Below, piece by piece: positions 1 through 64,000 of a stretch of DNA of 64,000 nt. Numbering within the stretch: position 1 is the first letter of the stretch; the number at the start of each line of letters is the position of its first letter. Source of the DNA: Mustelus asterias (lineage: Eukaryota); NCBI RefSeq assembly GCF_964213995.1, contig NC_135825.1, positions 18,600,001-18,664,000 of the forward strand, written 5' to 3'. A program made the position numbers and the translations under genes. Below the pieces are notes generated by a model that was given only the letters and a program-made list of their open reading frames with translations, searched no databases and was not told the DNA's origin.

Positions 1-59
1 AGCTAGCATTTGGCAATGCCATTAAATTTACCGGGGGGGGGTGGTGGTTAAATTCTCTA

Positions 60-720
60 TTGTTGAGATGGACATTCCCTGGCACTTGTGTGACATGAAT
101 GTTAATGCCCCTTCTCAGCTTAAAGCCTGAATTTTGACCAGGTTTTGCTGCATATAGACATGGACTGCTTCTGTATCTGTGGATTAGCGGATATTATTGA
201 ACATTGTGCAATTATCAGAGAGCATTTACATTTCTGACCAGACGATGGAGGTCATTACTGAAATAGTTCTTATATTGAGGTCAACAATTGGGACTGAGAT
301 GATTAACCTCCAACAACCATGACCTTTTTCCTTTTGCCAACTATGAATCCAACTAGTGAAGTGTTTTCCCCATGATTCTCACTGACTTCCATTTGCCATG
401 GAACCTTTATGCCACATTCAGTCAAATGCAGAAGTCACTCTCATCTCCTATGTGTGGACCAAGGATCAAATGAGGATAGAAGCCAACTGACACAGGTGAA
501 ACCCAACCTGAACATCAGTAAGCAGGTTATCATTTTGCGAATGCTGCTTGATGCACAAGGACACCTTCCAACATTTTTCCAATCATCAAATGGAGCTTGA
601 TGGGGCAGTAATTGGCTGCGTTATATTTGTCCTGCTTTTCTTGGATACAATATACCTCAGGAATTGTACATCTTGTCAAGTAGCTGCCAGCATTGTAACT
701 GCACTGGAGCAGTTTGTCTA
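60..720 (-). mobile_element. Old LINE (CR1/L2 group) RT remnant in intron 3; also at about 21495-22160 and 47240-47925
   Basis: Copy-B version translates [22 protein letters not shown], a decayed NYRPISLLS RT motif; similar to 12590-13510. Confidence 0.6.
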
Positions 721-1479
721 GGGGAGCTTTAGTAATTGCAAATTAACCAGATTTTATTTAATAAACCTTGCTGGATGACGTGCATATTGTAGCATTGAAT
801 GAACATCAACAGCAGAGTCCTGTGAACAATAGTTACCTGGTTGTCCTCTCAGGCAGGAAAGTACAAAGTGCAAGGGAGGAGCTTAAAAAGGGGAACAGAA
901 TCATTTCTTATTGGGCTACAATAATGGGCACTAGTGTCAATTTTGTGAGAATATTTAACATGCAATGATTGGTGCTTTTTAGCTGGCTGGAATTATTAAA
1001 ATGCAAATGCCATCTCTCTCATTCTGAGTTACTGAACTGAGTGGAAATTCCAGCTCTCTCCACAGCCCAGTGTTTCCACACAGATGCAGGTTTGTACACA
1101 CTGCGCTTTGTATGACATACATTTACTGCACATAGCAAGTATAATCTAGCTGCACACTAATTAAAATAACTTCTCAGCTCATTCTACCACCTCAAGAGTT
1201 TTTGACACGTTGAAAGTAATTTCTTGCTTATATGGCACAACATAGTGATATCATGAACGTGTCAGGCATTGCCAGACCCGTTAGGCGTTAACTCAGCTCT
1301 GCCAATGGGACACAAATCAGCATAACCCAATTTCACCCAAACATCAGCTATCTGAATGGGCCAGTCATGTTAAATTGCATATAATTCAGCATAATTTTTC
1401 AACACGCAACAATATACAATAAGGACCAACTACACTGAGCATTGCAAGTACGTTCTCGCTATTTATAGAATAATTATAC

Positions 1480-3036
1480 TTGTTTTTAAGGGCGTTGAAT
1501 TGGTGGTAGAGTTTCACATCATCCCATGCATAAGTGGCAATTTTATTGCTTCTCATCCCAGCGAAAGCGTAGATCATATGTGTGCACAAGCAGGGATCCA
1601 CATTGTCTGGCTTGAACTTCCCATCTCCTGGTCTGTACTGGGACCAGTTTGTAAAGTAACAAACCAGTCTGTAGGCAGAGCCTGAGAGTGAGGAGAAAGG
1701 AAAATCAGCACTGAGCCTCTACTCATTACACATCATTCAAAATAGCTCAAAAAGCACAAAGACTCACCCAGTTCCAGGCACGCCAACAAGACCACCACTG
1801 TAATAAAGAATATAGGAGAAGTGTTAAAAATGTGATCAAAATATGCTGAAAGGTTTAAGGCATCACAACAATCTATTATATGAGTGAATAGGAACCATTA
1901 AGAATCCATCCTTGGTCAAACTCTTCTCTGCATCTATTTGCTGCCCTTTGGTGGCATCATCGACAGACATGGGGCCAGGATCTACACATCCATTGACAAC
2001 GCTGGCTTTAACTCATCAACACCTTCCCTTTCTCTGCTTCTGTACTGTCAGGTTTCTTTGCTTGACTATCAGTTTGAGACGAACCATATTTTTTTCCACT
2101 TAATCATTGTAAGACTGAATTTATCATCAACAGCCCCCCCATGCCCAACTTTACCACCAACTCCTTCTTGTTCACTGTCTCAGAACAAACCAGATTGCTT
2201 GCCAGCCAATTGCCCACTAAAAGCCTTATTGGTCATCTCCAATCTCAATGGGATAGAAATTATACTGATCCATCCCAGAGTTGGGGCTTGGGCCTTAACT
2301 CGATCTTTGGGATGAACTGTCAACACCAATTCTGCCTCCACAGCAAGCTCACTCTACAGGAGAAATACATTTTAGATAATGGGGGTGGGGAAGGGAGCTC
2401 ATTCCGAAACAACTTTCTGTCTGCCTTAAGTGAATAAAATGTTCTGGGGCAAATCGCATTGCCATTGCTAATGTGGTTGTATGGCATTCATGTTGCCAAT
2501 TTAACCAGTTAATCCTAGGTAGTTTATTGCTATTGCTGAAAATGCCAGGCAGAGTAATTTCTTACAGTTTTACTGCGATCACATCATAGAATTTAACTCT
2601 ATTTGTTTTCATCAACTTCACCGTAGGTTGAAAACAGAATTGGGAAAACTTGAGAAGTAACAGAGAACGAGGGTTGCTCACAGTCACACTTGTACTTTGA
2701 TGTTATTCAGTGTCACAGGATGAATATTCAGATGCATGTTACTGTCAAAGAGAGTTACGTGGAGGAACAGCAGATAGGAGAATCCAATAGGTTATTCGGA
2801 ATGATGTTGTATTTGATCAAAACATGAACCAGACAACAGGCCACCCAACAGTAAGGCATCTTCAAGTCGCACAGCGTGGGATCAATTCATTTATAATTAG
2901 GCTTGAATTTGACAAACAAGTCTTCACTTTGTTCTATTCCCTGTTTGAATTCTGAGTTCATAAAATAAATTACAATATCAAAGATAATGAAATGGTACAC
3001 AACAGGCTTACCTGTTCCAAGTAGAAGCTTTGCCAT
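1480..3036 (-). CDS. CHIA: Acidic chitinase (CHIA-like, GH18), copy A; partial, gene continues beyond window start
   Basis: Coding exons 3036-3012 (25 nt), 1797-1768 (30 nt), 1681-1480 (202 nt), all GT-AG. They splice to [61 protein letters not shown]..., i.e. a signal peptide plus the GH18 N-terminus, near-identical to copies B and C. Confidence 0.9.
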
Positions 3037-3071
3037 CTTGCAGCTGGTGTGTTGAGGGCACCAACACTGCC

Positions 3072-3220
3072 TTTTATACACTGAGTTTATCATTAGTGAT
3101 AAATAATTCCAAACATCATTAACCTTATCACTGGAAAAGGGTCAGTCACATGGAAAATTAACAGTTCTTATTTTATCTTTGTGATATATTTTCACCTTCT
3201 CGTGAATAACAACTTATCTC
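3072..3220 (-). promoter_or_regulatory. Core promoter of copy A: TATA box and GATA-site cluster
   Basis: TATAAAA at 3078-3072 (minus), 36 nt upstream of the ATG. Inverted GATA pair TTTATCA-ttag-TGATAAA at 3086-3103. Further TTATC sites near 3125, 3174 and 3214. Confidence 0.7.
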
Positions 3221-3341
3221 CTCTCCAATGTCATCTAGATTGTCGACCTTCATTGTAACCCCAGATTTGGTTTTGCGCTAGTAACAGGCTAGGAAATTGA
3301 TGGGAAGAGTTGAGAGGTCCGTGTTCTTTTAAGGTGGGTTA

Positions 3342-4470
3342 GGAACAAAGAACAAAGAAAAGTACAGCGCAGGAACAGGCCCTACGGCCCTCCAAGCCCG
3401 TGCCGATCATGATCCCCTAACTGAAAAAAAAACCTTCTGCTCTTATTCAGTCCCTATCCCTCTATTTCCTCCATATTCATGCACCCATCCAGATGTCTCT
3501 TTAATGTTGCTAACATGCCTGCTTCCACCACCTCTTCTGGCAGCGCGTTCCAGGCACCCACCACTCTCTGAAAAACTTCCCCAAAACATCTCCCTTAAAC
3601 TTTGAATCTGTCCCCCTTGTAATTGACACTTCCACCATTGGAAAAAGCCTCTGACTATCCACCCTATCTATGCCTCTCATAATTTTGTAGACCTCTATAA
3701 GGTCTCCCCTCAGCCTCCGTCTTTCCAATGAAAAGAGTCCTAGTTGATTCAACCTCTCCTCATAGCCAACACCCTCGAGACCAGGCAACATCATGATGAA
3801 CCTTCTTTGCACTTTCTCCAAAGCTTCCACGTCCTTCTGATAATGTGGTGACCAGACTGCACGCAATACACCAAATGTGGCCGAAACAAGGTTTTATATA
3901 GTTGCAATATGATTTCCCAACTCCTGTACTCAATGCACTGGCTGATGAAAACAAGCATGCCATATGCCTTCTTAATCACCTTGGCCACCTGTGTTGCCAC
4001 TTTTAGGGAACTGTGGACCTGCACGCCCAGATCCCTCTATGTGTTAATATTCCTAAGGGTTCTGCCATTTACAGCATAATTCATATCTAAATTTGATCCT
4101 CCAAAATGCATCACCTCACATTTGTCTAGATTAAACTCCATCTGCTATTTCTGTGCCTAAGTCTCCAATCTATCTATATCCTGTTGTATCCCCTGACAAT
4201 CCTCGGCACTATCAGCAACTCCACCAATCTTTGTGTTATCCGCAATTATACTAATCAGGTCATCCACATTTTCAGATCATTTAAATATGCTACAAACAAC
4301 AGAGGTCCCAACACTGATCCCTGTGGAATACCAATAACTACCGATCTCCATTGTGAAAAACACCCTTCCGCTGCTACTCTCTGTCTTCTATAACCAAGCC
4401 AGTTCTGTATCCATTAGCCAGCCTACCATGAATCCCATGCGATTTTAGTTTTTGTGGGATCTTGTCAAAC
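3342..4470 (-). mobile_element. CR1-type LINE 3' fragment upstream of copy A
   Basis: WSPHYQKDVEALEKVQRRF..RRLRGDLIEVYKI; short GAACAAA tail repeat. Confidence 0.88.
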
Positions 4471-4624
4471 TTGTCATGTATGCATAAAAAGTCTTGGGAT
4501 TTTCCTTGTCCATGGTTCCTTCCATGTCCCCTTTTAGCCCTCCTAATTCCACGTTTAAGTCAAGAAGAGCGGGAAAGCTCGATGCTTCAGCTCCGGGTAG
4601 GTTGGAACTTCCTCTTGGTCTGTA

Positions 4625-4741
4625 AGAGTAAGAAATCTCACAACACCAGGTTAAAGTCCAACCTGGTGTTGTGACTTTAACCTGGTGTTGTGAGACTTCT
4701 TACTGTGTTCACCCCAGTCCAACGCCAGCATCTCCACATCA
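4625..4741. mobile_element. Penelope-like pLTR remnant with inverted partial copy
   Basis: AGTAAGAAATCTCACAACACCAGGTTAAAGTC followed by its near reverse complement and the CCAGTCCAACGCCAGCATCTCCACATC tail shared with 25170-25255. Confidence 0.6.
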
Positions 4742-5427
4742 GTCTGTAAGAGGACAGCACATGGTGGGCTGAATTTTATGGCCCCTTCACCCCAAGGGAG
4801 TGGGACTGGAAAACGCAACGAGTCATTTAAAAGTCTGTTGACTTCGGCGGAAGTGGAAAATCCCACTGGTGGAAAATTCTACCCAGTGAGTGAACTGCTG
4901 GGCAATTCGAAAATATAAATTGGTCCTGTGGAGTGGGCATTGTCCTCATTGGAATAAATTATTTCTCCCTTTCAAAGTTCCCAATGTGCGCTTTTGACAT
5001 CAGCCCAGCCATTTGAACCAATGCAGCAAATGGTGCACATTCAACCAGAAAGGTAAATGTTTCCTTCATTCATGCTGGGGAAAGCTCTGCATTTCCTGGA
5101 AAATGGTCGAGCTGCAACTTAATTCCCTGACCAGAGTGCCCCAGGATATTCATGGAGAAATTAACATTATGAATTATCGATATCCCAATCAAGATGCATT
5201 GAGCAATATATAAAGCTAAAGGTAAGTGCCAAGAAAATGGTGGATGAATAAAATGAAGGATGCTGAACAATCGCAATGCCAAATTTTAAACAAATCTCCA
5301 TTGACTTTGACGCAACAAGAAAATCCTGCTAGTTAAAGAGGCTGGAAAATCCCACACAATGACAGTGATTTTTGTTGCAGCTGTCTTATTTTGCCTGGAT
5401 TTCACTGTTCTCTTTGACATTTTTGTC

Positions 5428-5630
5428 CATAGAATCCCGACAGTGCAGATGGAGGCTATTCAGCCCATCCAGCCTGTACCCACAACTATCCCACCCAGGC
5501 CCTAACTCCGTAACCCCACCTATTTACCCCACTAATCCTCCTGACGTTAAGGGGCAATTTAGCCTGGCCAGTCCACCTAACATGCACATGTTTGGACTGT
5601 GGGAGAAAACCTGGAGGAAACCCAAACAAT
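5428..5630 (-). mobile_element. HE1/V-SINE 3' part
   Basis: Reverse complement of the SINE core and tail seen at 34644. Confidence 0.75.
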
Positions 5631-5779
5631 TAACATAGTTTTAAATGTAAGAAAAGAAAAGTTGGCTTGGGCATTTTTGCTATTTTGTTTTGGATTTGTA
5701 ATGTCCTCTGTCTCATATTGAGTTGCATGCACACATAATCATTCAGGTGTAGGGTGGATCAGTGCATAATATTCTGAAG

Positions 5780-6180
5780 TTTGGGCTGATATCTCACCCA
5801 CACAAGAATGAGCAGCATCCAAGTCATATTAAAGCTTCAGAACAGTCAAGAAACTCTGCACATTTCAGGAAAGCAGCTTGTTTGATCAATGCCCCATTCA
5901 CCATCATAATATTCACTTCCTTCACCAGTGGTGCACAGTGTCAGCCACCTGCACCATCTGCAAAAATGGATTATAGCAACTCGTCAGATTCCTTCCACAG
6001 CATCTTCCAAACCTGTGCCAGCTAGAAAGACAAAACACATGGGGATACCACCATCAGCAAGTTCCTCTCAAACTCACACATAATCCTGACTTTGAACAAT
6101 ATTGCTGTTCTTTCACTGTCACTGGGAAACACCCTCCCTATAAGCACTGTGGGGGTACCTCCACTACATGGACTGGAAAG
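5780..6180 (+). mobile_element. Old LINE 3' remnant
   Basis: Similar to the reverse complement of 36590-36750 and 37090-37220, and to 51265-51450. Confidence 0.5.
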
Positions 6181-6313
6181 TAAACATCAGCTTGGAGAAA
6201 GAATGAGATGTTGCTTAGCAACGAGAGCCCACTTTAGGAAAGACAGATCTTGTGATAATGCTTAAGTGAATTAATAGCAATTGGTGTTTGGAAACTAGAC
6301 AGTGCATCTAAGG

Positions 6314-6655
6314 CTGCATGGTGGCACAGTGGTTAGCACTGCTACCTCACAATGCCAGGGACTGGGTTCAATTCCAGCCTTGACTGACTGTCTGTGTGGA
6401 GTTTGCACATTCTGTGTCTGCATGGGTTTCCACCAGGTGCTCTGATTTCCTCCCACAGTCCAAAGATGTGCAGCTTAGGTGGATTGGCCATGCAAAATTG
6501 TCCCTTAGTGTCCAAAGTTGTCTAGTTTAGGGGGATTAGTGGGGTAAATAAGTGGGGTTACGAGGATAGAGCCTGGGTAAGATGCTCTGTTAGAGAGTCA
6601 GTGCAGGCTTGATGGCCTGAATGGCCTCCTTCTGCGCCATAGGGATTTTATGATC
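6314..6655 (+). mobile_element. HE1/V-SINE; paralogous copy at about 51595-51925
   Basis: tRNA-like A/B boxes (TGGCACAGTGG, GGTTCAATTCC) and V-core GTGTGGAGTTTGCACATTCT. Confidence 0.85.
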
Positions 6656-7149
6656 AACGAACAGCTCTCAATTCTGCTAGAAGAAAAGCCATATAATGGA
6701 GAAATGAACAAGAAAGCAAGTGCAAGAAACTAAAACGCAACTCGTTCTAGAAACCAAGTAGCAGAAAGATAGGTTTCCATGAAGATTGAAGTTAAAAGGA
6801 AAATAGGAACTGCAATGTGTGCAGGGTATTTTTCACTGAAGTTACAGACAGAATTGAGAAGTGCAATCCCAGGTGCAATTAGCGAGGGAAAAGTCAGAGC
6901 TATCTGAAGCAATTGTAATGCTGGTGTCCTTATTTCAAGTCTTTAGCGCAATAGTATTCAATTGGTGGCTGGATCTGACAGTTTCCATGAAAGCTTGAAA
7001 GCACGTGGCTTTTTAAGGAAAAGGAATCTTGAAAGGAGAGTTGGAAAACCTGGAGGTGGATCCTTGTTGAAAACAGCTGAGGGAAAGAATTGTTTCAAAG
7101 AAAATTCCAAGGTGTGTCTGTTCCTCAACAATATGAGAATAAACAGATC

Positions 7150-7690
7150 ATCTGTTTTGGTCCGCTATCTAGAGAAATATATATTGACAATGGAGGCAGT
7201 CCAGAGAAGGTTCACGAGGTTGATCCTCAGTATGGAGGGAATTTCTTATGAGGAGAGGTTAAGTAGGCTTAGCCTGTACTCACTGAAGTTTAGAAGAATG
7301 AAAGACAATCTTATTTAGATATATAGGATTCTCAGGGGGCTTGACAGGGTAGATGCAGAGAGGCTGTTTCCCCTTGTTGGAGAGTTTAGGTCCAGTGGGC
7401 ATAATCTCAGAGTAAGGGGGCACCCATTTAAAACATAAATGAGTAAAAATTTCTTCTTTCAGAGGGCAGTGACTCTGTGGAATTCTTTACCACAGAGGGC
7501 TGTAGACACTGGGTCATTCAGTACGGTCAAGGCTGAGATAGACAGCTTTTTAATCAGTAAGGGAATCAAGAGGTATGGGGATAAGATGGGAAAGTGGAGT
7601 TGAGTATTATCACATCAGATCAGTAATGGTCTCACTGAATGGTGGAATAGACTCGATGGGCCAAATGGTCTACTTTTGTTCCTACATATT
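7150..7690 (+). mobile_element. CR1-type LINE 3' fragment; paralogous copy at about 52420-52950
   Basis: EAVQRRFTRLI..SYEERLSRLSLYSL and CR1 3' UTR. Confidence 0.85.
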
Positions 7691-7963
7691 ATGGTATAAC
7701 AATGAGGGCTAGGTATCATGCCAGGGTAGCAGACCCTTCTTAGAAACAGTGCCAAAGAAACTTTTACATCTACTGTCGAGAATGAGAAGGGTTTTGATTT
7801 AACATCACACCTGAAGGACATCACAGCACTCCCTCAGCATACACTGGAATGTCACCCTGGATTTTTCTGCTCAAGCCTCTGGATCAAGACTTGAACCTAC
7901 AAGCTTCTGACTGAGGCAAGAATGCACCTCATGCTCCTCATAGGAATCCTTTACTGGATTCCT

Positions 7964-10900
7964 AAACCAATATGGCCGAAAAGAACACATAGGCTGAGGG
8001 ACAGGAGAATGCACAACCTGGAAGATCCGCCTACGACTGACGAGGAACAGCTACTGTGCATAGCGATGACAAAATCAGAACCCATCAAATTGTCAGTGAG
8101 ACTGAATGAATGTCCAATTTTAATGGCGGTTGACACAGGCGCAGCCGTATCGGTCAAAGAGGAAACAGTGTTTAACAAGATATGCACTGGACTCCAACCC
8201 TTTGCCCTGACCAAAACTTTGGCAAGGCTGAGGACCTATACGGGGGAACTACTGAAAGTGATGGGTACAATCCATGTGCCAGTTACTTATGGGAAACAAT
8301 TAGTTAGGCTACCATTGATGGTATTGGAAGGTTCAGAACCAAGCCTATTAGGGTGAAATTGGCTAAAAGAAATCCAGCTAGTTCGGACAAATATCTTCCA
8401 GCTGGAAAACGATCACCTGAGTGAAGCCCTGAGCAAATCTGGAGGTTTTTCGGGAAGGCTGAGGGACAACCAAAGGAGTTGAGGCAAAATTGCATGTCGA
8501 CCCAGAGGCAGTCCCAAAGTTTTGCAAAGCCCAACCAGTACCATTTGCGTTAAGGGAAAAGAACGACATGGAAATCAAAACATTACAGCACGGAGGAATA
8601 ATAAAACTGGTCCAGTTCGCGAATGGGCAGCACCTGTGGTTCCTGTTTTAAAGCCGGATGGCTTGGTGAGCCTTTGCGGTGATCTCAAACAGAAGATAAA
8701 TCGTTACTCTCAGCGAGACAAATACCCAATCCCCAGGATTGAGGGTCTGTACGCAAAGTTTGGAGAAGGACTCCTATTCACAAAACTGGACATGAGCCAT
8801 GCATACCTGCAACTACGGTGGATGAGGATTCGCAAATATTCGCGACAATAAATACGCTGAAAGGCCTCTTCCAGTGAAAAAGATTACCTTTCGGGGTATC
8901 GTCAGCTTGTGCCATATTTCAGAGGACCATGGACAGCATCCTACAAGGGTTACCACAGGTTGCCATCTACCTGGACGATGTCCTCATTATAGGAAAAACA
9001 AGGGTGGAACATCTGCAGAACCTGGAGCAAGTTCTCAGGAGATTTGATGCAGCAGGGGTTCATTTGAAAAGGGAGAAATGCATCTTTTTAGCACCACAAC
9101 TAACCTACCTCAGGATGAGTCGGGCCTACATCCTTTGGGGGATTGGGTGCGAGCAATAAAATACTCCGTTCAGTCTCACTGACAATTTGATGGGTTCTGA
9201 TTTTGTCATCGCTACCCACAGTAGCTGCTCCTCGTCAGATGTAGGCTCCCACAACCATCCAGGTCGTTTTTAGGACTGGTAACATACTACGGGAAATTCA
9301 TACAGAATACGGCCTCCATTCTGGATCCCCTCCACCAGTTGCTAAAAAAGGGACAAGCTTGGGAATGGTCAGCCCCCCAAACAGGGCCTTCAAGAAAATT
9401 AAACAGAAACTCTCGTCCAAAAATGTATTGGTACATCACGATCCCAAGAAGGAATTAGTGCTCACCTGTGATGAGTCCCCCTCTGGGGATGGCGCAGTCC
9501 TGGCACACAGGTGGCAGGATGGACAGGAACAGCCAATAGCGTATGCCTCCAGGACCCTGGAAATGGCAGAGCGAAGATATGCCCAGATTGAAAAGGAAGG
9601 GCTGGCGATAATCTTCGCAGGTAATAAATTTCACCAGTACTTATACGGGTGAAAATTTACAATTGTAACAGACCATAAACCCTTGTTGGGCCTACGTAAT
9701 GAGGACATAGCGTCAGCCTGGATCTAGCATTGGTCATTATTGCTGGCAGCATATCAGTATCGGTTGGAGCACCGGCCAGGGACTTGAGTGGCAAACGCCG
9801 ATGCCTTAAGCTGGCTACTGTTACTGGACACCCAACCATTGGTCCCAGGATAGAGGAGACCTCTATAGAGGAAACGTTCTGGATACCCTCCCAGTGGACA
9901 CACATATATGCCAGCAGTGAACCATGCCAGTGGATGCAGAAAGACCCTGTATTGGCGAAGGTAAAGCACCTGGTGCTAACAGGGCAGTTGGAAAGACCAG
10001 TCCATCCACAGTTCCACCCATATTGGAGCAAGAGGGAGCAGATCACAGTGGAAGACAGGATACTGCTGTGGGGAGCACGGGTCATCGTCCCAAGACAGGA
10101 TCGTCGGGCCATACTGGCCGAATTAGACCATGGGCACCCCGGTGTATCAAAAATGAAGATGCTGGCCAGGAGCTACGTCAGGTGGCCAGGTCTGGATGCG
10201 GACATAGCGGAACTGGTGGGACAGTGCCAGAAGTGCCAACAAGGGCAGAAGGCGCCACTGGCACCCCTGCTGCACCTGTGGGAATGGCCAGGTAGACCGT
10301 GGCGTGACTCCATGTCGATTTCGCGGGCCGTTTTATGGGCTCCATGTTTTTGGTGATAATAGATGCCCATTCCAAGTGGCGAGATGTCTATAAACTAAAC
10401 TCGGGAAACACAACTGCAATGGTTGAGAAACTGCGCACCTCATTCACAACGCACGGAATCCCAGAGGTAATAGTTTCTGATAATGGTTCAGTGTTCACCG
10501 GCCTAGAGTTCACAGTATTTATAAAATCAAATGGGATCCAGCACATCAAGATGGCACCTTTTCAACCGGCATCAAATGGGTTAGCGGAGAGAGCAGTCCA
10601 GACGTTAAAGGCCGGGTTGAAAAAACAGCCAACGGCCTCAGTAGAGACTAAACTCTCACGGTGGTTATTTGACAAAAGAACAACTATGGGAACCGTGCCA
10701 GCAGAGTTGCTGATGGGCAGACGACCAAACTCCAGACTGAACCTGTTGTTTCCAAACCTGGGAGGAAAGCTGGAAAGACACCAGGAAGCCCAATGCAGGG
10801 GCCATAACAACACTCGCCGAGAGAGGCACTTCGATCCCGGGGAGAATGTTTGGGTCAACAATTATGCAAATGGACCCGCCTGTGTAACAGGGACAGTCGA

Positions 10901-11443
10901 GGCCAGGACAGGACCGGTATCCCCCCAAGTACACGTGGGCGAGGCAGTGGTAAGGAAACATCTGGACCGGGTTCGAGCCTCAATCTCTCCACCCACTCCT
11001 GAGCTGAATCCGCCCTGCAGTGCTCAGGATGAGCAGAGTCCCACTCAACAGGCCAGTACCGTCTCTCCAGCACCCTTGATAGGGACCTCAGTGTCCGCAA
11101 TGGGCACAGGGGACAAAGCTGCAGCGATTCCCTTAACACCAGAAGTGGACAGGAACTAGGCCTCCAGCGTTCACTGCGGAAGAGACGGGCACCAAACTGT
11201 TAAGCCCTGCCGACATCAGAGGTCAAGTTGGAGTATCCTGACTCGGCGCTCAAGCCGAGAAAAAGACTCCTGAGGAAAGCTAACCGAGGGGATTCCACAG
11301 ACTTTGGGGGGGAAGAGTGTGACAACTTCAGCCAGGCTAATGAGGTTGGCTTGCGAGATTATGAACTACCTGATGAGTCCGAATTGATGGTTCAATCAGG
11401 GAGCCTCATGCTCCCTATATAAAGGTGTGTCAGTCTTTCAGCC
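7964..11443 (+). mobile_element. Degraded Ty3/Gypsy LTR retrotransposon, 5'-deleted copy
   Basis: Fragmented pol in Gypsy order: protease VDTGAAVS, RT YLDD, RNase H LTCDESP, integrase HGHPG..C..C, SDNGSVF, SNGLAERAVQ. Polypurine tract followed by a truncated 3' LTR at 11318-11443. Many stops and frameshifts. Confidence 0.92.
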
Positions 11444-11444
11444 A

Positions 11445-11467
11445 CGAGAGAGCGAGAGAGCGAGAGA
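11445..11467 (+). repeat. (GAGAGC)n microsatellite at the truncation point of the 3' LTR; also at 35518-35556
   Basis: Direct reading. Confidence 0.8.
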
Positions 11468-12311
11468 TGCTATCGTCTCATGGCATCTGACCCGTACATT
11501 CTCCATCCCACCGCCAAAGAACATAACTCTCGACCTGGCATAGCGCTAAAATGCATCAGAGAGAATGCAGACAACAAGGTCTCTATCCTGATGGAGCAGC
11601 TCAAAAATGGTGCCAGTCATGATATTGAACAGGGCGAGTGGTGTCTCTAGGGGTTCTCCACAGTGTGAGCTGTGTACTGCTAAAGCTTGACCTGAACTAT
11701 GCGTCCATATGCTTGGGGCTTTGTGTTCCAAAGAGTAAACTTTTGTCTCCAGACTGTGCAACTAAATCAAGCTCTGGCTATTAAACTGATATGCTTAACT
11801 CCTCACGGTACGGTCAGTTAGCCACTCTGGCAACAATGATCTTCTTAGTGGTACACAGCTGATTCTTGAGAAATCTGCAATTAGCTTTTCAAGAAATTCC
11901 CTTGGGGGCAGTGTCATTCTTCCAGGTCTTTAATGCTGTGCAGTTAAACCAAACAGTTCAACTAAACGAAACCAAACAGTTAATACTAAATGCCCTCTCA
12001 CGGCTGAAGTTTAAAATTTATTTATTAGTGTCACAAGTAGGCTTACATTGACACTGCAGTGAAGTTACTGTGAAAATCCTGTACCTGAGAGTCAGAGTTC
12101 ACAGAGAAGTGGATATGAACTTCCAGTCCAGTAATCCCCTCTGGCTTCTGTCTATATCTGTCTCTCACGCAATAAATTAATATGCTATTTGAATTATTAA
12201 TTTCACTTTTCTTGTGAAAACAAATGTCAGTAGGATGCAGGATACCAAAACTCAGTTTGTTCCATTTTCCTTCCAGAAATTCTCTCCTTGTGACATGCAA
12301 AAACGACTTTT

Positions 12312-12585
12312 AATGCTTTTAAAAAGACAAAATTGTACTCGACTCTACTACTGACTTTAGCAGCTTATTCCAGACACTCGCCACCTTCTGAGTGAAAAAT
12401 CTGCCCCTTTGGACCCTTTTGTATCTCTCCCCTCTCACCTTAAACCTATGCCCTCTAGTTTTAGATTCCCCCACCTTTGGGAAAAGATGGTGACTATCTA
12501 CCTTCACTCTGCCCCTCGTTATTTTATAGACCTCTATAAGATCGCCCCTAAGCCTCCTACACTCCAGGGAAAAATGTCCCAATCA
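12312..12585 (-). mobile_element. CR1 fragment nested in an older LINE; paralogue at about 37315-37670
   Basis: RRLRGDLIEVYKI..TRGHRFKVRG. Confidence 0.85.
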
Positions 12586-12589
12586 CACA

Positions 12590-13510
12590 TGGGGGAAAGG
12601 AAGGGTATTGGAGCTGTACTCATCTGGACAAGTGGAGAGGTGCACATCCTGACTTGTGCCCTGTGGAAGGTGGACAGCAGATTGGAAGTCAGGAAGTGAG
12701 TTACTCTCCACAGAATTCCCAGCCTCTGACTTGTTCGTGCAGCTACAGGATTTGTGTGGCTGGTCCAGTTAAATTTCTGATCAACGGGAATCCCCAGGAG
12801 GTAGATGGAGATTCAGCAATGGGAATTCCATTGAATTGGAAATATAACCAGGTTCTTTCTTATTGGAGATGGTGAGTGCCTGGTATTTGAGTGGCATGAA
12901 CGTTACCTGTCATTTAAAAGCCCTAATCTGAATGTTCACCGGGTCTTCCTGCATATTGACATGGACTGCTTCTGAGCAATAGGAAACTATGCTGAACAAT
13001 GTACAATCATCAGAGAATATAGATTTCTGACCTTGTGATGGCAGGAAAGTCATTGATGAAGCAGCTGAAGGTGGTTGGACACTACCCCATGGAAATCCTA
13101 CAACTATGACCTAGGACTGAGATGAATGACCTCCAACAACCACAACCATCTTCTTTTGTCTACGTATGACTCCAACACTTGATTCCCATTGACTCCAGTT
13201 CTGCTAGGCTCCCTGATGCCACACTCAGTCAAATGCTGCCTTGGTGTCACCTCATATTTGAGTTTGGCTCTTTTGTCCATGTTTCCAAAAACGCTGTAAC
13301 GAGACTAGGAATTGAGTGGCTCTGACTGAACCCAAGCTGAGTGTCAGTGAACATGTTACTGCTGAGTAGGTGCTGCTTGAGCGCACTGTCGATGACCCCT
13401 TCAATCCCATTGCTAATGATTAAAGGTAGCCTAATGAGGCAGTAATTGGCCAGATTGGATTTGTCCTGCCTTATTTGGATAGAACATACCCAGTCAATTT
13501 TTCACATTGG
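12590..13510 (-). mobile_element. Old LINE RT remnant; paralogue at about 37675-38595
   Basis: Similar to the intron-3 remnant; heavily decayed. Confidence 0.55.
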
Positions 13511-14339
13511 AGGGGGTAAATTCTGTACTGAAAGAGCCTGGCTTGGACTCAGCTATATCAGCAACATTGTCCGAATGTTGTCAGCTCCCAGCCTTTGCAG
13601 CATCACTTCACACATAAAAGAAATACAAGGAAATTGTTTTTTTAAAGAACCAGTGATTTTATTTTGCTGTTTAAACTGCAATTTACATCTTCAGTTGAGA
13701 CAAAGTAGATGTGGTAATTTAATGGTCTTCATCCCACAAAGTAGTGTCACTTCAGTAATTAAACTGAAGACCAGTTACAGCTTCACTGGTGCCCAACGAA
13801 GATTGAGGCAAGCTGGAAAAATAAAGAGTGTTTTAATGTTCTCTTATTGAACAATAATCAGTCGCATTCAAAACAATTTCTATATTAGGTCTATTTTTAA
13901 AATTATAATTATTTTCTTGTTTCCTCGCCTTTCTTCTTCCCCAACAACACATCTTCACCCAACAGAACTGACCAGGACCACACACACACAGAATTCCCCA
14001 ATTCCACAACTAGGCTCTGGAACATATATGGAAAAGCAGCTTGGACTGAAATAAATATCAGTAACCTTGTTTTGTGAAAATATCATTGCAGATGTTTATG
14101 ATGTCAGAGCATTGTCGCGGGGACTGCAACAGTTCAAGATGGCGGCTAATCGAGGGCAATTAAGGATGGGCAATTAAAGCTGGGCAAGACAATGAAACCC
14201 ACATCCAATAAGCCAATAAAAAATCGTATGAAAGTGAGGGCATCCATCCATTTAAACCCAATCAAAACTAGGAAAATGAATTTACATTCATTTGACACAC
14301 ATCATCAAATGTTGTACTTGTACACCCTGTGAGCTGCGG

Positions 14340-14345
14340 TTTATT
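14340..14345 (-). terminator. Probable polyadenylation signal of copy B
   Basis: AATAAA on the minus strand about 155 nt after the stop; conserved in copy C. Confidence 0.6.
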
Positions 14346-14500
14346 AAATTTTACCCATCAGTTTTGAAATTCTAATGAACTAGTACTTCTATTGAAGGCC
14401 ACGCTGGCATTTTACACCACCTCAACATGATTAATTTCCAGAGGAAGGCGACTTTGAATTGTTATTTATGTCCTGAGCAAACTTACCTTCTGATTTCCCA

Positions 14501-17500
14501 TTATGCCCAGTTGCAGCATTTGCAGGAGGCGTCAAAGACTAATCCAGAAGCGCAACTCTCCTGGTAGGTCCTTCCATTGACACATTCATAAAACTTGTTC
14601 TTGTCTTTTGGATCAGGGTAGGTACCACTGGCTTTGCCGGCGCAGAATCCACTTCCGCCACTGCTGCCACCACCACCGCTGCTGCTTCCACCACCACTGC
14701 TGCTTCCACCACCACCGCTGCTTCCACCACCACCACCGCTAGGTGCCTGAGTTGCAGGAACAGCTGGCTTCTGTGTTGTTTTGGAAGGAACACAACCTGG
14801 AATGAAACAAATTACGGAAATTAATTTATTTCTTCAAAATCAGAAGCAAACAAAGATAAACATTGCAAAGTCAAGGGTTGCTGCTGCAATGAAAGACTCC
14901 AGTAGAACTCAATTCCTTATGGTATCAGGAACAAGGTTCTTGGAAATTCTGTTCACTGGGAACTACTGAGGAAACATAGGTTCCTATCTCCCGCCTTATT
15001 AGTTGAAACATTCCCCAACCACTCTAGTAAGTTCCAAGTATAAAGAATCCTGATATTTACCTGTAGAAACTCCAAGTCCAGTGTACAGAGTGTTAATGAG
15101 GGGATATGGTCCTTGGCCGCAGAAAGCACCAGAGAAATCATCCAGAGCAAGATCCCACACCATTGCTCCTCCAATGTTGACCTTTTTCAGCCACGCAATC
15201 TGAAATACATTGCTCACAAATTAATTTCGCAAATCATTGTTTGGGTACAATTTTTACTCCAAATATAACGTGTAAACTCCACACGGACAGTGACTCAAGC
15301 CGGGAATCGAACCCAGATCCCTGACACAGTGAGGCAGCAGTGCTAACCACTGTGTCATCGTGCTGCCCCAAGAAATAAAAATGATGGACAAAACAAATTT
15401 AAAGAGATAATTTCTCCATTTTAAATTAAACTGACTCATTTTGCTCTGTTGTTTCGCTGAACGTTTTGTGTGCGATCAAACTTAGCAGGAATGAATGAGT
15501 CATCTCACTGGAGGTTTTGTGTTATCAATTTTCCTTGGTCTCATCACCTAACTTGAAGCTCAGGATACAAGAACAATATTTGATACTTTCTTTAACAGAA
15601 GTCACGCTCCAACCATCCTCTGTGTAATGTTCCAGTTATTCAACCAATCAATAACATGATTCCAATGCTTATAGTTGCATATTCAAACATATATTGCATC
15701 AAAGCAACAGGTAAAAAAAGGACATCAGCTTCTCAAAGATACCTTATCTTGAAAGCTCTTCACATTGTCATATCCAACCCATTCTCTCCCTTTATAAGCA
15801 TATGGGACCATCTGTGGAGTATTCCATACCACGGTGGCACTCTTCAAAAATGTGCAGATCTGTGAAAAAAGTGAGACATTCCAAATGTCAGTGATCACAA
15901 TGCTTTGCAACATTCTCAATATACATTGACAACCTTTCTCACATCAGGTTTTTGTATTTGTTATCAGCTTCATTTTCTCTGAATTACAATCCTCACATTG
16001 GAGTTCCTGTTGTTTTTTTGCTGTTTAAGACGATCTATTGAATTCAGAAAAAGCAAATGCTGAACAAACCACTTTTCATTAAAAATAATCAATGATTCCT
16101 CGCACCGAATGTTCCCAACATGCGGCACAGGAGGAGCCAAATAAGCATTGGGATTTTACTCATGCACCTGACAAAGGGATTGTTTTCAGAGTTTGTAAGT
16201 AGTGCGAAAGATAGGCACACAAACTGCTAAGGACTGAGTGTAATCTTTTCAGAAAAAACCCTGGGATTTTCGGTGGCGAGGAAGGTTTGGGATGCAAAAG
16301 TTTACGTCTTCCATTTTGCCTTGTGAATTTTCCAAGGTTTACAACAATGGCCAGTCAAGCAACTTCCGATGATGGAGGCTGTGATGTTATGGGCAGAATT
16401 TTCCAGCCATTCACACTGGAAGGCTTTTTTGGGCCCGCTGCAGTGAACGGTAATTTGGCTGAGTGCCAAATCCTCCATCCTTGCTTGCAGTGGCAGCGGG
16501 GTGTGAACGGCCAGTAAGATTGTGCCCTTTGTCTCTGTTAATCAGAGCATGATGATGCACATCTCAGCACCTGTTCCTTGGTACCTAAGCTGAGTGATGC
16601 CATGTGTTGTGATGCTGGCAGGGTCAGGGGATCTTCATACATGGGACAGATGGCCAGAAAGAGGTGTCCTTGGTAAGGATGTCAGAATGCATTTCCTGTC
16701 TTTTAAATGAGGTCATCCCACAAGCATTCATCACTCGAACTGCATCAGGGTCACATATGCTTTACAGTTACATTATTGCTTTTTACTTAGTCTTTCAGAG
16801 GAAGTTTGTATGATTAAGGAAATGCAGATGTACTCATTTGTGGGACATGGGCATCGCTGACTGGCCTGCATATGTTGCGCTTATGTTGTCAGAGTAAATT
16901 CTGAATGTTTTTGGAGGGTAGATGGTGGGGGTTGGGGTCAGCCTGCTTTGGGGGGGTGGCGGAGGGAGGAGGGGGTGGGGAGGGAGAGAAATTGACGTGG
17001 GCAGGGTGTTGGGGCTGGCTGGAGATGTCTGGAAGGAGGCCAGCAATTGGGGCATGGGAGGATCAGAGCGTTGCTGTGATTGAGCTGGCCAATGATCGGG
17101 AGGCTGGCAATGCACACTACTGCACACGCGCCAACCTCCGCTATGACAGATCGGCGCATGCACAGTGGCCCGTTCAGCACTATGTTGCTGGCCTCACCAG
17201 CGGGAATAGGTCCCGCCCCCCGATTCTTATTGAGATTCACGCTAGGGCTCTCTGTGAGTGTGGGAGATTCATTATGAAAATGCCGCTAAAAAAGCCAGCG
17301 GGATTTACTTTTTATGCAAATTCGGCACTTAGAACGTTTTTGGGAGATTCCTGGCGAAGATCTTATGGAATGAAGAAGGTTACTGTTCTCAATACCTCAT
17401 AGTAGGCTAAGAACCCAGCCTGTCTGGTGAACTGTCCAGCTGGACCAGCGCCTGATGCAGGGGCTCCAACTCCATGAGCGGATGATCTCAGTCTGAAGGT

Positions 17501-20500
17501 GTGGCCATATGTAGCAAATCCAGCGTTCAGTTTGTCTGCAGGAGCTCCCATCTTTAACCAGTATTTCATTGCAAAGTTCTACAGAAAAAAAATACATGAA
17601 AGGATCTGCTGGACAGTCTTTGCATCCAAATGGCTGAAGATGTTTACGATTTGGAAATATTAAATGTAACTGGATTCTATTTTCAAACACTTACCACATT
17701 AAACTCAAGATTGATGGTGCTCTTGGAATTTGGGAGAGCATAAAGTGGGCTGTTTTCTCCAGTGGCGTGACTCCAGGGTCCAAAGAAATCATATGTCATC
17801 ACATTGAAAAAGTCCACAATCCTGTGTGAGGAGAGATCTGAGTTACACTGACATCCAGGAGTCTTCGCCCACAATGTGTCTCCAAGCCCTCAAGTGGGGG
17901 TTGATCCCACAATCATCCAATTCAGAGGCAAGTGCTACCACTGAGCCACTGCTAAGACCATTGCATGTTTCTACAGCGTACTAAAATATTTGAGCCTTTT
18001 TTATTTCAACCGATAATCTTGCTCATGCTGTAAAATGGAGTGGTAACCTAATGAAATGTCCTGGTCTGCCTGAAGAACAAAGCAGCAGAATTTATAACAG
18101 ATATCTTTTACATCAAAGCTCAGTTATGGAGAATAGGGCCTTTACCTTCAGGAATCTGAATAAGATGATAAAATCCAAGAACAATAGACTACATAATAAT
18201 TGATGAGGGGGAATCTTAATGCATGGACACCTTTTGCATAACTTAGATATACTTTGAGCAAGCTGTTCTCCTTGTGGGGAGTCCAAAAGTAATGGTCATA
18301 GTTTGAGGATAAAGGGTAAAGTTTTAGGATTGAGGTGAGGAGACATTTCTTCATCCAGAGAGTGGCGAACCTGTGGAATTCACAACCACAGAAAATAGTG
18401 GAGGCCAAAATGTTGTGTGATTTCAAGAAGAAATAGTTCTTGGGCTAAAGTAATCAAGGGATGTGGGGGGAAGATGGGATCAGGTTATTGGATTTGATGA
18501 TAAGCCATGATCAAAAGGAATGGCGGGCCAGGCTCGAAGGGCCAAATGGCCAACTCCTGCTTCAATCTTCTATATTTCTATACATTCTCCTTGTTTCCTC
18601 AACAACGTCTATCCTTCAGTCTTCACTCGAAAAACTTCAGATCATCTTATTGCTTAAGTGGGGTTAATTCATCAGTGAGGTCGTGAAGACCAACCAGGCT
18701 GCAGCTGTCATGCAATCCAAACAATGACACATTGTTGGTGTGTGTCTGCCGACTAAACCTGAAGACATGTTTAAAGGAATCCATCTCGCCACTGACAAGG
18801 CCATTGCTGAGCTCTGTGACTATGTGCAGGCTAAAAAAAGTTAAATCTCATTGTTTCTGAGATCTTGGTGCAGGTTTCTTGGTTGCTGCGTTACGCTGCC
18901 ACAGAGTCTACATTCCAAAATACTTTATCGACTGTGAATATTTTGGGGATACACCAAAGCTGTAAAATTCTAATCCTTTCTTCTATTACTCACATACTTT
19001 TTTCACATTCTGCTGTTCACTGAAACAAAGAAGCATTTGTACAGCTTTCTCAACATTACCCAAGTTGTGAATACAAGATAACTGGGATATTCCCGGTCAA
19101 TATCCAAAATATTAAACTCAAAATCATGCAAGAAGCTGAGCTCAGGCTTTATGAATTTTTGACAAAACACTCAGTCTGCAAATTGATCCCCTCTCTCTTC
19201 ACCTCCCCTTTAATGTGTCCCTCTCTCCTTCACCTTGCCACCTCTGCACCTTTCTCTACCCTCCACAATTACCCTCTCACCCTCACCTTGCTTCAAAAAC
19301 TGGCAGAATTAGATGTAATACTCAATGATTTTCCATCCCTTTGCCAGAATGCAGTTCGACTGGCATCACACGATGAACCAATATTGAAGGCTTAGCTTTG
19401 AGAGTCAACACTGATTATCAATTAGCTGTGCAAAGATTTAAAGACGAGCCCAGTTCTAACCTCACCCGATGACCAGACGTAAGCACTGTGAGTTACAAGC
19501 AGGAATGAGAACAATATTACCAAACAATCTTAGGAACTCTAACATTGCCTCAGCTAGATTCAATCAACTCAATACTAATTGGAGATTGAACCGAGGGCTG
19601 TCTAGATCTGTACGGCTCAGCTGCTAACTGGTTAAACTTGCTAAAATTGTGGGACTAACAGGGATACTCACTGTCCAAGCTGAGGAACCTCATAGCCAGT
19701 ATCAATGTTATTCTTCCCACCAGCAACTGCAAGTGACAGCAGCAGTCTTGGTTTTCCGGTGCTTTTCCCCTCAGCTTCAAAGGCTGCCATCAGTTCCTGA
19801 AAGTTGAAAATGAATAAAGTTTCATTTGGCACAAACAATAAAGAGTTTCAGATGCACAGAAAAGCATTTTCTGGCTTCATAAAATCTCCATGACCATGTG
19901 TCAGACAATAGTCTGCCCGTCCAAGGGTACAGTCAAAGGGAGGATCAAGTTCTAATTGGACTCAAATTAAGACATACAGAATCAAAGCATTAACTCTCTG
20001 GGCACAACCTTCACAGCCACTCATGCCGTGTGCCCATTGCAGCGAGATCGGAGAATTTGGTGCCCAGCCAAATCTCCACTCACTGCAGTGCGATGGGAAA
20101 ATTCCACCAGCATGAACAGCAAAAACATTCTGGCCTCAGTTTCTTTCTCCACAGATGCTGCCAGACCTGCTGAGACTTTCCAGCATTTTCTCGCATTTTT
20201 ATTAAATGGAGTCTAAATGGATCACTGTTATTGCACAGTAGTTGGAACAGACATCTTTTATCACCTTGATTAATGAGGTTGCTATCAAACTAATTTGCTG
20301 TATATAAATTCATAAGTTTCATGTTGGAATATTCCACTTCTATGTTTCACAATTTGTGCAACAGTGCATTTTACATCTGTTTCTATAATAGTTGGTTAGT
20401 TTACATATCAGCACTGATCTAACTAAATGGCCAAACTGCCTGTAAGAGGTCAATGGCCCATGCCTGTCCCTATGTTCCTCATCCTTGATGAGGACGTTGA

Positions 20501-23500
20501 GAGCAAGTTTAAATTTACAAACAGGATTGAAAGATGTGTTATTTTAGCTGGTAGACTAAGCATCCTGTTAAATACATTTGTGCCTACCTGTGCCAGCACG
20601 GTGTAGAGATGCTTGTCACGTGGGGGACTTCCTCTTGAGCCAGGATATTCCCAGTCAATATCCAAACCATCAAAACCGTAACCGCGCAGGAAGCTAATCG
20701 CAGACTTAATGAAAATCTGGCGGTTTCCTGGTGAGGAAACCATGGCGGTGTATCTAGAGGAGAGTAGAATGTTAACCAAGGTCAGAAGAGGTGTAGTTAG
20801 CTCTCAGTAATTGCCAGCTGACCCTTTCAGAATTTCATACCTTTTAAAATTTCAATACATAGCTACAAATGTGTCTTTCTGAAAATGAGGTGCTTTCGTT
20901 TCAGACAGGGATCCTGTTAGTAATATTGTTTGAATTATATTTTATAGAAAGCTCAGCATAGTCATAGTACATAGTACATTCATTCGCAGATAAGATATAT
21001 CGTTGTATAAAACTACACTTATCATTCCAAATTTAGCTCTTTGACCCAGTCTCTTTTACATCATGAGCAATAGGAAAAGAAGCACTCTTCACCCAATAAT
21101 TTTTTTTAAACTTTCAACTTACTTCGCAGTTCCAAAGTTCCAGCCTCCGACGGACAGGAGTGTCTTAAGGTCTTTATTTCTGTTGCAAAATTGAACACAT
21201 TGTACATTTTGAAAAAATGAACCAAGCAAATGCATCATTATTGTCTGAACCTTTCTATTGTTTTCTTCATTTCGTGCTAAATCTTGGTCATGCAGAAATA
21301 CCTCAATGCAGAACATACATTTCACAACATGGTGTGCCATAGGAATGAGAATATGGTTCATGTGGACATGGCCCACAATCAATAAAACCATCTCTTTATT
21401 TTATTCTTTCAAAGGTGTGGCATTTTTGGCAAGGCTAGCATTTGGCAATGCCATTAAATTTACCGGGGGGTGGGGGGGGGGGGGGGGTTAAATTCTCTAT
21501 TGTTGAGATGGACATTCCCTGGCACTTGTGTGACATGAATGCTAATGCCCCTAGTCAGCTTAAAGCCTGAATTTTGACCAGGTCTTGCTGCATATAGACA
21601 TGGACTGCTTCTGTACCTCTGGATTATCGGATATTATTGAATATTGTGCAATTATCAGAGAGCATCTACATTTCTGACCTGACGATGGAGGTCATTACTG
21701 AAGTAGTTCTGATATTGAGGTCAACAATTGGGACTGAGACGATTAACCTCCAACAAGTGTGACCATTTTCCTTTGTGCCAACTATGAATCCAACTAGTGA
21801 ACAGTTTTCACCATGACTCTCACTGACTTCCATTTGCCATGGAACCTTTATGCCACATTCAGTCAAACGCAGAAGTCACTCTCATCTCCTATGTGTGGAC
21901 CAAGGATCAAATGAGGACAGAAGCCAACTGACACAGCTGAAACCCAACCTGAACATCAGTAAGCAGGTTATCATTTTGCGAATGCTGCTTGATAGCACAA
22001 GGACACCTTCCAACATTTTTCCAATCATCGAATGGAGCTTGATGGGGTAGCAATTGGCTGTGTTATATTTGTCCTGCTTTTCTTGGATACAATATACCTC
22101 AGGAATTTTACACCTTGTCAAGTAGCTGCCAGCATTGTAACTGCACTGGAGCAGTTTGGCTAGGGGAGTTTTGGTAATTGCAAATTAACCAGATTTTATT
22201 TAATAAACCTTGCTGGATGACATGCTTATTGTAGCATTGAATGAACATCAACAGCTGAGTCCTGTGAACAATAGTTACCTGGTTGTCCTCTCAGGCAGGA
22301 AAGTACAAAGGGCAAGAGAGGAGCTTAAAAAGGGGAACAGAATCATTTCCTATTGGGCTACAATAATGGGAACTCGTGTCAATTTTGTGAGAATATTTAA
22401 CATGCAATGATTGGTGCTTTTTAGCTGGCTGGAATTATTAAAATGCAAATGCCATCTCACTCACTCTGAGTTACTGAACTGAGTGGAAATTCCAGCTCTC
22501 TCCACAGCCCAGTGTTTCCACACAGATGGAGGTTTGTACACGCTGCACTTTGCATTTACTGCATGTAGCAAGTATAATCTAGCTGCACACGAATTAAAAT
22601 AACTTCTCAGCTCATTCTACCACCTCAAGAGTTTTTGACACGTTGAAAGTATTTTCTTGCTTATATGGCACAACATAGTGATATCATGAACGTGTCAGGC
22701 ATTGTCAGACCCGTTAGGCGTTAACCCACCTCTGCCAATGGGACACAAATCAGCATAACCCAATTTCACCCAAACATCAGCTATCTGAATGGGCCAGTCA
22801 TGTTAAATTGCATATAATTCAGCATAATTTTTCAACGCGCAACAATATATAATAAGGACCAACTACACTTAGCATTGCAAGTACATCCTGGTTATTTATA
22901 GAATAATTATACTTGTTTTTAAGGGCGTTGAATTCGTGGTAGAGTTTCACATCATCCCATGCATAAGTGGCAATTTTATTGCTTCTCATCCCAGCGAAAG
23001 CGTAGATCATATGTGTGCACAAGCAGGGATCCACATTGTGCGGCTTGAACTTCCCCTCTCCTGGTCTGTACTGGGACCAATTTGTAAAGTAACAAACCAG
23101 TCTGTAGGCAGAGCCTGAGAGTGAAGAGAAAGGAAAATCAGCACTGAGCCTCTACTCATTACACATCATTCAAAATAGCTCAAAAAGTACAAAGACTCAC
23201 CCAGTTCCAGGCACGCCAACAAGACCACCACTGTAATAAAGAATATAGGAGAAGTGTTAAAAATGTGATCAAAATATGCTGAAAGGTTTAAGGCATCACA
23301 ACAATCTATTATATGAGTGAATAGGAACCATTAAGAATCCATCCTTGGTCAAACTCTTCTCTGCATCTATTTGCTGCCCTTTGGTGGCATCATCGACAGA
23401 CATGGGGCCAGGATCTACACATCCATTGATAACACCTTTAATTTATCAACACCTTCCCTTTCTCTGCTTCTGTGCTTCAGATTTCTTTGCCCGATTATCA

Positions 23501-24465
23501 GTTTGAGACAAACCATATTTTTTTCCACTTAATCATTGTAAGACTGAATTTATCATCGACAGCCCCCCATGCCCAACTTTACCACCAACTCCTTCTTGTT
23601 CACTGTCTCGGAACAAACCAGATTGCTTGCCAGCCAATTGCCCACTAAAAGCTTTATTGGTCATCTCCAAGCTCAGTGGGATAGAAATTATACTGATCCA
23701 TCACAGAATTGGGACTTGGGCATTAACCCAATCTTTGGGATGAACTGTCGACATCAATTCTGCCTCCACAGCAAGCTCACTCTACAGGAGAAATACATTT
23801 TAGATAATGGGGGTGGGGAAGGGAGCTCATTCCGAAACAATTTTCTGCCTGCCCTTAAGTGAATAAAATGTTCTGGGGCAAATCGCATTGCCATTGCCAA
23901 TGTGGTTGTATGGCATTCATTTTGCCAATTTAACCAGTTAATCCTAGGTAGTTAATTGCTATTGCTGAAAATGCCAGGCAGAGTAATTTCTTACAGTTTT
24001 ACTGCGATCACATCATAGAATTTAACTCTATTTGTTTTCATCAACTTCACCGTAGGTTGAAAACAGAATTGGGAAAACTTGAGAAGTAACAGAGAACGAG
24101 GGTTGCTCACAGTCACAGTTGTACTTTGATGTTATTCAGTGTCACAACATGAATATTCAGATGCATGTTACTGTCAAAGAGAGTTACGTGGAGGAACAGC
24201 AGATAGGAGAATCCAATAGGTTATTCGGAATGCTGTTGTGTTTGATCAAAACATGAACCAGACAACAGGCCACCCAACAGTAAGGCATCTTCAAGTCGCA
24301 CAGCGAGGGATCAATTCATTTATAATTAGGCTTGAATTTGACAAACAAGTCTTCACTTTGTTCTATTCCCTGTTTGAATTCTGAGTTCAAAAAATAAATT
24401 ACAATATCAAAGATAATGAAATGGTACACAACAGGCTTACCTGTTCCAAGTAGAAGCTTTGCCAT
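14501..24465 (-). CDS. CHIA: Acidic chitinase (CHIA-like; signal peptide, GH18 domain, Gly/Ser linker, CBM14), copy B, 488 aa
   Basis: 11 exons: 24465-24441, 23230-23201, 23114-22913, 21179-21123, 20753-20588, 19796-19672, 17821-17695, 17578-17396, 15859-15743, 15199-15061, 14796-14501. Sizes 25/30/202/57/166/125/127/183/117/139/296 sum to 1467 nt, in frame, all GT-AG. Motifs [42 protein letters not shown] and a six-Cys C-terminus ending CKCCNWA*. Colinear with human CHIA as I recall it. Confidence 0.95.
14648..14740 (-). repeat. Coding Gly/Ser repeat (31 codons), linker of copy B
   Basis: Only GGN and AGY codons; imperfect GGTGGTGGTGGAAGCAGC unit. Confidence 0.95.
15270..15370 (-). mobile_element. 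HE1/V-SINE 5' head in intron 9; also at about 40488-40587
   Basis: tRNA-derived head with B box GGTTCGATTCC on the minus strand. Confidence 0.75.
16895..17352. repeat. GC/G-rich interspersed element in intron 8; longer version at about 42115-42660
   Basis: Abrupt CpG- and G-run-rich block in an AT-rich intron; family not assignable from sequence alone. Confidence 0.45.
18210..18582 (+). mobile_element. CR1 3' fragment in intron 6; paralogue at about 43885-44250
   Basis: [28 protein letters not shown] in the copy-C version, plus CR1 3' UTR. Confidence 0.8.
19084..19164 (-). pseudogene. Decayed duplicate of catalytic exon 5 inside intron 6 of copy B
   Basis: Reads [27 protein letters not shown], ungapped against exon 5 [27 protein letters not shown]. 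Confidence 0.75.
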
Positions 24466-24500
24466 CTTGCAGCTGGTGTGTTGTGGGCACCAACACTGCC

Positions 24501-24650
24501 TTTTATACACTGAGTTTATCATTAGTGATAAATAATTCCAAACATCATTAACCTTATCACTGGAAAAGGGTCAGTCACATGGAAAATTAACAGTTCTTAT
24601 TTTATCTTTGTGATATATTTTCAACTTCTCGTGAATAACAACTTATCTCC
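24501..24650 (-). promoter_or_regulatory. Core promoter of copy B: TATA box and GATA-site cluster
   Basis: TATAAAA at 24507-24501; inverted GATA pair 24515-24532; extra TTATC sites near 24554, 24602 and 24643. Confidence 0.7.
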
Positions 24651-25107
24651 TCTACAATGTCATCTAGATTGTCGACCTTCATTGTAACCCCAGATTTGTT
24701 CTTGTGCTAGAAACAGGCTAGGAAATTGATGGGAAGAGTTGAGAGGCCCGTGTTCTTTTAATGTGGAATTAGGAACAAAGAACAAAGAACAAAGAAAAGT
24801 ACAGCGCAGGAACAGGCCCTACGGCCCTCCAAGCCCGTGCCGATCATGATGCCCAAACTGAAAAAAAAACCTTCTGCTCTTATTCAGTCCCTATCCCTCT
24901 ATTTCCTCCATATTCATGCACCCATCCAGATGCCTCTTAAATGTTGCTAACATGCCTGCTTCCACCACCTCCTCTGGCAGCGCATTCCAGGCACCCACCA
25001 CTCTCTGAAAAACTTCCTCTACACATCTCCCTTAAACTTTGAATCTGTCCCCCTTGTAATTGACACTTCCACCCTTGGAAAATGCCTCTGACTATCCACC
25101 CTATCTG

Positions 25108-25260
25108 TTGGAGAACAGATATCCACTCCATCTGACGAAGGAGCTGTGCTCCGAAAGCTTATGGTATTTGCTACCAAATAAACCTGTTGGACTTTAACCT
25201 GGTGTTGTGAGACTTCTTACTGTGCTTACCCCAGTCCAACGCTGGCATCTCCACATGATG
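25108..25260 (+). mobile_element. Penelope-like pLTR fragment
   Basis: Carries a hammerhead core followed by AATAAA. Same family as 4625-4740 and 58240-58390. Replaces about 275 bp of CR1 that is present in copies A and C. Confidence 0.7.
25128..25164 (+). ncRNA. Minimal type I hammerhead ribozyme motif
   Basis: CCAT-CTGACGA-A-GGAGC-TGT-GCTCC-GAA-AGCT-T-ATGG: stem I CCAT/ATGG, CUGANGA box, 5-bp stem II, GAAA box, palindromic AGCU in place of stem III. Confidence 0.7.
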
Positions 25261-27023
25261 AAAACAAGCATGCCATATGCCTTCTTAATCACCTTGGCCA
25301 CCTGTGTTGCAATTTTTAGGGAACTGTGGACCTGCACGCCCAGATCCCTCTATGTGTTAATATTCTGCCATTTACAGAATAATTCATATCTAAATTTGAT
25401 CCTCCAAAATGCATCACCTCACATTTGTCTGGATTAAACTCCATCTGCTATTTCTGTGCCTAAGTCTCCAATCTATCTATATCCTGTTGTCTCCTCTGAC
25501 AATCCTCGGCACTATCAGCAACTCCACCAATCTTTGTGTTATCCGCAAATATACTAATCAGGTCATCCACATTTTCAGATCATTTAAATATACTACAAAC
25601 AACAGAGGACCCAACACAGATCCCTGCGGAACACCAGTAACTACCGATCTCCATTGTGAAAAACATCCTTCTGCTGCTTCTCTTTGTCTTCTATAACCAA
25701 GCCAGTTCTGTATCCATTAGCCAGCCCACCATGAATCCCATGTGATTTTAGTTTTTGTGGGATTTTGTCAAACGCCTTACTAAAGTCCATATAAACTACA
25801 TCCCTTCCCTCACAAATGTTCTTTATCATCTCTTCAAAAAACTCAATCAAGTTGGTGAGGCATGACCTTCCCCATACAAAAACATGCTATGTGTCACTAA
25901 CTAGTCCATTTTCCTCCAAATGTGCATATATCCTGTTCCTCAGTATCTTTTCCAAAAGCTTCCTCACCACTGATGTCAGGCTCACCAGCCTATAATTTGC
26001 TGGATTATTCCTGCTTCATTTCTTAAACAAGGGAACAACATTGGCTATTTTCCAGTTCTCTGGAACTTTGCCTGTGGCCAAAGAGGATGCGAAGATATCT
26101 GTTAAGGCCCCAGCTATTTCTCCCCTTGCTTCCCGCAGTAACCTGGGATAGATTCCATCCAGCCCCAAGGATATTTCTCTAGATAAGGGACCAAAACAGA
26201 TGACAGTTTCCATGAAAGCTTAAAAGGCTTTTTAAGGAAAAGGAATCTTGAAAGGAGAGTTGGAAAACCTGGAAATGGATCCTTGCTGAAAACAGCTAAG
26301 TGACAGAATTGTTTCAAAGAAAATTCAAAGGGGTGTCTGTTCCTCAACAATGTGAGAATAAACAGATCATCTGTTTTGGTCCCTTATCTAGAGAAATATA
26401 CCTGGGGCTGGATGGAATCTATCCCAGGTTACTGGGGGAAGCAAGGTCTCACTGAATGGTGGAGTAGACTCGATGGGCCAAGTGGTCTACTTTTGTTCCT
26501 ACATTTTATGGTATAACAATGAGGGCTAGGTATCATGCCAGGGCAGCAGACCCTTCTTAGAAACAGTGCCACAGAAACTTTTACATCTACTGTCGAGAAT
26601 GAGAAAGGTTTTGATTTAACATCACACCTGAAGGACATCACAGCACTCCCTCAGCATACACTGGAATGTCACCCTGGATTTTTCTGCTCAAGCCTCTGGA
26701 TCAAGACTTGAACCTACAAGCTTCTGACTGAGGCAAGAATGCTCCTCGCTGCGCCATGGTTGACATCCAAAAGAGATTGCTAAAAATACTCAGCATGTCA
26801 GGCAGCATCTGTGGAGGCAGGAAAAACAGAATTAACATTGTTGGTCACTGACCTCCTACCACTATTGGCAAAGGTCAGAGATGCAACAGGTTTTAAGCAG
26901 TTGAGTCAAAGGTAGCATGTGGAACAGGGGAGAGGATAAAAGGGAAGACTTGTGGTAAGGTGGAAGCCAGGAATGATAAAATGACAAAAGGGAATGAGAA
27001 TAGTGCAAATAAAATACAGGGTT

Positions 27024-27215
27024 AAACAAAAACAGAAAATGCTGGATAACCTCAGCAGGTCTGACAGCATCTGTGGGGAGAGAATAGAGTCAACGTTTCA
27101 AGGGTCATCCTGACTTGAAACATTGGCTCTATTCTCTCTCCACAGATGCTGTCAGACCTGCTGAGGTTTTCCAGCATTTTCTGTTTTTGTTTCAGATTCC
27201 AGCATCCGCAGTTTT
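27024..27215. mobile_element. Second Penelope-like pLTR family, head-to-head inverted pair
   Basis: 79-bp arms at 27024-27102 and 27114-27192. The CCACAGATGCTG..CAGACCTGCTGAG motif recurs near 20140, 26780, 45800, 53180, 53430, 56890 and 58960. Family assignment is from recall. Confidence 0.55.
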
Positions 27216-27667
27216 TAGCATTTAAAAAACAGGCTTAGGTGAGCTATAAATGGCAACAGCCCCAACATTACCAGCACCTACTGTCTGAAATAAATCTATT
27301 TATTTTGCAAGCTCCTGCTGTATTAAATTGTTTGAATTGTTTGAATAACTTTAAATAAGTTATTAAAGGATTCACTGTCTTTGCATTGACTGGTGACATA
27401 GTGCTTTATTTGTATCTACAAGAGATCAGCCACTTAAGCATATTTGAAAGCTTTGAATGGGGCGCATGAATAGGAGTTTTTTTCACAATCAACTATGTAG
27501 CATGAGAGCTGTATCATATATTTAGAAGGTGAATTTGTTCCATCTCCATATGGGTTTTGAGGTATTCCCATGGTGGATAGTGGGTTAGTGGCTATGGAGG
27601 TGGCATGGAGAGTATGAAGGCCATTACCTGGCGGAGGTCATGAGTGGGCATTGACTGGCATGCAGGG

Positions 27668-27975
27668 TGTGGTGAACCATAGATGGTTACCACTATGGGT
27701 ACTGAACCATAGATGGTTAGCACTATGGATACTTGTACATATGTTACTGTTGTCACTGTTGGGGTTAGGGTTGGGGTGTTCTACCTGTTGGTATTGTTCT
27801 GTGGTACACTCCAGTTGGCTCCGCCTACCTGTAGGAGTATAAAGGTCACTGCACTGCCTGGTGACCCTTTAGTCTGGGATTGTATTGTTATATAGTATAC
27901 TCCATTCTTGTTACTAATAAAAGCCTTTATTTCCCGGGTACGATCCAGCCTCCCGAGTGATTTAATCGCGCATCA
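27668..27975 (+). mobile_element. Solo LTR, 308 bp
   Basis: TG...CA termini; 5-bp target-site duplication CAGGG (27663-27667, 27976-27980); internal TATAAA and AATAAA; empty site in the paralogous region near 53985. Confidence 0.88.
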
Positions 27976-28254
27976 CAGGGTATGATGGGTCATGGTGGGG
28001 TGGGTATGGGGGCTTGAGTCAGTATTAAATTAGCATGAGGAGAGTGAGTGGCCTTCGGGTTGGTGGGGTGTGAAGGGTGAGGACCGAACAACCAAAACAA
28101 CTGGAACAAATTTCCAGTGAACAAAGGTTAGCATTGTAGCCAGCAGGCTTTGACACTTGCCCACCCCAATGGCAGCCTATCCACCACTTCCAAAGTTAAC
28201 AGGCTCAAATCGATCCCATTGCCATCTCCCAGCAATGAATATTGCATGTATCAA

Positions 28255-28625
28255 GTACATTTACCAAGGCAGGTTGGTCTACACTTCCCGCTGCCTCGGA
28301 AAAACAGCCAGCATAATCAAGAACTCCAGGCACCCCAGACATACCCTCTTCCACCTTCTCCCATCGGGATAAAGATACAAAAATCTGAGAACACATGCCA
28401 ACAGCTTCTTCCCTGCTGTCATCAGACTTCTGAATGGTCCTATCATAGATTAAGCTAATCCTTCTCTACACCCTACCTGTAACTGCAGCACTATATTCTG
28501 CACCCTCTCCTTTCCTTCTCCCCTATGTACTCTATGAACGATATGTTTTGTCTTTATAGCGCACAAGAAACAATACTTTTCATTGTATGCCAATATATGT
28601 GACAATAATAAATCTAATCTAATCA
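28255..28625 (+). mobile_element. LINE 3' end, Rex1/Babar-like; paralogue at about 54210-54585
   Basis: KTASIIKNSRHPRHTLFHLLPSG motif, AATAAA and (ATCTA)n tail. Confidence 0.65.
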
Positions 28626-29193
28626 GGTCCGGCAGTGAGTAGTAGTACTTAGATGGAGTCTGATCAACAGTTCAGACTTAAGTATATTCAAATACTAGGT
28701 CAACAGTAGATTTCAAACTGGCAGGTCAGGCCACAGGCTAAGGTTTCTCAAAGATGATTGCATACTAAGAACATCAGGTGAACCTGCTGCATCAAGGAAT
28801 TATAAGATGTACTGAAGTCAAGACCACAAAAGCAGTACCCGGAAAAAAAAAACCCTCACACAACACAGGGGCAGAAATTTTGCCTCTGAAATATAGCTAA
28901 ACTGAACTTCAGTGTCAAGAAACGTTTCACACTTGACACTGAAGACTGACCTGATGCCTTTGATGTGGTTTTAAATGTCAACTATTTGAAGAGAACGGTT
29001 TGGTCTTATTAGGAATTCAACCTGATTACAATTAGGTTGAAATACACATATGCAGTAAACATGTTTAAAGTGTTACTACGTTACTAGTCCTTATCAGGGT
29101 TTCTGATATTTGGTTCAATCTATACATAAACATATTAAGAAAACCAAATGTAATATTCTGGTTTGATATTTAAAGTGGAATACCTTTATAAAA

Positions 29194-29510
29194 GGGGCGG
29201 CATGGTGGTACAGTGATTAGCACTGCCGCCTCACAGCACCAGGGACCCGGGGACCCGGGTTTGGTTCCTGCCTTGGGTAACTGTCTGTTTGCACGTTCTA
29301 CCTGTGTCTGCATGGGCTTCCTCCAGGTGCTCCAGTTTCCTCTGACACTCCAAAGATGTGGCAGGGTTAGGTTGATTGGCCACTCTAATTTGACCCAGGG
29401 GTAAATTCATGGGGTTACAGGGAGAGGGCCTGGGTGGGATTGTTGTCAGTGCAAGCTTGATGGCTGAATGGCCTCCTTCTGCACTGTCAGGATTCCATGA
29501 TTCTATGATT
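29194..29510 (+). mobile_element. HE1/V-SINE; paralogue at about 55120-55435
   Basis: tRNA-like head and (ATTCTATG)n tail. Confidence 0.8.
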
Positions 29511-29602
29511 TAGAAAAATGACTTTGGGGTAAATTTTTTGTCTTCACCGTTCGGCTTGGTAATTTGATGAGTAAAGTTACATGTCTTTTCCAGGAACAAA
29601 CT

Positions 29603-30596
29603 GATAACAAGCTCCCTCATGGCAGGCTGGTGCACAGGATTAAATCTCACGCAATCAGGGGTGAACTAGCTCGATGGATTCAGAACTGGCTTGGCCATAG
29701 AAGACAGAGGGTAGTGGTAGAAGGGTGTTTTTCTGAATGGAGGTCTGTAACTAGTGGTGTTCTGCAAGGATCAGTGCTGGGACCTCTGCTGTTTGTAACA
29801 TATATAAATAACTTGGAAGAAAATGTAGGTGGTCTGATTAGCAAGTTTGCAGATGATACTAAGATTGGTGGAATTGCGGATAGTGATGAAGATTTTCAGA
29901 GAATACAGCAGGATATAGATAGACTAGAAAATTGGGCGGAGAAATGGCAGCTGGAATTTAATCGGGACAAATGCAAGTGATGCATTTTGGTAGATCCAAT
30001 TCAGGTGTGAGCTATAAAATAAATGGCAGATCAATCAGGAGCATAGATACACAGAGAGATCTGGGAGGACAGGTCCACAGATCCTTAACAGTGGCAACAC
30101 AGGTGGAAAAGATGGTGAAGAAAGCATCTGGTATGCTTGTCTTCATCAGGTGGGGCATTGAGTACAAAAGTTGGCAAATTACGTTACAGTTGTGAGCAGA
30201 GTGCAGAAAAGATTTACCAGGATGTTGCCTGTATGGAGGGCATTAGCTATGAGGAGAGATTGAATAAACTGCAATTCTTCTCCCTGGAAAGACGGAGGCT
30301 GAGGGGCGACCTGACAGAAGTTTGTAAAATTATGAGAGGTATAGATAGGGTGAACGGATGGAAGTTTTTGTCCCAGGGCAGAAATGACAATTGCAAGGGG
30401 GCACAAATTCAAGATAAGGAGGGAAATGTTCAGTGGAGATGTGTGGGGAAAGTTCTTTGCACAGAGGGTGGTGGGGGCCTGGAATGCACTGCCAGGTGAG
30501 GCGGTTGAGGCAGTTACGTTAGGCACATTTAACACTTATCTTGATGGGCATATGAACAAATGGAAAATAGAAGGATATAAGCGGTTGATTAGATAG
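29603..30596 (+). mobile_element. CR1-type LINE fragment cut off by the Gypsy 5' LTR; complete-tailed paralogue at about 55530-56600
   Basis: [24 protein letters not shown] motifs. Confidence 0.88.
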
Positions 30597-33500
30597 TGCG
30601 ATGACTTCAGCCAGGCTAATGAGATTGGCTTGTTAGAGTACCAACTTCCTGATGAGTCCTAATTGATGGTCCAATCAGGGAGCACCATGTTCCCTATTTA
30701 AAGCAGGTGTGTCAGTCTCTCAGCCTGCCATAGCAGGAAGCTACCGAAAGTGCTAGCTCAGTATATATATTATAGTTATAAATAAAGTAGTTTGGTGACG
30801 GGACTTTCACCTCTGTGGAGTTATTTAAGTGGCGATGAGGAAAAAGGAGTCACCTGAAGGAACTTGCTGAACTACCGCACATATTGAGGGTAAGCCATTG
30901 TTGGAAAAATGCCACTGTTTGGCAAATTGGACTCTTTTGACCCCGCAGTGGAGGATTAGACCCAATACGTGGAAAGGGTGAAGTATTTCTTCAGGGCAAA
31001 CGACATAGCCTCAGATGAGAAGCAAAGGGTTATCCTGCTGACTGCGTGTGGACGAGCAGCTTTTGCGATTACGCGCAGTTTAACTTTCCCGGAGGCACCG
31101 AACACAAAGTTGTCACACCTAGTTCAAGAATATTACAATCCTAAGCCACCCCTGATCCTGCGTAGGTACCAGTTTTACTCCACATTTCAAGAAGCAGGGG
31201 AGTCAATCACCAGTTTCCTGACAAGGCTAAGACCTCTGGCGGAGGCTTGCGAATTCGGTGGGATATTAAATGAGATGTTCCAAGACCGACTGGTGTGTGG
31301 AATTAACGATATGACTATACAGAAATGACTGGACTGTAAACAGGCATTACAGCTGGCGTTGTCGTTTGAAAAAGTGGCAAGTGGAGCCCATGAGCTACAA
31401 GGTATCCCGATAGAGGTAGAGGCCAACACCAGGGAGACTGGATTAGGGGACTAACACGACGGGATAGGGGACTACATAGCAGCTCTCCAGAAGGATTCGG
31501 ATATAAGGGAGCCCAAATCGACCTACAGAACCTCACCTAGACAAGGCCAGGTTAAACCCAGAACGACAGCAGTTCCTGTAGAGTCCCACCCGAGACGACA
31601 TCGCTATGGTTGCCAGTATCAGGAGGCCCAGAGAAAAAGCAAAGTTCTGAAACCAATATGGCCAAAAAGAACACGTAGGCTGAGGGACAGGAGAATGCAC
31701 AACCTGGAAGATCCACCTACGTCTGACGAGGAACAGCTACTGTGCATAGCAATGACAAAATCAGAACCCATCAAATTGTCAGTGAGACTGAATGAACGTC
31801 CAATTTTAATGGCGGTTGACACAGGCGCAGCCGTATCGGTCAAAGAGGAAACAGTGTTTAACAAGATATGCACTGGACTCCAACCCTTAGCCCTGACCAA
31901 AACTTTGGCAAGGCTGAGGACCTATACGGGGAAACCACTGAAAGTGATGGGTACAATCCATGTGCCAGTTACTTATGGGAAACAACTAGTTAGGCTACCA
32001 TTGATGGTATTGGAAGGTTCAGGACCAAGCCTATTAGGGTGAAATTGGCTAAAGGAAATCCAGCTAGTTCGGACAAATATCTTCCAGCTGGAAAATGATC
32101 ACCTGAGTGAAGCCCTGAGCAAATCTGGAGGTTTTTCGGGAAGGCTGAGGGACAATCAAAGGAGTCGATGCTAAATAACATGTCCACCCGGAGACAGTCC
32201 CAAAGTTTTGCAAAGCCCAACCAGTACCATTTGCGTTAAGGGAAAAGGTCGACACGGAAATCAAAAGATTGCAGCACGAAGGAATAATAAAACTGGTCCA
32301 GTTCGCGAATGGGCGGCACCTGTGTTTCCTGTCTTAAAACCTGATGGCTTGGTGCGCCTTTGCGGTGATTTCAAACAGACGATAAATCGTTACTCTCAGC
32401 TAGACAAATACCCAATCCCCAGGATTGAGGATCTGTACGCAACGTTTGCAGAAGGACTCCTATTCACAAAACTGGACATGAGCCATGCATACCTGCAACT
32501 ACGGCTGGACGAGGATTCGCAAAGATTCACTACAATAAATACGCTGAAAGGCCTCTTCCAGTATTAAAGATTACCTTTCGGGGTAAGTGCCATATTTCAG
32601 AGGACCATGGACAGCATCCTACAAGGGTTACCACAGGGTCCTCATTATGGGAAAAACAAGGGTGGAACATCTGCAGAACCTGGAGGAAGTTCTCAGGAGA
32701 TTTGATGCAGCAGGGGTTCATTTGAAAAGGGAGAAATGCGTCTTTTTAGCACCACAACTAACCTACCTCGGGATAAGTCGGGCCTACATCCTTTGGAGGA
32801 TCGGGTGCGAGCAATAAAATACTCCGTTCAGTCTCACTGACAATTTGATGGGTTCTGATTTTGTCATTGCTACGCACAGTAGCTGCTCCTTGTCAGATGT
32901 AGGCTCCCACAACCATCCAGGTCGTTTTTAGGACTGGTAACATACTACGGGAAATTCATACAGAATACGGCCTCCATTCTGGATCCCCTCCAACAGTTGC
33001 TAAAAAAGGGACAAGCTTGGGAATGGTCAGTTGAGAGAGTTGCTGTTTAATTTTCTTGAAGGCCCTGTTTGGGGGAAACAGGGCCTTCAAGAAAATTAAA
33101 CAGCAACTCTCGTCCAAAAATGTATTGGTACATCACGATCCCAAGAAGGAATTAGTGCTCACCTGTGATGAGTCCCCATCTGGGGATGGCGCAGTCCTGG
33201 CACACAGGTGGCAGAACAGACATGAACGGCCAATAGCGTATTCTTCCAGGATCCTGGAAATGGCAGAGTGAAGATATGCCCAGATTGAACAGGAAGGGCT
33301 GGCGGTAATCTTCGCAGGTAATAAATTTCACCAGTACTTATACGGGTGAAAATTTACAATTGTAACAGATCATAAACCCTTGTTGGGCCTACGTAATGAG
33401 GACAAAGCAGTTCCGCCGATAGCGTCAGCCTGAATCCAGCATTGGTCATTATTGCTGGCAGCATATCAGTATCGGTTGGAGCACCGGCCAGGGACTCGTG

Positions 33501-35516
33501 TGGCAAACGCTGATGCCTTAAGCTGGCTACTGTTACTGGGACACCCCACCATTGGTCCCCAGGATAGAGGAGACCTCTATAGAGAAAACTTTCTGGATAT
33601 CCTCCCGGTGGACACACACAATATCTGCCAGTGGATGCAGAAAGACCCTATATTGGCGAAGGTAAAGCACCTGGTGCTAACAGGGCAGTTGGAAAGACCA
33701 GTCCATCCACAGTTCCACCCATACTGGAGCAAGAGGGAGCAGATCACAGTGGAAGACAGGATACTGCTGTGGGGAGCACGGGTCATCGTCCCAAGACAGG
33801 ATCGTCGGGCCATACTGGCCGAATTAGACCATGGGCACCCCGGTGTATCAAAAATGAAGATGCTGGCCAGGAGCTACGTCAGGTGGCCAGGTCTGGATGC
33901 GGACATAGCGGAACTGGTGGGACAGTGCCAACAGTGCCAACAAGGGCAGAAGGTGCCACGGGCACCCCTGCTGCACCTGTGGGAATGGCCAGGTAGACCG
34001 TGGTCGCGACTCCATGTCGATTTCGCAGACCCTTTTAGGGGCTCCATGTTTTTGGTGATAATAGATGCCCATTCCAAGTGGCGAGATGTCTATAAACTAA
34101 ACTCGGGAAACGCAACTGCAATAGTTGAGAAACTGCGCACCTCATTCACAACGCACGGAATCCCAGAGGTAATAGTTTCTGATAATGGTTCAGTGTTCAC
34201 CAGCCAAGAGTTTTACAGTATTTATAAAATCAAATGGGATCCAGCACATCAAGATGGCACCTTATCAACCGGCGTCAAATGGGTTAGCGGAGAGAGCAGT
34301 CCAGACGTTAAAGGCCGAGTTGAAAAAACAGCCAACGGCCTCAGTAGAGACTAAACTCTCACGGTGGTTATTTGACAAAAGAACAACTACGGGAACCATG
34401 CCAGCAGAGTTGCTGATGGGCAGACGACCTAACTCCAGACAGAACCTGTTGTTTCCAAACCTGGGAGGAAAGCTGGAAAGACACCAGGAAGCCCAATGCA
34501 GGGGCCATAACAACACACGCCGAGAGAGGCACTTCGATGCTGGGGAGAATGTTCGGGTCAACAATTATGCAAATGGACCCGCCTGAGTAACAGGGACAGT
34601 CGAGTCCAGGACAGGACCAGTATCCTACCAAGCCAGGCTAATGAGGGGCGGCACGGTAGCACAGTGGTTAGCACTGCTGCTTCACAGCTCCAGGGACCTG
34701 GGTTCGATTCCCAGCTTGGGTCACTGTCTGTGTGGAGTTTGCACATTCTCCTCGTGTTTGCGTGGGTTTCCTCCGGGTACTCCGGTTTCCTCCCATAGTC
34801 CAAAGATGTGTGGGTTAGGTTGATTGGCCATGCTAAAATTGCCCCTTAGTGTCCTGAGATGCGTAGGTTAGAGGAATTAGTGGGTAAACTATGTAGGGAT
34901 GTGGGGGTAGGGCCTGGGTGGGATTGTGGTCGGTGCAGAATCGATGGGCTGAATGGCCTCTTTCTGTACTGTAGGGTTTCTATGATTTCTATGATTTCTA
35001 AGTACACATGGTCGTGGCAGTGGTAAGGAAACATCTGGACCAGGTCTTAGCCTCAAGCTCTCCACCCGCTCCTGAGCTGAATCCACTCTGCAGCCCTCGG
35101 GATGAGCAGAGTCCCACTCAACGGGCCAGTACCGTCTCTCCAGCACCCTTGATGGGGACCTCAGAGTCCGCAATGGGCACAGGGGACAAAGCTGCAGCGA
35201 TTCCCTTAACACCAGAAGTGGACAGGAACCAGCCCTCCAGCGTTCGCTGCGGAAGAGATGGGCACCAAACTGTTAAGCCCTGCCGACATCAGAGGTCGAG
35301 TTGGAGTATCCTAACTCGGCGCTCAAGCCGAGGAAAAGACTCCTGAGGAAAGCTAACCGAGGGGATTCCTCAGACTTTGGGGGGGAAGAGTGTGACAACT
35401 TCAGCCAGGCTAATGAGGTTGGCTTGCTAGATTATGAACTACCTGATGAGTCCGAATTGATGGTTCAATCAGGGAGCCTCATGCTCCCTATATAAAGGTG
35501 TGTCAGTCTTTCAGCC
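30597..35516 (+). mobile_element. Degraded Ty3/Gypsy LTR retrotransposon, near full length
   Basis: 5' LTR about 30597-30828, PBS-like TGGCGATGAGG at 30830, gag start MPLFGKLDSFDP, then protease/RT/RNase H/integrase remnants (YLDD removed by a 20-nt deletion), PPT and truncated 3' LTR 35391-35516. Interrupted by a SINE. Confidence 0.93.
34644..35000 (+). mobile_element. Young full-length HE1/V-SINE inserted in the Gypsy element
   Basis: Intact head, core and (TTTCTATGA)n tail; absent at the paralogous site near 10925. Confidence 0.92.
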
Positions 35517-36751
35517 ACGAGAGAGCGAGAGCGAGAGCGAGAGCAAGAAAGCGAGAAATGCTATCGTCTCATGGCATCTGACCCATACATTCTCCATCCC
35601 ACCACCAAAGAACATAACTCTCGACCTGGCATAGCGCTAAAGTGCATCAGCGAGAATGCAGACAACAAGGTCTCTATCCTGATGGGGCAGCTCAAAAATG
35701 GTGCCAGTCATAATATTGAAGAGGGCGAGTGGTGTCTGTGAGCTGTGTACTGCTAAAGCTTGACCTGAAATACGGGCCCACAAGCTTGGGGCTTTGTGTT
35801 CCAAAGAATAAACTTTTGTCTCCAGACTGTGCAACTAAATCTAGCTCTGGCTATTAAACTGATATGCTTAACTCCTCACGGTACGGTCAGTTAGCCGCTC
35901 TGGCAACAATGATCTTCTCAGTGGTACACAGCTGATTCTTGAGAAATCTGCAATTAGCTTTTCAAGAAATTCCCTTGGGGGCAGTGTCATTCTTCCAGGT
36001 CTTTAATGCTGTGCAGTTAAGCCAAACAGTTCAACTAAACGAAACCAAACAGTTAATACTAAATGCCCTCTCACAGCTAAAGTTTAAAATTTATTTATTA
36101 GTGTCACAAGTAGGCTTACATTGACACTGCAGTGAAGTTACTGTGAAAATCCTGTACCTGAGAGTCAGAGTTCACAGAGAAGTGGATATGAACTTCCAGT
36201 CCAGTAATCCCCTCTGGCTTCTGTCTATATCTGTCTCTCACGCAATAAATTAATATGCTATTTGAATTATTAATTTCACTTTTCTTGTGAAAACAAATGT
36301 CAGTAGGATGCAGGATACCAAAACTCAGTTTGGTCCATTTTCATTCCAGAAATTCTCTCCTTGTGACATGCAAAAACGACTGTAGATATCGGAGAGCTGT
36401 GCTTTGAGTTGGTGTCAAAGTTTCAAATGTCTGCTTCTCCCTCAAACTTTAAGGTTGGAAATAAATTAATGCAAATGAAGTCCTTTCAAACAAAGTGGAT
36501 TTTTTTTCAATAGGTTCAGGCAACACTAGCTACACCAGTATTTATTGCCCATCTCTAACTGCCTTTTAGAAAGTGGTAGTGAGCTCTCTTCTTGAACTGC
36601 TGCAGTCCATGTGGTGTAGGTAAACCCGCAGTGCTGTTAGGGAGGGCGTATTGGGATTCTGACCCAACAACGGTGAAGGAATTTTGACACAGCTCCAAGT
36701 CAGGATGGTGTGTGGCTTAGAGAGGAATTTGCAGGTGGCAGTGTCCCCACA

Positions 36752-37085
36752 CATAGAATCATAGAATCCCGACAGTGCAGAAGCAGGCCATTTGGCCCAT
36801 TGAGTCTGCACCAACTCTCTGACAGGCCCCGTCCTATCCCCATCACCCCAGACATTTACCATGGCCAATCCTACCAACCTACACATCCCCTGACACTAAG
36901 GGGCAATTTAGCATGGTCAATCAACCTAACCATACATCACTGGACTGTGGGAGGAAACCGGAGCACCCGGAGGAAATCCCCGCAGACATGGGGAGAAGAT
37001 GCAAACTCCACAGACAGTCACCCAAGGCCGAAGTTGAACCCGGGTCCCTGGAGCTGTGAGCGAGTAGAGCTAACCACTGTGACAC
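36752..37085 (-). mobile_element. HE1/V-SINE nested in an old LINE 3' end
   Basis: Full SINE on the minus strand with (CATAGAAT)n tail. Confidence 0.85.
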
Positions 37086-39424
37086 TGTCCTGCCCATGGC
37101 ATCTGCCGTCATTTCCTTTTAGGTGGTAGAGGTGCAATTTCAGAAGGTGCTGTCAGAGGACACTTGGTGAGTGACGGCAGTTCATCTTGCAAATGGTACA
37201 CGCTGCTGCCATTGTGCATTGTTGATGGAGGGAGAAGATGTTTAAGGTGGTTGGTTAGTTGCCAGTTAAGAAGGCTGCTTTGCCCTGGATGGTGTCGAGT
37301 TTCTTGCGTGTAACGTGTCATAACGTTTACAGTATGGAAACAGGCCCTTCGGCCCAACTTGTCCATGTATACCCATCCGACACATGTAACTGTCTAAATG
37401 CTTTTAAAAAGACAAAATTGTACCCGACTCTACAACTGCCTTTAGCAGCTTGTTCCAGACACTCGCCACCTTCTGAGTGAAAAAACTGCCCCTTTGGACC
37501 CTTTTGTATCTCTCCCCTCTCACCTTAAACCTATGCCCTCTAGTTTTAGATTTCCCCACCTTTGGGAAAAGATGGTGACTATCTATCTTTTCTATGCCCC
37601 TCCTTATTTTATAGACCTCTATAAGATCGCCCCTAAGCCTCCTACACTCCAGGGAAAAAAGTCCCAATCACAAATGGGGGAAAGGAGGGGTATTGGAGCT
37701 GTACTGATCTGGACAGGTGGAGAGGTGCACATCCTGACTTGTGCCCTGTGGAAGGTGGACAGCAGATTGGAAGTCAGGAAGTGAGTTACTCTCCACAGAA
37801 TTCCCAGCCTCTGACTTGTTCGTGTAGCTACAGGATTTGTGTGGCTGGTCCAGTTAAATTTCTGATCAACGGGAATCCCCAGGAGGTAGATGGAGATTCA
37901 GCAATGGGAATTCCATTGAATTGGAAATATAACCAGGTTCTTTCTTATTGGAGATGGTGAGTGCCTGACATTTGAGTGGCATGAACGTTACCTGTCATTT
38001 AATAGCCCTAATCTGAATGTTCACCGGGTCTTCCTGCATATTGACATGGACTGCTTCTGAGCAATAGGAAACTATGCTGAACAATGTACAAGCATCAGAG
38101 AATATACATTTCTGGCCTTATGATGGCAGGAAAGTCATTGATGAAGCAGCTGAAGATGGTTGGACACTACCCCATGGAAATCCTACAACTATGACCTAGG
38201 ACTGAGATGATTGACCTCCAACAACCACAACCATCTCGTTTTGTCTATGTATGACTCCAACACTTGATTCCCATTGACTCCAGTTCTGCTAGGCTCCCTG
38301 ATGCCACACTCAGTCAAATGCTGCCTTGGTGTCACCTCATATTTGAGTTTGGCTCTTTTGTCCATGTTTCCGAAAAGGCTGTAACGAGATTAGGAGTTGA
38401 GTGGCTCTGACTGAACCCAAGCTGAGTGTCAGTGAACATGTTACTGCTGAGTTGGTGTTGCTTGAGCGCACTGTCGATGACCCCTTCAATCCCATTGCTA
38501 ATGATTAAAGGTAGCCTAATGAGGCAGTAATTGGCCAGATTGGATTTGCCCTGCCTTATTTGGATAGAACATACCCAGTCAATTTTTCACATTGGAGGGG
38601 GTAAATTCTGTACTGAAAGAGCCTGGCTAGGACTCAGCTATATCAGCAACATTGTCCGAATGTTGTCAGCTCCCAGCCTTTGCAGCATCACTTCACACAT
38701 AAAAGAAATACAAGGAAATTGTTTTTTTAAAGAACCAGTGATTTTATTTTGCTGTTTAAACTGCAATTTACATCTTCAGCTGAGACAAAGTAGATGTGGT
38801 ACATTAATGGTCTTCATCCTCAAAGTAGTGTCACTTCAGTAATTAAACTGAAGACCAGTTACAGCTTCACTGGTGCCCAACGAAGATTGAGGCAAGCTGG
38901 AAAAATAAAGAGTGTTTTAATGTTCTCTTATTGAACAATAATCAGTCGCATTCAAAACAGTTTCTATATTCGGTCTATTTTTAAAATTATAATTATTTTC
39001 TTGTTTCCTCGCCTTTCTTCTTCCCCAACAACATATCTTCACCCAACAGAACTGACCAGGACCACACACACACAGAATTTCCCAATTCCACAACTAAGCT
39101 CTAGAACAAATATGGACAAGCAGCTTGGACTGAAATAAAACTCAGTAACCTTGTTTTGTGAAAATATCATTGCAGATGTTTATCATGTCAGAGCATTGTC
39201 ACGGGGACTGCAACAGTTCAAGATGGCGGCTAATCGAGGGCAATTAAGGATGGGAAATTAAAGCTGGGCAAGACAATGAAACCCACATCCGATAAGCCAA
39301 TAAAAAATCGTATGAAAGTAGGGGCATACCATCCATTTACACCCAATCAAAACTAGGAAAATGAATTTACATTCATTTGACACACATCGTCAAATGTTGT
39401 ACTTGTACACCCTGTGAGCTGCAG

Positions 39425-39430
39425 TTTATT
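39425..39430 (-). terminator. Probable polyadenylation signal of copy C
   Basis: AATAAA on the minus strand about 155 nt after the stop. Confidence 0.6.
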
Positions 39431-39585
39431 AAATTTTACCCATCAGTTTTGAAATTCTAATGAACTAGGACTTCTATTGAAGGCCACGCTGGCATTTTAC
39501 ACCACCTCAACATTATTAATTTCCACAGGATGGCGACTTTGAATTGTTATTTAGGTCCTGAGCAAACTTACCTTCTGATTTCCCA

Positions 39586-42500
39586 TTATGGCCAGTTGCA
39601 GCATTCACAGGAGGTGTCAAAGACTAATCCAGAACCACAACTCTCCTGGTAGGTCCTTCCATTGACACATTCATAAAACTTGTTCTTGTCTTTTGGATCA
39701 GGGTAGGTACCACTGGCTTTGCCGGCGCAGAATCCACTTCCGCCACTGCTGCCACCACCACCGCCGCTGCTTCCACCACCACCGCTGCTTCCACCACCAC
39801 CGCTGCTTCCACCACCACTGCTGCTTCCACCACCACTGCTGCTTCCACCACCACCGCTGCTTCCACCACCACCACCACTGCTGCTGCCACCACCACTGCT
39901 GCTGCCACCACCACCACTGCTGCTTCCACCACCACTGCTTCCACCACCACCACCGCTAGGTGCCTGAGTTGCAGGAACAGCTGGCTTCTGTGTTGGTTTG
40001 AGAGGAACACAACCTGGAATGAAACAAAATTCGGAAATTAATTTCTTTCTTCAAAATCAGAAGCAAACAAAGATAAACATTGCAAAGTCAAGGGTTGCTG
40101 CTGCAATGAAAGACTCCAGTAGAACTCAATTCCTTATGGTATGAGGAACAAGCTTCTTGGAAATTCTGTTCACTGGGAACTACTGAGGAAAGATAGGTTC
40201 CTATCCCCCGCCATGTTAGTTGAAACATTCCCCAACTACTCTAGTAAGTTCCAAGTATAAAGAATCCTGATATTTGCCTGTAGAAATTCCAAGTCCAGTG
40301 TACAGAGTGTTAATGAGGGGATATGGTCCTTGGCCGCAGAAAGCACCAGAGAAATCATCCAGAGCAAGATCCCACACCATAGCTCCTCCAATGTTGACCT
40401 TTTTCAGCCACGCAATCTGAAATACATTGCTCACAAATTAATTTCGCAAATCATTGTTTGGGTACAATTTTTACACCAAATATAACGTGTAAACTCCACA
40501 CGGACAGTGACCCAAGCCAGGAATCGAACCCAGATCCCTGACGCGGTGAGGCAGCAGTGCTAACCACTGTGTCACCGTGCTGCCCCAAGAAATAAAAATG
40601 ATGGACAAAACAAATTTAAAGAGATAATTTCTCCATTTTAAATTAAACTGACTCATTTTGCTCTGTTGTTTCGCTGAACATTTTGTGTGCGATCAAACTT
40701 AGCAGGAATGAATGTGTCAGCTCACTGGAGGTTTTGTGTTATCAATTTTCCTTGTTCTCATCACCTAACTTGAGGCTCAGGCTACAAGAACAATATTTGA
40801 TACTTTCTTTTACAGAAGTCACGCTCCAACCATCCTCTGTGTAATGTTCCAGTTATTCAACCAATCAATAACATGATTCCAATGCTTATAGTTGCATATT
40901 CAAACATATATTGCATCAAAGCAACAGATAAAAAAAGGACATCAGCTTCTCAAAGATACCTTATCTTGAAAGCTCTTCACATTGTCATATCCAATCCATT
41001 CCATTCTTTTATAAGCATATGGGACCATCTGTGGAGCATTCCATACCACGGTGGCACTCTTCAAAAATGTGCAGATCTGTGAAAAAAGTGAGACATTCAA
41101 AATGTCAGTGATCACAATGCTTTGCAACATTCTCAATATACATTGACAACCTTTCTCACATCAGGTTTTTGTATTGTATTTTTTCAGCTTCATTTTCTCT
41201 CAATTGCAATCCTCACACTGGAGTTCCTGTTGTTTTTTTGCTGTTGAGAATGATATATTAAATTCAGAAAAAGCAAATGCTGAACAAACCACTTTTCATT
41301 AAAAATAATCAATGATTCCTCGCACCGAATGTTCCCAACATGCGGCACAGGAGGAGCCAAATAAGCATTGGGATTTTACTCATGCACCTGACAAAGGGGT
41401 TGTTTTCAAAGTTTGTAAGTAGTGCGAAAGATAGGCACACAAACTGCTAAGGACTGAGTGTAATCTTTTCAGAAAAAACCCTGGGATTTTCGGTAGCAAG
41501 GAAAGTTTGGGATGCAAAAGTTTACATCTTCCATTTTGCCTTGTGTATTTTCCAAGGTTGACAACAATGGCCTGTCAAGCAACTTCCGATGATGGAGGCT
41601 GTGACGTTATGGGCAAAATTTTCCGGCCATTCAAACTGGAAGGCTTTTCTGGTCCCGCTGCAGTGAACGGAGATTTGGCTGAGTGCCAAATCCTCCATCC
41701 TTGCTTGCAGTGGTAGCGGGGTGTGAAGGGCCAGTAAGATTGTGACCTTTGTCTCTGTTAATTAGAGCATGATGATGCACATCTCAGCACCTGTTCCTTT
41801 GGTACCTAAGCTGAGTGATGCCATGTGTTGTGATGCTGGCAGGGTCAGGGGGATCTTCATACATGGGACAGATGGCCAGAAAGAAGTGTCCTTGGTAAGG
41901 ATGTCAGAATGCACTTCCTGTCTTTTAAATGCGGTCATCCCACAAGCATTCATCACTCGAACTGCATCAGGGTCACATATGCTTTTCAGGTACATTATTG
42001 CTTTTTACTTAGTCTTTCAGAGGAAGTTTGTATGATGAAGGTAATGCAGATGTACTCATTTGTGGGACATGGGCACCGCTGACTGGCCTGCATATGTTGC
42101 ACTTATGTTGTCAGAGTAAATTCTGAATGTTTTTGGAGGGTAGATGGTGGGGGTTGGTGTTGGCCTGCTTGGGGGGGCGGAGGGAGGGGGGGACAAGGCG
42201 CCAGTGCTGCCAATGGTTGAAAGTGGTGGGGCAGGGGGCTGGGGATCGGAGGGGGGGGGGGGGGGGGGTGGCGGAGGGAGGAGGGGGTGGGGAGGGAGAG
42301 AAATCGACCTGGGGAGGGCAGGGTGTTGGGGCTGGCTGGAGATGTATGGCTGGAGGCCAGCAATTGGGGCATGAGAGGATCAGAGGGTTGCTGTGATTGA
42401 GCTGGCCAATGATCGGGAGGCTGGCAATGCACACTACTGCACACACGCCAACCTCCGCTATGACTGATCGACGCATGCACAGTGGCCCGTTCAGCACTAT

Positions 42501-45500
42501 GCTGCTGGCCTCACCAGCGGGAATAGGTCCCGCCCCCTGATTCTTATTGAGATTCACGCTAGGGCTCTCTGTGAGTGTGGGACATTCATTATGAAAATGC
42601 CGCTAAAAAAACCAGCGGGATTTACTCCATTTTTTAGGCAAATTCGGCACTTAGAATGATTCCTGGCAAAGATCTTATGGAATGAAGAAGGTTACTGTTC
42701 TCAATACCTCATAATAGGCCAAGAACCCAGCCTGTCTGGTGTACTGTCCAGGTGGTCCAGCCCCTGTTGCTGGGGCTCCGACTCCATGGGCGGATGTTCT
42801 CAGTCTGAAGGTGTGGCCATATGTAGCGAATCCAGCGTTCAGTTTGTCTGCAGGAGCTCCCATCTTTAACCAGTATTTCATTGCAAAGTTCTACAGAAAA
42901 AAAATACATGAAAGGATCTGCTGGACGGTCTTTGCATCCACTTGGTTGAAGATGTTTACCATTTGGAAATATTAAATGTAACTGGATTCTATTTCCGAAC
43001 ACTTACCACATTAAACTCAAGATTGAGGGCGCTCTTGGAATTTGGGAGAGCATAAAGTGGGCTGTTTTCTCCAGTGGCGTGACTCCAGGGTCCAAAGAAA
43101 TCATATGTCATCACATTGAAAAAGTCCACAATCCTGTGTGAGGAGAGATCTGAGTTACACTGACATCCAGGAGTCTTCGCCCACAATGTGTCTCCGAGTC
43201 CTCATGTGGGGGTTGAACCCACAATCATCCAATTCAGAGCCAAGTGCTACCACTGAGCCACTGCTAAGACCATTGCATGTTTCTACAGCGTACTAAAATA
43301 TTTGAGTCTTTTGTATTTCAACCTCCAATCTTGCTCATGCTGTAAAATGGAGTGGTAACCTAATGAAATGTCCTGGTCTGCCTGAAGAACAAAGCAGCAG
43401 AATTTATAACAGATATATTTACATCAAAGCTCAGTTATGGAGAATAGGGCCTTTACCTTCAGGAATCTGAATAAGATGATAAAATCCAAGAACAATAGAC
43501 TACATAATAATTGATGAGGGGGAATCTAGCAATGTAGGGCGGCACGGTAGCACAGTGGTTAGCACTGCTGCTTCACAGCTACAGGGACCTGGGTTCGATT
43601 CCCGGCTTGGGTCACTGTCTGTGTGGAGTTTGCACATTCTCCTCGTGTCTGTGTGGGTTTCCTCCGGGTGCTCCGGTTTCCTCCCACAGTCCAAAGATGT
43701 GCTGGTTAGGTTGATTGGCCCTGCTAAAATTGCCCTTAATGTCTTGAGATGTGTAGGTTAGAGGGATTAGTGGGTAAATATGTAGGGACATGGGGGTAGG
43801 GCCTGGGTGGGATTGTGGTCGGTGCAGACTCGATGGGCCGAATGGCCTCTTTCTGTGCTGTAGGGTTTGTATAGAAAAAAATCTTAATGCGTGGACACCT
43901 TTTGCATAACTTAGACCTACTTGGAGCAAGATGTTCTCCTCGTGGGGAGTCCAAAGGTAATGGTCATAATTTGAGGATAAAGGGTAAAGTTTTTAGGACT
44001 GAGGTGAGGAGAAATTTCTTCATGCAGCGAGTGGCGAACCTGTGGAATTCACAACCACAGAAAATAGTGGAGGCCAAAATGTTGTGTGATTTCAAGAAGA
44101 AATAGCTCTTGGGCTAAAGTAATCAAGGGATATGGGGGGAAGGTGGGATTAGGTTATTGGATTTGATGATAAGCCATGATCAAAAGGAATGGCGGGCCAG
44201 GCTCGAAGGGCCAAATGGCCAACTCCTGCTTCAATCTTCTATATTTCTATACATTCTCCTTGTTTCCTCAACAACGTCTATCCTTCAGTCTTCACTCGAA
44301 AAACTTCAGATCATCTTATTGCTTAAGTGGGGTTAATTCATCAGAGGTCGCGAAGGCCAACCAGGCTGCAGCTGTCATGCAATCCAAACAATGACACACT
44401 GTTGGTGTGTGTCTGCCGACTAAACCTGAAGACATGTTTAAAGGAATCCATCTCGCCACTGACAAGGCCATTGCTTAGCTCTGTGACTATGTGCAGGTTA
44501 AAAAAAGTTAAATCTCATTGTTTCTGCAATCTTGGTGCAGGTTTCTTGGTTGCTGCGTTACGCTGCCACAGAGTCTACATTCCAAAATACTTTGTCGACT
44601 GTGAATATTTTAGGGACATCCCAAAGTTGTGAAATTCTAATTCTGTCTTCTATGACTCGCTTTCTGGTTTTCACATTCTGCTTTCATTGAAATAAAGAAG
44701 CATTTGTACAGCTTTCTCAACATTACCCAAGTTGTGAATACAAGATAACTGGGATATTCCCAGTCAATATCCAAAATATTAAACTCAAAATCATGCAAGA
44801 AGCTGAGCTCAGGCTTTATGAATTTTTGACAAAACACTCAGTCTGCAAATTGATCCCCTCTCTCTTCATCTCCCCTTTAATGTGTCCCTCTCTCCTTCAC
44901 CTTGCCACCTCTGCACCTTTCTCTACCCTCCACAATTACCCTCTCACCCTCACCTTGCTTCAAAAACTGGCAGAATTAGATGTAATACTCAATGATTTTC
45001 CATCCCTTTGCCAGAATGCAGTTCGACTGGCATCACGCGATGAACCAATATTGAAGGCTTAGCTTTGAGAGTCAACACTGATTATCAATTAACTGTGCAA
45101 AGATTTAAAGACGAGCCCAGTTCTAACCTCACCCGATGACCAGACGGAAGCATTGTGAGTTACAAGCAGGAATGAGAACAATATTACCAAACAATCTTAG
45201 GAACTCTAACATTGCCTCAGCTAGATTCAATCAACTCAATATTAATTGGAGATTGAACCGAGGGCTGTCTAGATCTGTACGGCTCAGCTGCTAACTGGTT
45301 AAACTTGCTAAATTGTGGGACTAACAGGGATACTCACTGTCCAAGCTGAGGAACCTCATAGCCAGTATCAATGTTATTCTTCCCACCAGCAACTGCAAGT
45401 GACAACAGCAGTCTTGGTTTTCCGGTGCTTTTCCCCTCAGCTTCAAAGGCTGCCATCAGTTCCTGAAAGTTGAAAATGAATAAAGTTTCATTTAGCACAA

Positions 45501-48500
45501 ACAATAAAGAGTTTCAGATGCACAGAAAAGCATTTTCTGGCTTCATAAAATCTCCATGACCATGTGTCAGACAATAGTCTGCCCGTCCAAGGGTACAGTC
45601 AAAGGGAGGATCAAGTTCTAATTGGACTCAAATTAAGACATACAGAATCAAAGCATTAACTCTCTGGGCACAACCTTCACAGCCACTCATGCCGTGTGCC
45701 CATTGCAGCGAGATCGGAGAATTTGGTGCCCAGCCAAATCTCCACTCACTGCAGTGCGATGGGAAAATTCCACCAGCATGAACAGCAAAAACATTCTGGC
45801 CTCAGTTTCTTTCTCCACAGATGCTGCCAGACCTGCTGAGACTTTTCAGCATTTTCTCACATTTTTATTAAATGGAGTCTAAATGGATCACTGTTATTGC
45901 ACAGTAGTTGGAACAGACATCTTTTATCACCTTGATTAATGAGGTTGCTATCAAACTAATTTGCTGTATATAAATTCATAAGTTTCATGTTGGAATATTC
46001 CACTTCTATGTTTCACAATTTGTGCAACAGTGTATTTTACATCTGTTTCAATAATAGTTGGTTAGTTTACATATCAGCACTGATCTAACTGAATGGCCAA
46101 ACAGCCTGTAAGAGGTCAATGGCCCATGCCTGTCCCTATGTTCCTCGTCCTTGATGAGGACGTTGAGAGCAAGTTTAAATTTACAAACAGGATTGAAAGA
46201 TGTGTTATTTTAGCTGCTAGACTAAGCATCCTGTTAAATACATTTGTGCCTACCTGTGCCAGCACGGTGTAGAGATGCTTGTCACGTGGGGGACTTCCTC
46301 TTGAGCCAGGATATTCCCAGTCAATATCCAAACCATCAAAACCGTAACCGCGCAGGAAGCTAATCGCAGACTTAATGAAAATCTGGCGGTTTCCTGGTGA
46401 GGAAACCATGGCGGTGTATCTAGAGGAGAGTAGAATGTTAACCAAGGTCAGAAGAGGTGTAGTTAGCTCTCAGTAATTGCCAGCTGACCCTTTCAGAATT
46501 TCATACCTTTTAAAATTTCAATACATAGCAGAAAACTAATTATAATTTACAAAAAGATATTTGCGACATGTTGTAATTTTGCTGCTCTCGACAATCAGTG
46601 CAATCAATCTTGAATGGTTTTATTAACTACAAATGTGTCTTTCTGAAAATGAGGTGCTTTCGTTTCAGACAGGGATCCTGTTAGTAATATTGTTTGAATT
46701 ATATTTTATAGAAAGCTCAGCATAGTCATAGTACATTCATTCGCAGATAAGATATATCGTTGTATAAAACTACACTTATCATTCCAAATTTAGCTCTTTG
46801 ACCCAGTCTCTTTTACATCATGAGCAATAGGAAAAGAAGCACTCTTCACCCAATATTTTTTTTCAAACTTTCAACTTACTTCGCAGTTCCAAAGTTCCAG
46901 CCTCCGACGGATAGGAGTGTCTTAAGGTCTTTATTTCTATTGCAAAATTGAACACATTGTTCATTTTGAAAAAAAGAACACAAGCAAATGCATCATTATT
47001 GTCTGAACCTTTCTATTGTTTTCTTCATTTAGTGCGAAATCTTGGTTAAGCAGAAATACCTCAATGCAGAACATACATTTCACAACATGGTGTGCCATAG
47101 GAATGAGGATATGGTTCATGTGGGCATGGCCCACAATCAATAAAACCATCTCTTTATTTTATTCTTTCATCGGTGTGGCATTTTTTGGCAAAGCTAGCAT
47201 TTGGCAATGCCATTAAATTTACCGGGGTGGGGGTGGTTAAATTCTCTATTGTTGAGATGGACATTCCCTGGCACTTGTGTGACATGAATGCTAATGCCCC
47301 TAGTCAGCTTAAAGCCTGAATTTTGACCATGTTTTGCTGCATATAGACATGGACTGCTTCTGTACCTGTGGATTATTGGATATTTTTGAACATTGTGCAA
47401 TTATCAGAGAGCATCTACATTTCTGACCTGTTGACGGAGATCATTACTGAAGTAGTTCTGATGTTGAGGTCAACGATTCTAACCTGAGGGGTCCTGGGAC
47501 TGAGATGATTAACCTCCAACAACCATGACCATTTTCCTTTTGCCAACTATGAAGCCAACCTAATGAAGAGATTTCCCCCTTATTCTCACTGACTTCCATC
47601 TCCCATGGAACCTTTATGCCACATTCAGTCAAACGCAGAAGTCACTCTCATCTCGTATGTGTGGACCAAGGATCAAATGAGGATAGAAGCCAACTGAAAC
47701 TGGTGAAACCCAACCTGAACATCAGTAAGCAGGTTATCATTTTGCGAATGCTGCTTGATGCACAAGGACACCTTCCAACATTTTTAAATCATCAAATGGA
47801 GCTTGATGGGGCAGTAATTGGCTGCGTTATATTTGTCCTGCTTTTCTTGGATACAATATACCTCAGGAATTTTACATCTTGTCAAGTAGCTGCCAGCATT
47901 GTAACTGCACTGGAGCAGTTTGTCTAGGGGAGCTTTAGTAATTGCAAATTAACCAGATTTCTTTTAATAAACCTTGCTGGATGACGTGCATATTGTAGCA
48001 TTGAATGAACATCAACAGCAGAGTCCTGTGAACAATAGTTACCTGGTTGTCCTCTAAGACAAGAAAGTACAAAGGGCAAGGGACGAGTTTAAAAACAGGG
48101 GAACGAAATCACTTAGGCTACAATAATGGGACCTCGTGTCAATTTTGTGAGAATATTTAACATGCAATGATTGGTGCTTTTTAGCTGGCTGAAATTATTA
48201 AAATGCAAATACCATCTCACTCACTCTGAGTTGCTGAGCTGAGTGGAAATTCCAGCTCTCTCCACAGCCCAGTGTTTCCACACAGATGGAGGTTTCTACA
48301 CACTGCACTTTGTATGACATACATTTACTGCATGTAGCAAATATAATCTAGCTGCACACTAATTAAAATAACTTCTCAGCTCATTCTACCACCTCAAGAG
48401 TTTTCGACACGTTGAAAATATTTTCTTGCTTGTATGGCACAACATGGTGATATCATGAACGTGTCAGGCATTGCCAGACCCGTTAGGCGTTAACCCATCT

Positions 48501-50051
48501 CTGCCAATGGGACACAAATCAGCATAACCCAATTTCACCCAAACATCAGCTATCTGAATGGGCCAGTCATGTTAAATTGCATATAATTCAGCATAATCTT
48601 TCAACGTGCAACAATATACAATAAGGACCAACTACACTTAGCATTGCAAGTACATCCTGGTTATTTATAGAATAATTATACTTGTTTTTAAGGGCGTTGA
48701 ATTCGTGGTAGAGTTTCACATCATCCCATGCATAAGTGGCAATTTTATTGCTTCTCATCCCAGCGAAAGCGTAGATCATATGTGTGCACAAGCAGGGATC
48801 CACATTGTGCGGCTTGAACTTCCCTGCTCCTGGTCTGTACTGGGACCAGTTTGTAAAGTAACAAACCAGTCTGTAGGCAGAGCCTGAGAGTGAAGAGAAA
48901 GGAAAATCAGCACTGAGCCTCTACTCATTACACATCATTCAAAATAGCTCAAAAAGCACAAAGACTCACCCAGTTCCAGGCACGCCAACAAGACCACCAC
49001 TGTAATAAAGAATATAGGAGAAGTGTTAAAAATGTGATCAAAATATGCTGGAAGGTTCAAGACATCACAACAATCTATTATATGAGTGAATAGGAACCAT
49101 TAAGAATCCATCCTTGGTCAAACTCTTCTCCACATCTATTTGCTGCCCTTTGGTGAGATCATCGACAGACATGGGGTCAGGATCTACACATCAATTGACA
49201 ACGCTGGCTTTAACTCATCAACACCTTCCCTTTCTCTGCTTCTCTACTGTCAGATTTCTTTGCCCGACTATCAGTTTGAGACGAACCATATTTTTTCCAC
49301 TTAAGCATTGCAAGTCTGTATTTATCATCGATAGTCCCCCATGCCCAACTTTACCACCAACTCCTTCTTGTTCACTGTCTCAGAACAAACCAGATTGCTT
49401 GCCAGCCAATTGCCCACTAAAAGCCTTATTGGTCATCTCCAATCTCAATGGGATAGAAATTATACTGATCCATCCCAGAATTGGGACTTGGGCCTTAACT
49501 CGATCTTTGGGACTGTCGACATCCATTCTGCCTCCACAGCAAACTCACTCTACAGGAGAAGTACATTTTAGATAATGGGGGAGGGGAAGGGAACTCATTC
49601 CTAAACAATTTTCTGCCTGCCCTCAAGCGAATAAAATGTTCTAGGGCAAATCGCATTGCCATGGCCAATGTGGTTGTATGGCATTCATTTTGCCAATTTA
49701 ACCAGTTAATCCTAGGTAGTTAATTGCTATTGCTGAAAATGCCAGGCAGAGTAATTTCTTACAGTTTTACTGCGATCACATCATAGAATTTAACTCTATT
49801 TGTTTTCATCAACTTCACCATAGGTTAAAAACAGAATTGGGAAAACTTGAGAAGTAACAGAGAACCAGGATTGCTCACAGTCACACTTGTACTTTGATGT
49901 TATTCTGTGTCACAACACAAATATTCAGATGCATGTTACTGTCAAAGAGAGTTATGTGTCGGAACAGCAGATAGGAGAATCCAATTATGATATCAAAGTT
50001 AATGAAATGGTACACAACAGGCTTACGTGTTCCAAGTAGAAGCTTTGCCAT
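39586..50051 (-). CDS. CHIA: Acidic chitinase (CHIA-like), copy C, 532 aa if the GC donor of intron 10 is used
   Basis: 11 exons: 50051-50027, 48999-48970, 48883-48682, 46936-46880, 46419-46254, 45462-45338, 43133-43007, 42890-42708, 41076-40960, 40416-40278, 40013-39586 (1599 nt). No stops or frameshifts, catalytic DGLDIDWE intact, ends CECCNWP*. Intron 10 begins GC rather than GT. Confidence 0.9.
39733..39957 (-). repeat. Coding Gly/Ser repeat (75 codons), linker of copy C
   Basis: 225 nt of GGN/AGY codons, in frame, 132 nt longer than in copy B. Confidence 0.95.
43537..43875 (+). mobile_element. Young HE1/V-SINE specific to intron 6 of copy C
   Basis: Absent at 18211 in copy B; AATCT duplicated at 43523-43527 and 43880-43884. 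Confidence 0.92.
44751..44831 (-). pseudogene. Decayed duplicate of catalytic exon 5 inside intron 6 of copy C
   Basis: Reads [27 protein letters not shown]; 59/81 nt identical to exon 5 by hand count, including a 24-nt exact run. Confidence 0.8.
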
Positions 50052-50086
50052 CTTGCAGCTGGTGTGTTGAGGGCACCAACACTGCC

Positions 50087-50235
50087 TTTTATACACTGAG
50101 TTTATCATTAGTGATAAATAATTCCAAACATCATTAACCTTATCACTGGGAAAGGGTCAGTCACAAGGAAAAATAACAGTTCTTATTTTGTCTTTATATA
50201 TATTTTCACCTTCTCGTGAATAACAACTTATCTCC
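50087..50235 (-). promoter_or_regulatory. Core promoter of copy C: TATA box and GATA-site cluster
   Basis: TATAAAA at 50093-50087; inverted GATA pair 50101-50118; TTATC near 50140 and 50228. Confidence 0.7.
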
Positions 50236-50355
50236 TCTACAATGTCATCTAGATTGTCGACCTTCATTGTAACCCCAGATTTGTTTTTGCGCGAGAAACA
50301 GGCTAGGAAATTGATGGGAAGAGTTGAGAGGCCTGTGTTCTTTTACTGTGGCATT

Positions 50356-51262
50356 AGGAACAAAGAACAAGGAAAAGTACAGCGCAGGAACAGGCGCAAC
50401 GACCCTCCAAGCCCGTGTCGATCATGATGCCCAAACTGAAAAAAAACTTCTGCCCTTATTCGGTCCCTATCCCTCTATTTCCTCCCTATTCATGTACCCA
50501 TCCAGATGCCTCTTAAATGTTGCTAACATGCCTGTTTCCACCACCTCCTCGGGCAGGCACCCAGGCACCCACCACTCTCTGAAAAACTTTCTCTACACAT
50601 CTCCCTTAAACTTCCCCCTCTCACATTGAATCTGTCCCCCTTGTAATTGACACTTCCACCATTGGAAAAAGCCTCTGACTATCCACCCTATCTATGCCTC
50701 TCATAATTTTGTAGACCTGTATCAGGTCTCCCCTCAGCCTTCATCTTTCCGATGAAAAGAATCCTAGTTGATTCAACCCCTCCTCATAGCCAACACCCTC
50801 GAGACCAGGCAACATCATGATGAACCTTCTTTGCACTTTCTCCAAAGCTTCCACGTCCTTCTGATAATGTGGTGACCAGAACTGCACGCAATACTCCAAA
50901 TGTGGCCTAAACAAGGTTTTACATAGTTGCAATATGATTTCCCAACTCCTGTACTCAGTGCACTGGCTGATGAAAACAAGCATGCCATATGCCTTCTTAA
51001 TCACCTTGGCCACCTGTGTTGCCACTTTTAGGGAACTGTGGACCTGCACGCCCAGATCCTCTATATGTTAATGTTCCTAAGGGTTCTGCCATTTACAGTA
51101 TTATTCATATCTAAATTTGATCCTCCAAAATGCATCACCTCTTATTTGTCTGGATTAAACTCCATCTGTCTTTTATGTGCCTAAGTCTCCAATCTATCTA
51201 CATCCTGTTGTATCCTCTGACAATCCTCAGCACTATCAGCAACTCCACTAATCTTAGTGTTA
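50356..51262 (-). mobile_element. CR1-type LINE upstream of copy C
   Basis: RPHLEYCVQFWSPHYQKD; same insertion site as 3342 and 24772. Confidence 0.88.
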
Positions 51263-54200
51263 TCCTTCCACAGCATCTTCCAAACCAGTGCCAGTTAGAA
51301 AGACAAGACACATGGGGACACCACCTCCAGCAAGTTCCTCTCTAAGTCACACATAATCCTGATTTAGAATAATACCGCTGTTCTTTCACTGTCACTGGGA
51401 AACTCCCTCCCAATAATTCATGTGGGGGTAACTCCACTACGTGGACTGAAAAGTAAACATAAGCTTGGAGAAAGAATGAGATGTTGCTTAGCAACCTGGG
51501 CCCACTTTAGGAAAGACAGATCTTGTGATAATGTTTAACTGAATTAATAGCAATTGGAGCTTGGAAAGTAGACAGTGCATCTAAGGTAGATGGTTGCATG
51601 GTGGCACAGTGGTTAGCACTGCTAGCTCACAAGCCTGGGTTCAATCCCAGCCTTGAATGACTGTCTGTGTGGAGGTTGCACATTCTGTCTCTGCGTGGGG
51701 GTTTCCTGCGGGTGCTCTAATTTCCTCCCATAGTCAAAAAATGTGCAGGTTAGGTGGATTGGCCATGCAAAGTTGTCCCTTGGTATCCAAAGTGTGTAGT
51801 TTAGGGAGATTAGCGAGGTAAATAAGTGGGGTTACGAGGATAGAGCCTGGGAAAGATGCTCTGTTGGAGAGTCAGTGCAGGCTTGATGGCCTGAAAGGCC
51901 TCCTTCTTCACTATAGGGATTTTATAATCAGTGAACAGCTCTCAGTTCGGTTGGAAGAAAAGCCATATAATGGAGTAATGAACAGGAAAGCAAATGCTAG
52001 AAACTAAAGCATAACTCATTCTAGAAAGCAAGTAGAGGAGAGATAGGTTTTCATGAAGATTGAAGTCAAAAGGAAAATAGAAACTGTAATTTGTGCAGGG
52101 TACTTTTCATTGAAGTTACAGACAGAATTGAGAAGTACGGTCTTGGGTGTCATTAGCTAGGGAAAAGCCAGAGCTATCTGAAACAATTGTAATGTTGGTG
52201 TCCTTATTTCCAGTCTTACGAACAATAGTATTCAATTGGTGGCTAGATCTGACAGTTTCCATGAAAGCTTGAATGTACATGGCTATTCAAGGCAAAAGAA
52301 TCTTGAAAGAAGAGTTGGAAAACCTGGAAGTGGATCCTTGCTGAAAACAGCTGAGGGAAAAGTTGTTTGATAGAAAATTCCAAGGTGTGTCTGTTCCACA
52401 ACAATGTGATAATAACCAGATCATCTGTTTTGGTCTCTCATTTAAGGAAAGGTATACTGACATTGGAGGCAGTCCAGGGAAGGTCATGAGGTTAATCTTG
52501 GGTATGGAGGGATTTTCTTATGAGGAGAGGTTGAGTAGGCTTAGCCTGTACTCACTGAAGTTTAGAAGAATGAAAGACTATCTTATTGATAAATATAGGA
52601 TTCTCAGGGGGCTTGACACGGTAGATGCAGAGAGGCTGTTTCCCCTTGTTGGAGAGTTAAGGTCCAGAGGGCATAATCTCAGAGTAAGGGGGCACCCATT
52701 TAAAATAGAGATGAGGAAAGATTTCTTCTCTCAGAGGGCAGTGAATCTGTGGAATTCTTTACTGCAGAGGGCTGTAGAGGCTGGGTCATTAAGTATGGTT
52801 AAGGCTGAGACAGACAGCTTTCAAATCAGTAAGGGAATCAAGGGTTATGGGAATAAGATGGGAAAGTAGAGTTGAGGATTATCTCAGTAATGATCTCACT
52901 GAATGGTGGAGTAGACTCAATGGGCCAAATGGTCTATTTCTGTTCCTACATTGTATGATCTTATGATGAGGGCTAGGTATTGTGCCAGGACAGCAGACTC
53001 TTCTTAGAAACAGTGCCATGGAAACTTTTACATCTACTTGTAGAGCATGAGAAGGGTTTTGGATTAATATCACCCTGGGTTTTTCTGCTCAAGCCTCTGG
53101 ATCAAGGCTTGAACCCACAAGCTTCTGACTGAGGCAAGAATGTTCCTCGCTGCGCCATGGTTGACATCCAAAAGAGATTGCTAAAAATACTCAGCATGTC
53201 AGGCAGCATCTGTGGAGGCAGGAAAAACAGAATTAACATTGCTGGTCACTGACCTCCTACCACTATTGGCAAAGGTCAGAGATGCAACAGTTTTTAAGCA
53301 GTTAAGTCAAAGGTAGCATGGGGAACAGGGGAGAGGATAAAAGGAAAGGCTTGTGGTAAGGTGGAAGCCAGGAATGATAAAATACAAAGTGGAATGGGAA
53401 TCGAGCAAGTAAAATACAAGGTTAAAAAAAAACAGAAAATGCTGGAAAACCTCAGCAGGTCTGACACCATCTGTGGAGAGAGAATGGAGTCAATGTTTCA
53501 AGGGGTCATTCAGATTCCAGCATCCACAGTTTTTAGCATTTAAAAAGCAGGGTTAGATGAGCTATAAATGGCAACGCCCCAAACATTACCAGCACCTACT
53601 GTCTGAAAAAAAAATCTATTTATTTTGCAAGCTGCAGTTGTACTAAATCGTTTGAATTGTTTGAGTAACTCTAAATAAGTTATTAAAGGATTCGCTGTCT
53701 TTGTTGGGCTTAGTGACATAGTGATTTATTTGTATCTATAAGAGATCAGCCACTTGAGCATATTTGAAAGCTTTGAATGGGTTGGATGAATAGGAGCTTT
53801 TTTCATGATAACTATGTAGGATGGGAGCTGTATTATGTATTTAGAAGATGAATTTGTTTCACCTCCACATGGGTTCTGAGGTATTCCCATGGTAGATAGT
53901 CGGTTAGTGGCTATGGATGTGGCATGGAGAGTATGATGGCCATTATGTATCAGCGAGGTCATGAGTGGGCATTGATTGGCATGCAGGGTATGATTGCTCA
54001 TGGCGGGGTGGGTGTGGGAGCTTGAATCAGTAGTAAATTAGCACGGGGAGAGTGAGTGGCCATCGCGTTGGTGGGGTGTGACAAGTGTCAAAGCCAGCAG
54101 GCTTTGACACTTGTCCACCCCAATGGCAGCCTACCCGCCACTTCCAAAGTTAACAGGCTCAACTCAATCCCATTGGCATGTCCCCGCAGTGAATATTGTG

Positions 54201-57145
54201 TGCATCAAGTACATTTACCAAGGCAGATTGGTCTTCACTTCTGGTTGCCTCGGAAAAACAGCCAGCATAATCAAGAACCCCATGCACCCAGGACATATCC
54301 TCTTCCACCTTCTTCCATCGGGATAAAGATACAAAAATCTGAGAACACACACCAACAGCTTCTTCCCTGCTGTCATCAGACTTCTGAATGGTCCTATCAT
54401 AGATTAAGCTAATCCTTCTCTACACCCTACCTGTAACTGCAGCACTATATTCTGCACCCTCTCCTTTCCTTCTCCCCTATGTACTCTATGAACGGTATAT
54501 TTTGTCTGTATAGCGCGCAAGAAACAATACTTTTCACTGTATCCCAATACACGTGACAATAATAAATCAAATCTAATCTAATCAGGTCCGGCAGCGAGTA
54601 GTAGTACTTAGATGGAGTCTGATCAACAGTTCAGACTTAAATATATTCAAATACTAGGTCGACAGTAGATTTCAAACTGGTAGGTCAGGCCACAGGCTAA
54701 GGTTTCTCAAAGATGACTGCATACTAAGAACATCAGTTGAACTTGCTGCATCAAGGAATTATAAGATGATGCCAAGACCACCAAAAGCAGTACCCTGGAA
54801 AAAAAATCCCTCACACAACACAGGGGCAGAAATTTTGCCTCTGAAATATAGCTGAACAGAACTTGAGTGTCAAGAAACACTTCACACTTGACACTGAAGA
54901 CCCACCTGATGCCTTTGATGTGGTTTTAAAAGTCAACTATTTGAAGAGAACAGACTGATTACAATTAGCGGAGAAATACGCATATGCAGTAAACATGTTT
55001 AAAGTGTTACTAGTTCTTATCAGGGTTTCTGATATTCGGTTCAATCTATACATAAACATATTAAGAGAACCAAATGTAATATTCTGGTTTGATATTTAAA
55101 GTGGAATACCTTTATGAAAGGCACGGTGGTACAGTGGTTAGCACTGCCACCTCACAGCGCCAGGGACCTGGGTTCAGTTCCAGCCTTAGGTGACTGTGTG
55201 GTGTTTACACATTCTACCTGTGTCTGCATGGGTTTCCTCTGGGTGCTCCGGTTTCCTCCCATACTCCAAAGATGTGCGGGTTAGGTTGATTGGCTATGCC
55301 AAATTGCCCCCAGGGGATTAGCAGGGTAAATTCATGTGGTTACAGGGAGAGAGCCTGGGTGGGATTGTTGTCAGTGCAAGCTTGATGGGCCGAATGGTCT
55401 CCTTCTGCACTGTCGGGATTCCATGATTCTATGATTTAGAAAAATGACCTTGGGTAAATCTTTTGTCTTCGCCTTTCGGCTTGGTAATTTGATGAGTAAA
55501 GTTACATGTATTTTCCAGGAACAGTCTGATAACAAGGTCCTTCATGGCAGGCTGGTGCAAAAGCTTATATCTCACAGGATCAGGGGTGAACTAGCTAGAT
55601 GGATTCAGAACTGGCTTGGCCATAAAAGGTGGAAGGGTGTTTTTCTGAATGGAGGTCTGTAACTAGTGGTGTTCTGCAGGGATCAGTGCTGGGACCACGT
55701 AGGTGGTCTGATTAGCAAGTTTGCAGATGATACTAAGATTGATGGAGTTGTGGATAGTGATGAAGATTGTCAGAGAATGCAGCAGGATACAGATAAACTG
55801 GAAAATTGGTCGGAGAAATGGCAGGTGGAATTTAATTTGGACAAATATGAGGTGATGCATTTTGGTAGATCCAATTCATGTGGGTGCTATAAAATAAATG
55901 GCAGAACAATCAGGAGCATATAGACACAGAGAGATTTGGGAGTACAGGTCCACAGATCCTTAAAAGTGGCAGCAGAGGTGGAAAAGGTGGTGAAGAAAGA
56001 TATGGCATACTTGCCTTCATCAGACAGGGCATCGAGTATAAAAGTTGGCAAATTAATTAACAGTTGCATAAAACGTTGGTTAGGCCACATTTGGAATACC
56101 GTGTCCAATTCTGGTCACCACACGATCAGAAGAACGCGGCAGCTTTGGAGAGAGTGCAGAAAAGGTTTACCAGGATGTTGCCTGGTATGGAGGGTATCAG
56201 CTATGAGCTATGGCATTGTTCTCCCTGGAAAGGTGGAGGCTGAGGGGCAACCTGATAGAAGTTCATAAAATTATGAGAGGTATAGATAGGATGAACAGAT
56301 GGAAGCTTTTTCCAAGGGCAGAAATGACAATTACAAGGGGGCACAAATTCAAGATAAGGGGGGAAAGGTTCAGTGGAGATATGCAGTGAAAGTTCTTTAC
56401 ATAGAGAGTGGTGGGGCCTGGAATGCACTGCCAAGTGAAGTGGTTGAGGCAGATATGTTAGACACATTTAAGACTTATCTTGATAGGCATATGAACAAAC
56501 AAGAGGGATATAAGCGGTTGGTTAGATAGGTAAACGTGATCGATGCAGGCTTGCAGGGCCGAAGGGCCTGTTCCTGTGCTGTACTTTTCTTTGTTCTTTG
56601 TTTTTTCCAAGTAATGCAATGGAAGACAATGGTGGTGGCAGTTTTTATCTTTGTCCACTGATTATATGAATGGTTCAGCAAATCTTGCCATGGATCAAAC
56701 AACATTGAAAAACAGACAACATTATTCTGGCCTACAAATTCACTCAGCCTAATATATGACTTAGGCCAGAGGCGAGACAACTTGCTGTACCAGATATATG
56801 CTCAAACAGGTGCACGCTTATGCTTGCTTACAAAGGCTTTTGTTTCAAGCCAAGCAAAACAATTTGACTTAGCTCCTGCTTAAAAATAGAAAATGCTGGA
56901 AATACTCCACACGTTTGTTTCCCTCCCCACATATGCTGTCAGACCTGCTGAGTAGTTCCTGCTTCTTCTGTTTCAATTGCCAACATCCACATATCCGGAC
57001 CCTGAAGTAACCAGCATGGAATCTTTGGGCTAAATGGCCTCCTCTGCACTGTAGGGATATGTTTCTATGAGCAATGATCCTGTGACTGCCAGACGTACAA
57101 TTGTGTAATAAAAATAGCATTCACCATCCCTTTCCAATGTACTAG

Positions 57146-57505
57146 TTGTGGAAGTTATGGAGAGCTGGCAAGATAGGGTCTGGATAGGGTGGACTCTCAG
57201 AGGCTATTTCCAAGGGCTGAAATGGTTGCTACGAGAGGACACAGGTTTAAGGTGCTGGGGGGTAGGTACAGGGGGGATGTCAGGGGTAAGTTTTTCACTC
57301 AGAGGGTGGTGGGTGAGTGGAATCGGCTGACGTCGGTGGTGGTGGAGGCAAACTCGTTGGGGTCTTTTAAGAGACTTCTGGATGAGTACATGGGATTTAA
57401 TGGGATTGAGGGCTATAGATAGGCCTAGAGGTGGGGATGTGATCGGCGCAACTTGTGGGCCGAAGGGCCTGTTTGTGCTGTGACTTTCTATGTTCTATGT
57501 TCTAT
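57146..57505 (+). mobile_element. CR1 3' fragment
   Basis: TRGHRFKVLGG..FFTQRVVGEWNRL; (TTCTATG)n tail. Confidence 0.85.
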
Positions 57506-58239
57506 ACCCATATTCCTTCCCCGCAAAGCCTGCCGATATTAAGTGCCACTCGGGGACAGAAATCCCACCTACTGAATGCTGCTGGCCAGTCAGATGCTGG
57601 CAGCTCTTTTGAACAGCAATGTCACTGGGAGGCTGTGGTACCCATCGGGATCAAGGTGTGAACCAGGCCAAACATCGTTAATGGTTAGGGTTGCCAACTC
57701 CAATGAAGTGCGTTCCTGGAGGTTTCATCACATGACATTCCCCTACACTTCAATCATTCATCAGCCAACACATCCATCCTTGTGATGCATGGCCTTCTAC
57801 ACCAACTGGAAAGCAAAAAGACCCATTACCCAATTGCATTCTTCTTGATTGTCAGCCAAACAGCTTTCTTACCTTCCAGTTTTAACATGTTTATATCCAG
57901 TAAAGAGACATGCTGAAAGAAAATGACAACAAAAAAAATCTTTTTTAATGTCCTGATGGATTTTCTCCGGGGTTGCACACGGCAGTGTTCTGGAGATTGA
58001 CTCTCAATTCTTGGAGAGTCCAGGTCAATCTTAAAGGATTGGCAACCCTAGTAATGGCGGAGGGTGGGAGGGGTTGTGGGTGGGGATCATGGGGAGAGGG
58101 GTGCAGGGAGAGTGGTAGCAAGGACAAGGGGATGGCACTAAACACCTTTGAGCAAGGAACATTTCCCAGTGCTCCGTGGAGACAAACAAGTTGCACAGTT
58201 TTACCTATTTTGCATGTTGACATCTGACACTGGGTTAGT

Positions 58240-58390
58240 AACACAGTAAGAAGTCTCACAACACTAGGTTAAAGTCCAACAGGTTTATTTGGAATTACGA
58301 GCTTTCAGAGCGCTGCTCCTTCCTTACCTGGTGTTATGAGATTTCTTACTGTGCCCACACCAGTCAAACGCCGGCATCTCCACATCATGG
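58240..58390. mobile_element. Penelope-like pLTR remnant with inverted copy and truncated hammerhead
   Basis: Minus strand reads GAAGGAGCAGCGCTCTGAAAGCTCG (stem II and GAAA, CUGA box lost); inverted arrangement as at 4625. Confidence 0.6.
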
Positions 58391-61300
58391 GTTCGTAACA
58401 GTGATGGTGGGTTGAAGCCCTTAAGCACTCATTGATCACCCACTTAAGGGCCACAACTGGCAGAAGGCAGGAAGGTGACAGAGTTCAGGCGCACCACCAT
58501 TCTGCCTCATTAGATAGCCTTCCCACCTCCAAACATGCCACAAGAGAGGCCATGAAGTCCACCCTTTCAATCTCATTTGCATATATTCATAGAATGATAC
58601 ACCATAGAAAGCGGCCATTCAATTCACGTGACTATACTCACCCTTTGAAAGAGCTATTCATTTAGCCCCAATCCCCTACTCTTTTTCCATCACCCTGCAA
58701 CTTCATCACATTTTAAATATTTATCCAATTCCCTTTTGAAAGTTATTACTGAACCCGCTTTTTTCTCCCATTTAGGCAGTATATTCCAGATCATGACATC
58801 TCAATGGATGAAAACATTTTCCTCATGTTGTTTCTGGTACATTTGTCAACTACTTTAAATAAGTTTCTTCTCATTTCATCTATCAAAACCCATCATTATT
58901 ATGATAAACTCTGTCAAACCTCCTCTGAAGCTCCATATTGGACTCAAAGCTTTAACTGTGTTTCTCTCTGTGTGGATGCTGCTAGACTGCTGAGTTTATC
59001 CAACACTTTCTGTTTTTAATTTGGATTTTTAGCATCCACAATATTTTGCTTTTACTCCTATGAACTCTCTCTAAAGAGGACAGTTCCAATTTCTCTAGTT
59101 TATCCAATAATTGAAGTCTTTTAATTCTGGGAATATTCTAGTAAATCTCTTCTGCCCCCTTTCTAAAGCTTTCGTATCCTTCCTAAAGCATGGTACCCAG
59201 AAGTGGCCACAATACTCCACCTGGGACCAAGCCATAGGCTTATAAATGCTTAGCATAACTCTCTTGCTTTTGTACTCTACGTCTCTATTAATATAAGCAA
59301 GGATCTGATATTCCTTTTTAACAGCCTTACCAATCTATGGTGCCACTTTTGAAGACTGTACGCCTGCAGATCTCACTGCCCATGCAGCCTTTCCTGCAAG
59401 TAACTTTCTTATAAAACACATTGATTGTGATAGATATGAGATCAAGTACACAAAAGATGCTGGATTTGATTGATCACCAATGTCCCCTGTAGTCCAGATT
59501 TAATACCAGTAAATCAGCAATAATTCAGCAAGCAAACATTAATCTCCATTTATTATGTTCTTGTTTCAAGCAGTTATTCTTTGCAGTTGACCCAGAACTT
59601 TGTCTAAGTACTTATATCACTAGATGTTCGCATATATCAATGACTAACAGAAAAGCAGTCTAAGCGTCATTATGTTGGGTAAAGATCATTTATCAGGGTT
59701 CAAAAATTAAACTGTGCATTATTGTTTCATTTTTCACCGCACACATGTCATTAAAATAAAATTTGCATGTATTGATGTTACAGCTAATGCATGTTAAGTT
59801 ACATTGACATTATCTGACTGTTCCTTTGCAGTTGTTGGCACTGCAGAGCATCAACCTATTGGCATCTGTTCAGCCAATGGGGAATGGAAACTTCCTTTCT
59901 GTTGGATCATTGGCTGAAGGCACTTTGACCTGGCCTTCAAAGTACACCGAGTCAGCTCAGTGCAGCCATGTGTCCTGATGAACAATTGCAACAAAGCACA
60001 ATTATACCTAGCATGCTGGGATTGCACAAGACCAGATTTGGATTCATAATGACAATTTTGTTTTTTAACATGAAGGAAGAGGACTATATTGTCCTTTCAT
60101 TTTCTACTGGCCTGTTGAAGTATATCACATGCAAGTTGGAAATCAGAAGTCAAAGTGGTTCAGAGTCACTCATTATAAGAACATAAAAAGATATGCGGAA
60201 AAGGCCTGGGAATATGATTAGATACTTTCCGTTGAGGAGCTATTTATTATGGACTGAATAATCTCCAATGCCAAAAGTTCCCTGATTCAATGACACTGAG
60301 TTTAGTTTGACCTTGCTTTTCCCTCACATCAGGGATGTGTTGATGTGCCTTTTGGACTGTATCTCATGCATTGGTCACTTATTCACAGACCCAGGGAAGC
60401 AGCAGCCAGTAATCCCTCTTATTTTAAAGTTAAACATAGTGAAAACCAGTAATTTACAACTGATGGGCTAATTAGGATAAGTCTCAATCTAAACATTGGA
60501 GCACAAATGTCGACATACTCCAGGTTGTTGTGGCAAAAGTTTGAAACCACTCAAGTCTGTAAGTTGCAGTACTGAAACTTTATTCTGAAACACATAATCC
60601 TGCTCCTACAGAGTGTCTGCCCAATACAATGGCCGTATTTATATCTTTTGGTTATAGAAAAATGGGAGGTCTCACACATATATCAATAATCAGGGAATAC
60701 ACAATGTCTTACACAGGTGGCCCCTTATTTCCACGGTGTGGCCTTCCTGGCTTACAGCAGGGATAACTCCCCATCTGCTTTAGTCTCTTCTTAATGCCTC
60801 ATTTTAGCTGACTTTCCCATCCTGCCTGAAAGGCTCCCATAGCTGCCTTAATATTCAAACTACTTTCACCTATTTCTAAAGTTGTAAATGTACATCATAA
60901 TGTGAATTTCAATATCAAACAATTTCAATCACCCCACTTCAAGGTCCTGAGTTAAAGCACACATTCACTGTCCGTACTAAGTACACAGAGCAGGTCACTG
61001 TACTTGAACTGGCAGCATCAACAAAACACACACCCTCAGTTGCCCATGTCACATATAGATGGCTAAATATTGCTTTGCAAAGAAGGTGCTGCAGTCATAG
61101 CTAATGAAACCTAGTATCTTGTTTTAGAATTGAACGCAGTGAAAGCAGTTGCATTTTATTTACTCCCTCATATGACCTATATGGCCTACAGGCTTATTGT
61201 GTGAGGTAAGAGTGGGATGGATGCATCCTCCTTTCAAGTTGCTTCATTGTTTCTCACTGTCTTCTGTTCTCATCGTCCTTCTCCATCAAGGCAACAAATA

Positions 61301-61944
61301 GTGCAACCTCCATGGGGATATCTGTTTTACTCTGTTACCCCTAACTGCATGTTAGGATGAAAAATGTGCTGGTGGCAAAGAAAGGCTTGCATTCTGGCAG
61401 CTTGAAGCTCATGTTAGTCAGTTCCACAAAGCAAAGTGGATAATCATTTAGGTAAACCTAAGATACTGTCGAAGGTTGCCTATGCTGAAGGTACCTTTAA
61501 ATGGATTACCAGCAGGAGGTTTGTGTGCACATAAATCGCATTGAGTTTAACAGGGATGGAACAATGGGAATTCTGACAATTCATGACTTCCATCTCATTT
61601 GTACGTGCGCATTGTTGAAGGAGCAGATGAAAGACTCCCTCCTCTTAATGTGGAAACTTTAGTGGAATCGAAGTGAAAAGGATCCTGCCCCAAAACAAAA
61701 CTACGCTTTCATATGTACCTATTTTCCCCTATAGTCAGCATGGATGTGAGGATTATCTTCTTCATGTGCTATCTTCTGTGCGGGTTGCTTAGGTTTTCAC
61801 TTTACTCGGGATATTCTTTGTTATACTTCAATAAAAACATTAGAAGGTGTGCGAGTATCTGTGTAAAAATGTAGACCGTACATTGAACTTTTATTCAGGC
61901 TAATCGTTAGAAGATTCCATCTTTCAGAGTGGATCAATGTAGTT

Positions 61945-62260
61945 CATAGAATCATAGAATCTCTACAGTGCAGAAGGAGACCATTCGGCCCATCGAGTCT
62001 GCATCAACCACAATCCCATCCAGGCCCGATCCCCATAACCCTAATATTTACCCTACTAACCCCCCGACACTAAGGGGCAATTTAGCATGGCCAATCAACC
62101 TAACCTGCACATCTTTGGACTGTGGGAGGAAACTGGAACATCCGGAAGAAATCTTCGCAGACAAGGGGAGAATGTGCAAACTCCACACAGACAATGACCC
62201 AAGCCATGAATCAAACTCGGGTCCCCGGCACTGTGAGGCAGCAGTGCTAACCACTGTGCC
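61945..62260 (-). mobile_element. HE1/V-SINE
   Basis: Near full-length SINE on the minus strand with (CATAGAAT)n tail. Confidence 0.85.
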
Positions 62261-62848
62261 AGTTGAATTAAGTTTAACTAATAATGAAATTTTAAAATGT
62301 ATAAAATAACCAACTCGTTACATTAATTGATACTTTCATTTTGCTGGTTCAGTCGTTATCACCAGTTGAGGCAAACTCTTAAACTCAAACACATTTTGTT
62401 TTGTTTGTATTCACTTCAGATGATGCTGATTGAAGATCATTAGCAGCCTGGCAAAAGCAGAGTTTATTAACACTCAACTTTATAACTAACCTTTTGGCAT
62501 TAAACTGTTGACACACAAAAAATGTGCATACTCTGCTTCTCATTGTATTGCCTGCTTATGGCTTGAGAGAGAATCCAAATGCAATTGCACCATTAGTTCT
62601 GGAAGCAATTAATATTTCATGTAAGCTAATGTGCTGATTGCTCATGATAGAGCAGAAAATTGTAAGGACACTTTGCATCAAAATCAGTCAAATTCTGTCA
62701 ATACAAAATGTATTTTTGTGAGCTTTGATTATTTTCTTCTCAAATTTAATTTGTTCATCCAGCGCCACAAACCTTCCCCAATGAAGATTAGGAATTAACG
62801 CCAGGTATCTGTCATTGGGTATCACTGAGTCACTACAATACTTTAAAT

Positions 62849-63993
62849 TAAGACCATAAGACCATAAGACATAGGAGCGGAAGTAAGGCCATTCGGCCCA
62901 TCGAGTCCACTCCACCATTCAATCATGGTTGATTTCAACTCCATTTACCCGCTCTCTCCCCATAGCCCTTAATTCCTCGAGAAATCAAGAATTTATCAAT
63001 TTCTGTCTTGAAGACGCTCAACGTCTCGGCCTCCACAGCCCTCTGTGGCAATGAATTCCACAGACCTACCACTCTCTGGCTGAAGAAATTTCTCCTCATC
63101 TCTGTTCTAAAGTGACTCCCTTTTATTCTAAGGCTGTGCCCCCGCGTCCTAGTCTCCCCTGCTAATGGAAACAACTTCCCTACGTCCATCCTATCTAAGC
63201 CGTTCATTATCTTGTAAGTCTCTATCAGATCTCCCCTCAACCTCCTAAACTCCAATGAATATAATCCCACGATCCTCAGACGTTCATCGTATGTCAGGCC
63301 TACCATTCCTGGGATCATCCGTGTGAATCTCCGCTGGACCCGCTCCAGTGCCAGTATGTCCTTCCTGAGGTGTGGGGCCCAAAATTGCTCACAGTACTCC
63401 AAATGGGGCCTAACCAGTGCTTTATAAAGCCTCAGAAGTACATCCCTGCTTTTGTATTCCAAGCCTCTTGAGATAAATGACAACATTACATTTGCTTTCT
63501 TAATTACGGACTCAACCTGCAAGTTTACCTTTAGAGAATCCTGGACTAGGACTCCCAAGTCCCTTTGCACTTTAGCATTATGAATTTTGTCACCGTTTAG
63601 AAAATAGTCCATGCCTCTATTCTTTTTTCCAAAGTGCACGACCTCGCACTTGCCCACGTTGAATTTCATCAGCCACTTCTTGGACCACTCTCCTAAACTG
63701 TCTAAATCTTTCTGCAGCCTCCCCACCTCCTCAATACTACCTGCCCCTCCACCTATCTTTGTATCATCGGCAAACTTGGCCAGAATGCCCCCAGTCCCGT
63801 CGTCTAGATCGTTAATATATAAAGAGAACTGCTGTGGCCTCAACACTGAACCCTGCGGGACACCACTTGTCACCAGTTGCCATTCTGAGAAAGAACCTTT
63901 TATCCCAACTCTCTGCCTTCTGTCTGACAGCCAATCGTCAATCCATGTTAGTACCTTGCCTCGAATACCATGGGCCCTTATTTTACTCAGCAG
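62849..63993 (-). mobile_element. Young CR1-type LINE 3' portion with open RT C-terminal frame (62935-63873)
   Basis: Uninterrupted 312-aa ORF with [16 protein letters not shown] and RPHLEYC; (CTTATGGT)n tail at 62850-62872. Confidence 0.93.
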
Positions 63994-64000
63994 AGTAAAT

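What the first reader, a model, noticed from the sequence alone, without database searches (positions are those of the whole stretch)
1..56600. Recent tandem expansion of acidic chitinase genes in a shark (at least three copies)
Seen: three head-to-tail copies whose introns, promoters and flanking TEs align almost base for base, with copy-specific insertions and deletions. B and C differ at about 19 residues plus the linker, while catalytic exons 4-6 have identical protein sequence. Known: CHIA copy number tracks chitin-rich diets in mammals. Inference: a dosage or subfunctionalising expansion in a crustacean-eating elasmobranch; the array continues past position 1.
Basis: partly seen in the sequence, partly recalled or inferred. 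Interest (0 to 1): 0.7.

Follow-up and report, generated by a model that had tools for sequence, protein, structure and literature searches.

The report
Hybrid gene in shark chitinase array
A crustacean-eating shark carries twelve intact head-to-tail copies of a chitin-digesting enzyme gene, and the middle one of the three in this window is a front-from-one, back-from-the-other hybrid of its neighbours, likely made by unequal crossing-over; the extra copies would plausibly help digest crab shell, but expression, activity and the diet link are untested.

Summary
B (24465-14501) and C (50051-39586) are intact 11-exon GH18+CBM14 genes differing at 19 residues plus linker; A continues left. Named proteins identical to these genes are Mustelus asterias. 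The three end a 12-gene tandem run inside a 1.35-Mb cluster of 27 GH18 loci (14 CHIA-type). They are not false duplicates: they differ by about 3-6%, against 0.1% for a likely artefactual duplicate nearby, and a congener's protein is 2 residues from B but 17 from C. New here: B is a hybrid, A-like upstream to about intron 3 and C-like beyond (shared-derived sites 9:2 versus 6:51, p=4.6e-6), 3.5% from each parent, the anti-Lepore pattern of unequal crossing-over. 'Acidic' is not established: His208 is Asn and predicted pI is 8.7-8.9, though His269 is kept. The array is layered, not simply recent: older copies have catshark orthologues, and catsharks, a skate and a sawshark also have several copies (the scan noted a sawshark array before). 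dN/dS is 0.30-0.53, with no sign of positive selection. The diet link is plausible but untested. A new member of a known kind.

The parts
39586..50051 (-). Chitinase copy C: 11 coding exons (50051-50027, 48999-48970, 48883-48682, 46936-46880, 46419-46254, 45462-45338, 43133-43007, 42890-42708, 41076-40960, 40416-40278, 40013-39586), 532 aa, 91-residue Gly/Ser linker
   Evidence: GH18 and CBM14 Pfam hits
14501..24465 (-). Chitinase copy B, 488 aa, 47-residue linker; hybrid gene, A-like in its 5' part and C-like in its 3' part; 2 residues (outside the linker repeat) from a Mustelus manazo chitinase
1..3036 (-). 5' part of copy A (exons 1-3 at 3036-3012, 1797-1768, 1681-1480); the gene ends at G000:C25:18593865, 459 aa, 18-residue linker
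21180..23231 (.). Inferred crossover zone in B (exon 2 to intron 3); best single change-point at 21627/21628
   Evidence: 0 of 1000 site permutations and 0 of 1000 block permutations reach the score
3037..14500 (.). B-A spacer: a copy of the same ancestral spacer as the C-B spacer (A-type upstream flank joined to C-type downstream flank)
7930..7964 (.). Joint of a 4.9-kb deletion in the B-A spacer (equivalent to 26747 joined to 31650), with about 33 unrelated bases between
7964..11443 (+). 5'-truncated, broken Gypsy-type LTR retrotransposon remnant, co-duplicated with B (integrase core hit); right end read across from the C-side copy
24466..39585 (.). C-B spacer
30597..35516 (+). Broken Gypsy-type LTR retrotransposon (5' LTR starts TG near 30597; 3' LTR cut short at about 35516, followed by a GAGAGC microsatellite). 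It fills the seam of the older A/C duplication: homology to C's upstream flank ends at 30596 (=56529) and homology to A's downstream flank starts at 35563
50052..56529 (-). Upstream flank of C; TATAAAA at 50093-50087 and GATA-like motifs, shared with A and B (motif names recalled); homology to B's flank ends at 56529
40272..40277 (-). Intron-10 donor of C reads GCAAAT; A, B, D and E have GT here
39743..39951 (-). Gly/Ser linker tandem repeat of C (18-nt period, 11.3 copies); the shorter one of B is at 14661-14740

Best explanation
The window holds the end of a real tandem array of intact CHIA-clade chitinase genes in which copy B is a hybrid of copies A and C, likely made by unequal crossing-over, and the array likely raises or varies gut chitin digestion in a crustacean-eating shark. 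Steps: (1) inferred: a single A/B/C ancestor duplicated into A and C, with the seam at a Gypsy element (distal flanks about 8% apart). (2) Shown as a pattern, inferred as an event: misaligned A and C recombined near intron 3, giving C - [A 5' / C 3'] - A, with both spacers copied from one. (3) Inferred: later gene conversion homogenised parts (exon 4 to exon 6 only 1-2% apart), a 4.9-kb deletion shortened the B-A spacer, and mobile elements and linker repeats changed per copy. (4) Shown: the coding sequences are under purifying selection. (5) Inferred and untested: the copies are secreted stomach chitinases kept mainly for dosage.
For: Hybrid: B sides with A upstream through intron 1 (C odd at 115 sites, A at 41) and with C from exon 4 down (A odd 313, C odd 111; Fisher p=3.6e-25). 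Polarised with D/E, shared-derived AB:BC is 9:2 versus 6:51 (p=4.6e-6). B-A upstream 57/1619 = 3.5% and B-C downstream 224/6324 = 3.5%. Both spacers align end to end apart from the deletion. Real paralogues: the M. manazo protein is 2 residues from B, 17 from C and 38 from A; a 6.4-kb duplicate across an N gap in gene H differs at only 6 of 6420 bases; in run X1 a contig 12 letters from B in intron 1 has depth 17.4, like contigs of distant paralogues (17.5-28.4), while stretches shared by three copies have 48.6-55.1. Function: D136/D138/E140, W31, W99, W218, R145, D213 and His269-equivalent kept in A-E; dN/dS 0.30-0.53 among A/B/C; the A-E clade holds a blue shark chitinase, and a blue shark chitinase gene was cloned from stomach (PMC4728518, passage); M. 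asterias eats 99% crustaceans by index of relative importance (PMC7592766, passage).
Against: No expression or activity data for any copy. The switch is a zone, not a point: exon 2 to intron 3 is mixed (39/41/48; polarised there AB 2, BC 6), so conversion blurs it, and long conversion tracts alone could mimic part of the pattern. Only 11 polarised AB/BC sites lie in the upstream part. Contig depth is not a copy number, X1 may be the assembly's own sample, and I assigned the 17.4 contig to C by its distance, not by alignment. B and C proteins did not appear in the protein lists. The GC donor may impair C. Diet does not track the lower-bound counts cleanly (whale shark 2, horn shark 1).
Confidence: 0.72

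Rival explanations
1. Neutral birth-and-death: the copies arise because the locus is prone to unequal crossing-over and are kept by weak purifying selection and conversion, with no dietary advantage.
For: Young duplicates recur across elasmobranchs of different diets (Amblyraja 4, Pristiophorus 4 near-identical entries, Scyliorhinus torazame). F/G (about 96%) and D/E (about 94%) are further young block duplications, one carrying a partial gene. dN/dS of 0.5-0.6 among many paralogues is relaxed. This is compatible with the hybrid mechanism and differs only on why copies are kept.
Against: All 12 tandem genes have open frames and the catalytic acids, including pairs at dS 0.2-0.4. The crustacean specialist has the most CHIA-type entries of any species in the same protein lists (about 10, against at most 7 distinct sequences).
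Confidence: 0.35
2. Subfunctionalisation: copies differ in pH optimum, product pattern or reach on crystalline chitin.
For: Residue 104 is Ala in B, C and the M. manazo protein only, Ser in A and mostly Gln in other elasmobranch sequences; A104/H269 is the pH-2 combination in chicken Chia2 (PMC13029220, Results read). Linkers are 18, 47 and 91 residues. F-L lost 15 nt of exon 5 with R145, and F, G, H have Trp218 to Gly.
Against: In chicken, changing residue 104 alone had little effect. The apparent pile-up of B-C changes in residues 268-337 (8 of 12, p=0.0004) is matched by 7 synonymous changes there, so it reflects an older, unconverted segment. No pair has dN/dS above 1. Branch-site tests were not run.
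Confidence: 0.3
3. False duplication: haplotypes of one or two loci were assembled in tandem.
For: The assembly does hold likely false duplicates: 6.4 kb at 99.8% across a 200-N gap in gene H, and an exon-8 hit on small contig C3552 with the same score as one on C25.
Against: No N gap in the window. Copies differ 30- to 50-fold more than that duplicate and carry private insertions. B is closer to another species' protein than to C. The hybrid pattern needs three separate loci.
Confidence: 0.03
4. Non-digestive role (immune, mucosal, or turnover of the shark's own chitin).
For: Chitin is reported in chondrichthyan ampullae of Lorenzini (reference title seen in PMC10234404). The cluster also holds loci that lack the catalytic Glu. 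Basic pI is unlike mammalian gastric CHIA.
Against: The CHIA clade is gastric in chicken, and a blue shark gene was cloned from stomach.
Confidence: 0.1

Closest known systems
Vertebrate CHIA / acidic mammalian chitinase (GH18 + CBM14)
   Same: Best PDB match of exon 3 (8fg5, E 4.5e-30); 11 coding exons; DXXDXDXE; R145 and His269-equivalent; sister to bony-vertebrate CHIA (SH-aLRT 98.3); a BTG-family gene lies about 130 kb from the cluster's end, as BTG2 flanks avian Chia.
   Different: Asn at 208, predicted pI 8.7-8.9 against 4.9-5.1 for two mammals and chicken; an elasmobranch-only radiation (SH-aLRT 100), so not one-to-one orthologues of mammalian CHIA1-5.
Shark chitinases of Prionace glauca (BAP90827), Mustelus manazo (BAS47231) and Heterodontus japonicus (BAW98094)
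   Same: Same lineage as A-E; the M. manazo protein is the B orthologue (2 differences); the blue shark protein groups weakly with D/E (76.9).
   Different: Held as single sequences. The five-copy A-E clade, the 12-gene run and B's hybrid origin did not turn up in my paper searches.
Avian Chia tandem arrays (chicken Chia1-3; up to 8 in tufted duck) and placental CHIA1-5
   Same: Lineage-specific tandem expansion at the same locus; copy number tracks invertebrate diet in mammals (PMC5955627, passages; PMC13029220).
   Different: Larger count (14 CHIA-type). Mammalian variation is mostly loss from five ancestral copies, whereas here there are fresh gains. No pH data here.
Anti-Lepore-type hybrid genes (haemoglobin delta - beta/delta - beta; recalled, no call)
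   Same: The middle gene of three has the 5' part of the downstream gene and the 3' part of the upstream gene, with a duplicated spacer.
   Different: Here the hybrid is old (3.5% from each parent), shared with a congener and eroded by conversion, rather than a rare human allele.

Membership tests
CHIA clade of GH18 | GH18 catalytic domain with DXXDXDXE in exon 5 | tested here: met
   PF00704 E 1.2e-14 on exon 5 of C; D136, D138, E140 in 14 of 14 CHIA-type genes
CHIA clade of GH18 | 11 coding exons with canonical splice sites (PMC5955627) | tested here: met
   exception: GC donor at intron 10 of C
CHIA clade of GH18 | C-terminal CBM14 with six cysteines | tested here: met
   PF01607 E 4.6e-12 for C; six Cys visible in A, B, C
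CHIA clade of GH18 | Groups with vertebrate CHIA rather than CHIT1/CHI3L1 | tested here: met
   SH-aLRT 98.3 (IQ-TREE fast mode, 71 rows, 35 rows dropped as redundant or fragmentary); FastTree 0.99 on 98 rows. The CHIT1/CHI3L1 outgroup was one fused hamster model.
CHIA clade of GH18 | Locus between BTG2 and PIFO/ATP5PB | tested here: inconclusive
   BTG-family hit at C25:17.508 Mb and ATP5PB-family hits at 20.03 Mb bracket the cluster; the BTG hit was not typed to BTG2 and PIFO was not searched
Acid-active AMCase (R145/H208/H269 triad) | His208 | tested here: not met
   Asn in all 14; triad named in PMC11182645, passage
Acid-active AMCase (R145/H208/H269 triad) | Arg145 and His269 | tested here: met
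   A-E have both; F-L lack R145
Acid-active AMCase (R145/H208/H269 triad) | Acidic isoelectric point (recalled as part of the name) | tested here: not met
   Predicted pI 8.74-8.94 for A, B, C
Acid-active AMCase (R145/H208/H269 triad) | Activity optimum at acid pH and stomach expression | not testable with these tools
   Needs enzyme assays and stomach RNA
Hybrid gene from unequal crossing-over | Middle copy has the 5' part of the downstream gene and the 3' part of the upstream gene | tested here: met
Hybrid gene from unequal crossing-over | Both spacers derive from one spacer, and both halves are equally old | tested here: met
   3.5% and 3.5%
Hybrid gene from unequal crossing-over | A single sharp crossover point; a reciprocal or ancestral two-gene haplotype | tested here: inconclusive
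   2-kb mixed zone; no population or relative assembly could be read

The most novel reading that the evidence does not exclude
The smooth-hound has built the largest CHIA set among the vertebrate cases I read about (14 genes) into a divided crab-shell toolkit by repeated unequal crossing-over: young copies converged on the acid-tuned A104/H269 pair, linkers range from 18 to 91 residues, C may shed its binding domain through a weak GC donor, and older copies remodelled the substrate cleft. Elasmobranchs would then be an independent, gain-driven test of the chitinase-diet rule.
Probability: 0.25. Interest if true: 0.65.

Novelty: new member of a known kind. Interest (0 to 1): 0.42.

Why it matters
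The link between chitinase copy number and diet rests on mammals, where it is mostly gene loss, and on birds. A crustacean specialist shark with 14 CHIA-type genes, several gained in its own lineage, makes the rule testable in a third group with diagnostic variants ready for RNA assignment. The hybrid copy shows how such arrays grow, and it warns that single-gene trees and single cloned cDNAs of shark chitinases undercount and blur them.

Tried and rejected
No RNA holder was listed. Runs X3 and X4 gave low-depth contigs that added nothing; the first lay was swamped by repeats, and no listed piece bridged the 7930-7964 joint. In three other coded organisms (X5, X9, X11; about 4-7% from B) only one long A/B/C-like intron-1 contig was listed for X5 and for X9 and short pieces for X11; contigs show presence only, so I drew no copy number. 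Positive selection on residues 268-337 was rejected because synonymous changes cluster there too. The idea that the 677-bp match downstream of A is a solo LTR, which would make LTR-LTR recombination the cause of the A/C duplication, was rejected: the LTR ends at about 35516 and the match starts at 35563. Whether the break fell inside the 3' LTR or a later deletion removed the true seam cannot be told. No structure was predicted: solved AMCase structures cover the fold. Paper searches for a shark chitinase array (listings only) found none; the library lacks most subscription journals, including the shark cDNA papers, and no supplements were read. The place look-up of earlier findings was empty. 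No absolute age was computed.

Full report
Observation. Self-alignment shows three collinear direct copies and no N in the window. Gene bodies align at 92-98%; the distal B-versus-C upstream flank only at 84-88%.

Context. The window is G000:C25:18600001-18664000. Proteins named Mustelus asterias are 100% identical to my models of A, E and H. Leftward lie nine more genes in the same orientation (D-L), making 12 in 380 kb, all with open frames; exon 1 of D, J and L was found in a wider search. An exon-8 search gave 28 hits, 27 on C25 between 17.64 and 18.97 Mb and one on a small contig. I fetched that span except 120 kb in three stretches. Fourteen loci are CHIA-type (the 12 plus two at 17.64 and 17.69 Mb). 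Thirteen are other GH18 genes, several without the catalytic Glu; they were read from exon hits only. A BTG-family gene (17.51 Mb) and an ATP5PB-family gene (20.03 Mb) bracket the cluster.

Real or artefact. The M. manazo chitinase BAS47231 differs from B at 2 residues, from C at 17 and from A at 38, so B and C are not alleles, and B predates that species split. The assembly supplies its own control: a 6.4-kb duplicate on both sides of a 200-N gap in gene H has 6 mismatches, against about 3-6% between A, B and C. Contig depths in run X1 fit three copies (17.4 for a probable C-only contig, 35.5 for a stretch shared by B and C, 48.6-55.1 where all three agree). Depth of contigs is not a copy number and X1 may be the source sample, so this is weak support.

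How it arose. Projected on B, sites where one copy is the odd one out switch sides. Upstream through intron 1, C is odd 115 times and A 41; exon 2 to intron 3 is mixed (A 39, B 41, C 48); from exon 4 through the downstream flank A is odd 313 times and C 111. A change-point scan puts the switch at 21627, and no site or block permutation of 1000 each reached the score. With D/E as outgroup, shared-derived sites are AB 9, BC 2, AC 4 upstream and AB 6, BC 51, AC 11 from exon 4 on, so faster change in one copy does not explain it. B is 3.5% from A upstream and 3.5% from C downstream. Both spacers are copies of one spacer, A-type upstream flank joined to C-type downstream flank, with a Gypsy remnant in each and a 4.9-kb deletion in the B-A one. 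This is what one unequal crossover between tandem C and A predicts (the anti-Lepore arrangement, recalled). The older A/C duplication (distal flanks 8.2% apart) has its seam at the Gypsy element, 30597-35516; whether the element caused it is open. Conversion is inferred from A-C distances of 1-2% over intron 4 to exon 6 against 10-14% in introns 8-9, from exon 6 being identical in A and D, and from the two C-type residues in the B-like M. manazo protein, which could also be a cloning chimera.

What the proteins are. They fall in an elasmobranch radiation (SH-aLRT 100) that is sister to bony-vertebrate CHIA (98.3 together). A-E share a lineage with blue shark, M. manazo and horn shark sequences. 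Catalytic and cleft residues are intact in A-E, and dN/dS is 0.30 (B-C), 0.39 (A-B) and 0.53 (A-C). Of the AMCase triad R145/H208/H269 (PMC11182645, passage), H208 is Asn, and predicted pI is 8.7-8.9 against 4.9-5.1 for mammal and chicken CHIA. B and C carry A104 with H269, the pH-2 pair of chicken Chia2, though residue 104 alone did little there (PMC13029220, abstract and Results read). Acid activity is therefore open.

Diet. M. asterias eats almost only crustaceans (PMC7592766, passage), and CHIA number tracks invertebrate diet in mammals (PMC5955627, passages). Lower bounds from protein lists (top 120 of 838 hits, 15 of 27 members in one cluster): M. asterias about 10 of its 14 (F, G and the 17.64-Mb gene assigned by length and similarity; B, C, J and N not seen), Scyliorhinus canicula 7, S. 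torazame 7 distinct sequences, Heptranchias 5, Pristiophorus 5 plus a fragment, Amblyraja 4, Cetorhinus 3, Chiloscyllium punctatum 3, Carcharodon 2, Rhincodon 2, Heterodontus francisci 1. Some entries may be isoforms. H, K and L have catshark orthologues and F/G a catshark sister group, so much of the array is old; A/B/C, D/E and F/G are the young layer. White shark fits the diet idea; whale shark and horn shark, recalled as crustacean eaters, do not; and the high counts sit in one order. The link is unresolved.

Novelty. Tandem CHIA expansion is known in birds (up to 8) and mammals (5), and unequal crossing-over is textbook. Six paper searches found no account of a shark array (listings only; PMC4728518, PMC10234404 and PMC11433245 read as passages). 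Verdict: real, larger and older than first read, with a well-supported hybrid origin for B; function and diet link inferred. Interest 0.42.

Noticed in passing
window 40277-40272 (-): C's intron-10 donor is GCAAAT where its paralogues have GT. Read-through would add about 20 residues and stop, giving a chitinase without CBM14. It could also be an assembly error.
   Followed up: partly
G000:C25:18397700-18411700 (L020, L021): Exons 4-7 of gene H are doubled at 99.8% across a 200-N gap, probably an assembly overlap.
   Followed up: yes
G000:C25:18410000-18495000 (L011-L019): F/G block duplication at about 96% that also copied the 5' end of H, leaving an orphan exon 3 at 18458903.
   Followed up: partly
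G000:C25:18271000-18495000: Genes F-L share a 15-nt deletion in exon 5 that removes R145, and F, G and H have Gly for Trp218; some catshark, basking and white shark proteins lack R145 too.
   Followed up: partly
G000:C25:17741000-18192000 and 18895000-18940000: Several GH18 loci lack the catalytic Glu (DxDxR and similar), so may be chitinase-like lectins; loci at 18.70 and 18.92 Mb have two or more CBM14 hits.
   Followed up: no
window 44751-44828 and 19084-19161 (-): A degenerate copy of part of exon 5 lies in intron 6 of B and C; similar pieces lie in intron 6 of I and K.
   Followed up: partly
G000:C25:18665400-18680000 (L040, L092): Broken exon-9 and exon-10 fragments of a chitinase inside a 1.4-kb-period degenerate repeat just right of the window.
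   Followed up: no
window 62849-63993: 99.1% identical to an inverted copy about 150 kb to the left, probably a young mobile element.
   Followed up: no
G000:C3552:1528-1704: Exon-8 hit on a small contig with the same score as C25:18137859, possibly a leftover haplotig.
   Followed up: no
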